Shown: one piece after another, positions 1 to 64,000 of the stretch | Layout of the letters: each line of letters begins with the position of its first letter | Numbering within the stretch: position 1 is the stretch's first letter | Source of the DNA: Candidatus Binatia bacterium | GTDB taxonomy: Bacteria; Desulfobacterota; Binatia; UBA9968; CAXXLF01 | DNA length: 64,000 bases | Direction: 5' to 3' | Assembly (NCBI GenBank): GCA_963664015.2 | Contig: CAXXLF010000002.1 | Coordinates: forward strand, 1,664,001-1,728,000 | Made by a program: the position numbers and the translations under genes | Notes under the pieces: model-generated | What the model was told of the DNA's origin: nothing | The model's database searches: none | What the model saw: only the letters and a program-made list of their open reading frames with translations

Positions 1-91
1 CAACGGGACCTAAAGGCAGGAGGTGCAGGAGCGTGGTTTGCAGAAGTACACTGAGAAAAGCAACAAACAAAAACAGTACGAACAGTTTCAT
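1..91 (-). CDS. mreD: Rod shape-determining protein MreD (5' part, runs off window)
   Basis: Manual translation MKLFVLFLFVAFLSVLLQTTLLHLLPLGPV is hydrophobic and lies directly downstream of mreC. Confidence 0.8.
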   Translation of the reverse strand, partial: MKLFVLFLFVAFLSVLLQTTLLHLLPLGPV

Positions 92-131
92 CTAAGGCTC
101 AATGAAAGCAGAAACCGGACCTGAGATCCTG

Positions 132-965
132 TTAACCTTTTGTGGAATCATACTTCGCGGATACCACCAGGACCTCTTCGATTCGTGAGGGATCGATGGC
201 CAGTTGCACCCCGACATCCTGGAAGAGGCCGTAATTTTTCTTTTGTACCCTGCTGACCTGGCCGACCAGCAGCCCCTTGGGGAATATCCCATCCAATCCT
301 GAGGTTACCAATCGATCACCTTCATGAATTTCCTCATTCCTTGTGATGTACTTCATGACCGGGTCTTGCTCCAGAGAACCAGAAACGATTCCCCGGGCCC
401 GAGTTCGCTGCACGATCACATCGACGCCGCTATTGTGGTCCGTCAAAAGTAAAACTTTCGCACTACTAGATGACACAGCCAGGACCTGCCCCACGATGCC
501 ACCGGCAGAGACAACGGCCATTCCTTTACGAACTCCTGAATCAGATCCCTTGTTGATCGTTAAGCTTCGAGACCAGGTGCTAGCGCTGTTACCGATAACG
601 GCAGCTGCAATGGCCTTTCGGAAGCCGCGCCCCTGGACGTTGAGTAAACTTTTCAGTCGAAAGTTTGTCGCTTTGGCTTCCCGAAGGCCTTCCATTTCCT
701 GATGTAGCTCCTGGATTTGGTCTTTGAGCTGTTGGTTTTCGAGCCAAAGGCTGTCTAAAGTCCTAAAGCCATGCTGGATATCCTGCACCCCATTGGCCAC
801 AGATGTCAGAGCCCTCTGGAAAGGCCGCATCGACTCCAGGAGAAGAGGGCCAATGGGATCTCTCTTTAAGTAGCCAGTAGCCACGGAACCGACGATAGAG
901 ACGGAGACCAACAGGCAAAAGAACGAACTAAAGACAACCTGATGACTGCGAAAGAATGCGATCAC
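132..965 (-). CDS. mreC: Rod shape-determining protein MreC
   Basis: N-terminal TM, coiled coil (LWLENQQLK), INKGSDSGVRKGMAV and GDRLVTSGLDGIFPKGL motifs; follows mreB. Confidence 0.95.
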   Translation of the reverse strand: MIAFFRSHQVVFSSFFCLLVSVSIVGSVATGYLKRDPIGPLLLESMRPFQRALTSVANGVQDIQHGFRTLDSLWLENQQLKDQIQELHQEMEGLREAKATNFRLKSLLNVQGRGFRKAIAAAVIGNSASTWSRSLTINKGSDSGVRKGMAVVSAGGIVGQVLAVSSSSAKVLLLTDHNSGVDVIVQRTRARGIVSGSLEQDPVMKYITRNEEIHEGDRLVTSGLDGIFPKGLLVGQVSRVQKKNYGLFQDVGVQLAIDPSRIEEVLVVSAKYDSTKG

Positions 966-1012
966 GGATAGTTCTAATTTTTCTAATGTGGACCACTGGC
1001 GCCAGTTCGGGG

Positions 1013-2113
<1,101 letters not shown>

Positions 2114-2460
2114 TCAAGATAATGTATTATTTTGCTAAATTTCACCTGGGCCGCATATCCAGAGAAAGGGGGACCTCAGCGGTCCGCCATATCAATCTTA
2201 ACTCGTTCTTTGACTATGATGACGACCCATGATTTGCCTGGCCGGTCCTACCGTACCGGGATTTTTATGGTAGAATAAAGTTTTCATGGGTTTACGCCCG
2301 TAGTATTCTTTTCTTCTTCGGCGGAATGCGCCGAAGCTGCCGACTACAGTCGGAGGGTTCGTCCATCGCATTCATCTATAGTCTTATGCGAAGGCGGAAA
2401 AACGGGTCGTCGGTGGTTACTTTAATTTCCTTCAATTCGATTGGTACCTTCGAACTCAGG

Positions 2461-2489
2461 TTGACACGTATGAACTTCGCTGATATACG
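2461..2489 (+). promoter_or_regulatory. Sigma70-like promoter of the MlaC-like gene
   Basis: TTGACA-17 nt-TATACG, ending 7 nt before GTG 2497. Confidence 0.45.
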
Positions 2490-2496
2490 CCCATCT

Positions 2497-3096
2497 GTGA
2501 AGCTTCTAACAACTGATTGGATTTCACTCACCATTTTTCTGTTCCTTTCACTACCCTATACGGTACACGCCGGAGGACCCACGGAGAGAATTCGTGTCGC
2601 TATCCACGAGGGGATTCAAGTTCTCAAACGGTCCAACAACGGAGGCAGAGTTGGGAGGCAGGAAACCGTCGAGCAGCTTAGGAAGATCGTTTATCCGCTT
2701 TTCGACTTTACCGATATGGCCAAGCGCTCCCTGGGTTCCCACTGGCGCCGGCGTACGCCGGAGGAGAAGCGGGAGTTTGTAAGCCTCTTCACCAATCTCT
2801 TGGAAATCAGCTATGCGGATCGAATCGATCAGTATAACGGTCAGACGGTGACGTTTACCCGCGAAGATGTCGACAATGATTACGCCATGGTCGAATCTAA
2901 GATTATAAATCCGAAAAATGAGAAATTCACAGTCGGTTACAAGCTCTCGCGTCGAGATGGCGACAGTTGGAAGATTTACGACGTCGTCGTAGAAAATATA
3001 AGTCTGGTGAATAACTACCGCTCTCAATTTCATCGCGTCATCGCCAATTCCTCTTTTTTAGATCTCATTGCCAAGATGAGAAAGAAGACCCAATAG
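2497..3096 (+). CDS. mlaC: MlaC/Ttg2D-family phospholipid-binding periplasmic protein (start uncertain; ORF open from 2326)
   Basis: Signal-peptide-like segment, FDFTDMAKRSLG and WKIYDVVVENISLVNNYRSQF motifs. Confidence 0.85.
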   Translation: MKLLTTDWISLTIFLFLSLPYTVHAGGPTERIRVAIHEGIQVLKRSNNGGRVGRQETVEQLRKIVYPLFDFTDMAKRSLGSHWRRRTPEEKREFVSLFTNLLEISYADRIDQYNGQTVTFTREDVDNDYAMVESKIINPKNEKFTVGYKLSRRDGDSWKIYDVVVENISLVNNYRSQFHRVIANSSFLDLIAKMRKKTQ

Positions 3097-3106
3097 GGAA
3101 GTCCCC

Positions 3107-4309
3107 ATGGGCACTCGAATGAGCCGGGAAACTCTAAATCTGGTTCGTCTCTATGCACTTTCGCTTGTCATGAGCTTCGGGGTTGGAATGGTCTTTCCGA
3201 CCATCCCGGCACTGGCACAGTCCTTTGATGTTTCTCCCGGGCTTGCAGCACAATTTGTCACTGCACAGGCATTGGGAAGGGCGTTTTCTCTACTTCCCGG
3301 TGGGATCATCGTAGATCGTCTGGGCAGGCGGTTCGCAATGATTCTTGGGCCGGCCCTTGTCACCGTCGGTGCCTCCATCACCGCTGTCACTCCCTACTTC
3401 AGCCTGCTCCTGCTGGCCCAGTTCTTAGCCGGTGCCGGTGACAGTATCTGGATGATCGGCCGAGAGGTGTCGGGCATCGAGCTGACGCGGTCGGACCAGC
3501 GCGGTCGCGTCATGAGCGGTTTCATGGGCATCTCCTCAGCGGGTAACGCCATTGGCCCCGTCGCAGGCGGCGTCCTGACCGACTGGTTCGATTTTCGGGT
3601 CGTATTCTTTGCATACGCCTCCATGGCACTCATCGTGCTCCTTGTGTCTGCGGCGACCGCCAAAAAAGAAACCATCCATCGATCTCCAAAGGCTTCCGTA
3701 TTCCAGTTCGGCAAGATAAACGAAATTGATCCGTATTACCGCAGGACGTATTTGGTGCTAGTCTTCGCGACCTTTTGCATGATGCTTTACCGTACGACTC
3801 TAAACAGCATGCTGCCCCTTTATGTTGGAACCCATCTAGGTTATTCCACCACGCAGGTGGGAACGCTCTTCGGCGTCGCCGGGATCTTTGTTCTGATCAT
3901 GATCATTCCCGCAGGGATCATCACCGATACCATCGGGCGAAAGGCGGCCAGTGTTCCAAGCACAGCCCTCCCTGCGCTGGCTTTTGCCGCCTTTCCCTTT
4001 GTCGAAAGCATGTTCCCCCTGGCGTTACTCGCCGCTTTGATCGGGGCGGCGAATGGGCTTTCTCTCGGCTCCGTTGCCACCTCGACTTATGACATTATTC
4101 CGGAGGGTAAACGGGGCCATTTTCAGGGTCTTAGACGGACCATCGGCGAGTTGGGGGGTATCACCGGACCTATGCTGGGTGGGATTATCGCCAATAAACT
4201 GAACCCAGGTATGACCTTCCTTATCTATTCTCCCATGCTATTCCTCGCTGCCGGGTTTCTGGCCTTTGCGTCGCGTGAAACGCTACCCTCAAAGCGCCCG
4301 GCGAATTGA
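3107..4309 (+). CDS. MFS transporter
   Basis: About 12 hydrophobic segments; motif A GIIVDRLGRR and its repeat GIITDTIGRK. Confidence 0.9.
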   Translation: MGTRMSRETLNLVRLYALSLVMSFGVGMVFPTIPALAQSFDVSPGLAAQFVTAQALGRAFSLLPGGIIVDRLGRRFAMILGPALVTVGASITAVTPYFSLLLLAQFLAGAGDSIWMIGREVSGIELTRSDQRGRVMSGFMGISSAGNAIGPVAGGVLTDWFDFRVVFFAYASMALIVLLVSAATAKKETIHRSPKASVFQFGKINEIDPYYRRTYLVLVFATFCMMLYRTTLNSMLPLYVGTHLGYSTTQVGTLFGVAGIFVLIMIIPAGIITDTIGRKAASVPSTALPALAFAAFPFVESMFPLALLAALIGAANGLSLGSVATSTYDIIPEGKRGHFQGLRRTIGELGGITGPMLGGIIANKLNPGMTFLIYSPMLFLAAGFLAFASRETLPSKRPAN

Positions 4310-4596
4310 ACTTACCGGGTGAGCGCCTGCCGCTTCCAAGACGACAATCCTCCAAGTGGGCAAGTCGGTTAATTTCCTCAATCGTTGATTACTTCCAATA
4401 GATAGATCTAGTGGCCAGTTGCCTTAAGAATATCCATGGGGATCATCCCAAAGGACACAGGGGATTATTTTTCCTGGTATGTTTATTTTGGATCGGGGTA
4501 TACTCGTACCTCCGGTCAGCTGGAGATGTGCCACATGGGCAACTCGCGCTTATCTAGATCGTGACCGAATCCTGTTCAGTCCATAGGAGGCACCAG

Positions 4597-5088
4597 GTGA
4601 AAGCCATCAACATCTTTGTCATGAGTTTAGCCCTCGCGCTGGTAGCAACCGCTTATTTCCAGGGAGGGAATCGACTCGAAGCAGGCTTCGCCGCAGCAGC
4701 TAAAATGTTTGTTTCCATACTCCCCGCATTGCTATGCGCCTTCCTGATTGCCGGATTCATGCGTGTTCTGTTACCCGAGACTGTAATTCAGAATTGGTTG
4801 GGTAAGGAGGCGGGATTCAAGGGTATCTTCGTCGGTTATATTGCCGGGGCACTGACCTTTGGTGGACCCTTTATAAGTTTCCCCCTCGCCGCGTCGCTCT
4901 ATTCAGGGGGCGCAAGCGTGGCAACGGTAACAGCCTACATCACCTCTTGGGCATTGTGGGGTGGGGGGATCGTATTTTATGAGCTTGCCATACTGGGCCC
5001 ACGGCTATTTACCATCCGCATCGTCTCGAGCCTCATCTTTCCCTTGGTGGCTGCTCTGACCGCCGGCTATCTATCCAAAGCGACCTGA
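4597..5088 (+). CDS. Small putative permease (ArsP/DUF318-like)
   Basis: Hydrophobic 163 aa, WLGKEAGFKG..GALTFGGPF..FPLAASL pattern; GTG at 4597 follows AGGAGG. Confidence 0.65.
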   Translation: MKAINIFVMSLALALVATAYFQGGNRLEAGFAAAAKMFVSILPALLCAFLIAGFMRVLLPETVIQNWLGKEAGFKGIFVGYIAGALTFGGPFISFPLAASLYSGGASVATVTAYITSWALWGGGIVFYELAILGPRLFTIRIVSSLIFPLVAALTAGYLSKAT

Positions 5089-5152
5089 AGTCGATTCGGC
5101 TGCCTATAGGATTCGAAGAAATTAGTTATCGCTGTCCAGCAAGCACGGTGGC

Positions 5153-5206
5153 TTGACATGCGCCCTCCAAAGACTAAAATAGACAATGACCGGTCAGTCG
5201 GTCATT
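5153..5206 (+). promoter_or_regulatory. Promoter and TetR operator
   Basis: TTGACA(5153)-16 nt-TAAAAT(5175); perfect inverted repeat AATGACCG-N6-CGGTCATT at 5185-5206 upstream of tetR. Confidence 0.75.
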
Positions 5207-5235
5207 ATTAGAATACCACTAAAGAATGGGTATAT

Positions 5236-5838
5236 ATGTCTATTATCGTTGATAAAACAAAGAAACGGGTGGCTATCCTAAAAGCGGCGATGGTGGTTTT
5301 TTCCCGGGACGGATACCACCGGGCCAGGATAGAGGAGGTCGCCAAGGAGGCGGGTATCGGTAAAGGAACTGTCTACGAATACTTTCGTAGCAAGACCGAT
5401 CTCTTTCTGGACCTGCACGAACACATGGTCTCCGAACTGAAAGGCTTCTACCTAAAGGAACTCGCAGAAGTCCGGGAGCCGGATCTTCTATTGGAGCGTT
5501 TCATCAAGGTTGCCTTCGAAACCTTCCGCCTCTGGGAACCTTTCTTCCTCATCTTTTTTGATTTTTGGTCACAAGGGGGCCGGGGTGAGCATCAGGAACT
5601 CTTCCAGACACGTCTCAAGCAGGCCTACTCGCTTTCCCGCGAAGAAGTTGCCACCATAATTTCGGCCGGAGTCACCGCTGGGTCCTTCCGGCCGGTTGAC
5701 CCTCTGCTTACCTCGTCCCGTATTCTGGCCTGTCTGGACGGATTGGTCGTCCAATGGCTCTGCGACCGACAGGCCTTTGATCTGGATCGGATGCGAGATG
5801 AGCTGACGACCAGTGTCCTGAGGAGTTTACGTCCATGA
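5236..5838 (+). CDS. TetR/AcrR-family transcriptional regulator
   Basis: HTH IEEVAKEAGIGKGTVYEYFRSK. Confidence 0.95.
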   Translation: MSIIVDKTKKRVAILKAAMVVFSRDGYHRARIEEVAKEAGIGKGTVYEYFRSKTDLFLDLHEHMVSELKGFYLKELAEVREPDLLLERFIKVAFETFRLWEPFFLIFFDFWSQGGRGEHQELFQTRLKQAYSLSREEVATIISAGVTAGSFRPVDPLLTSSRILACLDGLVVQWLCDRQAFDLDRMRDELTTSVLRSLRP

Positions 5839-7088
5839 GCCCGCGTAGAATCTCCCTTTACATCATTATGGGACTGGTCTTCAGCACAACGCTGATCGTC
5901 TATTTCATCCAGGCGGTGTCCGAACCTACCCAGCCCGAATCCGTACCGGTGCCGGTGCCGGTGGAGGTCGCCGCCATCAAGCCTACGCCTTTCACCTACA
6001 ACCTGGAAGCATTGGGAAGCCTTGCCCCTCTACGTGAGGCTGAGGTCAGTTCGCAAATTAGCGGTCCGATAATACAAGTTCCAGCGAATGTGGAATTAGG
6101 TGCCGCGGTGAAGCAAGGGGAGGTACTGGCAGAGATTGATCCGACCCCGTTTCGTATCGAAGTCACCTACCGGGAAGCGCAGGTCGCCAGGGCCAAGGCC
6201 GGGGTGCATGCGCGTGAAATCGAGATCGCCCGCCAGAGGTCCCTGATCCCCATCAACCTTGAGATGCTCCGCCTTGCTCAGGCAGAGCAGAATCGTTTGA
6301 AGGATCTACTCAAAAGAGAATTGATTGCACAGCAGGATCTCGAACGAACCGAACTTGCGATGCACAGGATAGAAGAGGTGCTGAACCGCACGGAAAGTGG
6401 GCTCCAGGAGGCCAAGGTCCAGCTCACCGTTGCCCAGGCCGAGCTGGCATCGGCTGAAGCCGAGTTGGCACGGGCAAAGAATTCTCTAGAACACACCCAG
6501 GTAAGAGCCCCCTTTGCAGGCGTGATCTCGGAAAAGCTGCTGAGACTGGGAGAGCAGGTCTCCCCCGGCAAAGTCCTCATACGATTGGCCGACCTGAGCG
6601 TGGTGAAACTCCTGATACGAGTCCCTCCGAACGACATCGACTTTCTACGTAATGACATGACAGCTGAAGTCCGCGTCGATGGGTCCTCCAAGCCGTTCAA
6701 TGGGAAGGTCGCCTACATCGGTCCCAGGGCGGACGATAAGACCAGAAGTTTCCCGGTGGAGATCCTGATCGAGAATCAGGGACCCGTGCAGCTTCTACCG
6801 GGGATGTTCGGACGGGCCAGTATGCCCGTGCATACCTACCCGGAAGCCATTCTGGTTCCTAGAGCCAGCGTCCTGACTCCCAGCGGTGATCCGATCGTTT
6901 ATGTCGTGGATGCCGATCGCAGGATAGCGCTACACAAACCCATCACCATTGGCCGGACCTTTGGTTCGCGGCACCTGGTCACAGACGGCCTTAAAACCGG
7001 AGATCTGCTCGTAGTGAGCGGGCACCCCCTACTCCGGAATAAGGCGGCGATCCGTATCGTGGGTGAGAGAGAACTCCAACAACCATGA
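5835..7088 (+). CDS. RND efflux periplasmic adaptor (MFP)
   Basis: Lipoyl halves (VKQGEVLAEID, VRAPFAGVI), long helical hairpin, LLPGMF; ATGA overlaps with both neighbours. Confidence 0.93.
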   Translation: MSPRRISLYIIMGLVFSTTLIVYFIQAVSEPTQPESVPVPVPVEVAAIKPTPFTYNLEALGSLAPLREAEVSSQISGPIIQVPANVELGAAVKQGEVLAEIDPTPFRIEVTYREAQVARAKAGVHAREIEIARQRSLIPINLEMLRLAQAEQNRLKDLLKRELIAQQDLERTELAMHRIEEVLNRTESGLQEAKVQLTVAQAELASAEAELARAKNSLEHTQVRAPFAGVISEKLLRLGEQVSPGKVLIRLADLSVVKLLIRVPPNDIDFLRNDMTAEVRVDGSSKPFNGKVAYIGPRADDKTRSFPVEILIENQGPVQLLPGMFGRASMPVHTYPEAILVPRASVLTPSGDPIVYVVDADRRIALHKPITIGRTFGSRHLVTDGLKTGDLLVVSGHPLLRNKAAIRIVGERELQQP

Positions 7089-10000
7089 AGGGACTGGCCG
7101 AATTCTCAGTTAATAACCGGGTCATCGTGAATCTGCTGACCCTGCTTGTCATTGGCGCGGGGACATTGGCCTATTTCAGGATGCCTCGCGAGATGTTTCC
7201 CGAGTTTTCCCGGCAGGCTGTTCGAATCGTTACCGAATACAGAGGTGCCTCTCCAGAGGAGATGGAGCAACTCATTACTGCCAAGATCGAAGAAGAAGTC
7301 GCGCAGATCGACCACCTGGAGGAGTTACTGTCGGTTTCCCAAGAAGGCCGTTCCGAGATCCTGGTTAAGTTTCAACCGGATACGGCAATGAGCCAGGCCT
7401 TGAGTGACGTCCGTGGCGCCCTCGACAACGTCACCGAGCTACCAGACGAGGCCGAGAAACCCCGGGTCGGTGAGGTCAAATCCAGTTTCCCAGTGATGAC
7501 CGTCTCTCTGGCAGGAGACATCGACGAAGCGACCCTAAGGGACCTTGCCAAGGACCTACGAGACGACCTGCGACGGCTTCCCGGGGTAGGTGCCGTGCGT
7601 ATGCTGGGAATCCGCGAGCGGCAGATGTGGGTTGAGGTCGATCCGCAGCGTTTAGATCAGTATGGATTGAGCCTGGAGGATCTCAGGGTGGCCATTGCCA
7701 GCCACAACCGAAACGTACCGGGAGGCACGCTGAAGACCGCCCGCGGAGAAATCATCCTGAGAACTTTAGGCGAGGCCGAGGGAGTCCGCGACGTCGAGAG
7801 GGTAATCCTAAGGACCCAAGCGACCGGTTATCCCCTTACCGTCGGGGATGTAGCAAGGGTTCGGGAAACTTTCCAGGACGCCACAACCATGGGCCGATTT
7901 AAAGGTCAGCCGGCCATCAACCTGGTTGTAGTCAAGGAGCGGCAGGGCGATGCCATTGATATATCCGCACGGGTTCGAAACCTAGTCGAGGAACTTCGTC
8001 CACGCTTGCCGGAGACCGTGACCCTCGGCGTCTACAACGATTTTTCGATCTTTATCCGAAACCGGATCAATACCCTGCGCTGGAGTGGCGTGATCGGACT
8101 GCTTATCGTACTAGCAACCCTCTGGATTTTTGTGCGCACGCGAATTGCCTTGTTAACTGGCCTAGGAATTCCCTTCGCCATGCTGGGAGCCATCCTCTTA
8201 ATGTCCCTCTATGGGATCAGCATCAACATGATATCCCTCTTTAGTCTCATTCTAGTCCTCGGCCTACTGGTGGACGACGCCGTCATCGTGACCGAGAACG
8301 TCTATCGTTACGTGGAGGACGGGATGGACCCGCACCAAGCCGCTATCCGCGGAACATCGGAAGTGACATGGCCGGTAGTGGCCACCGTGCTCACTACGGT
8401 CTCCGCCTTTATCCCACTGGCGCTTCTCCCCGGTACTATGGGGGTCTTTCTGGGCCCTATTCCTCTGGTCGTGAGCTTTGCCTTGATAGCCTCCCTGTTT
8501 GAGGTCCTTCTGATCCTACCCTCGCACCTGAGCGATCTGATCACATCGGGCTACGCCCGCAAGGTCCGGCTCAAGGAACAGGCCTGGTTGACATGGATGC
8601 GTAAGACCTATGGTTCCATTCTTGCGCGGGCACTACGGTGGCGTTATGTAACAACGGTCCTTCTGCTCTGTATCACTATAGCCTTGATCGCCACAGCCTT
8701 TCACCGGATTCCTTTTGTCCTGTTCCGCGAGTTCGAATCCCCGCAGTTTTTCATCAATTTCGAAACCTCCACTGCGGCAAAAATCGAGGATACCCTGGAG
8801 GTGGCCAAGAAGGCGGAACAAGTCGTGCTCCGGTTACCGCGTAGTGAACTGAAATCGCTGGCAACCAACGTCGGGGTCACCTTTCTTGACGTACATCGGG
8901 CTGAACGGGGGCCCAATCAAGCTCAGCTAGTGGTAGAGTTGGAAGACGAGCGGCAACGCACCACGGAAGAAGTTATTGCCGAACTCCGCGAAGGCCTGGC
9001 CAAGATCCCGGGGATTACGAAGATCCAATTCCTCAAGCTCCAGGGCGGTCCCGTCGGTCCCGCCATTGAGACCCGTGTTGTCGGCGAAGAGATGAGTGTA
9101 CTGCGCAAGATATCGGAGATTCTAAAGAGCTTCCTGGAAAGGACTGCGGGCGTCCGTGACGTACGCGATGATTACACCGAGGGAAAGGAAGAGCTACAGA
9201 TCACCCTTCGGCCCGAGGCACGGGTGCTGGGGCTTGACTTGGGCGAGATCGCCCGTCAGGTGCAGCAGGGATTTCTCGGCGTGGAAGCCTCCACCATACA
9301 GCGACGTGACGAGGATGTGCCCATCCTGATCCGTTTTTCCGAGGCAGCACGAAGTAGTCTAGAGACCGTAGCCAACATGAAGCTCACCCTGGCCTCGGGG
9401 CAACGCGTCTTTCTTCGCGATGTTGCAATTTTGGATTCCGCAGTCGGCGCCAGTAAAATCCGCAGGGACGATCAGAAGCGGGCCATTACGGTCCTCGCCG
9501 ACGTGGACAATCGAAAGACCACTGTCTTTCAGGTTACCGAGCGACTGAAAAAGAGGTTCCGGGACATCGAGGCGCAGTTTCCCGGCTACCGTGTGATCGT
9601 CAAGGGGGAGAGGCAAGAGTTCGAGGAGTCAATCGCTTCATTGCCGCATATCTCGCTAATAGCCCTGTTTTTAATATATTTTATCCTTGGGTCTCTCTTC
9701 AAATCCTTCGTTCAGCCGCTGATCGTAATGGCCGCAATACCTTTTGCCGTGGACGGCGTGGTCATCGGCCATCTCATCATGGGAGAGCCGCTAAGTTTTC
9801 TCTCCATCATGGGCTTGATCGCCCTGGCAGGGGTGGTTGTCAATGATTCGCTGATACTGGTGGACTTCATTAACCGCTCCCGGAGCGAAGGGATGCCTAG
9901 AGACCAGGCGATTTTAACTTCCGGGATCGCCCGTCTGAGACCGATCCTACTCACGACGGTTACAACCGTGGGGGGACTCATCCCACTGGCATTTTTCTCC

Positions 10001-10180
10001 ACCGGGCAGGCCAAGTTTCTCTCCCCCATGGCTATCTCCGTGGTTTGGGGCCTCTCCTTCGCGACCGTCATAACACTCATTCTCATCCCCTGTCTCTACG
10101 CCATATTGGACGACCTGGCTCACCGTTTGAAACCCCTGTTGGTCCACCTCGGGCCCCCCCCCACCCCCACCAGCTCCTAA
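7085..10180 (+). CDS. AcrB/MdtB-like RND permease
   Basis: 1031 aa; GLLVDDAVIVTEN and RLRPILLTTVTT motifs. Confidence 0.96.
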   Translation: MKGLAEFSVNNRVIVNLLTLLVIGAGTLAYFRMPREMFPEFSRQAVRIVTEYRGASPEEMEQLITAKIEEEVAQIDHLEELLSVSQEGRSEILVKFQPDTAMSQALSDVRGALDNVTELPDEAEKPRVGEVKSSFPVMTVSLAGDIDEATLRDLAKDLRDDLRRLPGVGAVRMLGIRERQMWVEVDPQRLDQYGLSLEDLRVAIASHNRNVPGGTLKTARGEIILRTLGEAEGVRDVERVILRTQATGYPLTVGDVARVRETFQDATTMGRFKGQPAINLVVVKERQGDAIDISARVRNLVEELRPRLPETVTLGVYNDFSIFIRNRINTLRWSGVIGLLIVLATLWIFVRTRIALLTGLGIPFAMLGAILLMSLYGISINMISLFSLILVLGLLVDDAVIVTENVYRYVEDGMDPHQAAIRGTSEVTWPVVATVLTTVSAFIPLALLPGTMGVFLGPIPLVVSFALIASLFEVLLILPSHLSDLITSGYARKVRLKEQAWLTWMRKTYGSILARALRWRYVTTVLLLCITIALIATAFHRIPFVLFREFESPQFFINFETSTAAKIEDTLEVAKKAEQVVLRLPRSELKSLATNVGVTFLDVHRAERGPNQAQLVVELEDERQRTTEEVIAELREGLAKIPGITKIQFLKLQGGPVGPAIETRVVGEEMSVLRKISEILKSFLERTAGVRDVRDDYTEGKEELQITLRPEARVLGLDLGEIARQVQQGFLGVEASTIQRRDEDVPILIRFSEAARSSLETVANMKLTLASGQRVFLRDVAILDSAVGASKIRRDDQKRAITVLADVDNRKTTVFQVTERLKKRFRDIEAQFPGYRVIVKGERQEFEESIASLPHISLIALFLIYFILGSLFKSFVQPLIVMAAIPFAVDGVVIGHLIMGEPLSFLSIMGLIALAGVVVNDSLILVDFINRSRSEGMPRDQAILTSGIARLRPILLTTVTTVGGLIPLAFFSTGQAKFLSPMAISVVWGLSFATVITLILIPCLYAILDDLAHRLKPLLVHLGPPPTPTSS

Positions 10181-10210
10181 ATCAACCGGCACGGCCAAGC
10201 AGCCTGCATA

Positions 10211-10673
10211 AAAGCGCAAACCGCATGGCGCTTTGCGCAAAGCGTCATGACAATTAACGGCAGATTTTCGCTGATTATCGCAGATACGGATTCGGATATT
10301 TCACCGCAGAGATCGCAGAGAGCCGGAGGTAAGAGATCAGAAGTCAGAAATACTGTAAGCAGTATGCAGCAGAAACATTGCTAAGGACAGAATGCAATTA
10401 TTGTTTTGTTTGTCGGGAGACGACGACAAACAAAAAGGTGAGCACTTTTGCCCAATGGTCGTCTCCCGATTGGGCAAATATCCTTATCTTTACGAGCTTG
10501 GCGTCTTGGCGCGAAAATAGCTTTTCTTTGGTTATCTGTGGATATCTGCGTGTATCTGCGGTTAAAGAATCCGGATCCGAATACTGAGAACTAACAATCC
10601 GGACGCTATGCGGCCTGCGGTCCAGGCTGCCTACTGCAAACTGCCCACTGTCTTTCTCTTCCCCTCAGGGCTG
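10211..10673. repeat. Composite intergenic repeat element, locus 1
   Basis: Palindrome CGCTTTGCGCAAAGCG (10229-44); TTAACGGCAGAT (10254) paired with ATCTGCGGTTAA (10565); twin hairpins 10404-10478; end module CTGCCTACTG..CTCTTCCCCTCAG shared with other loci. Confidence 0.85.
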
Positions 10674-10723
10674 ACAACGTGGGGAGATTTGAGCTCCCCA
10701 CAGGATTGTGTATGATGGGCAAG

Positions 10724-10924
10724 ATGGATAAAATCGAACCCCTAAAAGATCACGTGGCGCTCGCCCGCTTCGCCCCGGGGGACAAGATCAGGTTTGGGGG
10801 CAAGACCTGCACCATTTGGAGCAAGACCACCCTCGCCTCCGGCGAGCCCGCCGTGGTCTTGCAGGGTGAAGGCAAACAGTTTGTCGTTCACGCCGCAGAG
10901 TTTCTCGAAGCGGTGAAAAACTAA
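10724..10924 (+). CDS. Small hypothetical protein (66 aa)
   Basis: ORF MDKIEPLKDH.. starts 7 nt after TATGAT; 21 nt from the next gene. Confidence 0.55.
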   Translation: MDKIEPLKDHVALARFAPGDKIRFGGKTCTIWSKTTLASGEPAVVLQGEGKQFVVHAAEFLEAVKN

Positions 10925-10945
10925 GGTCTGAAAGACGAGGAAACC

Positions 10946-11938
10946 ATGGGACAAGTTCATCTGACACTAGCGTGCTGGGACTACGATCGAACCCGTCCCC
11001 TACAAGAGGGAAGGGCCCCCGTCGAAGGGGTTGATCTAACCTACTTACCCCTGCGGGTCGAAGAGACCTTTTGGCGCATGCTGCGCTATCAGGATTTTGA
11101 CGCCGCCGAGTTATCTATGGGGTCTTATCTAATGGCCCGGGATAAAGGACATCCCCGACTGATTGCCATTCCCGTGTTTCCGTCGCGGGCCTTTCGCCAT
11201 TCCTGCATCTATATCAATACGGGATCGGGCATCCATGATCCGAAAGACCTCGTGGGAAAGCGCGTTGGCGTGCCCGAGTATCAAATCACGATGGCGATCT
11301 GGGCGCGGGGGATTCTAGAGCATGAGTACGGGGTTAAACCGGAACAAATGAAGTGGTTCACCGGCGGCGAGGAGCAGCCCGGCCGGGTGGAAAAGCTCAG
11401 ACCGGATTTACCGAAGAACATCGACATTTGTGCGATTAGCCCGGAACAGACTCTCTCATCCATGTTGGAACGGGGAGAGATCGATGCCATGATTTCAGCC
11501 CACATACCTTCCCCTTTCGTACGGCGGTCGCCGAAGGTAGGCCGGCTGATTCCCAACTATCGCCAGGTCGAGGCCGACTACTTCCGCAAAACCGGCATCT
11601 TCCCGATCATGCACACGGTGGCACTACGCGAAGAGTTCTACGAGAAAAACCCCTGGGTGGCGCAGAGCCTGGTCAAGGCATTTGTCGAATCCATGCAGCT
11701 GTGCCAAGCATCCATGTACGAGTTCTCCGCTCTAAAGTATATGATGGCCTGGTCCATCGCTCAGATGGAGGAGGAAAGGGAACTCATGGGGGAAGATGCA
11801 TGGACCTATGGGCTGGAACCCAACCGGCATGTCTTGGAAACCCTTGTCCAGTATGCCCATGAACAGGGCCTGATCAAGAAGCGGCTGGAGGTAGGCGAAT
11901 TGTTTGCCCCCAATACCCTTGAGGATTTCAAGATTTGA
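10946..11938 (+). CDS. 4,5-dihydroxyphthalate decarboxylase-like / substrate-binding-fold protein
   Basis: LTLACWDYDRT, IPVFPSRAFRHS, GKRVGVPEYQ and TGIFPIMH motifs. Confidence 0.85.
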   Translation: MGQVHLTLACWDYDRTRPLQEGRAPVEGVDLTYLPLRVEETFWRMLRYQDFDAAELSMGSYLMARDKGHPRLIAIPVFPSRAFRHSCIYINTGSGIHDPKDLVGKRVGVPEYQITMAIWARGILEHEYGVKPEQMKWFTGGEEQPGRVEKLRPDLPKNIDICAISPEQTLSSMLERGEIDAMISAHIPSPFVRRSPKVGRLIPNYRQVEADYFRKTGIFPIMHTVALREEFYEKNPWVAQSLVKAFVESMQLCQASMYEFSALKYMMAWSIAQMEEERELMGEDAWTYGLEPNRHVLETLVQYAHEQGLIKKRLEVGELFAPNTLEDFKI

Positions 11939-12009
11939 TCGCCGAGTGATCGCCAGACCCTTAATTCGGGTCAGGCGACAGTTCATTGGATTCAACAATT
12001 TAGGTAAAA

Positions 12010-12540
12010 ATGGCAGAAAATAAAGAAAACACCCCCGAGGAAATCAAGTGGTGGATTGAGCGCGGTCCCGTCAGGGAGAGAGAGAAAAAGAACGAGCCCC
12101 TCGGCGGGATTATCGAAAAGTGGGCTTATGAACTCCTTAAGGACTACAGCCAGGAGCAGGCCCTCAAGAGCGTTGCCGGCATCAATCAGCGGATTTTCAA
12201 GGACCTATCGGTAGCGCCCGGCGAATGGGGTTACCAGTCCCTCGATATTGGCAAATTCCACCCGGGCCGGCTGGCCAAGATCAAAGAAGTGCTCAAGCTA
12301 CCTCCCAACGCCAGGGCCCTGGTCATCGATGCTGCTTTTTCGGTGAGGATCCTCATCACCGGCGACCCCATCGGCGAGAGGGTCCTCGATCTCAACTTCA
12401 CCCCGCACCCTTCCATGGATTACTGGATCAAAGGCGAACTTGTGGAAGAACAGCTCTTTTCCGGCCTGGATCAGGCCTTGAGAAAACTGCGGCCGTTATT
12501 GAACCGCTACCTGGAGACTCCCCCAGAAGATCAGTATTAG
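12010..12540 (+). CDS. Hypothetical protein
   Basis: 176-aa ORF with normal composition; family not recognised. Confidence 0.7.
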   Translation: MAENKENTPEEIKWWIERGPVREREKKNEPLGGIIEKWAYELLKDYSQEQALKSVAGINQRIFKDLSVAPGEWGYQSLDIGKFHPGRLAKIKEVLKLPPNARALVIDAAFSVRILITGDPIGERVLDLNFTPHPSMDYWIKGELVEEQLFSGLDQALRKLRPLLNRYLETPPEDQY

Positions 12541-12565
12541 CTATTGGGTATAATTAGACGAAAGT

Positions 12566-13705
12566 TTAAGCCTGCTGTTCCCGCGTTTCGGAACGTCGGT
12601 CATCCTTGGAACCCAACGGCACCGATGCGGTGACTTCCATACCGTACCCCGAAAGGGCAACGAGATTCTTGGGATTGTTGGTGAGCAGACGCATCTTTCG
12701 CACCCCCAGGTCTCTCAGGATCTGAGCGCCGATCCCATATTCCATGAAATCCCTATCATCCCCTTTCCTCCGATCCAGGGGCCCCATTTCTTTACCCTCA
12801 ACCTGTAGATACAGGATTACCCCCTTGCCCTCTTTGGCAATGATCTCCATGGAGCGGTGGATGACCCAGCGAGAATCGGGGGACGGAGAACCAGGAGAGG
12901 CAAGGCTTACCTCAAAAACGTCCCCGGCCACGTATTTGGACTGCACCCGCACCAGGGTTTCCTCATCGGGAGACAGCTCACCCTTGACCAGGGCCAGGTG
13001 CTCGCTGCCATCCACATGGGTGTTATAAACCACCGCGTCGACCACTCCTCCGGATCGAGTGGGAAGCTTAGCGGATGCGGCCCGGTAAACAAGACTGTCG
13101 CACTTGAGCCGGTACTGAATCAGATCGGGCACCGTACACAACTTCAACCCATGTTCCTCGGAAAAGGCCTCGAGATCGGGGAGCCGCGCCATCGTACCGT
13201 CATCCTTCATGACCTCGCAGATCACCCCGGACGGCTTCAAACCAGCCAAACGTGCCAGGTCCACGGACCCCTCGGTTTGACCGGCACGGACGAGGACACC
13301 GCCTTTCTTTGCCTGGAGCGGGAAGATATGCCCCGGGGTAACGATCTTACCTGCGTCCGCGGCATCGCCAATGGCGGCGAGAATGGTATAGGCCCGATCC
13401 GCCGCTGATATCCCTGTGGTGATGTTTTCCGCGGCATCGATGGTAATGGTAAAGGCCGTACCATAGGGGGAGGTATTATCGGCAACCATCATGGACAAGC
13501 CGAGCTTGGCTATATCTTCCTCGATCATGGGCAAGCAGATGAGACCCCGGCCATAGCGGGCCATAAAGTTGATGGCATCAGGGGTCACTTTCTCCGCTGC
13601 CATGCATAGATCCCCTTCGTTTTCACGGTTTTTGTCGTCCATCAGGACGACCATCCGGCCCTCGCGGATATCTTCGATAGCCTCTTCGATAGTCACTATT
13701 GCCAT
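12566..13705 (-). CDS. ribB: 3,4-dihydroxy-2-butanone-4-phosphate synthase fused to a degenerate GTP cyclohydrolase II-like domain (RibBX type)
   Basis: [27 protein letters not shown] and [11 protein letters not shown] motifs; C-domain has [11 protein letters not shown] and RLLTNNP but lacks the Zn-binding cysteines. Confidence 0.92.
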
Positions 13706-13749
13706 GGGAGTTCACTTTACCACGCCACCCCGGTACGTCAACAACGCCT

Positions 13750-14135
13750 GGGGGGGGAGAGTAAGACAGTAGGCCGTTTGCAGTAGGCAGTAAGAAAGCT
13801 AAGTGCTAGGAGGAGAGCCTTTAGAGCAATTAACCGCAGATTTTCGCTGATTATCGCAGATGCAGATTCGGATATCTCACCGCAGAGACGTTTTTCGACT
13901 GTGCACGGGACTGAGGGAAGAGTTTTTGCCCAATCGGGAGACGACGATTGGGCAAAAGGCCTCGCTTTCAAAAGCAGTATCTTTTTGTTTGTCGTCGTCT
14001 CCCGACAAACAAATAATATTTGTGTTCTGTTCTTAGCACTGTTCCTGCTGCCCATTGCATACTGCTTACTGTCTTTTGAATTGCTGCCTCCTGCCTACTG
14101 CCCACTATCTTAATTTCCGCGCAATGCGCTTTGCA
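13750..14135. repeat. Composite intergenic repeat element, locus 2
   Basis: End module inverted (about 13753-13790); TTAACCGCAGATTTTCGCTGATTATCGCAGAT 13830-61; twin hairpins 13924-13957 and 13984-14013 are the reverse complement of locus 1. Confidence 0.85.
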
Positions 14136-14150
14136 CATGGTCGGTGTCAG

Positions 14151-14179
14151 TTGACCCTGTGGGTGCGCTCTACTATAGT
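14151..14179 (+). promoter_or_regulatory. Sigma70-like promoter of ispG
   Basis: TTGACC-17 nt-TATAGT, 6 nt before GTG 14186. Confidence 0.6.
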
Positions 14180-14185
14180 TGAGGG

Positions 14186-15283
14186 GTGTTCGAACGGAGA
14201 ATAACTCGCCCGCTTGAAATCGGGAAGGTAAAAATCGGCGGTGCCGCGCCGATTCCGGTCCAGTCGATGACGAAGACGGACACTCGCGATGTGCAGGCGA
14301 CCGTGCATCAGATCTGGGCCCTGGAGGCCGCCGGTTGTGAGCTGATCAGAGTCGCGGTTCCCGTACGTGAGGCGGCCGAGCAGCTTGCCGAAATCAAACA
14401 AAAAATCCGCATCCCCCTGATCGCCGATATTCATTTCAATTACAAGCTGGCCCTCATCGCGCTGGAGCAAGGAGTCGACGGCTTGAGGCTCAATCCAGGA
14501 AACATTGGTGCCCGCCATCTGATCGAAGAGGTCGTCAAGCTCGCCTCCGAGCGCAGGGTCCCAATCCGCATCGGTGTTAACGGCGGTTCCCTCGAGAAGG
14601 ATCTTCTAAACAAGTATGGCGGCCCTACGGCTGAGGGAATGGTCGAGAGTGCCTTGCGGCATATTAGGATATTGGAAGACGTTGGCTACAACGAGATCAA
14701 GGTCTCTCTGAAGGCCTCGGATCCCATGATGATGATCCAGGCTTATCGCATGCTCGCAGACAAAACCGAATATCCGTTTCACCTTGGCGTGACCGAGGCC
14801 GGCACCCCCAGCATGGGGACCATCAAGTCCACCGTGGGGATCGGAACGCTTTTGGCGGAAGGAATCGGGGATACCATTCGGGTTTCTCTGGCAGCGGACC
14901 CGGTTGAGGAGATCCGTGTCGGCATTGAGATCCTCAAGGCCCTGGGCCTGCGTAAACACGGGTATACCTTTGTTGCCTGCCCCTCCTGTGGCCGCGCCGA
15001 TATCGACCTGGTAGCCCTGGCCAAGGAAGTGGAGCAGCGTATGTTGCCCTATAGCAATAAGGATATCCACGTGGCCGTCATGGGCTGTGAAGTGAACGGA
15101 CCGGGGGAGGCCCGGGGCGCGGATATCGGCGTGGCCGGCGGAAAAGGTATTGGTTTGATCTTTAAAAAAGGTCAAATCATTCGGAAGGTCCCTGAAGCGC
15201 AAATTGTGGAAACCCTGATGGAAGAGGTGGAAAATTTGGTGGCCGAGAAGGAGGCCGTAGGCCAAGCGGTTGACCAGGATTAG
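14186..15283 (+). CDS. ispG: (E)-4-hydroxy-3-methylbut-2-enyl diphosphate synthase
   Basis: VQSMT, ADIHF, RLNPGNIG, CPSCGR and MGCEVNGPGEA motifs. Confidence 0.97.
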   Translation: MFERRITRPLEIGKVKIGGAAPIPVQSMTKTDTRDVQATVHQIWALEAAGCELIRVAVPVREAAEQLAEIKQKIRIPLIADIHFNYKLALIALEQGVDGLRLNPGNIGARHLIEEVVKLASERRVPIRIGVNGGSLEKDLLNKYGGPTAEGMVESALRHIRILEDVGYNEIKVSLKASDPMMMIQAYRMLADKTEYPFHLGVTEAGTPSMGTIKSTVGIGTLLAEGIGDTIRVSLAADPVEEIRVGIEILKALGLRKHGYTFVACPSCGRADIDLVALAKEVEQRMLPYSNKDIHVAVMGCEVNGPGEARGADIGVAGGKGIGLIFKKGQIIRKVPEAQIVETLMEEVENLVAEKEAVGQAVDQD

Positions 15284-15325
15284 CTGCTTCATTGACTCAC
15301 TCAAGCCCCCGGCAAAATAGATCCC

Positions 15326-17050
15326 GTGCGCTGGAACACAACTTTTATCCCTACCCTTAAAGAGGACCCGGCGGATGCCGAAGTCGTCAGCCACAAGCTC
15401 CTGGTCCGTGCCGGAATGATCCGTCAGGTAACCCGCGGCGTGTACGACTATCTGCCCCTGGGCCTCAGGGTCATTCGCAAGACGGAGGCGATCGTACGAG
15501 AGGAAATGAATCGGGCTGGGGCCCAGGAGCTCCTGCTGCCTTTTACCTCGCCTGCCGAACTGTGGCGTGAGAGCGGTCGCTGGGACGTCTACGGTAAGGA
15601 GCTGCTTCGGCTCAAAGACCGCCATGAAAGGGACTTCTGCCTCGCACCGACTCATGAGGAGGTCATTACGGACCTGATCCGCCGAGAGGTGCGCTCCTAC
15701 CGGGAGCTCCCGTTTAACCTGTATCAGCTCCAGACCAAGTTTCGCGACGAAGTGCGCCCGCGCTTCGGCCTCATGCGGGGTCGCGAGTTCATCATGAAGG
15801 ACGCCTACAGCTTCCACGCGGATATGGACGACTGCCGCCGCGAGTATCAGAATATGTTCGAAACCTACAACCGGATCTTTAGCCGGTGTGGTTTAAAATT
15901 TCGCCCCGTAGAGGCGGATACGGGGGCCATCGGCGGAACCCTTTCCCATGAATTTCAGGTCCTGGCCGAATCCGGAGAAGACGCCCTGGTGACGTGCCAG
16001 AGTTGCAATTATGCGGCTAACGTTCAAACAGCGGAGAACCGGCACCTTCAGCCGGCGACACGGGGACAGGAAAAGACGACGCCTATTAAAAAGGTAAGTA
16101 CGCCGAGAAAGAAGAGCGTTCCCGACGTTGCTCGGTTTCTCAAGCTCCCCACCGACCGATTCATCAAGACCCTGATCTACAAAGTCGACGGGAAGGAACT
16201 GGTGGCCGTTTTGCTGCGCGGCGACCATGAGATGAACGAACTCAAATTACAGAAGTTCCTCGCGTGCGATGAAGTGTCACTCGCAGACGAAGGCGAGGTC
16301 CAGTCAAAGACCGGACTGGTTCCGGGTTTCCTGGGTCCAGTCGGTCTTAAACTAAAAATCGTAGCCGACCATGCAGTTGAGGGGATGCAAGGGGCAGTCA
16401 CCGGTGCCAACCAGGCCGATCACCATCTCGTCGAGGTCGATCAGGCAAGGGACTTTACGGTATCGGCCTATGCAGATCTCAGAACCGCCATGCCCGGCGA
16501 CGCCTGTCCCCGGTGCGACAGCGGTAAGCTCGAACGCTACCGGGGAATCGAAGTCGGGCAGATCTTTTACCTGGGGACCAAATACAGCGAGGTCATGAAG
16601 GCCAAGTTTCTCGACGCCGAGGGAAAAGAACGGCCTATCGAAATGGGCTGCTACGGGATCGGCATTACCCGTCTCATGGCCGCAGCCATTGAGCAGAACC
16701 ACGATGAGAACGGGATCATCTGGTCCATGCCCCTGGCTCCGTTTCAAGTTATCCTGCTTCCGATTAACTACAAAGACAAGGCCATCCAGGAGGCCGCGGA
16801 TACCCTATACAACGAATTGCTTGAAAAAGGGATCGAGGTTCTGCTGGATGACCGTGACGAGCGCCCTGGAGTCAAATTCAAGGACGCCGATCTCATCGGA
16901 ATCCCCCTACGCGTTACCATAGGGGCCAAAGGGCTGCAGAAGGGAAGTGTCGAGGTACGCCGTCGGTCCGTTGGAGAAACGACCGACGTTGCCCTGGCCG
17001 AAACCGTGGCCCAGATTCAATCCATGGTTGCCGAAGGCCTGAAGAGCTGA
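15326..17050 (+). CDS. proS: Proline--tRNA ligase with INS editing domain
   Basis: LAPTHEE, FRDEVRPRFGLMRGREFIMKDAY and MGCYGIG motifs. Confidence 0.98.
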   Translation: MRWNTTFIPTLKEDPADAEVVSHKLLVRAGMIRQVTRGVYDYLPLGLRVIRKTEAIVREEMNRAGAQELLLPFTSPAELWRESGRWDVYGKELLRLKDRHERDFCLAPTHEEVITDLIRREVRSYRELPFNLYQLQTKFRDEVRPRFGLMRGREFIMKDAYSFHADMDDCRREYQNMFETYNRIFSRCGLKFRPVEADTGAIGGTLSHEFQVLAESGEDALVTCQSCNYAANVQTAENRHLQPATRGQEKTTPIKKVSTPRKKSVPDVARFLKLPTDRFIKTLIYKVDGKELVAVLLRGDHEMNELKLQKFLACDEVSLADEGEVQSKTGLVPGFLGPVGLKLKIVADHAVEGMQGAVTGANQADHHLVEVDQARDFTVSAYADLRTAMPGDACPRCDSGKLERYRGIEVGQIFYLGTKYSEVMKAKFLDAEGKERPIEMGCYGIGITRLMAAAIEQNHDENGIIWSMPLAPFQVILLPINYKDKAIQEAADTLYNELLEKGIEVLLDDRDERPGVKFKDADLIGIPLRVTIGAKGLQKGSVEVRRRSVGETTDVALAETVAQIQSMVAEGLKS

Positions 17051-17054
17051 CGCG

Positions 17055-17819
17055 ATGGCCTCGAACCCAGATGCCGTCGTGTTGCCTGTTTCAATGAAGG
17101 AAAAACTGATCCTGGCCTTGGACGTCGACGATCTGGAACCGGTCAAACGGCTCGTCGGCTTACTATCCGGCCAGGTAGAGTTGTTCAAGATCGGCAAGCA
17201 GCTATTCGTCCATGCCGGCCCGTCTGTAGTCAAGCTCATCCGTGACCAGGGCGGCGAAGTCTTCCTGGATCTCAAATTTCACGATATTCCCAACACCGTG
17301 TCCAAGGCCGCCGTCGAGGCCACCCGCCTCGGCGTGAGGATGTTTAATCTCCACGCCTCGGGCGGTCTGGAGATGATGCGCCAGACCGTTGAGGCCGTGC
17401 ATGATATCGGCAGCAAGGCAAAGCTCCGTCGTCCCATCCTCTTAGGAGTAACCGTTCTAACCAGTCTCGACCAGGAGGACCTCACCCGGATAGGCGTAAC
17501 GGCAAAGGTTACCGATCAAGTCGTGCGACTGGCGACCCTATGCCAGGAAGCGGGGATGGACGGCGTAGTGGCATCGCCCCGAGAGGTCAGTTTGATCCGC
17601 TCCGCCTGCGGCCCTCGCTTCACGATCGTTTGCCCCGGCATTCGCCCTCAAGGCAAGGCGCAGGCCGATCAAAAAAGGGTGATGACGCCAGGAGAGGCCA
17701 TTCGCACCGGTGCAGATTATATCGTCGTCGGCCGTCCCATCACGGAGGCGAAAGATCCGCTGGCGGCATCCAGAGAGATCGTCGCGGAAATGGTACAGGC
17801 CGCCAATACGGACCATTGA
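17055..17819 (+). CDS. pyrF: Orotidine-5'-phosphate decarboxylase
   Basis: LALD, FLDLKFHDIPNTV, PGIRP and VVGRPI motifs. Confidence 0.97.
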   Translation: MASNPDAVVLPVSMKEKLILALDVDDLEPVKRLVGLLSGQVELFKIGKQLFVHAGPSVVKLIRDQGGEVFLDLKFHDIPNTVSKAAVEATRLGVRMFNLHASGGLEMMRQTVEAVHDIGSKAKLRRPILLGVTVLTSLDQEDLTRIGVTAKVTDQVVRLATLCQEAGMDGVVASPREVSLIRSACGPRFTIVCPGIRPQGKAQADQKRVMTPGEAIRTGADYIVVGRPITEAKDPLAASREIVAEMVQAANTDH

Positions 17820-17841
17820 GGCACGGACCAGTGAAATAATC

Positions 17842-18732
17842 ATGAAGCCGACGGGATTCTATACATTACTCGGCTTGGTATTTTCCCTGTTCATTATCCC
17901 CACTATCGTTCTCGCCCAAGGGGTAAAAGAAGATAGGGTGAAGCGAGGCCAGTATATTTTTGCCCTGGCCGGCGGCTGCGCCTGCCACACGATGCCTGAA
18001 AAGACCCCGCATGCGGGGGGACGAAAGTTTCCCGTTCCCCTGGGGACAGCCTACTCCACCAACATAACTCAGGACAAAGAGACCGGGCTTGGCAACTGGT
18101 CGGATGAGGAAATTCTTAACGCTATGGTCAAGGGGATCCGCCCCAACGGGCAGAGGGTGCTGCCCTTGATGCCCTACGAGGCCTACTCGGGTATGGCGGA
18201 AGAGGACCTGAGGGCCCTGATCGCCTATATGAAGACGCTAAAGCCGGTGCGCAAAAAATCACCGCCAGCGAAGTTTCAGGTCCCATTCATACGCTCTTTG
18301 ATGACCCCCATGTGGCTCAAACTCTTCGCCCACTTCTCGACACCCCCTAAGCAAGCGCCCAAAAGCGGAATCAAAAGGGGCAAGTACCTGGTCGATCACG
18401 TGGCCCTTTGCGGCGACTGCCATACACCTCGAAAATCCTTGGGGGTACCGAACCGTTCCCTCTACCTCGCAGGCGCCGAGTCGGGTCCTCTGGGAGAAGA
18501 CGTACCCAACATTACACCCGACGAAAATACCGGCATTAAAGACTGGAGCCGTGACCAGATCGCCGACCTTCTCATCAAGGGAACCAAACCGGACGGGGAT
18601 GAAGTTCAGGGCCTCATGGACGAGGTCATCTGGGGAACGCCTCTCGGCTACAAGGACATGAACCGCCAGGATGCTTTAGCCATTGCCGATTACCTGAAGT
18701 CCATCCCACCCATCGTCAACGAGATCAATTAG
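17842..18732 (+). CDS. Periplasmic diheme cytochrome c (gluconate/alcohol dehydrogenase cytochrome c subunit-like)
   Basis: Signal peptide; RGQY..GGCACHT, NITQDKETGLGNWS, RGKYLV..CGDCHTPR and PNITPD motifs. Confidence 0.88.
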   Translation: MKPTGFYTLLGLVFSLFIIPTIVLAQGVKEDRVKRGQYIFALAGGCACHTMPEKTPHAGGRKFPVPLGTAYSTNITQDKETGLGNWSDEEILNAMVKGIRPNGQRVLPLMPYEAYSGMAEEDLRALIAYMKTLKPVRKKSPPAKFQVPFIRSLMTPMWLKLFAHFSTPPKQAPKSGIKRGKYLVDHVALCGDCHTPRKSLGVPNRSLYLAGAESGPLGEDVPNITPDENTGIKDWSRDQIADLLIKGTKPDGDEVQGLMDEVIWGTPLGYKDMNRQDALAIADYLKSIPPIVNEIN

Positions 18733-18771
18733 AACCTAAGATCAAAGCAGACAAATACCTCCTTAGGAACC

Positions 18772-19164
18772 TAACCGCAGATTTTCGCTGATTATCGCAG
18801 ACGGGAACACAGCAAAGCGCTAAGACAGGGCTATTACTGCGGGACAACTGACAGAAGGAAGACAGTTTGCAGTAGGCAGTAAGAAAGCTATGCGCTAAGA
18901 GTAAGGCAGTTTCAAAACTCAAAACCCTAAATCCGAAATAAATTTAAATAACAGAATACCTAATCTCAAAACTACAGAATTAAATAGGGTAGGGCTTTGG
19001 TAATTTTAATTTTGATATTGCTTAGAGTTTCGGATTTGGGATTTGGTGCTTTGGATTTAGAATTTATTATTTAGTCTGCGGATATCTGCATAAATCTGAG
19101 GTTAAATGTCTTCACTCTTTGCCCCTTGCTGCCTACTGTCTTACTCTTCCCCTCAGCGCTTTGC
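18772..19164. repeat. Composite intergenic repeat element, locus 3
   Basis: TAACCGCAGATTTTCGCTGATTATCGCAGA 18772; GCAAAGCGCT (18812) paired with AGCGCTTTGC (19164); AT-rich AAATCCGAAA..TTTCGGATTT core. Confidence 0.85.
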
Positions 19165-19169
19165 AGCGG

Positions 19170-20990
19170 TTAGCCGAGCTGCTGCGACCCGCGGTGAAAC
19201 TGCATCAAATATAGCTCTCGATACAACCCCTCCTGCCCCACCAACTCATTATGGGTTCCCTGCTGCACAACCTGCCCGCGTTCGACGACAAACAGCCTGT
19301 CCGCATTCCGTATGGTCGAGAGACGATGCGCAATGACAAAGGAGGTTCGCCCGCTCAAGAGGCGTTTTAACACGGCCTGAATGAGTGCCTCCGTTCGGGT
19401 ATCGATGCTAGCCGTGGCCTCATCCAGGACGAGGATACGCGGGTTTGCCAAGACGACCCGTGCCAGGGCCATGAGTTGCCGCTGACCCTGGGAGAAATTC
19501 TGCCCACGTTCGAACACCCGGGTAGCGTATCGCTCCGGCAAAGGGAAGATGAAATCATGTGCGCTTGCCTGCCTAGCAGCCTCCATCACCTCTTCATCGG
19601 TCGCATCCAAGCGGCCAAAACGAATGTTGTCTGCGATAGTGCCGGTAAATAAAAATGGGTCCTGTGGGACGACGCCAATCTGGCACCGCAGGGATGATTG
19701 GGTCACCTCCCGGATGTCGGTGCCATCGATCAGTATCCGTCCCTCACTCACATCGTAAAACCGGCTGATCAAACTGGAGATGGAAGTCTTACCGGCACCC
19801 GTGGGCCCTACCAATGCGATCGTTTGCCCCGGTTCCACTGTAAAGGAAATATCTTGAAGAACCGGCACCCCATTGCGATAACTGAAATTGACCTGATCGA
19901 ACTCAACCTTGCCTTTGATTTGGGACATGGGCCTGGCATCGGGACGGTCATCCACCTCCACCGGCGTGTCCAGCAACTCAAAGATCTTCTCACCTGCTGC
20001 CATGGACTGCTGGAAGAGAGTGTAGATCGTGCTGAGTTCCCGTATGGGTTGAAAAAACCGTGTCACGTAGGTTAGAAACGCCACCACAACGCCTACGGTG
20101 ATCTCACCAGCAAGCACGGAAGCGGCACCAAACCAAAGCACCGTTGCCGTTGCCAGCATGGCGATTACCTCCACCACCGGCGGGAAGGCGCTGGATAAGG
20201 TCACAGCCCACAGATTTGCTTGAAGGTTCGCAAGGTTAACCTGGTCGAACCGATTCTGACTCACCTGTTCACGGGCAAAGGCCTGGACCACCCGGACACC
20301 GGAAATGCTCTCCTGAAGACTCGCCGCCACCTGAGCAATGGTCTCCCTGGTACGCAGATAAGCCCCTCGCACACGATGGGCAAAGACCAGGGTCACAATC
20401 ACCATGACCGGTGAGAGTGCAAAGGTGTAAAGCGCAAGCTTGGGGCTCATGGTGAGCATGATCACGACGATGCCTACAATAACCAAAAGGTCAGCCACCA
20501 GGTCGACGAACCCATGGGTCATCAACTCCTGCAATACCGTCACGTCGTTGATAATTCGCGACATGGTCACACCCGATTTGTGCCGGTCGTGATAGCCCAA
20601 GGGGAGCCGGTTGATCTTCTGGAATAGCTGGTCGCGTATCCGCTTCAACACCCGTTGAGTGACCGAGGCCATGGTGTAGGATTCACCTGCCTGCGAGCCC
20701 CAAGCGATGAGCAAGGTTAGCAAGAAACCGATGCAGACCATGGAAAGGCCGGCCATGTCTTGCTGTGCCACCAAATAGTCATCAATGGCGACTTTCAGCA
20801 GGTAAGGACCAATGAGGTGCATGCCGGCGGTAATGCTGACCAGGATCATGGCCCCAATCACGTTAATCCGGTATGGTTTTAGATATTCGAGCAGTCGCTT
20901 GACCACCTGGGGGTTGAAGGCTCTTCCTCTGGTCCGTCTTCCGGTACCGTTGGAATGCCACATCCACCCTCCGCCTCCTTGCGCGACCAT
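19170..20990 (-). CDS. ABC exporter, permease/ATPase subunit B
   Basis: TMD plus Walker A GPTGAGKT, degenerate signature FSQGQRQ, LDEAT, AHRLST. Confidence 0.95.
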   Translation of the reverse strand: MVAQGGGGWMWHSNGTGRRTRGRAFNPQVVKRLLEYLKPYRINVIGAMILVSITAGMHLIGPYLLKVAIDDYLVAQQDMAGLSMVCIGFLLTLLIAWGSQAGESYTMASVTQRVLKRIRDQLFQKINRLPLGYHDRHKSGVTMSRIINDVTVLQELMTHGFVDLVADLLVIVGIVVIMLTMSPKLALYTFALSPVMVIVTLVFAHRVRGAYLRTRETIAQVAASLQESISGVRVVQAFAREQVSQNRFDQVNLANLQANLWAVTLSSAFPPVVEVIAMLATATVLWFGAASVLAGEITVGVVVAFLTYVTRFFQPIRELSTIYTLFQQSMAAGEKIFELLDTPVEVDDRPDARPMSQIKGKVEFDQVNFSYRNGVPVLQDISFTVEPGQTIALVGPTGAGKTSISSLISRFYDVSEGRILIDGTDIREVTQSSLRCQIGVVPQDPFLFTGTIADNIRFGRLDATDEEVMEAARQASAHDFIFPLPERYATRVFERGQNFSQGQRQLMALARVVLANPRILVLDEATASIDTRTEALIQAVLKRLLSGRTSFVIAHRLSTIRNADRLFVVERGQVVQQGTHNELVGQEGLYRELYLMQFHRGSQQLG

Positions 20991-22811
20991 TTAACTCTGC
21001 CCCCCTATCCGCGGCTGCTCATAGGCCGGTAGGCCCAAGCCCGACCTGTCCAGGAGCTGAATCTGGACAATTTCGTTGTAGATGCTGTTATGCTCTAGCA
21101 ACTCGGCGTGGGTCCCCTGGCCCATTATCTCCCCACGATCCAGGACGATGATCTTATGAGCGTGCTGAACCGTGCTAACACGCTGAGCGATTATAAAGGT
21201 CGTCCGATCTTTCATAAGGATGTCCATGGCGTCGCGGATCAGGGCTTCCGTTTCGGTATCCACCGCAGAGGTAAAGTCATCAAGAATGAGGACTCGAGGA
21301 TCCAGCAGAAGTGCTCGCGCAATGGAAATGCGCTGTTTTTGACCGCCGGACAGCGTGACTCCTCGCTCACCCACAGTGGTGTCGTATCCTTCGGGGAACC
21401 CGCAGATGAACTCATGGGCCCGAGCCGCCTTTGCCATGCTGATGATCTCGTCTTGAGTGGCCTCGGGAACTCCAAAGGCGATGTTCTCGCGGATCGTGCC
21501 CGTGAAAAGGGTGGTGTCTTGCATTACAATGCCTATCTGGCGCCTGAGCGAGAGGAGTTGAAGGTCTCGGACATCGTGACCGTCGACGAGTACACGACCC
21601 TCTGTCACGTCGTAGAATCGGGGGATGAGGTTGACAATGGTGGATTTACCGGACCCCGTGGTCCCCAACAGGGCCACGATCTCACCGGGACTCACTTTGA
21701 AGCTCACGTCTCGAAGCACCGGCACACCCGGGTAATACGTGCAGGATACCTTTTGGAACTCCACCATCTCCTTGATAGCAGGCAAAGGAGAGGCATTTGG
21801 TTTGTCTTCCACGTCCACCGGTGCATCCAAGACCTCAAAGACCCTCTCTCCTGCTGCAATTGCCCGTGAAGTCTGTCCGATAAGAAATCCAAGGCGGCGC
21901 ACAGGCCGGACCATCAGCAGAAGGTAGGTATTAAACGCCACGAGCTGTCCCACGGAGAGTTCCCCACCGATAACCAGAGTTCCTCCAAACCAGAGCACGA
22001 CCAACGTACTCAGGTTGGCAAACACGTCCATCAAGGGATTGGAATAGGACTGAACCTTTGCCGCCGCCAGGTACTGCCCGAGTAGCAGCTCGTTTTGATG
22101 TTCAAACTTTTCAATCTGGTCCTCTTCACGGGCAAAGGCTTTGACGACCCTGGCACCGGCCAGGTTCTCCTGGACAATGGTCGCCAGAACGGCCAGTTCC
22201 TCCTGTGCCTTGCGAAAGAGGGGGCGAACCCTGTGACCATACTGGGAGGCAGCGTGGGACAAAAAGGGGAGCGTTACGAGAGATGCCGCGGCCAATTTCC
22301 AGTTCATGCTAAAGAGCACAATACCTATGCCCAACCCTATGAACACAAAATGGGCCATTTGAATGAGTGCCCGACTGGTGAAGTGGCGAAGTTGGTCCAC
22401 ATCGCTAGTGGCTCGCGACATGAGCTGGCCGGTTTGTGCCCGGTCATGCCAGCTAAAGGAGAGTCGTTGGAGGTGGCGAGAGATCTGGCTGCGAAGATCA
22501 TAAGCGATCCCCTGGGCACTGTAGGCCCCCAAATAGCCCTGCCCGAAATGGAAGAAACCCTTGACCACGGTGAGACCGACGATGAGGGAAACATGCCACG
22601 CGATGAGGCTCATGGAGTCCACCCCAGCAGCGCAATGGGCGGGGACACCACGGGCTCCCACCCCCACCCTGAGCCCACAATCAATGATCTGGCGAATCAT
22701 GTAGGGTATGGAGAGTTCCACCGACGCAACCACAAGCAGACAGATATAAGCTGCCAGTGTCGCAAGCCAGTACTTGCGAAAGTAACCCAGAATTCGAAGA
22801 ATCGTACCCAT
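20991..22811 (-). CDS. ABC exporter, permease/ATPase subunit A (heterodimer partner)
   Basis: GTTGSGKS, LSGGQKQR, non-canonical Walker B LDD and AQR switch, typical of TM287/288-like heterodimers. Confidence 0.95.
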   Translation of the reverse strand: MGTILRILGYFRKYWLATLAAYICLLVVASVELSIPYMIRQIIDCGLRVGVGARGVPAHCAAGVDSMSLIAWHVSLIVGLTVVKGFFHFGQGYLGAYSAQGIAYDLRSQISRHLQRLSFSWHDRAQTGQLMSRATSDVDQLRHFTSRALIQMAHFVFIGLGIGIVLFSMNWKLAAASLVTLPFLSHAASQYGHRVRPLFRKAQEELAVLATIVQENLAGARVVKAFAREEDQIEKFEHQNELLLGQYLAAAKVQSYSNPLMDVFANLSTLVVLWFGGTLVIGGELSVGQLVAFNTYLLLMVRPVRRLGFLIGQTSRAIAAGERVFEVLDAPVDVEDKPNASPLPAIKEMVEFQKVSCTYYPGVPVLRDVSFKVSPGEIVALLGTTGSGKSTIVNLIPRFYDVTEGRVLVDGHDVRDLQLLSLRRQIGIVMQDTTLFTGTIRENIAFGVPEATQDEIISMAKAARAHEFICGFPEGYDTTVGERGVTLSGGQKQRISIARALLLDPRVLILDDFTSAVDTETEALIRDAMDILMKDRTTFIIAQRVSTVQHAHKIIVLDRGEIMGQGTHAELLEHNSIYNEIVQIQLLDRSGLGLPAYEQPRIGGQS

Positions 22812-22817
22812 AGCTGT

Positions 22818-23291
22818 CTAGCGACGTTGGCGGGATCGCCCCCCAACTGCCGAGCGTTCCTCACCTTCGTCGGCCCGTGGGTCCACTGGGAGGGAATCGC
22901 CGGTCAGACCGGCGTAGTCGTTGAGTAAACGCTGGGTGCGAATCATCTGTCTTTTCAGATGGTAGGCCCGACGTTGAAGGAGCTCGCGGCCAGGGTCGGT
23001 GATCTTGTAGTAACGTCGCGCCGGCCCCGACTTCTGGGTTGACCACTTGGAGCGAATAGCACCCGATTCCTCCATCGATCGGAGGACCTTGTAGACCACC
23101 CCCGGCTCCGTGGCTCGCTTAAAACCATAGTCGGCAAGCGTCTTCATGAGGTCGTACCCATAGGAGGGTTCGCGCAGCAATTCCAAGAGCAGGAAGGCCT
23201 CCAGGTTACGCCCAATGGTTCCCGACGGATCACGGGAGCCTGTTCGTGGGGCGGTGGAAAGTCGATGTTGCAGACTAGATGTTTTTTTCAT
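22818..23291 (-). CDS. PadR-family transcriptional regulator
   Basis: SYGYDL, PGVVYKVLRSME and GPARRYYKIT motifs. Confidence 0.93.
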   Translation of the reverse strand: MKKTSSLQHRLSTAPRTGSRDPSGTIGRNLEAFLLLELLREPSYGYDLMKTLADYGFKRATEPGVVYKVLRSMEESGAIRSKWSTQKSGPARRYYKITDPGRELLQRRAYHLKRQMIRTQRLLNDYAGLTGDSLPVDPRADEGEERSAVGGRSRQRR

Positions 23292-23292
23292 T

Positions 23293-23306
23293 TAGATTGA
23301 AATCTA
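23293..23306. promoter_or_regulatory. Candidate PadR operator overlapping its -10
   Basis: Palindrome TAGATT-GA-AATCTA immediately upstream of the padR start. Confidence 0.5.
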
Positions 23307-23370
23307 CTCTATGGATTTTCCCGATGCAACTTTCTCACCGTGGTGGAACCGACCCAAGCTACCGGTTTAG

Positions 23371-23400
23371 TTGACCCCAGCGTTTTTTTGTGTGTATACT
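23371..23400 (+). promoter_or_regulatory. Sigma70-like promoter of nuo cluster 1
   Basis: TTGACC-18 nt-TATACT. Confidence 0.55.
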
Positions 23401-23428
23401 GCCTTCTTTAAATTTACGGATCTCCGCG

Positions 23429-23815
23429 ATGTTATTCAAATTTGCCAACGTATTAGTCTTTTTGGTGATTGCCGCCGGCTTCGTCGGCATCAATCTGCTC
23501 ATCGGGCGTATTTTACGGCCATCCAATCCCCAACCCCGCAAGCTATCAACCTATGAGTGCGGCGAACCCGCGGCGGGAAGCGCGTGGATGAATTTCAACG
23601 CTCGTTTTTACATCATCGCCCTGATTTTCATTATCTTTGAAGTTGAGATTGCCTTTATCTTTCCCGTTGCTACTGTCTTCAGACAATGGATTGAAAACGG
23701 TCACGGAATTTACGCCTTAGTCCATGTTTTCCTATTCGTATTCATCCTTCTCCTGGGACTCGTTTATGCGTGGAGAAAAGGAGATCTGGAATGGGTGAGA
23801 AAGCTGAGTACTTGA
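23429..23815 (+). CDS. nuoA: NADH-quinone oxidoreductase subunit A (cluster 1)
   Basis: [16 protein letters not shown] and WRKGDLEW motifs. Confidence 0.95.
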
Positions 23816-23831
23816 GGGCCAGGGCGATTCC

Positions 23832-24338
23832 ATGGATGCCAGTGATATCTACCAACGCTTAACACAGCAATTTGCAGGAGATGTTTCCGATTTCAACGGC
23901 GAGGCCCTGGACCCGTATTTTAGCGTAAAGGCCTCGTCCATTGTGACGGTTTGCACCTATTTACGGGACGAATCCGACTTGAATTTCGAGGTCCTGTCCG
24001 ACCTCACGGCCTTGGACCTGCCCAAGGAAAACAAATTCCAGGTTGTCTATCACCTCTATTCCTATCCGCACCATCATCAGAGCGTTCTCAAGGTCGACCT
24101 TCCCAGAGAAGAGGCCCGTATCGTAACCGTTGAAGGGGTGTGGAAGGCCGCCAATTGGCTGGAACGTGAGGTTTTTGATCTGTTTGGCATTTTTTTCGAG
24201 GGCCACAGTGATCTCAGGAGGATCATGCTCCCCGAGGATTGGGTCGGACATCCGCTGCGCAAAGACTACGTGGAGCAGGAAGAGTACGATGGGATCAGCA
24301 CCCAACGGGAGCCTTTGGTCCCAGGGGTTTTGCGCTAG
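23832..24338 (+). CDS. nuoC: Complex I subunit C (cluster 1)
   Basis: ANWLEREVFDLFGI..GHSDLRRI..GHPLRKDY. Confidence 0.95.
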   Translation: MDASDIYQRLTQQFAGDVSDFNGEALDPYFSVKASSIVTVCTYLRDESDLNFEVLSDLTALDLPKENKFQVVYHLYSYPHHHQSVLKVDLPREEARIVTVEGVWKAANWLEREVFDLFGIFFEGHSDLRRIMLPEDWVGHPLRKDYVEQEEYDGISTQREPLVPGVLR

Positions 24339-24355
24339 AGAGGAAACGTCACGTA

Positions 24356-25498
24356 ATGGACGATACCAAGCAAATTGAGCCGGAATCCTTTCAAACCGAG
24401 GATATGATCATCAATGTGGGCCCCCAGCACCCCAGCACTCATGGCGTTCTCCGCTTTGTGGTCAGGACCGACGGTGAGGTTATTCGCGAGGCGACACCCG
24501 ATGTGGGCTACTTGCACCGATCCATAGAAAAGATCGGTGAGAAGGTAACCTGGCATGGGTACGTCCCTTATACGGACCGGGCCGATTACCTTGCGGCCAT
24601 GTTCGCCAATCAAGGCTTTTGCATGGCGGCGGAGCGGCTGGGAAACGTCCAGGTCGTCAGGCGCGGCGAGTTCTGTCGGGTTATCGCATGTGAACTCAAT
24701 CGTATCGCCAGCCATCTTATCGCCGTAGGCACCTTTGGTCAGGATATTGGCGCCATTACGCCCTTCATCCACGCCCTCCGCGAGCGAGAAAGCATCAACA
24801 ATTTGATGGAGGAGATTTGCGGCGCCAGACTCACCTATAATTACCTGAGAATCGGTGGGGTGGGATACGACATCAAGCCCGAGACCTGCGATCGCATCAC
24901 CGCATTTATCGACCACTTCGTACCCATCGTCGACGAGTACAACCGCCTGCTCTCAAACAATAAGATCTTCGTCGAGCGGCTGGTCAACGTGGCAGTGATT
25001 ACCCGTGAGGACGCCATGCAGTACAACATCGTCGGGCCTAACCTGCGCGCCTGCGGTATCCAATGGGATATCCGACGGGACATTCCTTATTCCGTATACC
25101 CTGAGCTTGAATTTGACGTTCCCGTGGGTACCGGTGAGAAGGGCACATTAGGGGACTGTTTCGACCGCTATATGGTGCGCATCTTGGAGATGATCGAAAG
25201 CTGCAAGATCCTAAAGCAGTGTCTGAAGATGCTACCCAAGGGTCCAGTCATCTCAAAAGTTCCAATCCGGTTCAGGCCGCCTGCAGGGGAGGCCTATAGC
25301 CGGGTCGAGGCGCCCCGGGGTGATATGGGTTTCTATGTGACCAGCGACGGAACCGAGTATCCTTATCGAGTACGCATCCGGACCGGCTCCTTTACCTCTA
25401 TGGGACTCATCGGCAAACTCAGTCGCGGGATCATGCTGGCTGACCTGATCGCCCTGATCGCCAGCCTGGACGTGGATGCGCCGGAGATCGATCGTTAG
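24356..25498 (+). CDS. nuoD: Complex I subunit D (cluster 1)
   Basis: GPQHPSTHGVLR, GYLHR, DRADY and EAPRG motifs; C-terminal EIDR. Confidence 0.96.
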   Translation: MDDTKQIEPESFQTEDMIINVGPQHPSTHGVLRFVVRTDGEVIREATPDVGYLHRSIEKIGEKVTWHGYVPYTDRADYLAAMFANQGFCMAAERLGNVQVVRRGEFCRVIACELNRIASHLIAVGTFGQDIGAITPFIHALRERESINNLMEEICGARLTYNYLRIGGVGYDIKPETCDRITAFIDHFVPIVDEYNRLLSNNKIFVERLVNVAVITREDAMQYNIVGPNLRACGIQWDIRRDIPYSVYPELEFDVPVGTGEKGTLGDCFDRYMVRILEMIESCKILKQCLKMLPKGPVISKVPIRFRPPAGEAYSRVEAPRGDMGFYVTSDGTEYPYRVRIRTGSFTSMGLIGKLSRGIMLADLIALIASLDVDAPEIDR

Positions 25499-25510
25499 AG
25501 ACACCAGACC

Positions 25511-26698
25511 ATGCAATCCCTTGCGGACCAATTATTCGAAGCCGGATACCTCCCGGGAATATCGCGCGAATTCGTTTACGCCGCGGTCATACTTCTTGTC
25601 GCTATCTCCGTGCTCTCCGTTTTTGTCGCCCCCCTCGCTGGAGTGACCAGCTGGTTGGAACGAAGGGTTTGGGCCAGGATCCAATCCCGCATCGGTCCCA
25701 ACCGGGTGGGCCCCCAGGGTATACTCCAATGGCTTGCCGACGGGATCAAAAATCTGCTGAAAGAGGACCTGATTCCCGCGGCGGCGGATCGAAAACTCTT
25801 TGCCCTCGCTCCCTACGTGGTCTTTATGGGATTCTTTGCCACCTTCGTGGTTATCCCCTTCGGTAGCCAACTGATCGTTGCGGACCTGAACATTGGTATC
25901 CTTTACATATTGGCCGTCACGTCGCTCGTCGTTGTCGGGATACTTATGGCCGGCTGGTCATCTAACAACAAGTGGTCGCTCCTTGGAGGCATGCGCTCCG
26001 CTGCGCAGATTGTCAGCTACGAGATTCCCGCCGGTCTTTCGGTTTTGACCATAATCTTTATTACCGGGACTCTCAGCATGCAGGGCATCATTGGCCGACA
26101 GGGCTGGGCCCCCTGGGATTGGTTTCTCTTCTACAGCCCCTTTACCTTCATAGCCTTTTTCCTCTTCTTTACCGCAGCCCTGGCCGAGGGCAACCGTACG
26201 CCCTTTGATATCCCGGAGGCCGAGTCCGAGTTGGTTGCGGGGTACGTGACCGAATACAGCGGGATGCGATTTCTCTTCTTCTTCTTTGCCGAATGGGGGA
26301 ATCTCTACGTGATCGGCGCCGTGGCCACCACTCTCTTCCTTGGCGGGTGGCAAATTCCACCCTTATTCGAGAACGTTTTTATAAATGGGCTGCTGGAGTT
26401 CGTTGTCTTTTTCCTCAAGGCTTATCTGTGGGTTTTCGTCGCCATGTGGATTCGAGGAACTCTGCCACGGGTGCGGGTTGATCAGCTCATGTCTATGTGC
26501 TGGAAATACATGGTGCCGTTGTCTTTTATTTGCCTATTTGGAACCGCGACCTTCTTAGTGATTTGGCCCGCGGGAAACCGCTGGATCAGCATGCTCATGT
26601 TCGTTCTGGGACTCCTAATCCTGGCGCGCTTTTGCTGGCGCGTAAGATTCCAGATTCGCCACGCCCGGCCGGATCTCTATTTTAATCCGTTCATTTAA
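25511..26698 (+). CDS. nuoH: Complex I subunit H (cluster 1)
   Basis: ERR..RIGPNRVGP, ADGIK and NRTPFDIPEAESELV motifs. Confidence 0.96.
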   Translation: MQSLADQLFEAGYLPGISREFVYAAVILLVAISVLSVFVAPLAGVTSWLERRVWARIQSRIGPNRVGPQGILQWLADGIKNLLKEDLIPAAADRKLFALAPYVVFMGFFATFVVIPFGSQLIVADLNIGILYILAVTSLVVVGILMAGWSSNNKWSLLGGMRSAAQIVSYEIPAGLSVLTIIFITGTLSMQGIIGRQGWAPWDWFLFYSPFTFIAFFLFFTAALAEGNRTPFDIPEAESELVAGYVTEYSGMRFLFFFFAEWGNLYVIGAVATTLFLGGWQIPPLFENVFINGLLEFVVFFLKAYLWVFVAMWIRGTLPRVRVDQLMSMCWKYMVPLSFICLFGTATFLVIWPAGNRWISMLMFVLGLLILARFCWRVRFQIRHARPDLYFNPFI

Positions 26699-26722
26699 GA
26701 TATAGGGTCGAGGTCGTAGGTT

Positions 26723-27286
26723 ATGAGTACACTGACTGCATACGTCAACAATATCGCCGAAACAATCACATCGGTTTTTGAAGGGATGTCCATCACCTTT
26801 TCGCACCTTGTCCGCCGTCCCTCGACGATTCAGTATCCGGACCGTATTCCCCAGCAAATCCAGGACACCCTGCCTTTAAGATACCGGGGCATCCTGGAGG
26901 TCGACATGGATATTTGTACGGGATGTCTAGCCTGCGAACGGATATGCCCGATCACCTGCATCGCTATCGGCATTGATATGGACAAGGAGACCCGGCAACG
27001 GAGCTTCAGCCAATTTGATATCGACATGTGTAAGTGCATGTACTGCGGACTGTGCTCCGAGTCCTGTCCGACGGGAGCCATACGCCACAGCCAGGAATTC
27101 GAAGGGGCAAGTCATAACCCGGCGGGGTTGGTGCGTCGCTTCGTGACCGAGCCGGTCTCTCTGTACAAGCCCAAGAAGGGCGGAGAGACCGAACCCAAGA
27201 TGATCGCAAAGGTAGAGACTGGGAAAATGTATATGGACGAGCTAGCCACTCCGGATGCGGGGGGGAAAGGCTCCGAGGAGAGGTAG
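26723..27286 (+). CDS. nuoI: Complex I subunit I, 2x[4Fe-4S]
   Basis: CTGCLACERICP and CMYCGLCSESCP. Confidence 0.95.
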   Translation: MSTLTAYVNNIAETITSVFEGMSITFSHLVRRPSTIQYPDRIPQQIQDTLPLRYRGILEVDMDICTGCLACERICPITCIAIGIDMDKETRQRSFSQFDIDMCKCMYCGLCSESCPTGAIRHSQEFEGASHNPAGLVRRFVTEPVSLYKPKKGGETEPKMIAKVETGKMYMDELATPDAGGKGSEER

Positions 27287-27315
27287 GTGACAACCGGCAC
27301 TGCGGGTTCTATACC

Positions 27316-27378
27316 GGTCCGTCGTACCGTAGTTCCTTAACGCATCCTCCCATCGTCGACCCTACGGACCTACGGACT
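27316..27378. repeat. Small 8-mer-unit inverted repeat between nuoI and nuoJ
   Basis: GGTCCGTC GTACCGTA GTTCC facing CCTACGGA CCTACGGAC. Confidence 0.5.
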
Positions 27379-27417
27379 TGCAGTCCTTGGGGTCCCCCGA
27401 AAAGTGAGAGAAGCTCT

Positions 27418-27924
27418 ATGGATATTTCAATCAGCACGGCCATTTTTTATTTGGTCGCCTTCGTTACGATAGTTTCTGCGGCGGGTGTGGCCTTTTCATC
27501 CAACATTGTGCACTCGGCCTTCTCCCTGGTCGGAACTTTCGGCGGTGTGGCCACCCTATACGTCTTTCTGGGAGCCGATTTCGTCGCCGGCGTCCAAATC
27601 TTGATTTATGTCGGCGGGATTTTGGTTCTAATCCTCTTCGCAGTCATGTTAACTCACAGGATCAGTGAGATCGAGATCAGCAACCGTGCCGTGGGAAGAA
27701 TCCCCGCTTTCATCCTATGCGGGGGCCTGCTCGCCTTACTCGTTACGACTATCCGGGAAACTCCATGGCTCACTGCCGCGAAACCATCCCATGAGCCGAC
27801 CACCTCCCGGATCGGAGACCTCTTCCTGCAACAGTATCTCCTTCCCTTTGAGCTGGCATCGATTGTACTGCTGGTTGCTTTGATTGGAGCCGTTGTCATC
27901 GCCAGGAAAGAGATTAAAGAGTAG
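27418..27924 (+). CDS. nuoJ: Complex I subunit J (cluster 1)
   Basis: QILIYVGGILVLILF and YLLPFELASIVLL motifs. Confidence 0.95.
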   Translation: MDISISTAIFYLVAFVTIVSAAGVAFSSNIVHSAFSLVGTFGGVATLYVFLGADFVAGVQILIYVGGILVLILFAVMLTHRISEIEISNRAVGRIPAFILCGGLLALLVTTIRETPWLTAAKPSHEPTTSRIGDLFLQQYLLPFELASIVLLVALIGAVVIARKEIKE

Positions 27925-27934
27925 GGGAAAATCC

Positions 27935-28243
27935 ATGGCTATTGGACTGACCCATTATCTCGTGATTGGCGCCATCCTCTTTAGCCTGGGCCTCTTCACG
28001 GTCCTGACCCGGCGCAATGCCATCAGTGTGCTCATGGGGGTCGAGTTGATTTTGAATTCAGCCAATGTCAATTACGTCGCGTTTTCCCACTTCAGCAGCG
28101 GTCGGCTCGACGGCCAGATCTATGCACTTTTTGTGATCATGTTGGCGGCGGCAGAAGCTGCCGTGGGGTTGGCCATTGTCTTAGCCATCTACCAGCTTTT
28201 CCATTCCATTGATGTGAGGGCGGCCCAAACACTCAAAGATTAG
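27935..28243 (+). CDS. nuoK: Complex I subunit K (cluster 1)
   Basis: RRNAI..GVELILN and AAAEAAVGLA motifs. Confidence 0.95.
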   Translation: MAIGLTHYLVIGAILFSLGLFTVLTRRNAISVLMGVELILNSANVNYVAFSHFSSGRLDGQIYALFVIMLAAAEAAVGLAIVLAIYQLFHSIDVRAAQTLKD

Positions 28244-28280
28244 GAGAACATGGTTAGGGACTAGGCCAACAAGAACGATT

Positions 28281-28475
28281 CGCGCAAAGACTCCGTCAGA
28301 GGACGGATCACCCCCCGCCTTAGGCGGGTCCGCCTCAGCAGGACCGGGCTGAGCAAAGAACACCAAGGTTTAGTAATATTACAAAATTCGAAACTTAGAA
28401 TCCGAAACAAACATGACAAATTCCAAAATTATAAGATCCTCAATCCAAAATCTAAAATCAAACACCTAAATTCTA
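28281..28475. repeat. Composite intergenic repeat element, locus 4 (inside nuo operon)
   Basis: CGCGCAAAGAC..GCAAAGAACACCAAG interrupted by three mini-hairpins; AT-rich heptad tract AAATTCGAAAC..AATCCGAAACAAA..AATCCAAAATCTAAAATC. Confidence 0.7.
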
Positions 28476-28544
28476 GGCAAAGAGATATGAAATTTTCACA
28501 AGTTGTTCTGTTGAACATACCATTAGCAAGAATCTAGAAGCGCT

Positions 28545-30590
28545 ATGGAACATCCCACAGCTGTAGGATACCTTTATTGGATTGTGCTTTTCCCGTTGTT
28601 GGGAGCCGCCATCAATGGATTGGCCGGGGCCAAACTACAAAAGCACATGGGTAAAGGCGTCATCAGTTTTATCGCCTGTACACCCGTCTGCCTCTCCTTC
28701 CTTGTGTCGCTTTGGGCCTTTGTCCACCTCGCCAGCCTGGAACCGGAGAAGCGCTTTCTCATCGACAAGCTCTACACCTGGATCTCGCTGGACGCGCTGA
28801 AAGTGGACGTGGCCTTTTGGCTGGACCCCTTATCTGCCGTCATGATCCTTGTGGTTACGGGAATCGGTGGGCTCATCCACTTCTACTCCATCGGCTACAT
28901 GCATGACGACGATTCGTACTGGCGCTACTTTGCCTTTTTGAATCTCTTTACCTTTTCCATGCTCCTGCTAGTGCTGGGCGACAACCTCCTATTAATGTTT
29001 ATCGGTTGGGAAGGGGTGGGACTTTGCTCCTATGCCCTGATCGGTTTCTGGTACCGCGACCATGCCAACACGTCGGCTGGCAACAAGGCCTTCATTGTTA
29101 ACCGGGTGGGGGATTTCGGCTTTCTGCTTGGGATCTTTCTGATCTTTTGGTCCCTGTCGGATGCCGGCCACGGTACCGTGATCTTCCGAGAAATCGTGAA
29201 GTTCGCCCCCCTGCTCGAGCAGAAAGAGATTTGGGGCATCGGCGTTGTGACCCTCGCCACCTTGTTTCTCTTTGTCGGGGCCACAGGAAAGTCCGCACAG
29301 ATCCCCCTATTCGTCTGGCTCCCCGATGCCATGCAAGGGCCCACCCCGGTCAGTGCTTTAATCCACGCCGCGACCATGGTCACCGCCGGCGTCTATATGA
29401 TCGCCCGACTCAACGTCCTGTTTTCCATGGCTCCATTTACCCTGACAGTGGTGGCCGGGATTGGTGCCGCCACGGCCCTGTTTGCCGCCACGATTGCGGT
29501 CACCCAACACGACATCAAACGGGTCCTGGCCTATTCCACCATCAGCCAGCTCGGATACATGTTTCTGGCCGCCGGTGTGGGTGCTTATGGCGCCGCCGTG
29601 TTTCACCTGATGACTCACGCCTTTTTTAAGGCCTGTCTCTTTTTAGGTTCAGGCAGCGTGATTCACTCCCTCGGTGGCGAGCAGGATATGAGAAAAATGG
29701 GCGGGCTCAGAACCTACATGCCAACCACTTTCTGGACTTTTGCCGTATCTGTTCTTGCCATCAGTGGCGCGCCTCTAACCGCCGGTTTCTTTTCCAAAGA
29801 CGAGATCCTATGGCGCGCCTTCACCAGCTCCCATGGATCCATATTCCTTTGGGGTGTCGGCATCGTTACCGCCGGACTCACAGCCTTCTATATGTTTCGC
29901 CAGTTGTTTTTGGTCTTTTTCGGCGAGTGTCGTGTGGATCTCCAGGCCCGGGCGCACCTTCACGAATCCCCCAAGGTCATGACCGTGCCATTGGTCATCC
30001 TGGCCATTGGGGCCCTGCTTGTGGGTTGGATAGGTCTCCCCGCCATCTTTGGCGGCAGCCTTTTCGAGCACTGGCTCGAGCCCGTAACCGGCGGTCACGG
30101 TGACGATCATCACGGTTCCGCGGCCCTGGAATGGGGATTGATGCTCTTTTCTGTAGCCGTCGCCGCGACGGGGGTTTTCCTCGCCTATATCCTCTATTAC
30201 CGGCACAAAATCGATCCCGAGCGTTTTTCCTCGTTCGCCTGGGGTCTTCCCCACCGGGTGCTCCTCAACAAATACTACGTCGATGAGCTCTACTCCTTTG
30301 TCTTTATCAAAGGGGCCCTGCTGTTGGCCCGTATGGGAGCCTGGTTTGACCGGGCCATCATCGACTTCATCGTCGACGGTATCGCCAAAACCACGGCCTT
30401 TATTGCCTGGATCAACGGTCTATTCGACCACTATATCATCGACGGTATCGTCAATGTGATCGCCAATGGTACTTTTGCATTCGGGGATCGGTTTCGAAGG
30501 ATTCAGACGGGGAACATCAATAGCTACCTCTACGTCATTCTCGGTACCGTGGTGCTTGCCATGTACGTCAAATGGCGTTACTGGAGCTAA
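28545..30590 (+). CDS. nuoL: Complex I subunit L (cluster 1)
   Basis: GWEGVGLCSY, NRVGD and GKSAQIPLFVWLPDAMQGPTPVSALIHAATMV motifs. Confidence 0.97.
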   Translation: MEHPTAVGYLYWIVLFPLLGAAINGLAGAKLQKHMGKGVISFIACTPVCLSFLVSLWAFVHLASLEPEKRFLIDKLYTWISLDALKVDVAFWLDPLSAVMILVVTGIGGLIHFYSIGYMHDDDSYWRYFAFLNLFTFSMLLLVLGDNLLLMFIGWEGVGLCSYALIGFWYRDHANTSAGNKAFIVNRVGDFGFLLGIFLIFWSLSDAGHGTVIFREIVKFAPLLEQKEIWGIGVVTLATLFLFVGATGKSAQIPLFVWLPDAMQGPTPVSALIHAATMVTAGVYMIARLNVLFSMAPFTLTVVAGIGAATALFAATIAVTQHDIKRVLAYSTISQLGYMFLAAGVGAYGAAVFHLMTHAFFKACLFLGSGSVIHSLGGEQDMRKMGGLRTYMPTTFWTFAVSVLAISGAPLTAGFFSKDEILWRAFTSSHGSIFLWGVGIVTAGLTAFYMFRQLFLVFFGECRVDLQARAHLHESPKVMTVPLVILAIGALLVGWIGLPAIFGGSLFEHWLEPVTGGHGDDHHGSAALEWGLMLFSVAVAATGVFLAYILYYRHKIDPERFSSFAWGLPHRVLLNKYYVDELYSFVFIKGALLLARMGAWFDRAIIDFIVDGIAKTTAFIAWINGLFDHYIIDGIVNVIANGTFAFGDRFRRIQTGNINSYLYVILGTVVLAMYVKWRYWS

Positions 30591-30612
30591 GTTGCATAGG
30601 AGATTTTGAAAG

Positions 30613-32133
30613 ATGACAGACAATGTTCTCTCCCAAATGGTTTTCTTCCCCTTGTTGGGAGCCGTGGTGATTCTTTTTTTGCCGTCCAGCCGCCCCAACC
30701 TGATTCGGTGGGTCGCCGCTGCCGCAACGGTACCGCCCTTATTACTAGCCGGGTGGCTTTTCGCAAACTTTGACCGCACGGTCCCGGGCATACAGTTCGT
30801 TGAAAAAGCTTCCTGGATCCCTGCTTATAATATTGAATACTTTGTTGGCGTTGACGGGATCAGCATTTCTATGGTGCTCCTGACCGCGCTGATCTCTTTT
30901 ATTTGCATCTTTGCCTCCTGGGGTATCGATAAGGCCGTCAAAGGCTATTTTGCCCTTTTCCTACTACTGGACATGGGGATGATGGGGGTTTTTGTCTCCC
31001 TGGACTTCTTTCTTTTCTACATCTTTTGGGAAGTGATGCTGCTGCCCATGTATTTCCTCATCGGGATCTGGGGTGGGCCGAGGCGAGAATATGCCGCCAT
31101 CAAGTTCTTTCTATACACCTTGTTCGGTAGTGTCCTCATGCTACTGGCGATTTTAGCCCTCTACTTCACCAGCGACCCCCACACCTTCGACATGACTCAA
31201 CTAATTGCCCAGAACGACAAATACAGCCTGACTGTTCTCTCAATCTGGCCGTTCAATCTGTGGGGCTGGAGCTTCCAACATCTCGTTTGGATGGCGCTCT
31301 TCATCGGTTTTGCCATCAAGATTCCCGCTTTCCCTTTTCATACCTGGCTTCCAGACGCCCACGTCGAGGCACCGACTGCCATTTCCGTAATCTTGGCCGG
31401 CGTTCTCCTTAAAATGGGTGCCTACGGAATCCTGCGGATTAACTTCCCCATGCTTCCCGCGGCCACGGCGGATCTGGCTTTTTATTTCCTCGGCGCGCTG
31501 GGTGTATGGAACATTATCTATGGAGCCCTGTGCGCCATGGCACAGAAGGACTTGAAGAAACTCATCGCCTATTCCAGCGTCAGTCACATGGGCTACGTAA
31601 TGCTCGGGATGGCGAGTTTCACGTCTCACGGGATCAATGGTGCGGTCCTGCAGATGTTCAATCACGGAACCATCACCGCCATGCTCTTCCTCCTCGTGGG
31701 TGTGATCTACGATCGGGCTCATCACAGGGATATCGACGGTTTCGGCGGACTGGCAGCCTCCATGCCGTTGTACACGGGGGTTACCGCACTTGCCTTTTTT
31801 GCCTCCATGGGGCTTCCCGGTTTGTCCGGATTCATCTCCGAGGTTCTCGTTCTATTGGGGGCCTGGCAAAATTATCCGATTCTCGCCATTCTGGGGGCGA
31901 GCGGCGTGATCCTGACGGCGGGGTACCTCCTATGGACGATACAGCGGGTCTTTCTGGGCCAGCCCAATGAGAAATATCAGGGCATAGCGGAAATCAATGG
32001 ACGAGAATTGTTTACTCTAATCCCCCTCGGAATAATCGTCATTATCCTTGGAGTCTATCCTCACGCTGTTCTGGACCTTTTGAGCGCTTCTTTGAATCAA
32101 CTCAATGCCATGGTGATTCCACATCTGTCGTAA
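30613..32133 (+). CDS. nuoM: Complex I subunit M (cluster 1)
   Basis: FWEVMLLP, PFHTWLPDAHVEAP and LLKMG motifs. Confidence 0.97.
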   Translation: MTDNVLSQMVFFPLLGAVVILFLPSSRPNLIRWVAAAATVPPLLLAGWLFANFDRTVPGIQFVEKASWIPAYNIEYFVGVDGISISMVLLTALISFICIFASWGIDKAVKGYFALFLLLDMGMMGVFVSLDFFLFYIFWEVMLLPMYFLIGIWGGPRREYAAIKFFLYTLFGSVLMLLAILALYFTSDPHTFDMTQLIAQNDKYSLTVLSIWPFNLWGWSFQHLVWMALFIGFAIKIPAFPFHTWLPDAHVEAPTAISVILAGVLLKMGAYGILRINFPMLPAATADLAFYFLGALGVWNIIYGALCAMAQKDLKKLIAYSSVSHMGYVMLGMASFTSHGINGAVLQMFNHGTITAMLFLLVGVIYDRAHHRDIDGFGGLAASMPLYTGVTALAFFASMGLPGLSGFISEVLVLLGAWQNYPILAILGASGVILTAGYLLWTIQRVFLGQPNEKYQGIAEINGRELFTLIPLGIIVIILGVYPHAVLDLLSASLNQLNAMVIPHLS

Positions 32134-32138
32134 AAACC

Positions 32139-33614
32139 ATGAACCTTGCCAATCTAGAGAGCCTAAGATTCTTTTCGCCCGAGTTGATTTTGGCCGGGAC
32201 GATCCTCGTCCTGACCTTTCTTGACCTCTTCATTAATAACAAGAAGTCATTGCCCCTACTGGCAGCGGCGGGAGCGCTTCTCTCACTTTGGGCGGTATGG
32301 GACCTTACGGGGACACCGGGAGGTTCGCTCTTCTACCGCATGATCGTCCTGGACAACTTCAGTCTCTTTTTTAAAGTCGTCTCGTTACTGGCGGTCCTGT
32401 TGGCTATCTGGATGTCCATGGAATCTCATGAAGTGCGACAGGTCCACCAAGGCGAATTCTACACGGTTTTGCTGACGGCCGCCCTGGGCATGTTCTTCAT
32501 GGCATCTTCGAGCAATCTTCTCATGGCCTATCTTTCCCTTGAGCTCGTAAGCCTCACGTCCTACATCCTGACCGGCACGTTGCCCCACAACCGACGTTCC
32601 AGCGAAGCCGCCTTGAAATACCTGATCTACGGTGGTGTTGCATCCGGATGCATGATCTTTGGAATGAGCTGGGTCTTTGGCATTACGGGTAGCCTTGATT
32701 ACGCCCGCATCAATGAGATTCTCCTCGCAGGCGCAGCAAGCCCAATGGCCCTTTTTATCGCCTTTGTCTTGATCATAGCGGGATTCGGTTACAAGATCGT
32801 CATCGTCCCGTTCCACATGTGGTCCCCCGACGTGTATCAGGGCGCCCCAATCCCCATTACCGCGTTTCTCTCGGTGGGCTCCAACGCCGCCGGCCTCGCC
32901 ATAATGATTCGCTTCTTTTTTCCAGCCGTCTCTCGTATGGGGGCAGGCGGCGAATGGATCTCCATCCCTGGCGTCGAGTGGCCCCAGCTTCTCTGGATCG
33001 TTAGCGCGGTGACCATGACTGTCGGGAACCTGTGCGCGCTCAATCAGCAGAACCTCAAACGGTTGCTGGCTTACTCGGGGATTGCCCACGCCGGGTACCT
33101 TCTCATGGGACTCGTCGTCCTGAATAACGACGGTTTGAGTGCCATACTTTTCTATATCGTGGTTTATCTGATCATGAACCTGGGAGCCTTTTTGGTCGTC
33201 ATGATGATTTCCAATGCCACGGGGAGAGAGGACCTGGATGGATATCGAGGTCTCGCCTGGCGCGGCGCAGCATTCCCTGCGGTTTGTATGGCGATCTTTT
33301 TATTCTCACTGACCGGGTTACCCCCGCTGGCCGGCTTCGTCGGGAAGCTGCTGCTCTTTGCGGCGGTGATCAAAGGACAGTTTTATGTCCTGGCCGTGGT
33401 AGGCATTCTCAACAGTGTGATCTCCCTCTACTATTACGCCCGAATCGTGAAGACCATGTTTCTCGATACACCTACCGAAGACGGCCAGGTAACTGTGGCT
33501 GTCAGAATTCTGCCCTTGCTGCTTCTCCTCACCGTTCCCACGGTGGTCCTCGGCATCTTCTGGGAACCCCTGTTCCGCTACACGAACCAGTCGCTGAGCT
33601 TTTTTATCAAGTAG
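32139..33614 (+). CDS. nuoN: Complex I subunit N (cluster 1)
   Basis: SEAALKY, PFHMWSPDVYQGAP and KRLLAYSGIAHAGY motifs. Confidence 0.96.
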   Translation: MNLANLESLRFFSPELILAGTILVLTFLDLFINNKKSLPLLAAAGALLSLWAVWDLTGTPGGSLFYRMIVLDNFSLFFKVVSLLAVLLAIWMSMESHEVRQVHQGEFYTVLLTAALGMFFMASSSNLLMAYLSLELVSLTSYILTGTLPHNRRSSEAALKYLIYGGVASGCMIFGMSWVFGITGSLDYARINEILLAGAASPMALFIAFVLIIAGFGYKIVIVPFHMWSPDVYQGAPIPITAFLSVGSNAAGLAIMIRFFFPAVSRMGAGGEWISIPGVEWPQLLWIVSAVTMTVGNLCALNQQNLKRLLAYSGIAHAGYLLMGLVVLNNDGLSAILFYIVVYLIMNLGAFLVVMMISNATGREDLDGYRGLAWRGAAFPAVCMAIFLFSLTGLPPLAGFVGKLLLFAAVIKGQFYVLAVVGILNSVISLYYYARIVKTMFLDTPTEDGQVTVAVRILPLLLLLTVPTVVLGIFWEPLFRYTNQSLSFFIK

Positions 33615-33624
33615 CAGCCCCTCT

Positions 33625-34640
33625 TCATTGACCCATCGCATGCAGAGGCAGAAGGGGAAAGCCATCGTTACATGAGGTTCGCCTCGCAGCTCTTATGCGG
33701 ACAGCCTGGATCTGTGCCATCGTGCCCGGCACCCCATCTCGGCTACAGCCTTTAAGGATCACAACCTTGCTCAATGCCTCCGCTTCAGTGCCCGAGGGGG
33801 CAAGCACTACGGCCTGAACCCGTTCGGTCACCGGTTTCCCGCTCCGTGGATCGATGAGATGCCCGTATCTCTGCCCGGCGATCTCAAACCATCGGCCCAG
33901 ACTGTCGGACGCGGGAAATGCCTGATCCCTTAACTCCACGAGTCCGACCGGGTCATGGTCCGGGAACTGTAACAGCAGTGTCCATACCTGGGCGTCGGGG
34001 GGGGAGCCAATGGCAATGACGCTGCTCTGGCCAAAATTGATGAATGCGGCTTTAATGCCGTTGCTTTTGAAGAGTTGTGCGATGAGATCAACCGCATACC
34101 CTTTACCGATACCCCCGGTATCGATCCTGACTCCATCCCTTTGGAGCTCGACCCCACGGTCGGGGTAGAGAACAACTTGATTCATACCGACCAGGCTCCG
34201 GACTCTCGTCAGTGCTCGCGCCGATGGAGCTTCTTTCTCATTCCAGCGGATTGCCAAAGATCCACAAGAGGACCGACCGTCACATCGAATACCCCAGCGG
34301 TTTTGATACTAAGGTCCTTGGCCAGCACCAGCAACTCGTATAATTCTGGAGAGACTTGGGTCTTACCGGTGTCTCCTTTTCGATTCAGCCGGCTGACTTC
34401 GCTCTCGGGTTTGTAATTACTCAAAAGTCCATCCAGTCTCTCCGCTAAAGAGAATGCCTTATTGAGTGTCCTGCGCGCCGCCCGCCCGTCGTGATGATAC
34501 AGGGTGAGGTCGAAGCAGGGTACCCATCACGTAGGGGACCTCGCGGTAGCGTTGGTATGACTCGGCGTGAGCTGCATGGACCCTTAAAATCGGGAAGAGG
34601 AGCAATGCGATGAAGGGAAGGGTTAGGATCCGCTTTTGCA
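33625..34640 (-). pseudogene. apbE: FAD:protein FMN transferase ApbE, frameshifted and lacking a start
   Basis: VMGT, SNYKPESEVSRLN, GVFDVTVGPL, DTGGIGKGY and YGHLIDPRSG are split over three frames (shifts near 34515 and 34245). Confidence 0.85.
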
Positions 34641-34644
34641 GAAA

Positions 34645-34959
34645 GTCACTAAGGTCATTGAGCGCATCCTTTTTCTCGAGGGGATTCCCAACGTCACCGG
34701 CTACGACAAGATTATCACCGGCCAGACGGTGAAGGAGCAGCTGGAAATCGCCCTTGGCCTGGAGCTGGGGGCAATCCCGGTGCTCAAGTCAGGCATTTCA
34801 ACCTGTCTCGAGCTGTCGGACGATACGAGCCGGGAACTCCTGGAGCACATCATTCAGGATGATGAGCATCACGTCGATTGGATCGAAACCCAGCTCCATT
34901 TGATCCAGGAAACGGGCTATGAAAACTACCTCGCCCAGCAGATCTTTAAAAAGGCTTAG
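34645..34959 (+). pseudogene. bfr: Bacterioferritin, 5'-truncated
   Basis: IERILFLEGIPN..DEHHVDWIETQL..GYENYL is the C-terminal two-thirds of Bfr; N-terminal ~55 codons absent. Confidence 0.85.
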
Positions 34960-35065
34960 TCAGACCTGAGTTCATCAGGGGGAATGGTGGTGTGGGTCAC
35001 CGGTTGGTTTCTACATCCTAGAAGCGAATCATCCGCTGAGGTGGCCGCCAGGTTGTGGGAGCGGG

Positions 35066-37078
35066 CTAAGAACCGCTGTGCGACAGGGCCTTTTTGGGGG
35101 CTAGCACGAAGAACCAGAGCAGAGAACCTAGGAATAGAACCAACATACCTACTTGGATCAAGAACCCCTCGGCGTTAGGATAGATTCCTAGGGTAGGGAC
35201 GGGGGTGAAATTCAAAGGGGTCTTGCTCAAAAGATCCACCTGCTGCAAACGGTAGATCCCCTCGCCTGCGAATATGGTAGCCAGCATATAGAGAAGACCA
35301 CTGGTCAAGCCAAAAAAGTAACGCAAGGGGATTTTGAGACCCGCCTTAAAGATCGCCAAGATGACCAGCATGAGCAGACCCAATCCCAGGAAAAACCCCA
35401 GCAGGACGTGACTCGGGGAAGCAGTCCCTTGTAGGAGCAGGGCCTGGTAGAACAAAACTGTTTCCAATCCTTCCCGGTACACCGCAAGGAAGGCAACCCC
35501 GGCCAAGGCCATGACGTGCCCTGTGGACAAGGCAGCTTGGATCTTGGTTTTAATAAAGTCCATCCACCGTTGCGCTTCCAACTTGGCAAGCAGCCAGTAA
35601 CTCACATAGAAAAGCACCAAGGCCGCCAGTAACGAGGCGATCCCCTCAATGAGCTCGCGATTGGAGCCGCTCACTTTGATCAAGAATGCGGCGATGAACC
35701 AGGAAATGAGAGTCGCCACCATGGCACCGATCCAGCCTAAATGGACATAATAGGCGGCTCCATGCTGCCCTGAGGATCGAAGAAAGGCGAGTATGGCCGC
35801 CACAATCAAGGCAGCCTCGAGTCCTTCCCTCAAGATGATCGTCATTGAATTTAGAAAGGCAAAGTACGGGCTCGACGGCCCTTCGGCCAACTCAGCCTGT
35901 ACCGTCAAGAGTTCGTCTCGCAGCTTGTTGAGGAGGACCGAGCTCTGTGTCAGATCAGCCGCCTTCAGGGTCCTCCTGGTGGCAAGGAACAACTTCTCGA
36001 TGTCCTGAATGCGGTCAGGTCGAACGGCCTGAAGTTGCGGCTCTGCGAGCTCGAACCCCTCCAGATAACCCTCCAACACGGTGGCGTAGGCTTCATTTGC
36101 CTTGCCTTCTTTAACCAGGGTCAGGCTTTGCTCGACCAGTGCCAGGGCGTAAGGTAACGGATCCAATCCCGCCTGCCCGGCAAAGTCGGACCTCAAATAG
36201 GCCAGGATCGCCTTTTTCTCATCCGGCTTAACCATCCCTTTGTCGGCCAAACGCGCCGATAGCTCTCCATCGGTCAGGAATGCGAGGGTTCTCAAGTCGC
36301 CCAACTCCTGTTTTAGCAGGGGATTCCACAGAGACTTGCCTGCTTCGACCTCAGCCGTCGAAAAGCGTAAAGAAAAAACATAAAAGGCGAGGTGCCATCG
36401 ATCCTGTTCGCTGAAGGCATCGAAAGAGGCCATGCCCGTACCGGTAATGCCGAATGACAAGACGTTGAAGGCCTTAAAGGGTGAAAGTCCCTCCATAACA
36501 GAGGCATTGTTAAACTTGCTCGGCGGCGGTTTCAATTTCCGAGCCTCGGCAGTATCCGCCTTGCCGTCAGCACCATGGCAAGTGGCGCAGGTCTCCTGAT
36601 AAAGCTGATTCCCCCGTTCCCCTGACGGGGATTGCAAAGGGAACGTCGTCACACCGTAGACGGATACCGTACGATCCTTGATCTGTTTGCTCAGGCTAGC
36701 CACCTCTGCAGGATCGCCCTTACCGTCAATTAACTCCTTGAGTCGTTGAAGCCCTTGTTGAATAGGAACTGAATCCTGCGGCCTGGAAGGCGCGGGTAGG
36801 GACGTGTACAGCGCCAGGGCGTCGGTACTGAAGGCCAGCATCTCTTGATACTCCTCCGGGACAACGACCTTTCCGTCGCGAACGGCTACCGAGTAGTCCC
36901 TGCCGATATAATCCACCAGGAGAAGGAAGCGACGAACTTCACTAGCAGGTGCAGGGGTGACCCATAGCAAGGTCAGCCCAAAAAGCAACAATAACAACCG
37001 GTTGGTAGTAACACGCCAATGGGGGCCCGTTAATTGCACCAGCCTCACCTTGATCTTTCGAGGGTCCTGCAATAACAT
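35066..37078 (-). CDS. FTR1-family iron permease with N-terminal cytochrome c domain (PbrT-like)
   Basis: VDYIGRDY, CATCH heme motif, two REGLE motifs in the TM domain. Confidence 0.92.
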   Translation of the reverse strand: MLLQDPRKIKVRLVQLTGPHWRVTTNRLLLLLFGLTLLWVTPAPASEVRRFLLLVDYIGRDYSVAVRDGKVVVPEEYQEMLAFSTDALALYTSLPAPSRPQDSVPIQQGLQRLKELIDGKGDPAEVASLSKQIKDRTVSVYGVTTFPLQSPSGERGNQLYQETCATCHGADGKADTAEARKLKPPPSKFNNASVMEGLSPFKAFNVLSFGITGTGMASFDAFSEQDRWHLAFYVFSLRFSTAEVEAGKSLWNPLLKQELGDLRTLAFLTDGELSARLADKGMVKPDEKKAILAYLRSDFAGQAGLDPLPYALALVEQSLTLVKEGKANEAYATVLEGYLEGFELAEPQLQAVRPDRIQDIEKLFLATRRTLKAADLTQSSVLLNKLRDELLTVQAELAEGPSSPYFAFLNSMTIILREGLEAALIVAAILAFLRSSGQHGAAYYVHLGWIGAMVATLISWFIAAFLIKVSGSNRELIEGIASLLAALVLFYVSYWLLAKLEAQRWMDFIKTKIQAALSTGHVMALAGVAFLAVYREGLETVLFYQALLLQGTASPSHVLLGFFLGLGLLMLVILAIFKAGLKIPLRYFFGLTSGLLYMLATIFAGEGIYRLQQVDLLSKTPLNFTPVPTLGIYPNAEGFLIQVGMLVLFLGSLLWFFVLAPKKALSHSGS

Positions 37079-37144
37079 GTCCTCGTTCTTTGGATTTATT
37101 ACCCCAAACTGAACTAGTTGTGTTCACTAAGGGAATCTAATATC

Positions 37145-37158
37145 TTCGACTAGGCGAA
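37145..37158. promoter_or_regulatory. Candidate DtxR/MntR operator
   Basis: Palindrome TTCGACTAGGCGAA between the divergent FTR1 and dtxR-like genes. Confidence 0.5.
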
Positions 37159-37180
37159 TTAGAAACATTTGTCAATAGGC

Positions 37181-37849
37181 ATGGACCTTAACAATATCAC
37201 TTCGGTTACCCAAGATTATCTGAAGGGAATTTACGTTCTCGCGGAAGAGGGCAAACCAGTCATTGCTGCCCGCGTGGCCGAGGAGATCGGCGTTTCCCCG
37301 TCGACGATGTTCAGTGCCCTGCGCCGGTTGGAGAAAGACGGTTTGGCCAAGGTCGAGAGTCGTAAGGAGATTCACTTGACGGCCAAGGGGCGAAAGGTCG
37401 CCGAAACGATCCTGAGGCGCCATTTCCTTACCGAACGGCTCCTCACTGACCTTTTGGGTCTTGATTGGGTCATGGCGCATCGAGAGGCCCATCATTTAGA
37501 ACACGCCATCTCCCCGGTCGTCGAGGAGCGGTTGGCGGAGATTTTACACCATCCGACGACCTGTCCCCATGGAAACCCTATCCCTAATGAGGGAAGGGCA
37601 CCCAAAGTAGGCAAATGGATCCCCCTCAGTTCTATCGACCCGGGCCAAGAAGTGGAACTTCTATCCATCAGTGAGATGGGGGAAAGAGACCCTCGGCTGC
37701 TCAGTTTTCTACTCGAGCACAAGCTGGTTCCCAGTGCCAGGATTCACGTGCTCGACGTTGCACCCTCACTGGGAATTATGAACCTCCGCGTGGGAAAAGA
37801 TGAATTTACGCTCGGGATCGAAGCAGCCAAAAAGCTTCGTGTCCAGTGA
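37181..37849 (+). CDS. DtxR/MntR-family metal-dependent repressor
   Basis: QDYLKGIY, RRHFLTERLL, EAHHLEH and CPHGNPIP motifs; C-terminal FeoA-like domain. Confidence 0.95.
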   Translation: MDLNNITSVTQDYLKGIYVLAEEGKPVIAARVAEEIGVSPSTMFSALRRLEKDGLAKVESRKEIHLTAKGRKVAETILRRHFLTERLLTDLLGLDWVMAHREAHHLEHAISPVVEERLAEILHHPTTCPHGNPIPNEGRAPKVGKWIPLSSIDPGQEVELLSISEMGERDPRLLSFLLEHKLVPSARIHVLDVAPSLGIMNLRVGKDEFTLGIEAAKKLRVQ

Positions 37850-37901
37850 GGCCGGGATTCCAGCTTCGAACTGGCCGGCCCGCCTCCCAGGCCATGACTG
37901 C

Positions 37902-38195
37902 TTACACTTGTAGAAGCTCTCTGAATTCGGAAGGCACCGCACCGGGATCCGGCACCGAGCGTTTGATTTCACCGGCCAAGAAGTCCACCTGGTCCCGCAC
38001 CGAGAGATCTCGATCGAGGATGATGATCTTCTTTTCATTGAGGCGGCAGCTACCGCTCGCTACACGATAACCTACCTCGCGCAGCAGCTTTTCGGTGCGA
38101 ACGTCGATTTGCATCAGTTCGGCGCAACGGATTAACTCGTCCAGCCTTATCTGCGACTTGGTTTGAGTCCGAGGTTTTTTCTCTTTTGCTTGCAT
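37902..38195 (-). CDS. Hypothetical protein
   Basis: 97-aa ORF (VRTEKLLREVGYRVASGSCR) with upstream TTTACA-17-CATAAT. Confidence 0.7.
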   Translation of the reverse strand: MQAKEKKPRTQTKSQIRLDELIRCAELMQIDVRTEKLLREVGYRVASGSCRLNEKKIIILDRDLSVRDQVDFLAGEIKRSVPDPGAVPSEFRELLQV

Positions 38196-38362
38196 GTTCG
38201 CGTTGGACCTATTATGGCGAATGTTGATGGATGTGTAAACCCAAAAAGAGGAAGAGGACCATTCTATCGTGCGAGCTTTCCATGGTATACTGATTTTAGC
38301 GTCCGAATCTTGTCCGTGACGCCCAAGGGTGCCCGTAAGAATTTCTTCCGGGAGGTCGATCC

Positions 38363-39198
38363 ATGATCAAAAGTATTCTTGTCCCGATTGACGGTTCCTA
38401 ACATGGCAAGGCCGCACTCGATTACAGCTTATGGTTAGCCGAAATCTTTACGGCTCGCTTTTTGGGCAACACGTGATCGATACGGCCTCTCTCGAAGGGA
38501 CCTATTTTCATGACATCTCGGGTTCCCTTGGCTTTGGGCCCTACCTGGACTTCTCCAGCAAGATGCGGAAAGTCTTGGAAGAAAGAGGCAATGGTCTACT
38601 GGAAGAATTCAGCAAACGTTGCCGGAACAAGGGTACCCGCAACGACACCTTTCTCGACATGGGCATCGTACCTAACGAGATTGGCGAAAGAGCGAAGGTA
38701 GCGGACCTCGTGGTCCTTGGCCATCGGGGTATCAATGAAGAGTTCTCCGCCGGCTTGCTCGGGAGCGCTTCCGAAAGCGTGACGCGCAAGTGTCCCCGCC
38801 CCGTTTTCATCACAACACAAACCTTTAAGCCTATTAAAAAACCGCTTCTTGCCGATGACGGGAGTCAGCGGTCCAGCTCCGCCATGGAATCCGCAGCCGA
38901 GTTCTGTACCCAACTGGGCCTTCCGATGACGGTTCTATACGTACCCAAAGAGGAAGGCATGGAGGAGAAGGTTTTCCAGGAGGCCAGGTCCTACCTTGGA
39001 TCCTATGATGTGGAGGTCCAGTACGAGGTGGCCAAGGGTTTTCCGGAACAAAAGATCGTGAAGTACTTGCGCAACCTTGATTACGATCGTGTCTTTATCG
39101 GTGCCTACGGACACCAGCGCATAATCGAGCTGCTACTGGGAGGAACCACCGAGTATGTGTTCAGAAACAGTCCCTGCCCGATTTTCCTCAAGCGATGA
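38363..39198 (+). pseudogene. Tandem universal stress protein, disrupted
   Basis: MIKSILVPIDGS is followed by in-frame TAA (38399-401) and a frameshift near 38460; downstream ADLVVLGHRG, LGSASE and GAYGH..LGGTT motifs. Confidence 0.8.
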
Positions 39199-40010
39199 AA
39201 TTCCTTGCCGCCGCGGTCCAGATGCTCCCCAACGCCGACAAGGGGGCAAATCTAAAGGAGGCTGAACGATGGGTCCGCCAGGCCTCATCCAACGGGGCCA
39301 AGCTGGTGGTTCTCCCCGAAGTCTTCAACTTCAGAGGCCCACAAGAGAGCGTATCCGCAGAAGCCATCCCCGGACCCACTTCGAGGTGGATGGCCGACCT
39401 TGCCACTGACCTCGGTATCAATTTCCTAGCCGGTTCCATCCTCGAGACCGTACCCAACGAGAAGAAGGTGTACAACACAAGTCTCTTCTTCAGCCCTGAA
39501 GGCAAGCTCCTGGCCAAGTACCGAAAGATCCACCTCTTCGATGTTCAAGTTAACGATGAGGTCAACGTATTCGAATCTGATACGAGAATACCGGGGGAAG
39601 AAGTGGTCGTCGCCCGGACTGAATTTTGCCCCATGGGTTTGACCATCTGTTATGATCTTCGCTTCCCCGAACTCTTTCGCAACCTGGTGGAACGCGGAGC
39701 CCAAGTTGTATTCCTTCCGGCTGCTTTCACCTCCGTGACCGGAAAGGCGCACTGGGAGCCACTGCTCCGTGCACGAGCCATTGAGAATCAAGTCTACATC
39801 ATTGCTCCAGACCAGTTTGGGCAAGCCCCCCATGCCATCGCCACACACGGCCACAGTATGATCGTCGACCCATGGGGAAGGATCCTGGCAGAGGCCAAAG
39901 ACTCCGCTGGCGTCATTCACGCTGAGATCGACCTCGACTACCTGGCAAAAGTTCGCAAAGAGCTGCCCTCATTATCCCATCGAAAACCGTTCTTACTGCA
40001 AGGCGCATAG
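39195..40010 (+). CDS. Carbon-nitrogen hydrolase (Nit1, deaminated glutathione amidase-like)
   Basis: E-K-C triad: LPEV, YRKIHLFD, ICYDLRFPE. Confidence 0.93.
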   Translation: MKFLAAAVQMLPNADKGANLKEAERWVRQASSNGAKLVVLPEVFNFRGPQESVSAEAIPGPTSRWMADLATDLGINFLAGSILETVPNEKKVYNTSLFFSPEGKLLAKYRKIHLFDVQVNDEVNVFESDTRIPGEEVVVARTEFCPMGLTICYDLRFPELFRNLVERGAQVVFLPAAFTSVTGKAHWEPLLRARAIENQVYIIAPDQFGQAPHAIATHGHSMIVDPWGRILAEAKDSAGVIHAEIDLDYLAKVRKELPSLSHRKPFLLQGA

Positions 40011-40011
40011 A

Positions 40012-40362
40012 GCAAAACGCAAAGCTCAAAGCGTTCGGACTTCAGCTGTCAGCTAAGAAGTGTTGAGTGTTAGATTCTCAGTGATCAGTTCCAAACTCTT
40101 TAACCGCAGGGGGACGCAGACTAAATAATCAGTCCACAATCCGAAACTCTAAACAATATCAAAATCCAAATCACTAAAGGCCTAAACTATTTGATTCTGT
40201 AGTTTTGAAATTAGGATGCCGAGTTTTGAAACTGTTTTTCTCCTAGCGCATAGCGTTCAGCCTGCTTACTGTCTTCCTCTCTTCTCTGGCTGATAGCTGA
40301 GAGCTATCTTGCTGCATACTGCCTACTGTCTTTCTCTTCCCCTCAGCGCTTTGCCCTTTGCT
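40012..40362. repeat. Composite intergenic repeat element, locus 5
   Basis: Nested inverted repeats GCAAAG../..CTTTGC and TCAGCTGTCAGC/GCTGATAGCTGA; AT-rich core is the reverse complement of the locus 3 core; end module 40319-40354. Confidence 0.85.
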
Positions 40363-40444
40363 CTTACCTGGGCCACCCGGACCGGCATTTGGTTGCAGCC
40401 CGCCAGCATGCTAAAGTCCCGCCCCTGAAGGTCGAGGTCTATCT

Positions 40445-41281
40445 ATGGCGGGGTCCGTTACAAAGATTGGAATAATGGGATGCGGCAGCATTGGCTCTAC
40501 CATCGCCAAGGCGGTATTGAAGGATGCCTCTTTGAATGCGAAGTTAATCGGTATCTATGATAAGGATTTAAGCAAGGCCAAGGAGCTGGGAGAGCGGGTG
40601 AAGACCGATCTGACAGTGGCCTCGTCCTTCGAGGAATTCCTGAAACTTCCATTCGGTCTCCTCGTCGAATGCGCCTCCCAGGTCGCGGTGAAAAAATACG
40701 CCCAGCGGGCCCTCGACTCCGGCAAAGAGCTCCTCATCCTGAGTATTGGCGCCCTCATGGACGATGCCTTTCGAAAGAGACTTCAGGAAACTGCGATCCA
40801 TAAAGGCAAGGAGATCCACTGTCCCTCGGGCGCTATCGGCGGGCTGGACCTTCTGCGAGCAGCATCCGAAGGGAAGATCGAATCTGTGAGCCTAAAGACG
40901 AGTAAGCCTCCCGCCGCATTTCTCAACGCGCCTTATTTTCTCAAGCACGGGACCTCGCCTAAGGATATTGGCACCCGGATCACGCTGTTCGAGGGCCCGG
41001 CCAAAGAAGCGGTTAAGCTCTTTCCCGCCAACGTCAACGTGGCCGCGGCACTCAGCATTGCAGGTATCAGTGGGAAGGCAACGCAGGTAGAGATTGTGGC
41101 GGATCCCGATCTTAAGGTTAACGTCCACGAGATCGAGATTCGGGGTGATTTCGGAGTCGCGACCATCACGGTTAAAAACACACCGCATCCGGACAATCCC
41201 GGAACCAGCAGCCTTGCCGCTTTCTCAGCTATCGAGACCCTGCGCCGGGCTTGCAGCCCAACGGGTCGTGTTTCATCCTGA
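40445..41281 (+). CDS. nadX: L-aspartate dehydrogenase
   Basis: GCGSIG, VECAS, SGAIGGLD, FPANVNVA, NVHEI and NPGTS motifs. Confidence 0.93.
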   Translation: MAGSVTKIGIMGCGSIGSTIAKAVLKDASLNAKLIGIYDKDLSKAKELGERVKTDLTVASSFEEFLKLPFGLLVECASQVAVKKYAQRALDSGKELLILSIGALMDDAFRKRLQETAIHKGKEIHCPSGAIGGLDLLRAASEGKIESVSLKTSKPPAAFLNAPYFLKHGTSPKDIGTRITLFEGPAKEAVKLFPANVNVAAALSIAGISGKATQVEIVADPDLKVNVHEIEIRGDFGVATITVKNTPHPDNPGTSSLAAFSAIETLRRACSPTGRVSS

Positions 41282-41355
41282 CGACTTGAGAACTCGATTT
41301 CGGCATTTGGCCGCCACGAAACAGCTTACCACCCTCCGAGCAACCGGACCGCCGT

Positions 41356-42465
41356 CTATACGATGCTCAGCATTCTCTCAATGGGGACACGGGCTCGGGC
41401 GGCTAGCTCTGCATCCACGGTAATTTCATGGATTCCGTCACGCAGCGACTCGTAGACCTTGCGGAGGGTATTTTGCTTCATATAGGAACAAACCGCGGTG
41501 GGACTTGCCGCGATCAGAGTCTTTTCCGGTGCCGCTTTGGACAGGGGGTACAGGTTCCCCACCTCTGTGGCCACGATGATGACCTGCTGCGGTGTCTCGC
41601 GCACAAATTCCATCATCCCCTGAGTCGAACGGAACTCCATCATTCCGGCGGCCACGGAACCTTGGCTGACCTGGCGCATGCAAGCACTTGTGCAACCGCA
41701 TTCGGGGTGGATCACCGCAGCCGCGCCGGGATAAAGCTGTTGTTGTCTTTGCACATGGTAGGGACGTATTCGATCGTGAACGTGACAGGCGCCCATCATT
41801 AGCCAGAGCCGGTCTAAAGACGCGCCCTGTTCTTCCAGGAGCCGCGCCGCATAGTATCCCAGGTAAACGTCCGGAAGAAAAAGGATAGGTTGGTCAGAGT
41901 GGGAATGCTCCAGGACGTGCAGGATGACTTTAGCGGCATTCGCCGAAGCGCAACAATAATCGCTCTCTGCTTTGACCTCCAGATAAGTGTTTACATAACT
42001 CACGACCACACCCCTGGGGTGCTCGCGCTTCCAAGCCCTTATCTTGTCCACGTCCGCATGGGCTGCTAGCGAGCAAAGGGCGCCAAGATCCGGGGCCAGA
42101 ACCCGCTGGTGGGGTTTCTTCATGATGGCCAGGATCTGGTTCATGAAAAGCACCGCTGCCTCCAACAGAATATCGGCATCCGATTGGGCCCCCAACTGGG
42201 CAAGGTAGAGCGAATCACCCACAGCGTCAGCCGCATCCTGGACATCCCGGGGCATATAGTTATGGGCCAGGATGAAGGCGTTGCGCTCTTTTTTCAGCCG
42301 GCGGATTTCCTCGTGCAGCCACTGCCGTTCCCCATCGGAAATGTTGTCGGGATTCGCATCCGCTGGAACCTCGGGAACTTCGATGGGGGGAGCCAGGTCC
42401 ACCGAGTCGATAGAAGCGATAGCGTCACGTGCCGGAAGAATGTCTCCAGGAGCCACTTCATTCAT
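41356..42465 (-). CDS. nadA: Quinolinate synthase
   Basis: ILAHNY, GDSL, SYVNT, HPEC and three Fe-S cysteines (ALCSL, ACHVH, VCSYMK); AAGGAG RBS. Confidence 0.93.
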   Translation of the reverse strand: MNEVAPGDILPARDAIASIDSVDLAPPIEVPEVPADANPDNISDGERQWLHEEIRRLKKERNAFILAHNYMPRDVQDAADAVGDSLYLAQLGAQSDADILLEAAVLFMNQILAIMKKPHQRVLAPDLGALCSLAAHADVDKIRAWKREHPRGVVVSYVNTYLEVKAESDYCCASANAAKVILHVLEHSHSDQPILFLPDVYLGYYAARLLEEQGASLDRLWLMMGACHVHDRIRPYHVQRQQQLYPGAAAVIHPECGCTSACMRQVSQGSVAAGMMEFRSTQGMMEFVRETPQQVIIVATEVGNLYPLSKAAPEKTLIAASPTAVCSYMKQNTLRKVYESLRDGIHEITVDAELAARARVPIERMLSIV

Positions 42466-42871
42466 GCCCTTCTCCTTGTAACTGTTAAGGAACGTCGCCG
42501 TCAAGTTGGAACACTTTGACTCTTCGAGACCCTCAGGGTCATGGTAAAGAAGATCGAACCATGACCGTCTATCCTATTCCGCCTATTCCACGGGATGAAC
42601 GTTCCGACCTCCATGGAAGGTAACCCCCAAGGCCAAGTGTCCGCAGCAAGGGATTCACCTCCAGGGAGTAGGGATCTTACTTAGCGTAAATGTAACACAA
42701 ACTCAACCGGTCCTCCAGCCTGACCGGCCCGCCTTTAAACCGTTCCATGCCATAAGCCCATGCCCAATAATCGAGCGCCGAGAGATTAAGACAGAGGCAG
42801 TTGACTGCAACTTTCTCCCCTCCTGGGGAAAAAACCGTGAGAATTCAGGGCAACGAGAGACCCGAGGGTGG

Positions 42872-42886
42872 TGGTACGAACCTTAC
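42872..42886 (+). promoter_or_regulatory. Degenerate sigma54-type promoter upstream of amt
   Basis: TGGTACG-AACC-TTAC vs consensus TGGCACG-N4-TTGC (-12 GC changed to AC). Confidence 0.4.
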
Positions 42887-42998
42887 GAAACAGGTTTCCC
42901 AGGTTCAACACCCAGCGTCCTTGTTCCCAATCGCCATGCCTAACGCGATGAGGGTATACAATTCAACAGTCTGAGCAAAATACTTTGAGGAGGATCAA

Positions 42999-44540
42999 AT
43001 GGAGAACATTGATCGGCGAAGAGTTAACCTCTGGTTACTCCTATTACTGGTGATGGAAATATTTTGGGTGCCCCCGGCTATTGCCCAAGACGCGCCCGTA
43101 CAGGCAGCAGGGGCCAAAGTAGAAAGAAGAGGTTAAAAACCTCGTTCCGTTTACCCAGGAGCGGTTGGACCAACTGGGCAGCATCAAGATCGCTCTGGAC
43201 ACTACCTGGACCCTCATCGCTGCCTTTCTGGTCATGTTCATGGGTCTAGGGTTTGCCATGCTCAAGACCGGCTTCTGCCGCTCTAAAGATACGGTCAATA
43301 TCCTGTCCAAGAACTTTATCGTCTTTACTCTGACCTCCCTGTCCTTTCTTCTAGTGGGCTGGGGGTTCATGTTCGGAGATGGAAACGGGTTGTTTGGTAC
43401 CAGCGGCTTCTGGATGCTCAGTGGCGCCGATAATAGCCCCGCGACCGGAGACGCTTCCACGGGCGTATACAAGGCCATCTCCTGGACCGGGGTCCCGCTG
43501 GAGGTGAAGTTCCTGTTTCAGGTCGTCTTCGCCGCCACCGCTGCTACCATTGTGTCGGGAGCAGTCGCAGAGAGAATTAAGTTCAGTGCCTTCTTCCTAT
43601 TCTCCATCCTCATGGGTGCTCTTCTCTATCCCCTCACGGGTCACTGGATCTGGGGTGGAGGCTGGCCGGGTAGCCTCGGCATGTGGGATTTGCTGGATCG
43701 ACAGTCGTTCATTCGGTAGGCGGCTGGGCGGCACTGGCGGGCGCTATCATCATAGGGCCTCGAATCGGCAAGAATACAAAGGATGGCAAGGTGACCCCCA
43801 TCACCGGTCACAGCATGACCTCAGCTGCCATTGGAGTCTTTGTCCTATGGTTCGGATTCGATGCGGGGAGTACCATGGCTGCGGATTGGGGAGCGATCGG
43901 CCATATCGCCCTGACTACCAACACGGCAGCGGCCGCCGGGGCCGTCGCCGCAACTCTTTTCGCCTGGATCCTGTTCGGTAAACCGGACTTGACCATGCCC
44001 CTTAACGGCGGTGGCGCGGGCCTCGTAGTGATCACAGCTCCATGCGTGTTTGTCAGTGTCGGTAGTGCAATCATAATCGGTTTAGTCGGTGGAATTTTGG
44101 TAGTTGCCTCGGTTCTTTTCTTCGACCGCATTCGAATCGACGATCCCGTCGGGGCCATTTCCGCCCACCTCACCTGGGGAATATGGGGCACCCTGGCCGT
44201 GGGACTCTTTGCTCAGTAGCAATTGGCCCTGGGCACAACGGGGAATGGCCTCCTCTTTGGCGGAGGCTTCGAGCTCTTCATGGCACAACTGGCTGGTGTT
44301 GTAACCGTGGGCGCCTTTGTCTTTTGGGCCTCGTTTCTCGGTTGGAAGTTGCTCAAGGCGATTATTGGCATTCGGGTTTCTGCGGAAGAAGAGTTTGCCG
44401 GTCTCGACATTGGCGAGCACGGGATCATGGCCTATCCAGAATTTCAGGCACCTGGGGATAGCTATCCGGCGGTGAATCCGGCTAGGGAAAGCGTTTCCCT
44501 GACGCAGGCCAGTCTTGCTACCAAGCGCAAGCAGTCCTGA
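42999..44540 (+). pseudogene. amt: Ammonium transporter Amt, disrupted
   Basis: [46 protein letters not shown] and GLDIGEHG motifs; frameshifts near 43125 and 43690, TAG at 44217. Confidence 0.92.
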
Positions 44541-44634
44541 GCTTCACAAGGGACAGAGTATGCTGTTGTTTTTATTGACAAATCGCAGCTTGCTTGTCAC
44601 TTAAGTTTATTGTCTATATAGGGAGGGATTTAAA

Positions 44635-45870
44635 ATGAAAAAGCAGAGCGCAGGGGCAATGTTGTTTTTCCTGGCCTTTTCCTGGGCGGGTTGCAACTCT
44701 GTCTCGGCCCAGGGATCCGGGGAGCTCGATCCAGGGTGGTCGAGCCTGGACAGCACCGTAGGCAAACTGGATAGCGCCATTCAGAAAGGGAAGTCTACGG
44801 TAGAGGAATACACCTTCGGCGTAAAGATCAGCGATTTTCTCGACACGAGCTATACCGTCAGTGGGAACCACCCGGGCTCCGGCAGCAGCAACAACATCAG
44901 CCAAAGGGTCTTCGATATAGATAACAATCAGATTGTTTTCAACGATTTCAACCTGATACTGGAAAGACCCGAGCCGGAGAAGGGGTGAGGTATTGGAGCC
45001 AAGCTGGTCGGTGATTTTGGTCGTACGGCGGAATTGTTGAGGGAGGCAACGCTCTGGGGTAGTCAAACAACATCGGAACCCTCGGCGGAGATCAGGGAGG
45101 CCTTTTTGACCACTACGATTCCCGTCGGAAACGGAATAGGCATTCAGGGTGGACTGTTTGTGACAGCCCTGGGCACCGAGATTATTCCCAACCCGGGCGC
45201 CTATAACGATAATATCTCACGCTCTTATCTCTTTGGGTTCTCTATCCCATTTCGTCACGTGGGAATGCTTATCAGCTACCCCATCCACGAGATGGTCAGC
45301 ATCTCCGCTGGTCCCGTCACCGGCTGGCACAATCCGAGAGACAACAACAGTCAACCCTCGTTTTTCAGCGCCATGACCCTGATGCCGTTCAAGAACTTTT
45401 CCTTAGTCAGTAGTTTTATCATCGGCCCAGATGTGCACCACAACAACAGCGACAAGAGGCTAGCCTGGGCCAATGTGGCCAGCTACGCCCCTCTGGATGA
45501 CATGACGCTTACCGTCGAATACACCTATGGGCGTGAAGAAAACGTCACCGCCAGCAGCCGCAATGCCACATGGCAAGGCGTGGCCGGGTATGTATCTTAC
45601 AATTGGACTGAGCGGTTCAACACGGCTGTACGTGGCGAGTACTTTCGTGACGCCGATGGGGCTCGATTCGGCGGCAATCTTCGAGGCACCCAAATGGACG
45701 TCAGCATAGGGAAGTTTACTCTGACCGGGGCCTTTAAATTCACGGAGATGCTGCTCGGCCGGGTGGAACTGCGTCAAGACCTGGCAAATACGCAGATGTT
45801 CCAAAAGGGCAATACGGGATCTGATAAGAACCAAACCACTTTCGCCATGTAAGCCATTGACACCTTCTAA
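44635..45870 (+). pseudogene. Outer-membrane beta-barrel porin (OmpL-like porin-2 type), disrupted
   Basis: Single frame with in-frame TGA 44986 (Trp position) and TAA 45850; NISRSYLFGFSIPF and RGEYFRD motifs; C-terminal Phe. Confidence 0.75.
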
Positions 45871-45882
45871 GTAACCTATTCT

Positions 45883-45921
45883 TTCCTCCCTCCTTGCTCC
45901 ACGGAAGCGAAGGGGGAGGGA
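45883..45921 (+). terminator. Hairpin after amt-porin operon
   Basis: TTCCTCCCTCCTT..AAGGGGGAGGGA imperfect stem. Confidence 0.45.
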
Positions 45922-46078
45922 TTCCCCTCTAACTCTCAGAACTCTTCTGCTGTTTATTTCTCCGGCGAAAGTTCATAATACTAACCATTAGGGGTGACTC
46001 GGCCACAACCTCAGTGGGACAGTGGTGCGCAAATCCCCGGTTCGAGCTGTACCGGAACTGGAGCCATAAGGAACCATA

Positions 46079-46960
46079 TTGGCACATGAGGTAACCAATA
46101 GACGCGGTCGCCCGTTGGCCCTCGCCCTCGCCATTACTTCGGTCTACTTTGTAGTCGAGGTCGTCGGGGGGATCAAGACCAACAGTCTGGCCCTCCTCTC
46201 AGACGCGGGGCACATGTTTTCCGATATCGCGGCCCTGGGGTTGAGTTGGTTTGCCTTTCAGATTTCGAGACGTCCGGCCACTTCCAAGAGGACCTACGGT
46301 TACTATCGCGTAGAGATTCTGGCATCGCTAGCCAACGGTCTTCTCCTCTGGCTCATGGTCGGGATCATTTTCCATGCGGCCGTCCAGCGCTTTTTCAACC
46401 CGCCGGAGGTCCAAAGCTTTGGGATGATCGTAATCGCCATCATGGGTCTAGCGGTCAACATCGCCGCCGGCTTTATCCTCTATCGGTCACACCATGACAA
46501 TTTGAACGTCCACGGGGCCTTTATCCACGTCATCGGGGATGCCCTGGGCTCCGCAGGCACCATCGTTGCCGGTTTGATTATGCTCCAGACCGGTTGGTAC
46601 CTGGCCGATCCGGTCGTGAGTTTTTTCATTGGCGGTCTGATCCTCTACACATCATGGGGGCTCATCAAGGAATCGGCGGACATACTAATGCAATCGGTCC
46701 CCCGAGGCATTAGCCTGGAAGAAGTGCAACGAATCCTTGAAGGGGTTGAGGGCGTCGTTAAGATCCATGACCTGCACGTGTGGGCCGTGACCTCCGGGGT
46801 CTTTACCCTGAGCGCTCATGCCGTCATCAATGGCCACAGGGATATTCATCAGGTATTGAGTGAAATGGAGCGGATTCTGGACAGTAGATATTCTATCCAG
46901 CACACGACCATCCAGTTGGAGACCCGCAGCCGGGAAGGGGAGGAGTTCTCCGCCTTCTAA
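46079..46960 (+). CDS. czcD: Cation diffusion facilitator (CzcD/ZitB)
   Basis: SLALLSDAGHMFSD, TYGYYRVEIL, HVIGDALGS, HDLHVW and HTTIQLE motifs. Confidence 0.95.
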   Translation: MAHEVTNRRGRPLALALAITSVYFVVEVVGGIKTNSLALLSDAGHMFSDIAALGLSWFAFQISRRPATSKRTYGYYRVEILASLANGLLLWLMVGIIFHAAVQRFFNPPEVQSFGMIVIAIMGLAVNIAAGFILYRSHHDNLNVHGAFIHVIGDALGSAGTIVAGLIMLQTGWYLADPVVSFFIGGLILYTSWGLIKESADILMQSVPRGISLEEVQRILEGVEGVVKIHDLHVWAVTSGVFTLSAHAVINGHRDIHQVLSEMERILDSRYSIQHTTIQLETRSREGEEFSAF

Positions 46961-47139
46961 CTCCATTCGGTAGCCCTTTTCCGGCTGTTTGGCATCCCCC
47001 GTTTATCCTGCATCTATCCGTCAACTCCCTAACAGAACTAAATTTTCTCCCCCCCTTGACGTTTAAAAAACCCGTCTTAAATTCCTACCAAGATTTATAA
47101 CGACCCCAATTTGCATAACATTGTTTTACAGGAGATATT

Positions 47140-47430
47140 ATGGCTACATCTGTTCGTCCTTTACACGACCGAGTCATTGTTAAAAGGACTGAAGAAGAGG
47201 AGAAATCAAAAGGCGGTATCATCATTCCCGATACTGCCAAGGAAAAACCCCAAGAAGGGCAAGTGGTTTCCGTCGGCGCGGGAAGACATGAAGACGGCAA
47301 GGTTATTGCCCTTGACGTAAAGGCTGGGGACCGGATCCTGTTTAGTAAATATGCCGGCACAGAGATCAAGCTCGATGATGTGGAACACCTCATCATGCGG
47401 GAAGACGATATTCTTGGAATCATCGAGTAA
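47140..47430 (+). CDS. groES: Co-chaperonin GroES
   Basis: [20 protein letters not shown] and KYAGTE motifs. Confidence 0.98.
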
Positions 47431-49068
<1,638 letters not shown>

Positions 49069-49090
49069 AGGGGAGTTTTCCTCAAGTTTG

Positions 49091-49135
49091 ATGGGGCGAA
49101 GAGAACGGCCCCCACAGGAGTTCTCTTCGCCCCAT
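49091..49135 (+). terminator. Strong hairpin after groEL
   Basis: 16-bp perfect stem ATGGGGCGAAGAGAAC/GTTCTCTTCGCCCCAT; no clear U-tract. Confidence 0.6.
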
Positions 49136-49283
49136 ATCCCTATTCTATAGGGCGACGGGCCGCCTTGACTTTAAGCCGTTTTTTCACTAAAAAATTTTCA
49201 CTTTCGCCAGCTAGAGTCTTGGCCGGACCTCTCAAACAATGGGGGTCGGATTTTTTTACACAGGCCCGTTTCCCGTGTCATGA

Positions 49284-49649
49284 ATGCCCATAATGACCAA
49301 CCCATATTTCCCTGTACTGATTATTTTTTTGTTCGCAGGGATAATTGTAGTTGCCCTTCTCCTGATCTCTCAGATCCTAGGTCCTAAAAGCCTGAGCCTC
49401 GTTAAAGGGGAGCCTTTTGAATCGGGGAATCCGCCCAGGGGGGACGCGCGCATCCGCTTCTCCGTGAAGTTCTACCTTGTGGCCATGCTCTTTCTTATTT
49501 TCGATATCGAAGTTGTCTTCCTCTATCCCTGGGCCATTCACTTCCGTAGTCTCGGGGTCTTCGGACTCGTGGAGATGGGTATCTTCTTGTTCATTGTAGT
49601 TATCGGTTTCATCTATGCCTGGAAGAAGGGCGCCCTGGATTGGAGTTAG
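49284..49649 (+). CDS. nuoA: Complex I subunit A (cluster 2)
   Basis: PFESG, FSVKFY..FDIE and WKKGALDW motifs. Confidence 0.95.
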   Translation: MPIMTNPYFPVLIIFLFAGIIVVALLLISQILGPKSLSLVKGEPFESGNPPRGDARIRFSVKFYLVAMLFLIFDIEVVFLYPWAIHFRSLGVFGLVEMGIFLFIVVIGFIYAWKKGALDWS

Positions 49650-49654
49650 AGACC

Positions 49655-50209
49655 ATGGCCGAAGACAAGTTCAACCTCCAAACCAAGCTTGAGGGGAAGG
49701 TGTTGGAAGTGGAGTCCTTTCAGGGCGACCATGTCGTCACCCTATCTTTGGACGGCCTGCTCGAATCCTTCCGCATGCTTAAAGAAGATCCGGAGCTTGC
49801 CTTTGATTTTTTGATGGACCTGACCGTAGTGGATTACCTCGGTTCGAAGAGCCCTCGTTTTCAAGTCGTCTACCAACTCTATTCCCTTGGACTCAACCAC
49901 CGTTTGCGGGTTAAGGTCCCCGTACCGGAAGAAAACCCACAGGTGACCTCTCTCACCCCCTTGTGGAAAACGGCCAACTGGTTGGAACGAGAGGCCTGGG
50001 ATATGTTCGGTATTCGATTCGTCGGACATCCCGATTTGAGAAGAATCTTGCTCTACGAGGAATTCCAAGGGTATCCGTTACGCAAGGACTATCCCGTCAA
50101 CCAGTGCCAGCCCCTGGTACCCGAGCGGGAAGTCGACGGGACCTTCGTCGATCACGCTTCAAAAAATAGGCTCATGCAATTGCAGCAGAAGTTCGGCAAC
50201 AAGACTTGA
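49655..50209 (+). CDS. nuoC: Complex I subunit C (cluster 2)
   Basis: ANWLEREAWDMFGI..GHPDLRRI..YPLRKDY. Confidence 0.95.
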   Translation: MAEDKFNLQTKLEGKVLEVESFQGDHVVTLSLDGLLESFRMLKEDPELAFDFLMDLTVVDYLGSKSPRFQVVYQLYSLGLNHRLRVKVPVPEENPQVTSLTPLWKTANWLEREAWDMFGIRFVGHPDLRRILLYEEFQGYPLRKDYPVNQCQPLVPEREVDGTFVDHASKNRLMQLQQKFGNKT

Positions 50210-50212
50210 TCG

Positions 50213-51427
50213 TTGGACCAACGGGACGTTGCAGCAATGAAAGCAAATACTTCCGACATCCTGACCGAATCCATGGATCTTCAGATGGGTCCTTCCCACC
50301 CAGCCACCCATGGAACCATCAAGTTCAACCTCAGGCTGGAGGGGGAAAAAATCATAAGTTGCGATACCGAAGTCGGTTATCTGCACCGTGGTTTTGCCAA
50401 AAGCTGCGAGCAGGCCACCTGGACCCAGGTTTTCCCCTACACGGACCGCTTGAACTATGCCTCACCATTCATCAATAACGTGGGCTACGCCCTGGCGGTG
50501 GAAAAACTGATTGGCGTCAAAACCCCACCCCGCTGCCAGTTTATCCGGCTGATCATGAGCGAACTCTCACGCATCCATGACCACCTGACCTGCTGCGCCA
50601 TGGCATCTTCTGAATTGGGAGCCATTACCGCAGGGTTCTATATGATGGAAGCCCGCGAGCACATCATGAGAATCATCGAAGACGTCACTGGTGCCCGACT
50701 GACCGTTACATACGCCCGCATCGGAGGAGTGAAGCACGATTTACCCAGCAACTTTACCGAGCGCGTCACCCAGGCTTTCCAGTTCACCCGCCGGATACTG
50801 ACCGACTGCGATCATTTAATCTCCCGCAACCGGATCTTCATCGATCGTATGTCAGGGATCGGAATTATCTCAAAGGAAGACGCTATCTCCTATGGTTTGA
50901 CGGGCCCTATCCTCCGCTCCACCGGAGTATCGTACGATGTCCGAAAGGCCCACCCGTACCTGGTTTATGACCAAGTTGATTTTGAAGTTCCTCTGGGAAC
51001 CAGAGGGGATAATTACGATCGCTTTGTCTGCCGTATCCAGGAAATCGAACAGAGCATGAGCATGGTCGAACAGGCGCTCAAGAACATACCCATGGGCGCC
51101 ATATCTGTCGACGATGCCCGTCTCGTCTTGCCACCGAAGGAGAAGGTTTACAACAGCATCGAAGGGCTCATGCATCACTTCAAGATCATCATGGAGGGCA
51201 TTCATGTTCCACCGGGCGAGGTCTACCAAGCCGTGGAAGGGGGCAACGGCGAACTCGGTTTCTTTATCGTAAGCGACGGGGGAGGAAAACCTTATCGAAT
51301 TCGGGTGCGCCCACCCTGCTTCATGGCCATGTCGGCCTTCCAGGAGATGATTCAGGGACACATGCTAGCGGATATCATTCCGACGTTCGGCATGATTAAT
51401 ATGATCGGTGGCGAGTGCGACAGATAG
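50213..51427 (+). CDS. nuoD: Complex I subunit D (cluster 2)
   Basis: GPSHPATHG, GYLHRG and DRLNY motifs; C-terminal GECDR. Confidence 0.96.
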   Translation: MDQRDVAAMKANTSDILTESMDLQMGPSHPATHGTIKFNLRLEGEKIISCDTEVGYLHRGFAKSCEQATWTQVFPYTDRLNYASPFINNVGYALAVEKLIGVKTPPRCQFIRLIMSELSRIHDHLTCCAMASSELGAITAGFYMMEAREHIMRIIEDVTGARLTVTYARIGGVKHDLPSNFTERVTQAFQFTRRILTDCDHLISRNRIFIDRMSGIGIISKEDAISYGLTGPILRSTGVSYDVRKAHPYLVYDQVDFEVPLGTRGDNYDRFVCRIQEIEQSMSMVEQALKNIPMGAISVDDARLVLPPKEKVYNSIEGLMHHFKIIMEGIHVPPGEVYQAVEGGNGELGFFIVSDGGGKPYRIRVRPPCFMAMSAFQEMIQGHMLADIIPTFGMINMIGGECDR

Positions 51428-51432
51428 ATATG

Positions 51433-51513
51433 GGTCAAAAGTCAATTGTAAACGATCAATGGGTCAGGGTTGGCATTCCTTGGTGACACACCAATTACTA
51501 TTGACCATTGACT
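51433..51513. repeat. Heptad-unit inverted repeat between nuoD and nuoE
   Basis: GTCAAAA GTCAATT GTAAACG ATCAATG facing CAATTAC TATTGAC CATTGAC. Confidence 0.6.
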
Positions 51514-51529
51514 AAGAAGTAGTTTCACT

Positions 51530-52003
51530 ATGGCTCTAGAATTCTCACCGCAAGCACTCCAGAAGGTCTCCGAAGTCATCGGCCGCTATCCCCACAAGCA
51601 ATCCGCGGTGGTGCCCGTGCTGTACCTAGCCCAAGAGGAATTTGGCCACCTTAGCCAGGAAGCCATCGAATACGTCGCCAACCTGATGGAGATCCCTGCG
51701 GCCCGGCTCTACGGCATCGTCAGTTTTTACACCATGCTGAACATGCAGCCGGTGGGAAAACACCATATCCAGGTTTGCCGTACGCTGCCCTGCGCACTAC
51801 AGGGAGCAGGAAAGATCATCGCGTTTCTAAAAGAGCGCTTGTCCGTGGACCTTGGCGAAACGACCCCCGACGGCAAATTCACGTTTTCAGCGGTGGAGTG
51901 CCTCGCCTCTTGCGGCACCGCGCCGGTTATGCAGATCAACGATACGTACTATGAGAATCTGTCCCCGGAAAAAATTGAAAAGATTTTGGAATTGCTAAAA
52001 TAA
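51530..52003 (+). CDS. nuoE: Complex I subunit E
   Basis: CRTLPC and ECLASCGTAP [2Fe-2S] ligands. Confidence 0.96.
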   Translation: MALEFSPQALQKVSEVIGRYPHKQSAVVPVLYLAQEEFGHLSQEAIEYVANLMEIPAARLYGIVSFYTMLNMQPVGKHHIQVCRTLPCALQGAGKIIAFLKERLSVDLGETTPDGKFTFSAVECLASCGTAPVMQINDTYYENLSPEKIEKILELLK

Positions 52004-52014
52004 CCGGCAAAGCC

Positions 52015-53307
52015 ATGGAAAAGATCCTTCTGCGAAATATAGAGATTCCAGATTCCCACAAGCTCTCGGTCTACAAGTCCCATCGGGGCTACAATGCTCT
52101 TGAAAAGGCTCTGAAAGAGATGACCCCGGAACAGGTGACCGAGGAAGTGAGCGCTTCCGGACTTCGGGGGCGTGGAGGAGCAGGGTTCCCGACCGGGAAA
52201 AAGTGGAGTTTCGTGCCCAAGGATAACCCGAAACCTAAATATCTCATCGGCAACGCCGACGAAAGCGAACCGGGAACCTTCAAAGACCGGCTTTTGATTG
52301 AAAGAGACCCCCACGCCATCATCGAAGGCGCCATTCTCGCCGCTTATGCCATTCAGTCCCATCAAGGCTTCATTTACATCCGCGGTGAGTTTATGTACGG
52401 CAGCCGGGTATTGGAAAAGGCCATCGAAGAAACCCGCCAAGCGGGTTATCTCGGTAAAAATATTCTCGGCTCCGGATATGACCTTGAGCTTACCCTTCAC
52501 CGGGGAGCCGGCGCCTATATCTGCGGAGAAGAGACCGCCCTGCTATCATCCCTAGAGGGTGGAAAGGGTTGGCCCAAGCTGAAGCCTCCATTCCCGGCAA
52601 CCCACGGTCTGTTCGGTTGTCCGACGGTAGTCAATAATGTGGAGACCCTAGCGGCGCTGCCCTGGATCCTCGATCAGGGGGCCGCCCGATACGCAGCCCT
52701 GGGAAGCGAAAAGAGTAAAGGGACAAAGCTATTCAGCGTTTCCGGACATATCCGCAAACCTGGTGTTTACGAAGTGGAGCTCGGGTATCCGCTCAAGTCA
52801 TTTCTAGAGGAAACCTGCGGCGGCATGCGCGAAGGAAGGGAGCTGAAGGCGGTCGTTCCCGGCGGTTCTTCAGTACCCGTCTTGCGCAAGAATGAGATTG
52901 ACGGAGTCCTAATGGATTACGAATCCATTGCAGCAGCGGGGAGTATGCTGGGATCCGGGGGTGTGATCGTCATGGACGACACCACCTGCATGGTCCAAGC
53001 GGCCTGGAATATCGCCCGTTTTTACGCCCATGAATCGTGCGGCCAGTGCTCACCCTGCCGTGAGGGTTGCCACTGGCTTGAAAAAATATTCGGCCGCATC
53101 GAAACCGGCCGTGGGGCCAAGGAAGACCTGGATCTGGTATTGAGCGTAACCCGCAACATCTCGGGAAATACCATCTGCCCACTAGGCGATGCGGCGGCCA
53201 TGCCCGCTACTAACTTCGTCAAGAAATTCCGGGATGAGTTCGAGCAGCACATCAAACAGCGCAAGTGTCCCATGGCCGGGCATGGCGACAACGTGGTCGC
53301 TCATTGA
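52015..53307 (+). CDS. nuoF: Complex I subunit F
   Basis: GLRGRGGAGFPTG, NADESEPGTFKDR, GAGAYICGEETAL and ESCGQCSPCREG motifs. Confidence 0.98.
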   Translation: MEKILLRNIEIPDSHKLSVYKSHRGYNALEKALKEMTPEQVTEEVSASGLRGRGGAGFPTGKKWSFVPKDNPKPKYLIGNADESEPGTFKDRLLIERDPHAIIEGAILAAYAIQSHQGFIYIRGEFMYGSRVLEKAIEETRQAGYLGKNILGSGYDLELTLHRGAGAYICGEETALLSSLEGGKGWPKLKPPFPATHGLFGCPTVVNNVETLAALPWILDQGAARYAALGSEKSKGTKLFSVSGHIRKPGVYEVELGYPLKSFLEETCGGMREGRELKAVVPGGSSVPVLRKNEIDGVLMDYESIAAAGSMLGSGGVIVMDDTTCMVQAAWNIARFYAHESCGQCSPCREGCHWLEKIFGRIETGRGAKEDLDLVLSVTRNISGNTICPLGDAAAMPATNFVKKFRDEFEQHIKQRKCPMAGHGDNVVAH

Positions 53308-53347
53308 GTGGGAGAAGGAAAATTCCTAGACAATTTTAACCAACACT

Positions 53348-54919
53348 ATGGAAACGGTAACCATCACCATCGACGGGCAGGAACTCCAGGCCGGAAAAGA
53401 CCGAACGGTCATCCAAGCGGCTTCGGAAGCGGGGATCGACATTCCCCACTACTGCTATCACCCCAAGCTTTCCATTGCGGGCAACTGCCGCATGTGTCTG
53501 GTGGAGATCGAGAAAATTCCTAAGCTTCAGATCGCCTGCAACACCCTGGTGCGGGACGGGATGGTCGTCAAATCCCAGAGCCCCCAGGTCATAGAGGCAC
53601 GCCGGGGAGTCCTGGAATTTCTCCTGATCAATCATCCTCTGGACTGTCCCATTTGCGACCAGGCCGGCGAGTGCTGGTTGCAGAATTATTATATGGAGTA
53701 CTCCATGGAGGGCAGCCGGTTCAGCGAAAGGAAGGAGCCGGAACGCAAACGCCAGCCCTTTGGCCCCCATGTGGTTTTCGATTCCGAGCGATGCATAAAG
53801 TGTACCCGTTGTGTGCGGTTCTTAGACGAAATCACCGAAACCCATGAGCTTACCGTCATGAACCGGGGTGACGACTCGACCATCGCTCTGTTCCCCGGCA
53901 AGACTCTCGACAACCCCTTCTCGGCCAACGTGAATGACATCTGTCCTGTGGGGGCACTGACCGATCGAGACTTCCGCTTCAAGGTGCGTATTTGGTACCT
54001 CAAGTCCACACCTTCAATCTGCCCCGGATGCAGTACCGGATGTAACATCAATGTCGAGACCTACCAGAACCGTATCGCTCGCTTCAAACCCCGGGTCAAC
54101 GAATCGGTCAATAACCACTGGATCTGCGACGAGGGCCGTTATTGTTTTAATGACCTAACGGAAGGAGAGCGTCTCACCTCCCCATGGGTACGCCAAGAGG
54201 GTGGGACCCTGATTCCGACGGATTGGGAAACGGCCCTCCATGCGGTCCTGGGTGGGATGAAGGCCTCGGGAAGCAACGCGGGTCTGATTTCCGGGAGAAG
54301 CACCAATGAGGAGGCTTTTCTTTTTACCAAACTCATGAGCGGCATGACACCGCAAGCCGCTCTCGAGGTCGCCTATCAGGAACGGGAACTGACAGCCGTG
54401 GAACGAAAGCTCAAGAGTCCCGACCGGAGCCCGAATTTCCGCGGTGCCAGGGAGATGGGTGCGGGGTCTGATCTTGGTCTCGAAGGTTGGGTCGAGAAAC
54501 TCCTTCAGGGCGAGTTCCGCAGCCTCTATCTGATCGGCGAGGACTTGGCTTCGCAGGTTCGCGACGGGGACCGAACCCAACGGGCACTCAAAGGCCTCGC
54601 CTTTTTGGTGGTCCAGGACATCCGGATGACTGAAACCGCCCAGTTGGCCCACGTCGTGTTGCCTGCAATCCATTTCGGTGAAAAGGACGGCACCTATACC
54701 AACCGACAGGGGAGGATTCAGAGGCTTCGTCCCGCTTTGATCGCACCGACAGGAGCTCTACCAGATCACGAGATCTTTAACCGCTTGCTGCTCGCCGCCC
54801 GAATTCCATCGCCCGGTCAGAGTCCCAAGGAAATCTTCGGAAAAATCGCATCTGAGGTACCCCGATACCAGGGCGTGGATTATGACAGCCTTGGAGAGTC
54901 CGGTGTGCAGCCCGATTGA
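53348..54919 (+). CDS. nuoG: Complex I subunit G (short, 523 aa)
   Basis: CYHPKLSIAGNCRMC, HPLDCPICDQAGEC, CIKCTRC and CPGCSTGC motifs. Confidence 0.93.
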   Translation: METVTITIDGQELQAGKDRTVIQAASEAGIDIPHYCYHPKLSIAGNCRMCLVEIEKIPKLQIACNTLVRDGMVVKSQSPQVIEARRGVLEFLLINHPLDCPICDQAGECWLQNYYMEYSMEGSRFSERKEPERKRQPFGPHVVFDSERCIKCTRCVRFLDEITETHELTVMNRGDDSTIALFPGKTLDNPFSANVNDICPVGALTDRDFRFKVRIWYLKSTPSICPGCSTGCNINVETYQNRIARFKPRVNESVNNHWICDEGRYCFNDLTEGERLTSPWVRQEGGTLIPTDWETALHAVLGGMKASGSNAGLISGRSTNEEAFLFTKLMSGMTPQAALEVAYQERELTAVERKLKSPDRSPNFRGAREMGAGSDLGLEGWVEKLLQGEFRSLYLIGEDLASQVRDGDRTQRALKGLAFLVVQDIRMTETAQLAHVVLPAIHFGEKDGTYTNRQGRIQRLRPALIAPTGALPDHEIFNRLLLAARIPSPGQSPKEIFGKIASEVPRYQGVDYDSLGESGVQPD

Positions 54920-54934
54920 ATCGCATCATTAGCC

Positions 54935-56023
54935 ATGGTGGATCTAATGATCATAGGAGCCAAGGTCGCTCTCGTTCTGTTCATGGTATTGAACCTGGCG
55001 GGCATCATGGGCTGGGTTGAGAGAAAAGGGAGCGCTCTGATTCAGGATCGCATTGGTGCCAATCGCGCCTCCGTATTCGGATTTGCCGGTCTCGGACTGG
55101 TCAATACCCTGCTGGCCGATCCCATCAAGTTTTTAACCAAGGAGGACTTCATTCCTCCCAGGGGCGATAGGCTGCTGCACACATTGGCACCCTGCCTGGC
55201 CCTCTTCCCGGCTCTAGTCACCTTTGCGGTCATCCCCTTTGGTGACGTGCTGATCATAGGCGAGCGTACGATCAATCTGCAAGTGGCCAATATCAACGTG
55301 GGGATCCTCTACCTTTTCGCCTTCGGTTCCCTTGGAGTCTACGGCATCGTTATTGGCGCCTGGGCCTCGAATAACAAATTTTCCCTGTTGGGAGGAATCC
55401 GAGGATCGGCCCAGATGATCTCCTATGAAATCCCCCTTGGGTTATCGATCATGGGCATCCTGATGATTTACCAGACTCTGGAGCCGCAGCAGATCGTGCG
55501 CGGCCAGGGGGCCCTTCTATGGGGATGGCTCCCCGCATGGGGAATTGTCCTTCAGCCGGTGGCTTTCTTTCTCTTTTTTACTGCCGCCGTAGCGGAGGCC
55601 AAGAGAATTCCCTTTGACCTTCCCGAGGGCGAATCCGAACTCGCCGCCGGGTTTCATACGGAGTATTCGGGCGGTAAATTTCTCATGTTCTTTACCGCCG
55701 AGTTTGCCGAGATGGTCACCGCCGCCGCCCTCATCACGACATTATTTTTTGGTGGTTGGCAGGTTCCTTACCTCATGGGCGACGGCTTTCACTTTCCCTG
55801 GGGCTCGACTCTGCCTCTGCCACACCTCACTGTGGTGGTTCTTCAGGTCGCGGCCTTCATCACCAAGGTCTTTTTCTTCTCGTGGTTGTTTATTTTACTG
55901 CGTTGGACAGTTCCCCGATTCCGCTATGATCAGGTCATGCGCCTTGGTTGGAAGATGCTCCTCCCCCTGTCGTTGGTCAACCTGGTAGTAACCGCCGTGG
56001 TCATCGTCGTATGGGACTTTTAG
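54935..56023 (+). CDS. nuoH: Complex I subunit H (cluster 2)
   Basis: ERK..QDRIGANR, PFDLPEGESEL and PRFRYDQ motifs. Confidence 0.96.
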   Translation: MVDLMIIGAKVALVLFMVLNLAGIMGWVERKGSALIQDRIGANRASVFGFAGLGLVNTLLADPIKFLTKEDFIPPRGDRLLHTLAPCLALFPALVTFAVIPFGDVLIIGERTINLQVANINVGILYLFAFGSLGVYGIVIGAWASNNKFSLLGGIRGSAQMISYEIPLGLSIMGILMIYQTLEPQQIVRGQGALLWGWLPAWGIVLQPVAFFLFFTAAVAEAKRIPFDLPEGESELAAGFHTEYSGGKFLMFFTAEFAEMVTAAALITTLFFGGWQVPYLMGDGFHFPWGSTLPLPHLTVVVLQVAAFITKVFFFSWLFILLRWTVPRFRYDQVMRLGWKMLLPLSLVNLVVTAVVIVVWDF

Positions 56024-56035
56024 AGTAACCGATCC

Positions 56036-56536
56036 ATGAACGCCGAATTGATCACTTTTTATATCCTGGCGACATTGCTCATCGTGTCTTCCCTCTCGGT
56101 GATCTTCCAGAGAAATCCGATTTACAGCGCGCTCTCCCTCGTTGCGGCACTCTTTTTTGTTGCCGTTCTCTTTCTAACGCTGCAGGCACCGATGCTCGCT
56201 ATCCTGCAGATCCTCATCTATGCGGGCGCCATTATGGTTATTTTTCTCTTTGTCATTATGCTGCTCAATCCTGACGCTCGTGAGCCCAGGCGGTTCCTGT
56301 GGTGGGGTTTTGGCTCGCTGGCGGCCGGCATCCTCGCCCTCGAGCTGATTGCGTTGGTTATCCCTAGGGGCGCGAAGGTGTGGTCCGGCGGTGGTGCCGT
56401 AGGCCCAGACTTCGGCAGTCCCAAGAAACTCGCCGAGAGCCTCTTTACCGATTTCATGCTGCCCTTCGAGGTCGCGTCCGTTCTGCTCCTGGTCGCCCTT
56501 ATCGGAATCGTCGTTCTGGCCAAAAGGGAGGCCTGA
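56036..56536 (+). CDS. nuoJ: Complex I subunit J (cluster 2)
   Basis: [11 protein letters not shown] and [11 protein letters not shown] motifs. Confidence 0.95.
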
Positions 56537-56544
56537 TAAGAGCT

Positions 56545-56847
56545 ATGCTGTCACTCAACTACTATCTTGCACTGAGTGCTCTGATCTTTGCCATTGGTGT
56601 GATGGGCGTCATTATCCGGCGTAACCTGATCATCATCATGATGTCCATAGAGCTCATGCTCAATGCGGTTAATCTGGCCTTTGTGGCCTTGGCCCGTAGC
56701 CACGGCTCCATGGATGGGCAAACCATAGTGGTCTTTGTTATGGCAGTTGCGGCGGCTGAGGCCGTAGTGGGGCTGGCCATCGTCATTACCGTGTTCCGCC
56801 AGCGTCAGACCCTCGACCCCCAGGAGATGCAGCTTTTAAAAGGATAA
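56545..56847 (+). CDS. nuoK: Complex I subunit K (cluster 2)
   Basis: [13 protein letters not shown] and [10 protein letters not shown] motifs. Confidence 0.95.
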
Positions 56848-56848
56848 C

Positions 56849-58741
56849 ATGGAATCTTCAGCCGTCATGGAAAGCTCATCCCTGCTACGCTGGATCCTCC
56901 TGGTCCCGCTACTTGGGGCGGTAATCAATATGATCTTCACTTCCTACAGGGACCGAAAAACGGCGGGGTGGCTGGCTTCCATCGCTCTCGCGGTTTCTTT
57001 CGGCCTGTCCCTGTGGATCTGGTTTGGGCTTTCCTCCGGTACCGTCTTGAACGATACACTGTTCACCTGGATCGAATCTCCGCCCTTCAAAGTGAAGATG
57101 TCCCTGTTGGTCGATCGGCTGACCCTCATTATGCTTCTGGTCATCACCGGCGTTGGGTTAATGATCCATATCTACTCCTTGGGCTATATGGGTAAGGACG
57201 AGGGCGGGGTACGTTACTTCGCGTACCTCAACCTCTTTATCTTCTTTATGCTTCTCCTGGTCCTCGCCGACAATCTACTGCTCCTCTTCGTCGGTTGGGA
57301 AGGCGTGGGGTTGTGTTCGTACCTCCTCATCGGGTTCTGGTATCAGGACCATACCAACACGATCGCCGCCAATAAGGCCTTTATCGTCAACCGCATCGGT
57401 GATGTCTGTTTCCTCCTGGGCCTCTTCCTGCTCTTTTGGGAGCTGGGACTCAAGGGGATCTGGACCTTGGACTTTGTCGAGCTCAAATCCCACGTCCACC
57501 TCCTATCGACGGGCAGGATTACCCTGATCACCCTGCTTCTGTTTGCCGGGGCGACGGGTAAGTCGGCCCAGATCCCCCTCTTTGTCTGGTTGCCGGATGC
57601 CATGCAGGGTCCAACACCGGTAAGCGCACTCATCCACGCGGCCACCATGGTGACCGCAGGCATCTATATGACCGCACGACTCCATTTCCTGTTTGCCCTG
57701 GCGCCTGCCACCCTGGCTGTGATTGCCGTGATCGGGGTCCTCACCGCCCTGTTCGCCGCCACTATCGCTACGGCGCAGAACGATATCAAACGGGTCCTAG
57801 CCTATTCCACCATTAGCCAGCTCGGCTACATGTTCCTCGCCGTTGGGGTGGGGGCATATTCGGCGGCTGTATTTCACCTCTTTACCCATGCCTTCTTCAA
57901 GGCATGCCTGTTTCTAAGCGCCGGCAGCGTGATTCACGGACTCCAGGGGGAGCAGGACATGAGGAAAATGGGGGGACTCAAAAGCTATTTTCCAAAGACC
58001 TACTGGACCTATCTCATTGCGGGATTGGCCCTATCCGGTGCGCCGTTAACCGCCGGCTTTTTCTCAAAGGACCAGATCCTGTGGCAGACCTTTAGTCACG
58101 GTTCGGTCTTGCTCTGGTTCGTAGCCTGGGGGACTGCCGGGCTTACAGCCTTTTACATGTTTCGCCAGTTCTTCATGGTCTTTCACGGCGAGTGCAAGGT
58201 GAACGATCACCTCCGCGCTCACATCCACGAGTCGCCCACCGTGATGACAGCGCCGCTCATGATTCTAGCTCTCGGATCTATCGTCACCGGATGGTTGGGA
58301 CTGCCCGAGTATCTGTTCGGCAGCGCTTGGGATCATTGGCTAGAACCGGTTTTTGGCACTCAAGTAAATGGCCACGGGGGAGTGCTTATAGAGATCCTGT
58401 TGATGCTGCTCACGGTCGGGTTAGCCGCAGGCGCCATCTATCTCGCATATCGCGCATACTCACCGCCATGGGTCGGCGGACTTCCCTACCGCCTTGCGCT
58501 GAACAAATACTACGTAGATGAGGTTTACGACTCATTGTTCGTTCGCCCCATGACTAGATTGGCTGATTGGTTTGCCCAGATCTTCGACATGGCTGTCGTG
58601 GATCGGTTCGTTAACGGTCTGGCTGCCCGTGTGCAGGCGAGTAGTTTTTTTTGGCGCCGCCTTCAGACCGGGAACGTTCAGCACTACCTGTTGTATTTCC
58701 TAGCCGGGACGCTTTTCGTACTGGGATATTATCTCTTTTAA
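56849..58741 (+). CDS. nuoL: Complex I subunit L (cluster 2)
   Basis: GKSAQIPLFVWLPDAMQGPTPVSALIHAATMV; QTGNVQHY. Confidence 0.97.
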   Translation: MESSAVMESSSLLRWILLVPLLGAVINMIFTSYRDRKTAGWLASIALAVSFGLSLWIWFGLSSGTVLNDTLFTWIESPPFKVKMSLLVDRLTLIMLLVITGVGLMIHIYSLGYMGKDEGGVRYFAYLNLFIFFMLLLVLADNLLLLFVGWEGVGLCSYLLIGFWYQDHTNTIAANKAFIVNRIGDVCFLLGLFLLFWELGLKGIWTLDFVELKSHVHLLSTGRITLITLLLFAGATGKSAQIPLFVWLPDAMQGPTPVSALIHAATMVTAGIYMTARLHFLFALAPATLAVIAVIGVLTALFAATIATAQNDIKRVLAYSTISQLGYMFLAVGVGAYSAAVFHLFTHAFFKACLFLSAGSVIHGLQGEQDMRKMGGLKSYFPKTYWTYLIAGLALSGAPLTAGFFSKDQILWQTFSHGSVLLWFVAWGTAGLTAFYMFRQFFMVFHGECKVNDHLRAHIHESPTVMTAPLMILALGSIVTGWLGLPEYLFGSAWDHWLEPVFGTQVNGHGGVLIEILLMLLTVGLAAGAIYLAYRAYSPPWVGGLPYRLALNKYYVDEVYDSLFVRPMTRLADWFAQIFDMAVVDRFVNGLAARVQASSFFWRRLQTGNVQHYLLYFLAGTLFVLGYYLF

Positions 58742-58913
58742 GTTGGGTTGTTAACGTTGTTTCAGGATAATGGACAACTCGCGAAGGGCGGAATATTCGG
58801 CACAGAGCAACCGGTACGCGGCCGGCAACGGGATGGAAGACTACTGACGACTGAGACCTGATTACCGAATCCTTTTTTATGAATACTCTCTCAAGGTTTG
58901 TGATGGTCGCTCT

Positions 58914-60470
58914 ATGACAGAATCGTTTCCAGGAATACTAACCCTACTCCTCGGCATCCCGCTGCTTGGCGCCGTGGTGATGGGTTTCATCCCCCGGAAC
59001 AGCAAGGGAAGCCTGTTTGGGTGCGCTCTGTTCTTTACCGTTTTGGATTTGCTCTGGTCACTCAACATTCTTTCCCGGTTCAATTCCACGCTGGGGGAAA
59101 TGCAGTTCGTGGAGCGGGTTGCCTGGATTCCGAGTTACGGGGTCGAGTATTTCATCGGGATTGACGGTCTCAGCCTCTTCCTCATTTTGCTCACTACTCT
59201 TCTCGGTCCCATCGCCATCCTGGCATCCTGGAGCATCGAGGAGAAGGTCAAAGAGTTCCTCCTGTTCATGCTCATCCTTCAAACCAGTATGCTGGGAACC
59301 CTGCTAGCCCTGGACCTCTTTCTCTTTTACGTTTTTTGGGAGGCCATGCTCATCCCCATGTATTTCATTATCGGGGTATGGGGCGGGCCTCGCCGCATCT
59401 ATGCGGCCCTCAAGTTCGTTATCTACACCATGAGTGGGAGCCTGATCATGCTAATTGGGATCATCGCACTGGTAACGACGGCGAGCCAACTCAACCAGAC
59501 TACCAGTTTCGACCTGCTGCGGCTTTACGACCTACGGCTTTCCTTTGAACAGCAGATGTGGCTTTTCCTGGCATTCTCCCTCTCCTTTGCTATCAAGGTT
59601 CCCCTTTTTCCTTTTCACACCTGGCTTCCCGATGCCCACGTTGAGGCACCTACAGCCGGTTCCGTGATCCTGGCGGGGGTCATGTTAAAGATGGGCACTT
59701 ATGGTTTTCTGCGCTTTGCGATCCCGCTTTTTCCCGACGCCGCCCGTGCGGCCGCTCCGTTCATCTCGACCCTTGCCGTCATTGGCGTCGTGTACGGGGC
59801 TCTTGTCGCAATGATGCAGAGTGATCTCAAAAAACTTGTGGCCTATTCGTCTGTGAGCCATCTGGGTCTGGTCATGCTGGGGCTCTTCGCCCTCAATCTG
59901 CAGGGAGTACAAGGGGCCGTCTATCAGATGATCAACCACGGCTTGTCCACTGCCGCCCTTTTCCTGGCCGTCGGGATGATCTACGAGAGACGCCATTCAC
60001 GGATGATAGCCGACTTTGGTGGCTTGTGGAAAGTGATCCCCCTCTTCTCCGTCATCTTTCTTGTCATCACGCTCTCTTCCATCGGCCTTCCCGGGCTCAA
60101 CGGGTTCGTCGGCGAGTTTTTGATTCTCCTCGGCGCCTTCAAGAACATGACCCCATGGGCCGTCGTTGCCGCCAGCGGGATCGTCCTGGCCGCCATCTAT
60201 ATGCTCTGGATGTACCGCCGGGTGTTCTTCGGCCCCATCTCCCCAGAGAACCAAACCCTTAAAGATGTGGGGACACGAGAGATCGTGGTGCTCGTTCCTA
60301 TCCTTGTACTGATCGTCTTTATGGGGATTTATCCCAAGCCCATTTTGAATCGCATATCGCCGTCGGTGGAGAAGATCATTGCCCGAATGGAGCGGCCCAC
60401 TACCCTGTCCCGCCAAACGCTAGAGGAACGACGAACAGCAGAGAAAGAGGGGGCTAGGCATGCAAATTAA
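58914..60470 (+). CDS. nuoM: Complex I subunit M (cluster 2)
   Basis: FWEAMLIP and PFHTWLPDAHVEAP motifs. Confidence 0.97.
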   Translation: MTESFPGILTLLLGIPLLGAVVMGFIPRNSKGSLFGCALFFTVLDLLWSLNILSRFNSTLGEMQFVERVAWIPSYGVEYFIGIDGLSLFLILLTTLLGPIAILASWSIEEKVKEFLLFMLILQTSMLGTLLALDLFLFYVFWEAMLIPMYFIIGVWGGPRRIYAALKFVIYTMSGSLIMLIGIIALVTTASQLNQTTSFDLLRLYDLRLSFEQQMWLFLAFSLSFAIKVPLFPFHTWLPDAHVEAPTAGSVILAGVMLKMGTYGFLRFAIPLFPDAARAAAPFISTLAVIGVVYGALVAMMQSDLKKLVAYSSVSHLGLVMLGLFALNLQGVQGAVYQMINHGLSTAALFLAVGMIYERRHSRMIADFGGLWKVIPLFSVIFLVITLSSIGLPGLNGFVGEFLILLGAFKNMTPWAVVAASGIVLAAIYMLWMYRRVFFGPISPENQTLKDVGTREIVVLVPILVLIVFMGIYPKPILNRISPSVEKIIARMERPTTLSRQTLEERRTAEKEGARHAN

Positions 60471-61944
60471 TCAGGTTAATCTGGTTAATCCGGACACCCT
60501 TCCCTCCCTCGCGGAGCTTTGGCTGGCCGGTCCGGTCATCGAGATTCTGATCGCTGCCTTGACGGTGCTTCTCTTGGACCTCTTTTTAAAGGATGAGGAC
60601 AAGGGAGCCCTGACTTGGATCAGCGTCCTGGGCCTGGCCACTGCCGGAGCCATGTCCCTGGTCCTCTGGCCAAGTGGCGAAGGCATCCTTTTCAATAGCC
60701 TTCGCATCGACGGCTTCAGCCTATTTTTTACCAATCTCCTTCTCGCTGCGGCCATACTGACATTGCTGTCCTCGGTCCATTACCTGAAAGAGACAAACAT
60801 TCAGAAGGGCGAGTTCCACGCCCTGATTCTCTTCAGCACCTTTGGTATGATCCTCATGGCTATGGCCAACGACCTGATCCTGTTTTTTCTCGCACTCGAG
60901 ACCATGTCCATCGGTGTCTATGTCCTCACCGGCATGTGGCACCAGCGAAGCGCGGCGGGAGAGGCCGCCATGAAATATTTCTTGAACGGCGCCTTCGCCT
61001 CCGGTTTTCTCCTCTACGGTATCGCCTTGATCTATGGGGCAACCGGATCCACCAACCTGGAGCGTATCGGAGATTATCTTTCCCAAAACCCCTTACAGGG
61101 GAACTTTCTTTTAATTACCGGTGCCGTGCTTCTATTGATTGGCCTCGCCTTCAAGGTAGCCGCAGTCCCCTTCCATTTCTGGGCTCCGGACGTTTATGAG
61201 GGTGCGCCGACTCCAGTCACCGGGTTCATGGCCGTAGCGGTCAAGGCCGCCGCCTTTGCTGGTTGGATCCGCATCGTAATGCATCAACTGAGTCCCCTGG
61301 AAGACCAATTGTCCTTTATCCTCTGGGCTATCGCGATCCTTACGATGACGGTCGGTAACCTCCTGGCCCTGACCCAGTCCAGTGTCAAACGAATGCTTGC
61401 CTATTCGAGCATCGCTCATGCGGGGTATCTCCTCATTGGGGTTATCGCAGGAAACGACATGGGAGGTTCGGCTGTACTCTTTTATATGCTGGTTTACACC
61501 CTCATGACCCTGGGGGCCTTCGGTGTCCTGATGGCCCTTCAGCAAGCGGGCAAGGACAACGACTCGTATCAGGCCTTTGCGGGTATCGGTTTCAAGCACC
61601 GCTTCTTAGCCCTGGCCATGTCGATCTTCATGCTCTCATTGGCCGGGTTTCCCCCTTTTGGAGGGTTTACCGGAAAGTTTTACCTATTTCGCTCGGCCGT
61701 TGAATCCGGCCACACGGTCCTTTCCGTCATCGCTGTTTTGAACAGCGTATTGTCCGTGGCCTATTATCTACGGGTCATCGTGATGATGTATATGCAGGAA
61801 GGACGGGGAGAAGCGAAACCCTTTCGCCGCTCCCCCTACCTCTACACGGCCATCGCAATCACGGCCCTTGGCATCCTCTGGCTAGGCGTAGCGCCGGATT
61901 TCCCATTGGAGCTCAGTCGAATCTCCATCGCCTCGCTCCGCTGA
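60460..61944 (+). CDS. nuoN: Complex I subunit N (cluster 2)
   Basis: EAAMKYF, PFHFWAPDVYEGAP and KRMLAYSSIAHAGY motifs. Confidence 0.96.
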   Translation: MQINQVNLVNPDTLPSLAELWLAGPVIEILIAALTVLLLDLFLKDEDKGALTWISVLGLATAGAMSLVLWPSGEGILFNSLRIDGFSLFFTNLLLAAAILTLLSSVHYLKETNIQKGEFHALILFSTFGMILMAMANDLILFFLALETMSIGVYVLTGMWHQRSAAGEAAMKYFLNGAFASGFLLYGIALIYGATGSTNLERIGDYLSQNPLQGNFLLITGAVLLLIGLAFKVAAVPFHFWAPDVYEGAPTPVTGFMAVAVKAAAFAGWIRIVMHQLSPLEDQLSFILWAIAILTMTVGNLLALTQSSVKRMLAYSSIAHAGYLLIGVIAGNDMGGSAVLFYMLVYTLMTLGAFGVLMALQQAGKDNDSYQAFAGIGFKHRFLALAMSIFMLSLAGFPPFGGFTGKFYLFRSAVESGHTVLSVIAVLNSVLSVAYYLRVIVMMYMQEGRGEAKPFRRSPYLYTAIAITALGILWLGVAPDFPLELSRISIASLR

Positions 61945-62008
61945 TTCAGACCCACAAAGAGGAACAAGAGCTGAGTAGGTCCGCAAAGCGCTCAGAGCCG
62001 GAGATCAG

Positions 62009-62042
62009 AAGTCAGCTGCTCTACCAACTGAGCTACCAGCCC
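62009..62042 (-). pseudogene. tRNA 5' half (positions 1-34), not an intact tRNA
   Basis: GGGCTGG TA GCTC AGTTGGTA GAGC A GCTGA CTT gives the acceptor 5' strand, D-arm and 5' anticodon stem; no contiguous 3' half. Confidence 0.8.
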
Positions 62043-62227
62043 ACAAACGCCAACACGATATACCAAAAAATACCAAACCTGTCGACGACCTTTAATAGCG
62101 TATACCTGCGTATACTTTTTATAGACCAGAAAAACTTAAGTGAATAAATCTATAAGTTATTGATATTATTATCTTATTATAGATATTGTGACAGGTTTAA
62201 CAAATTGACCCGGTGATTATAAGTCAG
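62009..62227. mobile_element. 212-bp att-like insert carrying split tRNA pieces
   Basis: AAGTCAG direct repeats at 62009-15 and 62221-27; IHF consensus at 62153-65; GCGTATAC tandem at 62098 and 62108. Confidence 0.65.
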
Positions 62228-62629
62228 AGGTCAAAGGTCAGAATGATACTAGGCAGTGAGCAACAAATCAGGACAGAGTGGTAAGTGCCAAGGGTGGAGC
62301 GAACATGAAGCTATCAACTAATAGCTAAATAGGCGCAAAAGAGATCAAAAACTCGAATAACGAAAACCTAAATCCGAAATAAATTCAAATGGCAAAATGC
62401 CTAATTTCCAAACTAGAGAATTGAATAGTTTGGGACTTTGGTAATTTAAATTTGGGTATTGATTAAAGTTTCGGAATTCGGATTTTGGATTTGATGTCTA
62501 TCTGCAGTTAAAGAATCCGAATTCTGAGAACTATAGTCCGGACGCTATGCGCCATCCTCTTTGCGCTTTGCTTTCTTGCTGCCTACTGCAAACTGCCTGG
62601 TGTCTTACTCTTCCCCTCAGCGCTTTGCA

Positions 62630-63472
62630 TTAGATGCCAAACAGGGCGTGGGCGTTGTGGCTGCTGGCCGTGGCAATCTCGTCGGTTGCTAGCCCCTTGA
62701 CGGTGGCAATCACTTCCGCCACCTGGCGCACAAAGGCAGGTTCGTTGCGTTTGCCACGATGGGGAACGGGGGCAAGGTAAGGAGAGTCTGTCTCCACCAG
62801 AATTCGGTCCATGGGGACCCTTTGGACCACCTCTCGCAACGGCGCGGCGTTCTTGAAGGTAATGATACCAGTAAAGGAGAGGTAGAAGCCTAGATCCAAA
62901 AAGGTCTGGGCCGCATCCCAATCGCCGGTAAAGCAGTGAATTACACCCCTGAGACGACCCTCCCCTTCGTTACGGATCAAAGCGGCAGCCTTCCGATGGG
63001 CATCGCGGACGTGCACAACAAGGGGGAGATCCACGCCGCGGGCCATATGAATAAACTCGATGAAAACCCTCTCTTGAACGTCATGGGGAGAATGGTCGTA
63101 ATAGAAGTCCAAGCCGGTTTCTCCCACGGCCACGACCTTGGAATCCTCCGTTAGCCTCTTCAAGCGATCCAGGTCATCCGGGCTAACGTCGCGGGCGTCG
63201 TGGGGATGCATCCCGACAGTGGCAAAGAGCCCCGGGTAACGCCCACACAGCTCCAAACCGGTCTCATTAGTAGATAGCGGACCGGCACCGCCAACGACGA
63301 TAATTTTTTCTACCCCGGCGCTTTTCGCCCGTTGGATGACCTGATCCACATCCTCCATGAACTCTTCAGATTGAATATGGCAATGGGTGTCAATCAGAGA
63401 AGCCCTCGGTTCGTCTGGGTTGTCCATTTTATTCATTTCGTCTGCTGGGTCTATTGGGTCATGCCCTGTCAT
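62630..63472 (-). CDS. tatD: TatD-family DNase (start uncertain: 63472, 63436 or 63427)
   Basis: IDTHCH, GMHPH, VGETGLD, VHVRDA, HCFTG and ETDSPYL motifs. Confidence 0.95.
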   Translation of the reverse strand: MTGHDPIDPADEMNKMDNPDEPRASLIDTHCHIQSEEFMEDVDQVIQRAKSAGVEKIIVVGGAGPLSTNETGLELCGRYPGLFATVGMHPHDARDVSPDDLDRLKRLTEDSKVVAVGETGLDFYYDHSPHDVQERVFIEFIHMARGVDLPLVVHVRDAHRKAAALIRNEGEGRLRGVIHCFTGDWDAAQTFLDLGFYLSFTGIITFKNAAPLREVVQRVPMDRILVETDSPYLAPVPHRGKRNEPAFVRQVAEVIATVKGLATDEIATASSHNAHALFGI

Positions 63473-63526
63473 TGGGTTTTTAAACTCAACGAAATAGACC
63501 AAACGAGCCCATAGACAAGATAGACT
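63409..63526. repeat. 9-mer-unit inverted repeat at the metG-tatD junction
   Basis: TTCGTCTGG..TTCGTCTGC TGGGTCTAT facing ACGAAATAGACCAAACGAG..TAGACAAGATAGAC. Confidence 0.6.
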
Positions 63527-64000
63527 AGCTTGTCTCGATCCTCGGAAAGAGGACCTTGGGCGGATTGACCTGATGGTCGGGTTGGAAGAGGGAACCCCAA
63601 GGGATATCAGCAGTGGCCTTGTTCTCGGGAAGTGCCAGCAGGGAACGAATCTCACTGGCCGTCTCGGGGAGAAAGGGGGTCAGGAAATCGGACGTCATGC
63701 GCAGCGATTCCAGGAGATGGTGCAGGATCTCACCGACCCTTTTGTGCTTTTCCGGATCCTTCATCAGGACAAAAGGTGAGGTCTGGACGACATACTGATT
63801 GGTCCGGTCCAAGGCCCCCCAGATCGATTCCAAGGCCCGGTGAAAATAGAGGCCCCCCATATGTCGCTGGATATCCCGACCGACCTGTAAAAAGCAATCC
63901 CGGAGTTTGAGATCTTCCGCGGCCCATGAGCCGCTCAACGGCTGAACCTTGCTACTGAAGTACTTCTTCTGCATGGCTAGGACTCGACTGACCAAGTTAC
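63525..64000 (-). CDS. metG: Methionine--tRNA ligase, C-terminal part (runs off window)
   Basis: NLVSR..M, NQYV..PF, PFLPET and LFPRIE anticodon-binding-domain motifs; metG-tatD synteny. Confidence 0.88.
   Translation of the reverse strand, partial: NLVSRVLAMQKKYFSSKVQPLSGSWAAEDLKLRDCFLQVGRDIQRHMGGLYFHRALESIWGALDRTNQYVVQTSPFVLMKDPEKHKRVGEILHHLLESLRMTSDFLTPFLPETASEIRSLLALPENKATADIPWGSLFQPDHQVNPPKVLFPRIETS

Follow-up and report, generated by a model that had tools for sequence, protein, structure and literature searches.

Gene-less palindromic mosaic elements in a Candidatus Binatia genome and their possible link to a GxxExxY nuclease gene

Bacterial MITEs without a known partner include Correia/NEMIS, ERIC and RUP. 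The intergenic loci analysed here lie in a 64,000-nt stretch of a Candidatus Binatia genome (the window) and resemble these elements in being small, non-coding and multi-copy, in having inverted ends and no internal transposase gene, and in occurring at synteny breakpoints. They differ in that no target-site duplication was detected outside their ends and their symmetry has no sharp outer boundary, in their arms of tandem short units, and in cores that are interchangeable and invertible. The BIMEs of Escherichia coli combine REP units with named spacer motifs in mosaics, and resemble our loci in drawing on a limited set of palindromic units and linkers whose order differs from one intergenic site to the next; there is, however, no sequence relation, and our loci are built from heptad or decad arrays and hairpins with complementary loops. 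Cyanobacterial STRR heptamer arrays and small dispersed repeats, reportedly described by Mazel in 1990 and Elhai in 2008, are said to consist of intergenic tandem heptamers of many units with small palindromic inserts nested inside, as here, but the present host is non-cyanobacterial, has no PsaA/PsaB and shows no enrichment of HIP1. We know of no nuclease gene tied to the cyanobacterial repeats.

REPIN-RAYT systems combine REP doublets with a REP-associated tyrosine transposase (Bertels and Rainey 2011, PMC3116915). The likeness lies in short intergenic palindromes, inverted doublets, tens to hundreds of dispersed copies, and gene-less copies that are thought to depend on a single- or low-copy enzyme gene flanked by the repeats. 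In contrast, the gene associated with our elements encodes a predicted PD-(D/E)XK nuclease (GxxExxY) and not a Y1/HUH transposase, it lies between two hairpins, which are in turn enclosed by arms made of 7-10-nt tandem units, and no RAYT is linked to the elements. In Geobacter metallireducens, a host of deltaproteobacterium-type lineage, paired inverted hepta- and octanucleotide arrays have been described as 'putative global regulator binding sites' and interpreted as IHF/HU sites (Aklujkar et al. 2009, PMC2700814). In the accessible parts of this description, the arrays are intergenic and consist of four or five tandem 7-8-nt units in opposite-strand pairs at variable distance, one class with the consensus MTYCTGA is similar to the TCTGAC/TCTGAT units found here, and a GxxExxY link is not mentioned. 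The ORF-bearing intervening sequences of 23S rRNA carry an S23p/four-helix-bundle ORF (Warrier et al. 2016, PMC4990558); they likewise show a small gene of unknown role within inverted sequences forming a long stem, behave as selfish inserts and decay to ORF-less forms. Those inserts occupy helix 45 of the rRNA, and RNase III removes them from the RNA, whereas our elements are intergenic and associated with a predicted nuclease gene. We found no published description of the element class itself.

A first-pass annotation of the window had described six intergenic regions with shared modules. We read all six: five of them have modules in common at the sequence level, but locus 4 shares none with the others (BLAST). 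The modules that had been named (A, B, heptads, D, E and T) were recovered at their places by reading, TRF, nhmmer and BLAST. The discrete repeat unit is a palindrome, an onion of inverted layers that consists, from outside to inside, of A arms, B and two hairpins. The A arm (module start TTAACCGCAGAT) is 10-nt-periodic and terminates in TTAACC, and B comprises three GCAGAG units inside A (module sequence CACCGCAGAGA). The loops of the twin hairpins (E), GGAGACGA and TCGTCTCC, are 8 nt each and mutually complementary. An AT-rich heptad foldback, D, is an alternative core that replaces the twin hairpins in some copies, and the outermost layers (K/T) are GCAAAGCGC/CTGCCTA-type heptads arranged inverted outside A. 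Complete copies can be aligned throughout in the order A-B-H1-H2-B'-A', and 20 convergent pairs of A ends, spaced 89-481 bp, were found in the genome and the loci of its relatives; pairs and end-to-end alignment define a discrete palindromic family. Both core orientations occur inside the same arms.

Locus 1 opens with an outer palindrome of the K layer, GCGCTTTGC/GCAAAGCG (10211-10246, by reading), followed by a left arm of A then B on the plus strand (10254-10321; nhmmer 10255-10312; TRF period 10, 10260-10285). This A starts with TTAAC and has three CGCAGAT-type units at 10-nt spacing, and B, from 10301, reads CACCGCAGAG..GCAGAG. GATCAGA/AGTCAGA heptads and module F follow (10322-10400, plus strand, by reading); F recurs at G000:C2:1918666 and, inverted, at 14019-14075 (nhmmer). 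The core E is inverted (10404-10478, minus strand; nhmmer 10485-10405), and both of its hairpins fold and count among the hairpin instances of the family, 10404-10435 with loop GGAGACGA and 10446-10478 with loop TCGTCTCC. The right arm A' (10531-10566, minus strand; TRF period 10 from 10525) ends in ..ATCTGCGGTTAA, the A pair 10254/10552 being 298 bp apart. The plus-strand segment 10563-10673 (nhmmer, BLAST) contains module G (10563-10616), one of whose four nhmmer matches is 62513-62553, and the end module T (10627-10673), with a BLAST depth of 4.

Locus 2 begins with an inverted T carrying CAGTAGG heptads (13753-13818, minus strand; TRF period 7, 13767-13792; nhmmer TL 13764-13818). The arm A+B that served as reference copy (13830-13888, plus strand; period 10 from 13835, B at 13878) has 17 nhmmer matches genome-wide, and the 14-mer at its terminus shows enrichment in relatives. 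The core E (13912-14018, plus strand), also with 17 nhmmer matches and with covarying stems, consists of H1 (13924-13957, loop GGAGACGA), a small middle hairpin (13964-13975) and H2 (13984-14013, loop TCGTCTCC). The inverted F and a T-like end close the locus (14019-14135, plus strand; reading, TRF), the latter with CTGCCTA heptads at 14084-14106 and the terminus GCGCTTTGC.

At locus 3, arm A (18771-18804, plus strand; nhmmer 18772-18804; TRF period 10 from 18776) is followed by the GCAAAGCGCT end with CAGTAGG-type heptads (TL, 18812-18912, plus strand; four nhmmer matches), which thus sits within the A..A' pair. The foldback core D (18925-19061; eight nhmmer matches; TRF period 7 at 19028) has TCCGAAA and TTTCGGA-type heptads in inverted order. 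The remaining segment (19076-19164, plus strand, nhmmer) holds A' in minus sense (19076-19106) and T (19112-19164), whose terminus AGCGCTTTGC lies 6 nt from the stop codon of an ABC-transporter gene. Locus 5 (40012-40355; reading, nhmmer) is a mosaic of GCAAAG/TCAGCTG units (40012-40099), a degenerate A (about 40100-40122), an inverted D (40131-40233), heptads (40237-40318) and T (40309-40355). Locus 6 has a GCAAAGCGCT end with GATCAGA/AGTCAG units (61983-62050, by reading) and a right part on the plus strand (62222-62628; nhmmer, TRF) composed of GGTCAGA heptads (62222-62245), D (62367-62487), an A' remnant (62497-62512), G (62513-62553) and T (62563-62628), with period 7 at 62469; T terminates 2 nt from the stop codon of a TatD-like gene. 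As had been noted at first pass, the GCAAAGCGCT end stands opposite the AGCGCTTTGC end of T at both loci 3 and 6. The left end of locus 6 also abuts a tRNA 5'-half-like fragment (62007-62043, minus strand); ARAGORN called no tRNA anywhere in the window. Locus 4 (28281-28475) belongs to a separate family, with a GC-rich triple mini-hairpin (28281-28360) and AT-rich short units (28361-28475). It has three BLAST matches, compared with 13-41 for each other locus, and its mini-hairpin has four relatives at other sites of the genome; heptad arrays flank two of these, on C1. It resembles the other loci in building plan only, with AT-rich short units next to a hairpin core.

Tens of copies are present in the genome: nhmmer finds 17 matches for A, 17 for E and eight for D (E<=0.01), and BLAST matches of the modules form 51 clusters, more than expected by chance. 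The copies are concentrated around the GC-skew minimum, where 18% of the chromosome holds 9/17 A, 9/17 E and 7/8 D matches, the seven D matches lying within 300 kb of it. A ends number 71 in this genome at up to two mismatches, 44 of them at up to one. In two family-level relatives, G002 and G004 (matching public records are labelled Candidatus Binatia), the A-end 14-mer occurs 44 and 146 times with at most one mismatch, and its reversed word not at all. Likewise, GCAAAGCGC has 76 genome copies (22 for the reversed word), CTGCCTACTG 26 (5) and CACCGCAGAG 18 (3). Only two frames of at least 100 aa overlap the loci, 13738-14055(-) and 62583-62921(-), and neither has a Pfam match, in agreement with the earlier statement that no protein is encoded. 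Open frames at module matches reach at most 169 aa, whereas random sites mostly fall in much longer ones, of up to 912 aa. These data support the view that the loci belong to dispersed families of non-coding elements.

The 12-mer CGTCGTCTCCCG of the twin hairpins occurs 143 times, with at most one mismatch, in the genome and 56 further loci. At least seven contiguous stem pairs form at 96 of these occurrences, which comprise 27 distinct stems, compensatory variants included, around a fixed loop. The 56 public-genome stretches with the 12-mer are labelled Binatia in 40 cases and otherwise, mostly Desulfobacterota-type, in 16. Judged by this pattern, the hairpins are under constraint. As DNA, E of locus 2 folds with -26.6 kcal/mol (z -6.3); as RNA, a long-range loop-loop helix is preferred (z -6.1). 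T runs precede and A runs follow the hairpins on both strands, and they are therefore not intrinsic terminators.

The first-pass annotation had linked similar repeats to GxxExxY and four-helix-bundle genes, and the former link is borne out. In G004, window-type A+B arms and both hairpins enclose a GxxExxY (PD-(D/E)XK) gene: locus L100 reads A+B, hairpin, a GxxExxY gene interrupted by a stop, hairpin and B', and L098 reads A+B, hairpin, an intact gene and A', with TIGR04256 scores of 145-161 bits for the genes. In a distant genome of the same phylum (L114), the gene lies within a 39-nt arm pair and nested hairpins, with a perfectly complementary 17-nt loop pair around it, and at two Desulfobacterota-labelled loci (L043, L049) it adjoins a hairpin and B' units. 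Across the phylum, significant inverted short-unit flanks were found at 14/29 GxxExxY genes as against 3/42 control ORFs, and complementary-loop hairpin pairs at 3/29, plus L100, as against 0/53 controls. Such hairpins thus accompany only about one in eight GxxExxY genes, and half lack a significant inverted flank. The predicted protein of about 130 aa adopts a confident PD-(D/E)XK fold (pLDDT 92.9) whose best matches among solved structures are Cas4 SSO0001, lambda exonuclease and Hjc, and residues D66, E76 and K78 are invariant in 16/16 sequences. G004 has five GxxExxY genes, G002 and the window's genome none. Only 2/56 hairpin loci have such a gene within 8 kb, and G002 has 44 arm ends without one, so spread does not closely track the gene. 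No gene is tied to the D core or the K/T layers. The four-helix-bundle link is weak: the three such genes of the window's genome are flanked by heptad arrays, and 5/11 have significant inverted flanks, but neither A nor E lies nearby, the only match being one D at one end of L109.

In related bacteria, a predicted nuclease gene lies within these arms and hairpins, so the window copies look like gene-less leftovers. On balance, we favor the explanation that the loci are mosaics derived from a palindromic cassette that, when complete, has the GxxExxY gene between two hairpins. The rsmE/RDD-domain gene interval is filled by a gene-less copy in the window's genome and a gene-bearing one in G004 (flanking proteins 64% and 50% identical); the left arm can be aligned and the core is inverted. 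Instead of a deletion derivative, this could be a hot spot that was filled twice independently. All four orthologous sites compared with relatives are filled, with differing cores; none is an empty allele or shows a target duplication. Contigs from other samples differ in length by exactly one 10-nt unit or one heptad: a unit is deleted at 10543 of locus 1 (run X7), a heptad is absent at 14084 of locus 2 (X5), and CTGCCTA is inserted at 19128 of locus 3 (X5 and X7). Among these near-identical strains, the covered parts of loci 1-3 show no presence/absence polymorphism.

If the copies were classical MITEs, non-autonomous cut-and-paste elements mobilized in trans, a DDE transposase would bind their 10-nt-periodic A arms and integrate them at TTAA (or TA), and mosaics would result when one element landed in another. 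Long inverted arms with periodic sub-repeats are expected for multiple binding sites, lengths fall into discrete classes (89-116, ~190-270, ~310-345 and 420-480 bp), TTAA is present at both ends of 12/20 pairs, and copy number varies widely among related genomes. We nevertheless consider this unlikely. In the genome, none of the ORFs between A ends has a transposase domain, and the long pairs enclose housekeeping genes. The only multi-copy IS (rve type, four copies) has unrelated ends, as does an IS200-like element of G004 (19 matches, 89-128 bits; three share a 527-bp unit at 99.8-100% identity). Direct repeats outside the ends are at chance level, distributed as for shuffled partners and missing from 12/20 pairs, in line with the first-pass observation of no target-site duplication. 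Because the inverted symmetry runs on beyond the terminal TTAA, a transposon boundary is not sharply defined, and the four orthologous comparisons revealed no empty site. The earlier idea of nested insertions that target one another finds no support in those filled sites; since cores occur in both orientations within the same arms, recombination and inversion between shared arms explain the shuffling at least as well.

Alternatively, the copies could be kept by selection rather than selfish spread, as binding sites for nucleoid or regulatory proteins or as structured RNA modules for mRNA processing or stability. Invariant loops with covarying stems as far as Desulfobacterota-labelled MAGs, strong folding as DNA or RNA, T ends close to stop codons at loci 3 and 6, the clustering near the GC-skew minimum and the reading of similar paired Geobacter arrays as putative IHF/HU sites (PMC2700814) fit such a role. 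We think it quite unlikely, as sister genomes have different cores at orthologous sites and therefore no conserved site-specific function, neighboring genes are tandem, divergent and convergent alike, the hairpins are not terminators, no Rfam family matches within the loci (E<=1), and the same hairpins elsewhere enclose a predicted nuclease gene. Transposition of hairpin doublets in single-stranded form by a RAYT or IS200-like Y1 (HUH) transposase is largely refuted and highly improbable: the window's genome has no Y1_Tnp match above the Pfam cut-off, one weak match (22.4 bits) reads HLQ where the HUH motif of the family is expected and has none of these hairpins nearby, 0/10 Y1_Tnp loci in relatives contain A, E or D, and the G004 IS200-like element has its own, unrelated end hairpins, even though G004, richest in copies, is also rich in Y1 transposase genes (32 matches) and the twin hairpins of the core form an inverted doublet, like those of REPINs (PMC3116915). 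No transposase, RAYT or Rfam family thus fits as partner or identity of the repeats.

Under the nuclease-cassette explanation, the enzyme from a gene-bearing copy would recognize the hairpins or an extruded cruciform and cut the DNA there, and repair templated by another element would spread, swap or invert cores among sites that share arms, a process nearer to homing or gene conversion than to cut-and-paste transposition. The window's genome would have lost its GxxExxY gene, which would leave its copies as relics whose only present changes are single 7- or 10-nt units gained or lost and recombination between arms; the latter would also explain a local change in gene order at loci 1 and 2. We read unit slippage, core inversion and recombination as the processes that reshaped the loci. 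The copies in the window point to a little-studied selfish DNA element.

The six intergenic regions of the window (loci 1 to 6: 10211-10673, 13750-14135, 18772-19164, 28281-28475, 40012-40362 and 61983-62628) had been described in the first-pass annotation as non-coding and as sharing modules. We compared all six by BLAST against the whole genome (3.51 Mb in two contigs, C1 and C2, with the window at C2:1664001-1728000) and obtained 128 short matches: 41 from locus 2, 39 from locus 1, 19 from locus 3, 13 each from loci 5 and 6, and three from locus 4. The module matches form 51 clusters, 28 of which lie within C2:1.48-1.92 Mb; the window loci are thus members of dispersed palindromic families. 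Searching the genome with single modules by nhmmer (E≤0.01) gave 17 matches for the 10-nt-periodic arm A (13830-13888), 17 for the twin hairpin E (13912-14018) and eight for the AT-rich foldback core D (18925-19062). For the smaller modules, four matches each were found for G and for TL, an end with CAGTAGG-type heptads, and two each for the end module T and for F. TRF recovered both the 10-nt periodicity of A and the heptads, each at four positions in the window; the genome as a whole has 67 period-7 arrays of at least three copies, compared with three in a shuffled genome. BLAST, nhmmer and TRF together support shared modules for five of the loci, but locus 4 has no module in common with the other five. 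Its GC-rich triple mini-hairpin represents a separate small family with four further copies in the genome, two of them flanked by heptad arrays. None of the six loci encodes a protein, as had been stated, and the module matches lie within open frames of at most 169 aa. A single-linkage clustering of the genome self-BLAST lumped coding paralogues together, yielding a component of 385 regions, and was set aside.

Based on an alignment of 14 E-bearing genome loci with their flanks, we derived a canonical palindrome. It begins with A, a TTAACCGCAGAT-type arm of three units at 10-nt spacing, followed by B, which consists of CACCGCAGAG..GCAGAG..GCTGAG units. Next come hairpin H1 with the loop GGAGACGA, a variable linker, and hairpin H2 with the loop TCGTCTCC; the inverted layers B' and A' complete the unit with the closing end ..CTGCGGTTAA. 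H1 and H2 together make up an inverted hairpin doublet with complementary loops. D is an alternative core inside A-type ends, and GCAAAGCGC words and T are located outside A. The terminal 14-mer of A occurs 71 times in the genome at up to two mismatches; at up to one mismatch 44 copies were counted, where simple arithmetic predicts about one. Eleven convergent pairs of A ends were counted in the genome (spaced 87-428 bp), and a set of 20 pairs drawn from this genome and the relatives' loci spans 89-481 bp. The earlier image of a Russian doll describes the layered anatomy well, but nested insertion as its cause was not demonstrated.

Two further observations concern sequences associated with these layers. 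Four of the 14 aligned copies (C1:840515, C1:745037, C2:1002158 and C2:1602818) carry a palindromic insert of about 40-75 nt, depending on the copy, between the first and second B units, which starts with GTCC(C)TCGA in three of them; a CTCGAG-containing insert is found at the equivalent place of the arm in Desulfobacterota-labelled loci. At 62007-62043 on the minus strand lies a fragment resembling a tRNA 5' half, with acceptor arm, D arm and an anticodon loop with TCT, which stops exactly at the start of GATCAGA/AGTCAG-type units. No full tRNA of the genome resembles this fragment closely enough to match, nor was it called by ARAGORN, which reported no tRNA in the window.

A 20-nt word of H2 was found in 56 stretches of a genome collection covering 185,579 species. 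Candidatus Binatia is the label of 40 of these; the other 16 are labelled differently, mostly as Desulfobacterota-type, and include single short contigs assigned to Nitrospirales, Anaerolineales and Thermoplasmatota, which may have been misbinned. Outside Binatia, the hairpins are located between CGCAGAG/CACAGAG arms ending in GGTGAA and the A layer is absent. The genome and the 56 loci together contain 143 instances of the 12-mer hairpin core at up to one mismatch, a number that includes about 20-30 expected chance matches without a stem. At least seven contiguous stem pairs are present in 96 of the 143 instances, representing 27 distinct stems, many of which vary by compensatory double changes around a fixed loop. 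This pattern of variation shows that the hairpins are constrained. Folded as single-stranded DNA, the core forms two hairpins (z -6.3), whereas in the minimum-energy fold of the RNA both loops are instead paired in a 15-bp helix (z -6.1). Covariation of the stems favours the local hairpins over the loop-loop RNA helix.

The first-pass annotation had proposed that similar repeats flank GxxExxY genes (TIGR04256/PF13366), which encode a small PD-(D/E)XK nuclease. No such gene was found in the window or its genome by TIGR04256, by PF13366 or by tblastn with 12 queries, nor in three relatives (G001 to G003). A fourth relative, G004, has five PF13366 matches, two of them inside the same type of element as in the window. 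At locus L100 of this genome (1229-1888), A and B are followed by a hairpin with the loop AGAGACGA, a GxxExxY gene with an interrupting stop, a hairpin with the loop TCGTCTCC and a B' ending in GGTGAA; at locus L098 (1273-1985), the order is A and B, a hairpin, a partial A, an intact GxxExxY gene and A'. The window arms at 10254-10321 and 13830-13888 belong to the same type as those flanking GxxExxY genes, and the features of cassette arms, namely inverted orientation, about three tandem short units and terminal TTCACC/TTAACC-type words, are present in the window. The arms and hairpins of the window are the same as those enclosing GxxExxY genes in relatives, and the proposed link is to this extent borne out. 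Because the genome lacks the gene, the window copies are gene-less derivatives, short of full membership in the cassette.

The element at L100 is located between rsmE and a gene for an RDD-domain protein. At the orthologous site of the window's genome, where the flanking proteins are 64% and 50% identical, we identified a gene-less A-B-H1-H2-..-A' copy (C2:1904156-1904500); its left arm can be aligned with that of L100, and its core lies in the opposite orientation. This newly recognized site is thus gene-bearing in one genome and gene-less in the other. In two Desulfobacterota-labelled loci (L043 and L049), Pfam-confirmed GxxExxY genes directly adjoin hairpin and B' units. A locus from a distant genome of the phylum (L114) has a 39-nt arm pair and a second hairpin pair around its GxxExxY gene, together with hairpins whose loops are perfect 17-nt complements containing GAGACG.

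Of the 201 genomes sampled from the phylum, 72 carry a GxxExxY gene. Inverted flanks reach significance (p≤0.01 against shuffles) for 14 of the 29 genes with enough flank for analysis, but for only three of 42 control ORFs from the same loci. Complementary-loop hairpin pairs accompany three of the 29 genes, and in addition the gene of L100, but none of 53 controls and none of 11 four-helix-bundle genes (PF05635, 23S rRNA IVP type). The complementary-loop twin hairpin emerges as the inner boundary of the cassette, and A and the K/T layers (K being an outer heptad layer) as additions in Binatia; both are new observations. It counts against the link to the gene that only two of the 56 hairpin loci have a GxxExxY gene within 8 kb.

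All 16 aligned GxxExxY proteins match TIGR04256, and the G..E..Y motif as well as D66, E76 and K78 are invariant. The predicted model is confident (pLDDT 92.9) and adopts a PD-(D/E)XK nuclease fold, and its best matches among solved structures are Cas4 SSO0001, lambda exonuclease and archaeal Holliday-junction resolvases. At the level of a predicted model, these matches indicate a nuclease without fixing its substrate. A sequence search of solved structures with a GxxExxY protein returned a single match at chance level (E 0.048). In its entry on PDDEXK_3, a survey of PD-(D/E)XK proteins gives the family as of unknown function.

Four-helix-bundle genes are not found in the window. The genome contains three (C1:357753-358013, 444428-444745 and 679071-679388), two with an internal stop codon, and each is flanked by tandem heptad arrays with a unit of its own. 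Significant inverted flanks were detected for five of 11 four-helix-bundle genes, and no A or E module is present in the relatives' four-helix-bundle loci. Twelve heptad arrays are located within C1:434-472 kb.

The element was found in four of 31 genomes searched, all from the window's own family, and in none of 26 from two sister families. Two same-family relatives contain 44 (G002) and 146 (G004) A ends, and the reversed word does not occur in them. In three relatives from two genera, the gene order is AcrB, gcpE block, inverted ribBA..SBP block, cytochrome c and ABC transporter. In the window's genome the ribBA..SBP block has been moved and flipped, so that loci 1 and 2 sit at its two junctions (10181-14185) and mark a rearrangement. 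The site between cytochrome c and the ABC transporter holds A-TL-D-A'-T in the window's genome, a foldback of CACGAAG units in G004 and B-hairpin-hairpin-B' in G002, and two sites with a complete A-E-A' in G004 carry AT-rich D-type cores in G002. Relative to A, the E core points either way among the 56 hairpin loci. The cores are interchangeable and invertible. Empty alleles, which had been suggested as a sign of insertion, did not turn up in four comparisons of orthologous sites; all four were occupied, with cores replaced. The sites are thus hot, always filled, and filled differently.

Contigs from four DNA runs of other samples, with 97-99% identity, retain the covered parts of loci 1 to 3 with changes in unit number only: the difference is a single 10-nt unit at 10543 and a single heptad at each of 14084 and 19128. 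A look-up among RNA runs found none containing the stretch. Contig joints linking A and B to E resemble other genomic copies and were not counted as variants. Slippage by whole units is how the arrays evolve, and this polymorphism is a new observation.

The cumulative GC skew bottoms out at about C2:1,762,000 (34-98 kb past the window) and peaks at the C1/C2 junction, so that the window lies near the probable replication origin. The 18% of the chromosome around the minimum contains nine of 17 A, nine of 17 E and seven of eight D matches, a clustering that had gone unnoticed before. The first ~148 kb of C2 are dense in (AC)n and (AG)n microsatellites and lower in GC; C1 is almost free of these repeats. 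C1:1-12742 is the reverse of C2:152105-164845 at 99.99% identity. The bacterial chromosome seems to close at this overlap, and the first 152 kb of C2 therefore look like foreign, eukaryote-like DNA joined by assembly. A cyanobacterial origin was rejected, since PsaA/PsaB are absent and HIP1 is not enriched.

Which process distributes these units? Classical MITEs moved by an unseen transposase would likewise be short (<600 bp), non-coding and bounded by terminal inverted repeats, and TTAA at both ends of 12 of the 20 A-end pairs, which could be end or target, fits this explanation. Yet the direct repeats outside the 20 pairs (none in 12, 1 nt in six, 2 nt in one and 4 nt in one) resemble those of shuffled partners, and no empty site was found. 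The inverted symmetry runs outward past TTAA, leaving no sharp transposon boundary. The IS elements compared, the rve type of the window's genome and the IS200-like unit of G004, do not share these ends, and the long A..A' intervals of the window's genome enclose housekeeping genes only. We regard MITEs as improbable. The sole multi-copy IS of the genome, an rve-type element with four copies, was rejected as a partner because its ends are unrelated.

A slightly lower probability is assigned to binding sites or RNA modules that serve the host. The nearest description found in the literature, compared by text passages, is that of paired inverted hepta- and octanucleotide arrays in Geobacter metallireducens, which passages of the genome paper interpret as putative IHF/HU sites (PMC2700814). 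RNA modules are disfavoured by the Rfam searches: a match to a described family had been considered, but none reached the gathering score in the window. At E≤1, the region 10000-19400 gave one weak match (13506-13609; Vibrio RNA AS9, 29 bits against a gathering score of 50, E 0.07), which lies within the coding region of the riboflavin gene ribBA and is most likely due to chance.

REP/RAYT elements share the hairpin-forming palindromes arranged as inverted doublets, but we consider them highly improbable, as no RAYT (Y1/HUH) gene flanked by these repeats was found, no Y1_Tnp match over cut-off exists in the genome, and ten Y1_Tnp loci of relatives are free of A, E and D modules. The proposal of RAYT/TnpA as mobilizing partner thus found no support in the profile search. 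A weak Y1_Tnp-like frame at C1:436524-436766 (244 aa, 22.4 bits) is below cut-off, carries HLQ in place of the HUH motif of the family, and lies between two copies of the triple mini-hairpin of locus 4 with no E-type hairpins nearby. G004 has 19 Y1_Tnp matches of 89-128 bits and G002 one such gene, compared with none in the window's genome. Three of the G004 loci (L087, L091 and L095) have in common a 527-bp IS200-like unit encoding a 150-aa TnpA (99.8-100% identity), with unrelated ends and end hairpins that differ from those of the element.

We lean slightly towards the view that the gene-less copies arose from, and depend on, gene-bearing cassettes. More tentatively, and with clearly lower probability, we propose that the nuclease itself is the driving force: the GxxExxY protein would act on the hairpins or a cruciform, and this action could drive copying between sites with common arms. 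We also put forward a wider reading, which is unlikely to hold in all of its parts, that GxxExxY proteins are enzymes of a widespread and as yet undescribed group of selfish elements in bacteria. Each element would carry its nuclease, about 130 aa long, between two hairpins whose GAGAC-type loops are complementary, all within arms of tandem 7-10-nt units. The nuclease would cut these structures, the element would spread or swap cores by repair-mediated copying, and gene-less copies would parasitize it. Binatia copies would have gained additional layers, be concentrated around the replication origin and mark the breakpoints of rearrangements; the heptad arrays known from numerous phyla, among them the cyanobacterial arrays that have long lacked an explanation, would arise as by-products of this machinery. 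Our literature searches found no published account of the element or of GxxExxY genes tied to repeats, and annotated plasmid, phage and viral-contig collections gave no match to it.

For the annotation of these uncultured genomes, the repeats explain repeat-induced contig breaks and one local change in gene order. Many bacteria have intergenic regions rich in short palindromic repeats, few families of which have a known mover. Here, shared arms and hairpins as well as one orthologous site tie such repeats to a very common, unstudied small nuclease gene. If this link is true, it would provide a function for a large protein family, a new kind of partner enzyme in the picture of MITEs and REPINs, and a testable origin for tandem heptad arrays.

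What the first reader, a model, noticed from the sequence alone, without database searches (positions are those of the whole stretch)
62009..62227. 212-bp integrase-less mini-element with a circularly permuted tRNA-like att site, inserted into a heptad repeat
Seen: AAGTCAG is directly repeated at 62009 and 62221. Removing the insert restores the heptad run GAGATCAG-AAGTCAG-AGGTCAAAGGTCAGA (compare GAGATCAGAAGTCAGA at about 10333). Circularising the insert joins, on the - strand, GGGCTGGTAGCTCAGTTGGTAGAGCAG-CTGACTT-ATAATCACCGGGTC. That is a tRNA 5' half, an anticodon loop CT-TAT-AA and a variable loop, with no T-arm. The AT-rich interior has an exact IHF consensus (TATCAATAACTTA, 62153-65, - strand), 10-bp-period tandem repeats (GCGTATAC at 62098/62108; TACCAAA at 62061/62071) and an inverted pair AAACCTGTC/GACAGGTTT (62075/62190). 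Known: tyrosine integrases use 7-bp overlaps, often in tRNA anticodon arms, together with arm sites and IHF. Inference: a minimal non-autonomous attP-only circle mobilised in trans, integrated at a secondary site that mimics the tRNA core. The implied UAU (Ile) anticodon is rare, so the real target could be a Lys, Thr or Ile2 tRNA.
Basis: partly seen in the sequence, partly recalled or inferred. Interest (0 to 1): 0.85.

Follow-up and report, generated by a model that had tools for sequence, protein, structure and literature searches.

The report
Fossil tRNA-like integration scar in repeat
A single 212-base insert carrying the front part of a lysine-type tRNA gene sits inside a short repeat between two housekeeping genes; it looks like the old scar of one foreign DNA circle recombining there, and nothing shows that it still moves.

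Summary
AAGTCAG stands at 62009 and 62221. The - strand 62042->62009 is positions 1-34 of a Lys(CTT)-type tRNA. The 14 bases left of the second AAGTCAG continue that tRNA to position 48, with no T arm.

Two corrections:
- The direct repeat is 21 nt and imperfect (61995-62015 vs 62207-62227, 17/21), not 7 nt.
- The source tRNA is the lineage's own Lys(CTT) type (25/27 and 18/21). The UAU anticodon is probably decay.

Uninterrupted paralogues show that one canonical heptad array was split. The junction is in register with a tRNA-like stretch of the array. Genome-wide, the right-junction 21-mer matches best the left junction and the real tRNA-Lys(CTT), both 17/21. Site choice was therefore sequence-directed, which fits an integrase acting at a secondary site.

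No evidence of mobility was found:
- The interior is single-copy in this genome.
- It was not found in 40 relatives, 400 genomes of the phylum, phages or plasmids, and eight exact-pattern scans of three public collections found nothing.
- Contigs of four runs showed no circle or empty-site joint.
- A roughly 7% diverged strain also carries the insert, so it is old.

Best reading: an integrase-less scar, comparable to a cis-mobilizable element, left by a 5'-type tRNA-gene attP (a known minority class). The attP-only mini-circle idea is not excluded but has no support.

The parts
60460..61944 (+). nuoN-type gene (494 aa) that ends 50 bp before the repeat; it is not disturbed
   Evidence: ORF; Pfam Proton_antipo_M, E 2.8e-75
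61983..61994 (+). Left flank of the heptad-array repeat family (GCAAAGCGCTCA...)
   Evidence: 28-nt match at 89% to the paralogue at G000:C2:1918623. The same motif precedes other arrays.
61995..62015 (.). Left copy of the 21-nt direct repeat: array start GAGCCGG plus heptads AGATCAG and AAGTCAG. It is the attL-like junction. Read on the - strand it mimics tRNA positions 28-48.
   Evidence: D1. 15/21 to tRNA-Lys(CTT) positions 28-48. One of the two best genome-wide matches (17/21) to the right copy.
62016..62042 (-). tRNA-like positions 1-27 (acceptor 5' strand and D arm) of a Lys(CTT)-type tRNA. Together with 62009-62015 it reaches position 34.
   Evidence: 25/27 to the tRNA-Lys(CTT) of this genome and of relatives. 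BLAST hits only real tRNA genes elsewhere in the genome.
62043..62206 (.). AT-rich interior (29% G+C; genome 53.5%), unique in the genome, no ORF of 40 aa or more
62060..62077 (+). ATACCAAA twice, 10 bp apart
   Evidence: D6
62098..62115 (+). GCGTATAC twice, 10 bp apart, in helical phase (40 bp) with the first pair
   Evidence: D7; two such pairs occurred in a fraction 0.011 of simulations
62153..62165 (-). Match to the IHF consensus WATCAANNNNTTR
   Evidence: 1 match; fraction 0.015 of simulations had at least one
62176..62203 (-). Sigma-70-like promoter match (TTGTTA, 16 nt, TATAAT; 10 of 12) that reads towards the tRNA-like part
   Evidence: a consensus match only
62207..62227 (.). Right copy of the 21-nt direct repeat, the attR-like junction. 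Read on the - strand it is tRNA-like positions 28-48.
   Evidence: D1. 18/21 to tRNA-Lys(CTT) positions 28-48. A variant strain in X1 has T62218C and T62220G, which raises identity with the left copy to 19/21.
62228..62261 (+). Rest of the split array (AGGTCAA, AGGTCAG) and the family's right flank
   Evidence: 39-nt match at 79% to G000:C2:1572332-1572294; alignment A1
62630..63655 (-). tatD-type gene that converges on the intergenic region
   Evidence: Pfam TatD_DNase, E 7.4e-88

Best explanation
The 212-bp unit is the fossil of one old, sequence-directed integration.

A circular foreign DNA carried a tRNA-Lys(CTT)-derived attachment site of the '5' type'. That site holds tRNA positions 1-48: the whole 5' half plus the anticodon arm and variable loop, with no T arm. 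It recombined with a chromosomal heptad array whose complementary strand happens to mimic tRNA positions 28-48.

The crossover lay in or next to the shared CTGACTT. It produced the two hybrid junctions: left, array then tRNA 27->1; right, tRNA 48->35 then array.

A tyrosine integrase acting at a secondary site is the most likely catalyst (inferred). The integrase and any cargo are gone, or were never on this piece. About 190 bp remains: the tRNA-like 5' part and its AT-rich arm or promoter region.

Today it is an integrase-less pair of att-like junctions lying harmlessly between two convergent genes. It is comparable to a cis-mobilizable element, and nothing shows that it still moves.

Shown: the anatomy, the in-register similarity, the uniqueness and the age. 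Inferred: the circular donor, the integrase, and the loss of the rest.
For: 1. **One array was split.** Its left and right flanks match paralogues that hold uninterrupted arrays of 3-4 heptads.
2. **The junction is in register.** tRNA positions 1-27 (25/27 to Lys(CTT)) abut array sequence that matches positions 28-48 at 15/21. The right junction matches positions 28-48 at 18/21.
3. **The site was chosen by sequence.** Of all 21-mers on both strands of the 3.5-Mb genome, only two match the right-junction 21-mer at 17/21: the left junction and the real tRNA-Lys(CTT) gene. Seven more match at 16/21.
4. **Scattered mismatches around a short exact core fit protein-recognised att sites.** They do not fit pure microhomology joining (inference).
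5. **The architecture has precedents in print.**
   - Passages of PMC4383910 say attP is about 250 bp and carries a fragment of the target tRNA gene. They count 159 islands with a 5' tRNA-gene fragment against 3760 with a 3' fragment, among 3919 islands. 2083 islands have anticodon-centred sites.
   - Passages of preprint 10.1101/2020.11.02.365908 give flanking repeats of 15-221 bp, mostly 20-25 bp.
6. **The interior looks foreign and attP-like.** It is 29% G+C against 53.5% for the genome, and carries phased direct repeats and an IHF-consensus match.
7. **It is old and inherited.** A variant allele with 8 differences in 113 nt still bridges the right junction (X1 record 3).
8. **It is integrase-less.** There is no ORF of 40 aa or more inside. 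None of the 12 PF00589 matches in the genome lies in the window or beside a tRNA-Lys gene.
Against: - No donor, no complete relative and no second copy was found, so the circular donor and the integrase are inferences.
- The exact shared 7 bases cover tRNA positions 28-34, not the anticodon loop 32-38. In the reference the two loops differ at 2 of 7 positions. That is not the classic arrangement of identical overlaps flanked by the anticodon stem.
- The right 14-mer also looks like an ordinary array start. It is 10/14 to the left copy, and 12/14 in the X1 variant. It is also 28/33 over a longer stretch to the array at G000:C2:1477004. It could therefore be a duplicated piece of the target rather than tRNA-derived.
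- The joined anticodon stem has a C-C mismatch, read.
- If this is a deletion remnant, it is odd that what is left is just about the size of an attP.
Confidence: 0.5

Rival explanations
1. One reading: the 212 bp is the whole element. It would be an attP-only mini-circle with no genes, excised and integrated in trans by an integrase encoded elsewhere, sitting here at a secondary site.
For: - The unit is about the length of an attP, given as about 250 bp in PMC4383910 (passage).
- It contains a tRNA-like core, phased repeats and an IHF-consensus match, and nothing else.
- The site was chosen by sequence.
- In the X1 variant the two junctions share a longer exact stretch, so excision could still be possible there.
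- One X1 contig leaves the reference at 62016, the left edge of the insert. I could not see how it continues.
Against: - It is a single copy in the genome.
- The real tRNA-Lys(CTT) gene carries no such insert.
- It was not found in 40 relatives or 400 genomes of the phylum, and only tRNA-part or short matches turned up in phages and plasmids.
- All 8 exact scans found nothing.
- The contigs of 4 runs show no backward (circle) joint and no 212-bp skip. Contigs drop rare forms, so this is weak evidence.
- The junction repeats differ at 4 of 21 positions in the reference.
- No integrase lies beside a tRNA-Lys gene.
Confidence: 0.1
2. Non-site-specific capture. A linear fragment (the first 27 nt of a tRNA gene plus about 165 bp of its AT-rich upstream region) was copied or ligated into a break in the array during repair or template switching. 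A 21-bp stretch of the target was duplicated in the process. On this reading the right 14-mer is a decayed copy of the array start, not tRNA.
For: - The 21-nt repeat is 17/21 identical, and 19/21 in the X1 variant. That is the pattern expected if both copies began identical and then drifted.
- The right copy aligns as a normal array start.
- AT-rich DNA upstream of stable-RNA genes is ordinary (general knowledge). A promoter-like match lies in it.
Against: - I know of no bacterial mechanism that makes a 21-bp target duplication (recalled knowledge, not a search).
- The fragment ends exactly where the array takes over the tRNA register (15/21), which random capture does not explain.
- Three of the four bases at which the right copy differs from the left are the tRNA base. 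By my own arithmetic the chance of that is about 0.1.
- No donor was found.
Confidence: 0.25
3. Chance or local decay. Either two separate heptad arrays happen to flank a decayed native tRNA gene and its promoter, or a heptad element inserted into a native tRNA gene.
For: - The intergenic region is a patchwork of dispersed repeats.
- Rfam's tRNA model can be stretched over 61967-62042 at 22.5 bits.
Against: - It is the array that is split, not the tRNA. The left piece lacks the family's right flank and the right piece lacks its left flank.
- The order of parts is permuted: the 3' piece lies upstream of the 5' piece.
- 0 of 19 related nuoN loci hold a tRNA gene. In G003 nuoN and tatD are about 17 bp apart, and G002 and G004 have no tRNA there.
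- The Rfam hit is below the cut-off, with E 0.17.
Confidence: 0.05

Closest known systems
Genomic islands and prophages that integrate into tRNA genes by tyrosine integrases, in the minority class with a 5' tRNA-gene fragment and an anticodon-centred site (Islander database, PMC4383910; passages seen)
   Same: - A tRNA-derived segment lies inside the element next to the crossover.
- Direct repeats of about 20 bp flank it.
- The crossover region is at the anticodon arm.
- The 5' part of the tRNA is on the element side, as in 159 of 3919 Islander islands.
- The unit is about the size of an attP.
   Different: - It has no integrase gene and no cargo, and is 212 bp long. Islander rejects candidates under 2 kb.
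- The target is not a tRNA gene but a look-alike in a heptad repeat.
- No intact tRNA is regenerated.
- The repeats are imperfect (17/21).
Cis-mobilizable elements (CIMEs): decayed integrative elements that kept attL and attR but lost their integration and transfer genes (definition in PMC5704250, passage seen)
   Same: An integrase-less stretch bounded by attL-like and attR-like repeats, best read as the leftover of an integrated element.
   Different: - As I recall, described CIMEs are kilobases long, sit at the primary site, and have recognisable parent ICE or IME families.
- Here the leftover is only about 190 bp, sits at a secondary site, and has no known parent.
- Whether the junctions can still recombine was not tested.
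Partial tRNA genes left by mobile-element integration (van der Gulik et al. 2023, PMC9897764; passages seen)
   Same: A tRNA gene fragment that gene finders ignore or mis-score, and that marks an integration junction.
   Different: In the passages I saw, their examples are 9-23 kb elements lying between a full tRNA gene and its partial copy. Here there is no full gene, and the fragment is the 5' part.
Lambda-type attP with arm sites and IHF sites, and integration at secondary att sites (recalled textbook knowledge; secondary sites also appear in the listing, e.g. PMC2297512, title and abstract only)
   Same: - A core flanked by AT-rich arms with phased repeats and an IHF-consensus match.
- A target that resembles the primary site only in part.
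   Different: - No protein binding was tested.
- The exact shared core is offset from the anticodon loop.
- No integrase is known for it.

Membership tests
Integrative island or prophage targeting a tRNA gene (Islander signature) | Tyrosine integrase gene inside the element | tested here: not met
   No ORF of 40 aa or more lies between 61967 and 62561. None of the 12 PF00589 matches in the genome lies in G000:C2:1664001-1728000.
Integrative island or prophage targeting a tRNA gene (Islander signature) | Flanking direct repeats that contain part of a tRNA gene | tested here: met
   The 21-nt repeat is 17/21 identical. The right copy is 18/21 and the left copy 15/21 to tRNA-Lys(CTT) positions 28-48.
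Integrative island or prophage targeting a tRNA gene (Islander signature) | A regenerated full tRNA gene at one end and its displaced fragment at the other | tested here: not met
   ARAGORN finds 0 tRNA genes in the window. The Rfam tRNA model scores 22.5 bits against a cut-off of 29. The target is a heptad array.
Integrative island or prophage targeting a tRNA gene (Islander signature) | Length of 2-200 kb with cargo genes | tested here: not met
   The repeat copies are 212 bp apart.
Integrative island or prophage targeting a tRNA gene (Islander signature) | An excised circle or an empty site exists | tested here: inconclusive
   Contigs of the 4 runs laid, out of 17 listed, show no circle joint and no 212-bp skip. 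Contigs drop rare forms. One X1 contig diverges at 62016, and I could not see how it continues.
Cis-mobilizable element (CIME) | [quoted passage not shown] | tested here: met
Cis-mobilizable element (CIME) | Has retained functional attL and attR | tested here: inconclusive
   Repeats are present but differ at 4 of 21 positions, or 2 of 21 in the X1 variant. Function cannot be tested here.
Cis-mobilizable element (CIME) | Derives from a recognisable ICE or IME | tested here: not met
   The interior has no relative in phages or plasmids, in 40 relatives, in 400 genomes of the phylum, or in the exact scans.
MITE or insertion sequence | Terminal inverted repeats, a short target duplication and many copies | tested here: not met
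   No inverted repeat lies at the ends of the insert. The interior is single-copy.
Circularly permuted tRNA gene (known from some algae; recalled) | A complete 3' half (T arm and acceptor 3' strand) upstream of the 5' half, so that a full tRNA can be made | tested here: not met
   Only positions 35-48 lie upstream. AT-rich DNA follows where the T arm should be.

The most novel reading that the evidence does not exclude
The 212 bp is a complete, gene-less integrative element, a bare attP of the rare 5' tRNA-gene type. It would ride on a tRNA-Lys-specific integrase supplied in trans, and would be the smallest integrase-dependent mobile DNA described. The lineage's heptad arrays would act as look-alike landing sites for such integrases.
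Probability: 0.1. Interest if true: 0.7.

Novelty: new member of a known kind. Interest (0 to 1): 0.33.

Why it matters
It shows that a tRNA-targeting recombination event can land in a non-tRNA look-alike, here a 7-bp tandem repeat that mimics the anticodon arm, and leave an attP-sized, gene-less scar. Island finders cannot see such a scar because it has no integrase, no full tRNA gene, and is under 2 kb. If scars like this are common, tRNA-like 5' fragments next to short repeats could be mined as a record of past integrations. They could also point to the rare 5'-type attachment sites. As it stands this is one neutral fossil in one genome, of interest mainly to people who study integrases and genome archaeology.

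Tried and rejected
- **Other copies in the own genome.** BLAST of 61990-62250 and of 61900-62700 found none. Only tRNA genes, heptads and dispersed repeats matched.
- **Relatives.** In G002, G004 and G003 nuoN and tatD are neighbours, but their spacers cannot be aligned with this one. They give no true empty site. G004 has an uninterrupted heptad array in its spacer, which is only suggestive.
- **Metagenome NuoN loci.** 249 of 311 candidate stretches encode a relative and 80 were kept. The best is 72% identical, too distant to help.
- **tRNA genes near nuoN.** ARAGORN found 0 in 19 related loci.
- **Phages and plasmids.** Distant BLAST gave only the tRNA part or short AT-rich matches. No record covered 80% of the query.
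- **400 genomes of the phylum.** 34 of 401 (G000 included) had a match at E <= 0.01. All but G000's own were 19-45 nt in the AT-rich part, which I read as chance.
- **Exact scans.** All 8 were empty: genome contigs twice, metagenome contigs once, viral contigs five times. They find only perfect matches, so they are weak tests for diverged copies.
- **Structured RNA or folded single-stranded DNA.** z = -1.6 for both folds. Rejected.
- **A full degenerate tRNA at 61967-62042.** 22.5 bits against a cut-off of 29, E 0.17. The 7/7 acceptor pairing has about a 0.1 chance by my own arithmetic. Rejected.
- **Terminator for nuoN or tatD.** None predicted.
- **Xer/dif-like site.** I considered this from recalled consensus only. 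The fit was poor by eye and it was not tested.
- **An element at the real tRNA-Lys(CTT).** The spacer between tRNA-His and tRNA-Lys is 615 bp here against 10-55 nt in relatives. I saw no tRNA fragment, no AT-rich block and no integrase in it, and left it there.
- **Run X2.** Apart from pieces on the tRNA-like part, which match many organisms' tRNA genes, its listed contigs lie only at 62513-62700. Nothing lies on the rest of the insert, which says nothing either way.
- **X17 contig that skips 61844-62084.** Its ends are not the insert's ends, and another X17 contig covers 61908-62057 intact. Unexplained; not used as evidence.
- **Supplementary tables** of PMC9897764 and of the Klebsiella preprint, which may list 5'-type fragments, were not available.

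Full report
**Setting.** The window is G000:C2:1664001-1728000 of a 3.5-Mb genome in two contigs, 53.5% G+C. The finding lies in the 685-bp spacer between two convergent genes:
- a nuoN-type gene (60460-61944, +; Proton_antipo_M, E 2.8e-75);
- a tatD-type gene (62630-63655, -; E 7.4e-88).

The spacer is a patchwork of repeats. Dispersed repeats with 3-16 other copies in the genome fill almost all of 62349-62629. Stretches 62047-62210 and 62262-62337 are unique.

**Observation.**
- AAGTCAG stands at 62009 and 62221.
- The - strand from 62042 to 62009 reads as positions 1-34 of a tRNA. ARAGORN calls no tRNA in the window, and Rfam's tRNA model reaches only 22.5 bits against a cut-off of 29.
- The IHF-consensus match, the two pairs of 8-mers at 10-bp spacing and the 9-bp inverted pair are at the stated places.
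- In first-order Markov simulations of the interior, an IHF match arose in a fraction 0.015 of cases, two phased 8-mer pairs in 0.011, and a 9-bp inverted pair in 0.14. The first two are mildly unusual and the last is not. All are post-hoc tests.
- The sequence is not an assembly artefact. One 30-kb contig of X15 covers 61700-62700 with no difference. An X17 contig bridges the left junction. Two X1 contigs bridge the right junction.

**What the repeat really is.** The repeat finder shows that the direct repeat is 21 nt long: 61995-62015 against 62207-62227, 17 of 21 identical, 212 bp apart.

The heptads belong to a dispersed family.
- A strict pattern finds 49 places with two or more tandem units.
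- A looser pattern finds 33 places with three or more units, a few of them unrelated.
- Members share a left flank (...CGCTSAGAGCCGG), 3-4 heptads and a right flank (AAAKAYAG.AAGCAGTG...).
- The paralogue at G000:C2:1918623 has both flanks around an uninterrupted array. Window 10333 and C2:1572 kb are similar.

At our locus the left flank and two heptads lie left of the insert. Two further heptads and the right flank lie right of it.

**The tRNA-like sequence.**
- Seven of the eight stretches fetched from relatives carry an identical tRNA-Lys(CTT). The eighth carries a tRNA-Asn.
- The fragment matches Lys(CTT) positions 1-27 at 25/27, and the same against this genome's own copy.
- The right-junction 21-mer matches Lys(CTT) positions 28-48 at 18/21. 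For positions 35-48 the match is 12/14 to Lys and 13/14 to the relative's Asn.
- The left-junction 21-mer, which is array sequence, matches positions 28-48 at 15/21, and positions 35-48 at 9-10/14.
- Binomial tails at p = 0.25 are 3e-6 for 12/14 and 3e-4 for 10/14.

So joining the ends does give a Lys-type tRNA from position 1 to 48 with no T arm. The array itself imitates the anticodon arm and variable loop, in register with the fragment that abuts it.

A scan of every 21-mer on both strands of the genome against the right-junction 21-mer gave exactly two matches at 17/21: the left junction, and positions 28-48 of the real tRNA-Lys(CTT) gene. Seven more matched at 16/21, among them tRNA-Thr(UGU) and tRNA-Lys(UUU). 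By my own arithmetic about one such match is expected by chance in a genome this size. The occupied site is therefore the best non-tRNA look-alike in the genome, and the site was chosen by sequence.

**Mechanism.** Dispersed mismatches around a short exact core, in register over 21 bp, are what protein-recognised att sites look like. RecA-type homology needs longer perfect matches, and microhomology joining does not care about the flanks (general knowledge; inference).

A reciprocal crossover between a circle carrying the tRNA-like segment and the array gives exactly the two hybrid junctions seen.

The layout has precedents in print.
- According to passages of the Islander paper (PMC4383910), attP is about 250 bp and carries a fragment of the target tRNA gene. 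159 islands have a 5' fragment against 3760 with a 3' fragment, among 3919 islands. 2083 have anticodon-centred sites.
- A Klebsiella preprint (10.1101/2020.11.02.365908, passages) reports flanking repeats of 15-221 bp, mostly 20-25 bp. It also reports islands at the 5' end of a tRNA-Arg gene.

An attP holding positions 1-48 is the mirror image of the usual 3'-restoring site, so the missing T arm is expected rather than odd.

**What speaks against a clean integrase story.**
- The exact 7 bases cover positions 28-34, not the loop 32-38.
- In the reference the two loops differ at two positions.
- The joined anticodon stem has a C-C mismatch.
- The right 14-mer also resembles an array start. It is 10/14 to the left copy. 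Over 33 nt it is 28/33 to the array at C2:1477004, whose first heptad also ends in AT.
- In a variant allele in the seawater run X1 (record 3; 8 differences in 113 nt) the changes T62218C and T62220G raise the repeat to 19/21.

That pattern fits a duplicated target that later drifted. It also fits later conversion towards the common heptad. I could not decide between these. I know of no bacterial mechanism that duplicates 21 bp of target (recalled, not searched), and pure capture does not explain the register. I therefore put fragment capture at 0.25 and integration of a circle at about 0.6: 0.5 for a fossil and 0.1 for a live mini-element.

**Mobility.** None was found.
- The interior is single-copy in the genome.
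- It did not match in 40 relatives.
- Among 400 other genomes of the phylum, 33 had only 19-45-nt AT-rich matches.
- Phage and plasmid collections matched only the tRNA part or short stretches.
- Eight exact-pattern scans of three collections found nothing.
- None of the 12 integrase-domain matches in the genome lies in the window or beside a tRNA-Lys gene.
- I laid 4 of the 17 runs listed. Their contigs show no 212-bp skip and no backward joint. Contigs drop rare forms, so this is weak evidence.
- The diverged X1 allele shows that the insert predates strain divergence.

One lead remains. The best-covered X1 contig (record 1; 1343 nt, depth 15.9, 7 differences over 61700-62016) stops matching at 62016, the first base of the insert, and runs on for 803 letters that I could not see. 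It may be an empty or differently filled site.

**Function now.** Probably none. There is no ORF, no significant fold (z -1.6) and no terminator. A good sigma-70-like match on the - strand (62203->62176, 10 of 12) could drive a transcript through the tRNA-like part and antisense to the nuoN 3' end. This was not tested.

**Comparison with known kinds.** It works like an integrated tRNA-gene-targeting element seen after decay. [quoted passage not shown] It fails the Islander membership tests for an integrase, a regenerated tRNA and length, and no parent family is known. It is not a MITE, since it has no terminal inverted repeats and is single-copy. It is not a permuted tRNA gene, since it has no T arm. 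Partial tRNA genes as integration scars are well described (PMC9897764, passages).

**Verdict.**
- The att-like reading is supported in structure.
- The mobile mini-element reading is unsupported.
- The most likely account is a one-off fossil of a 5'-type Lys tRNA-gene attP at a look-alike site.
- Interest is modest, at 0.33. The bold reading, a 212-bp gene-less integrative element, keeps about one chance in ten.

Noticed in passing
window 61998-62015, 62221-62241 and 10333-10347; genome-wide, e.g. G000:C1:444-454 kb and C2:1454-1500 kb: A dispersed family of short tandem heptads (AGRTCRG, 2-5 units) with conserved left and right flanks. 49 places fit a strict pattern for two or more units, and 33 fit a looser pattern for three or more. 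G004, from another genus of the family, has such an array in its own nuoN-tatD spacer. Their origin and role are unknown.
   Followed up: partly
window 62337-62494: An AT-rich MITE-like repeat of about 160 bp with 16-nt terminal inverted repeats (62363-62378 / 62477-62492, 88%). It has 5-11 other copies in this genome, and copies at 76-83% in all four other genomes of the family, with shorter matches in some genomes of the order.
   Followed up: partly
window 62541-62629 and 61983-61997: A third dispersed repeat with 6-16 other copies, carrying the motif GCAAAGCGC. The motif stands in inverted orientation at both ends of the spacer: 61983-61995 against 62616-62628, 12 of 13 complementary.
   Followed up: no
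window 61844-62084 (run X17): One low-depth contig (736 nt, depth 4.7) joins 61843 to 62085. That removes the nuoN 3' end, the left repeat, the tRNA-like part and 42 nt of the interior. Another contig of the same run covers 61908-62057 intact. It is either a real deletion variant in that culture or an assembly chimera.
   Followed up: no
window 62016 (run X1): The best-covered contig of a seawater metagenome (1343 nt, depth 15.9, 98% identical over the nuoN end) stops matching exactly at the left edge of the insert and continues for 803 unseen letters.
   Followed up: no
G000:C2:1432463-1433077: The spacer between tRNA-His and tRNA-Lys(CTT) is 615 bp here. In the relatives where both genes lay on the fetched stretch it is 10-55 nt. 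It has ordinary G+C content, and I saw no tRNA fragment in it.
   Followed up: partly
G000:C1:655214-655543 and other places listed: Most of the 12 integrase-domain matches lie beside tRNA or tmRNA genes: Ala, Val, Arg, Ser, Thr and tmRNA. One, a short 165-aa frame, lies on the 5' side of tRNA-Ser(UGA) and may be another 5'-type site.
   Followed up: no
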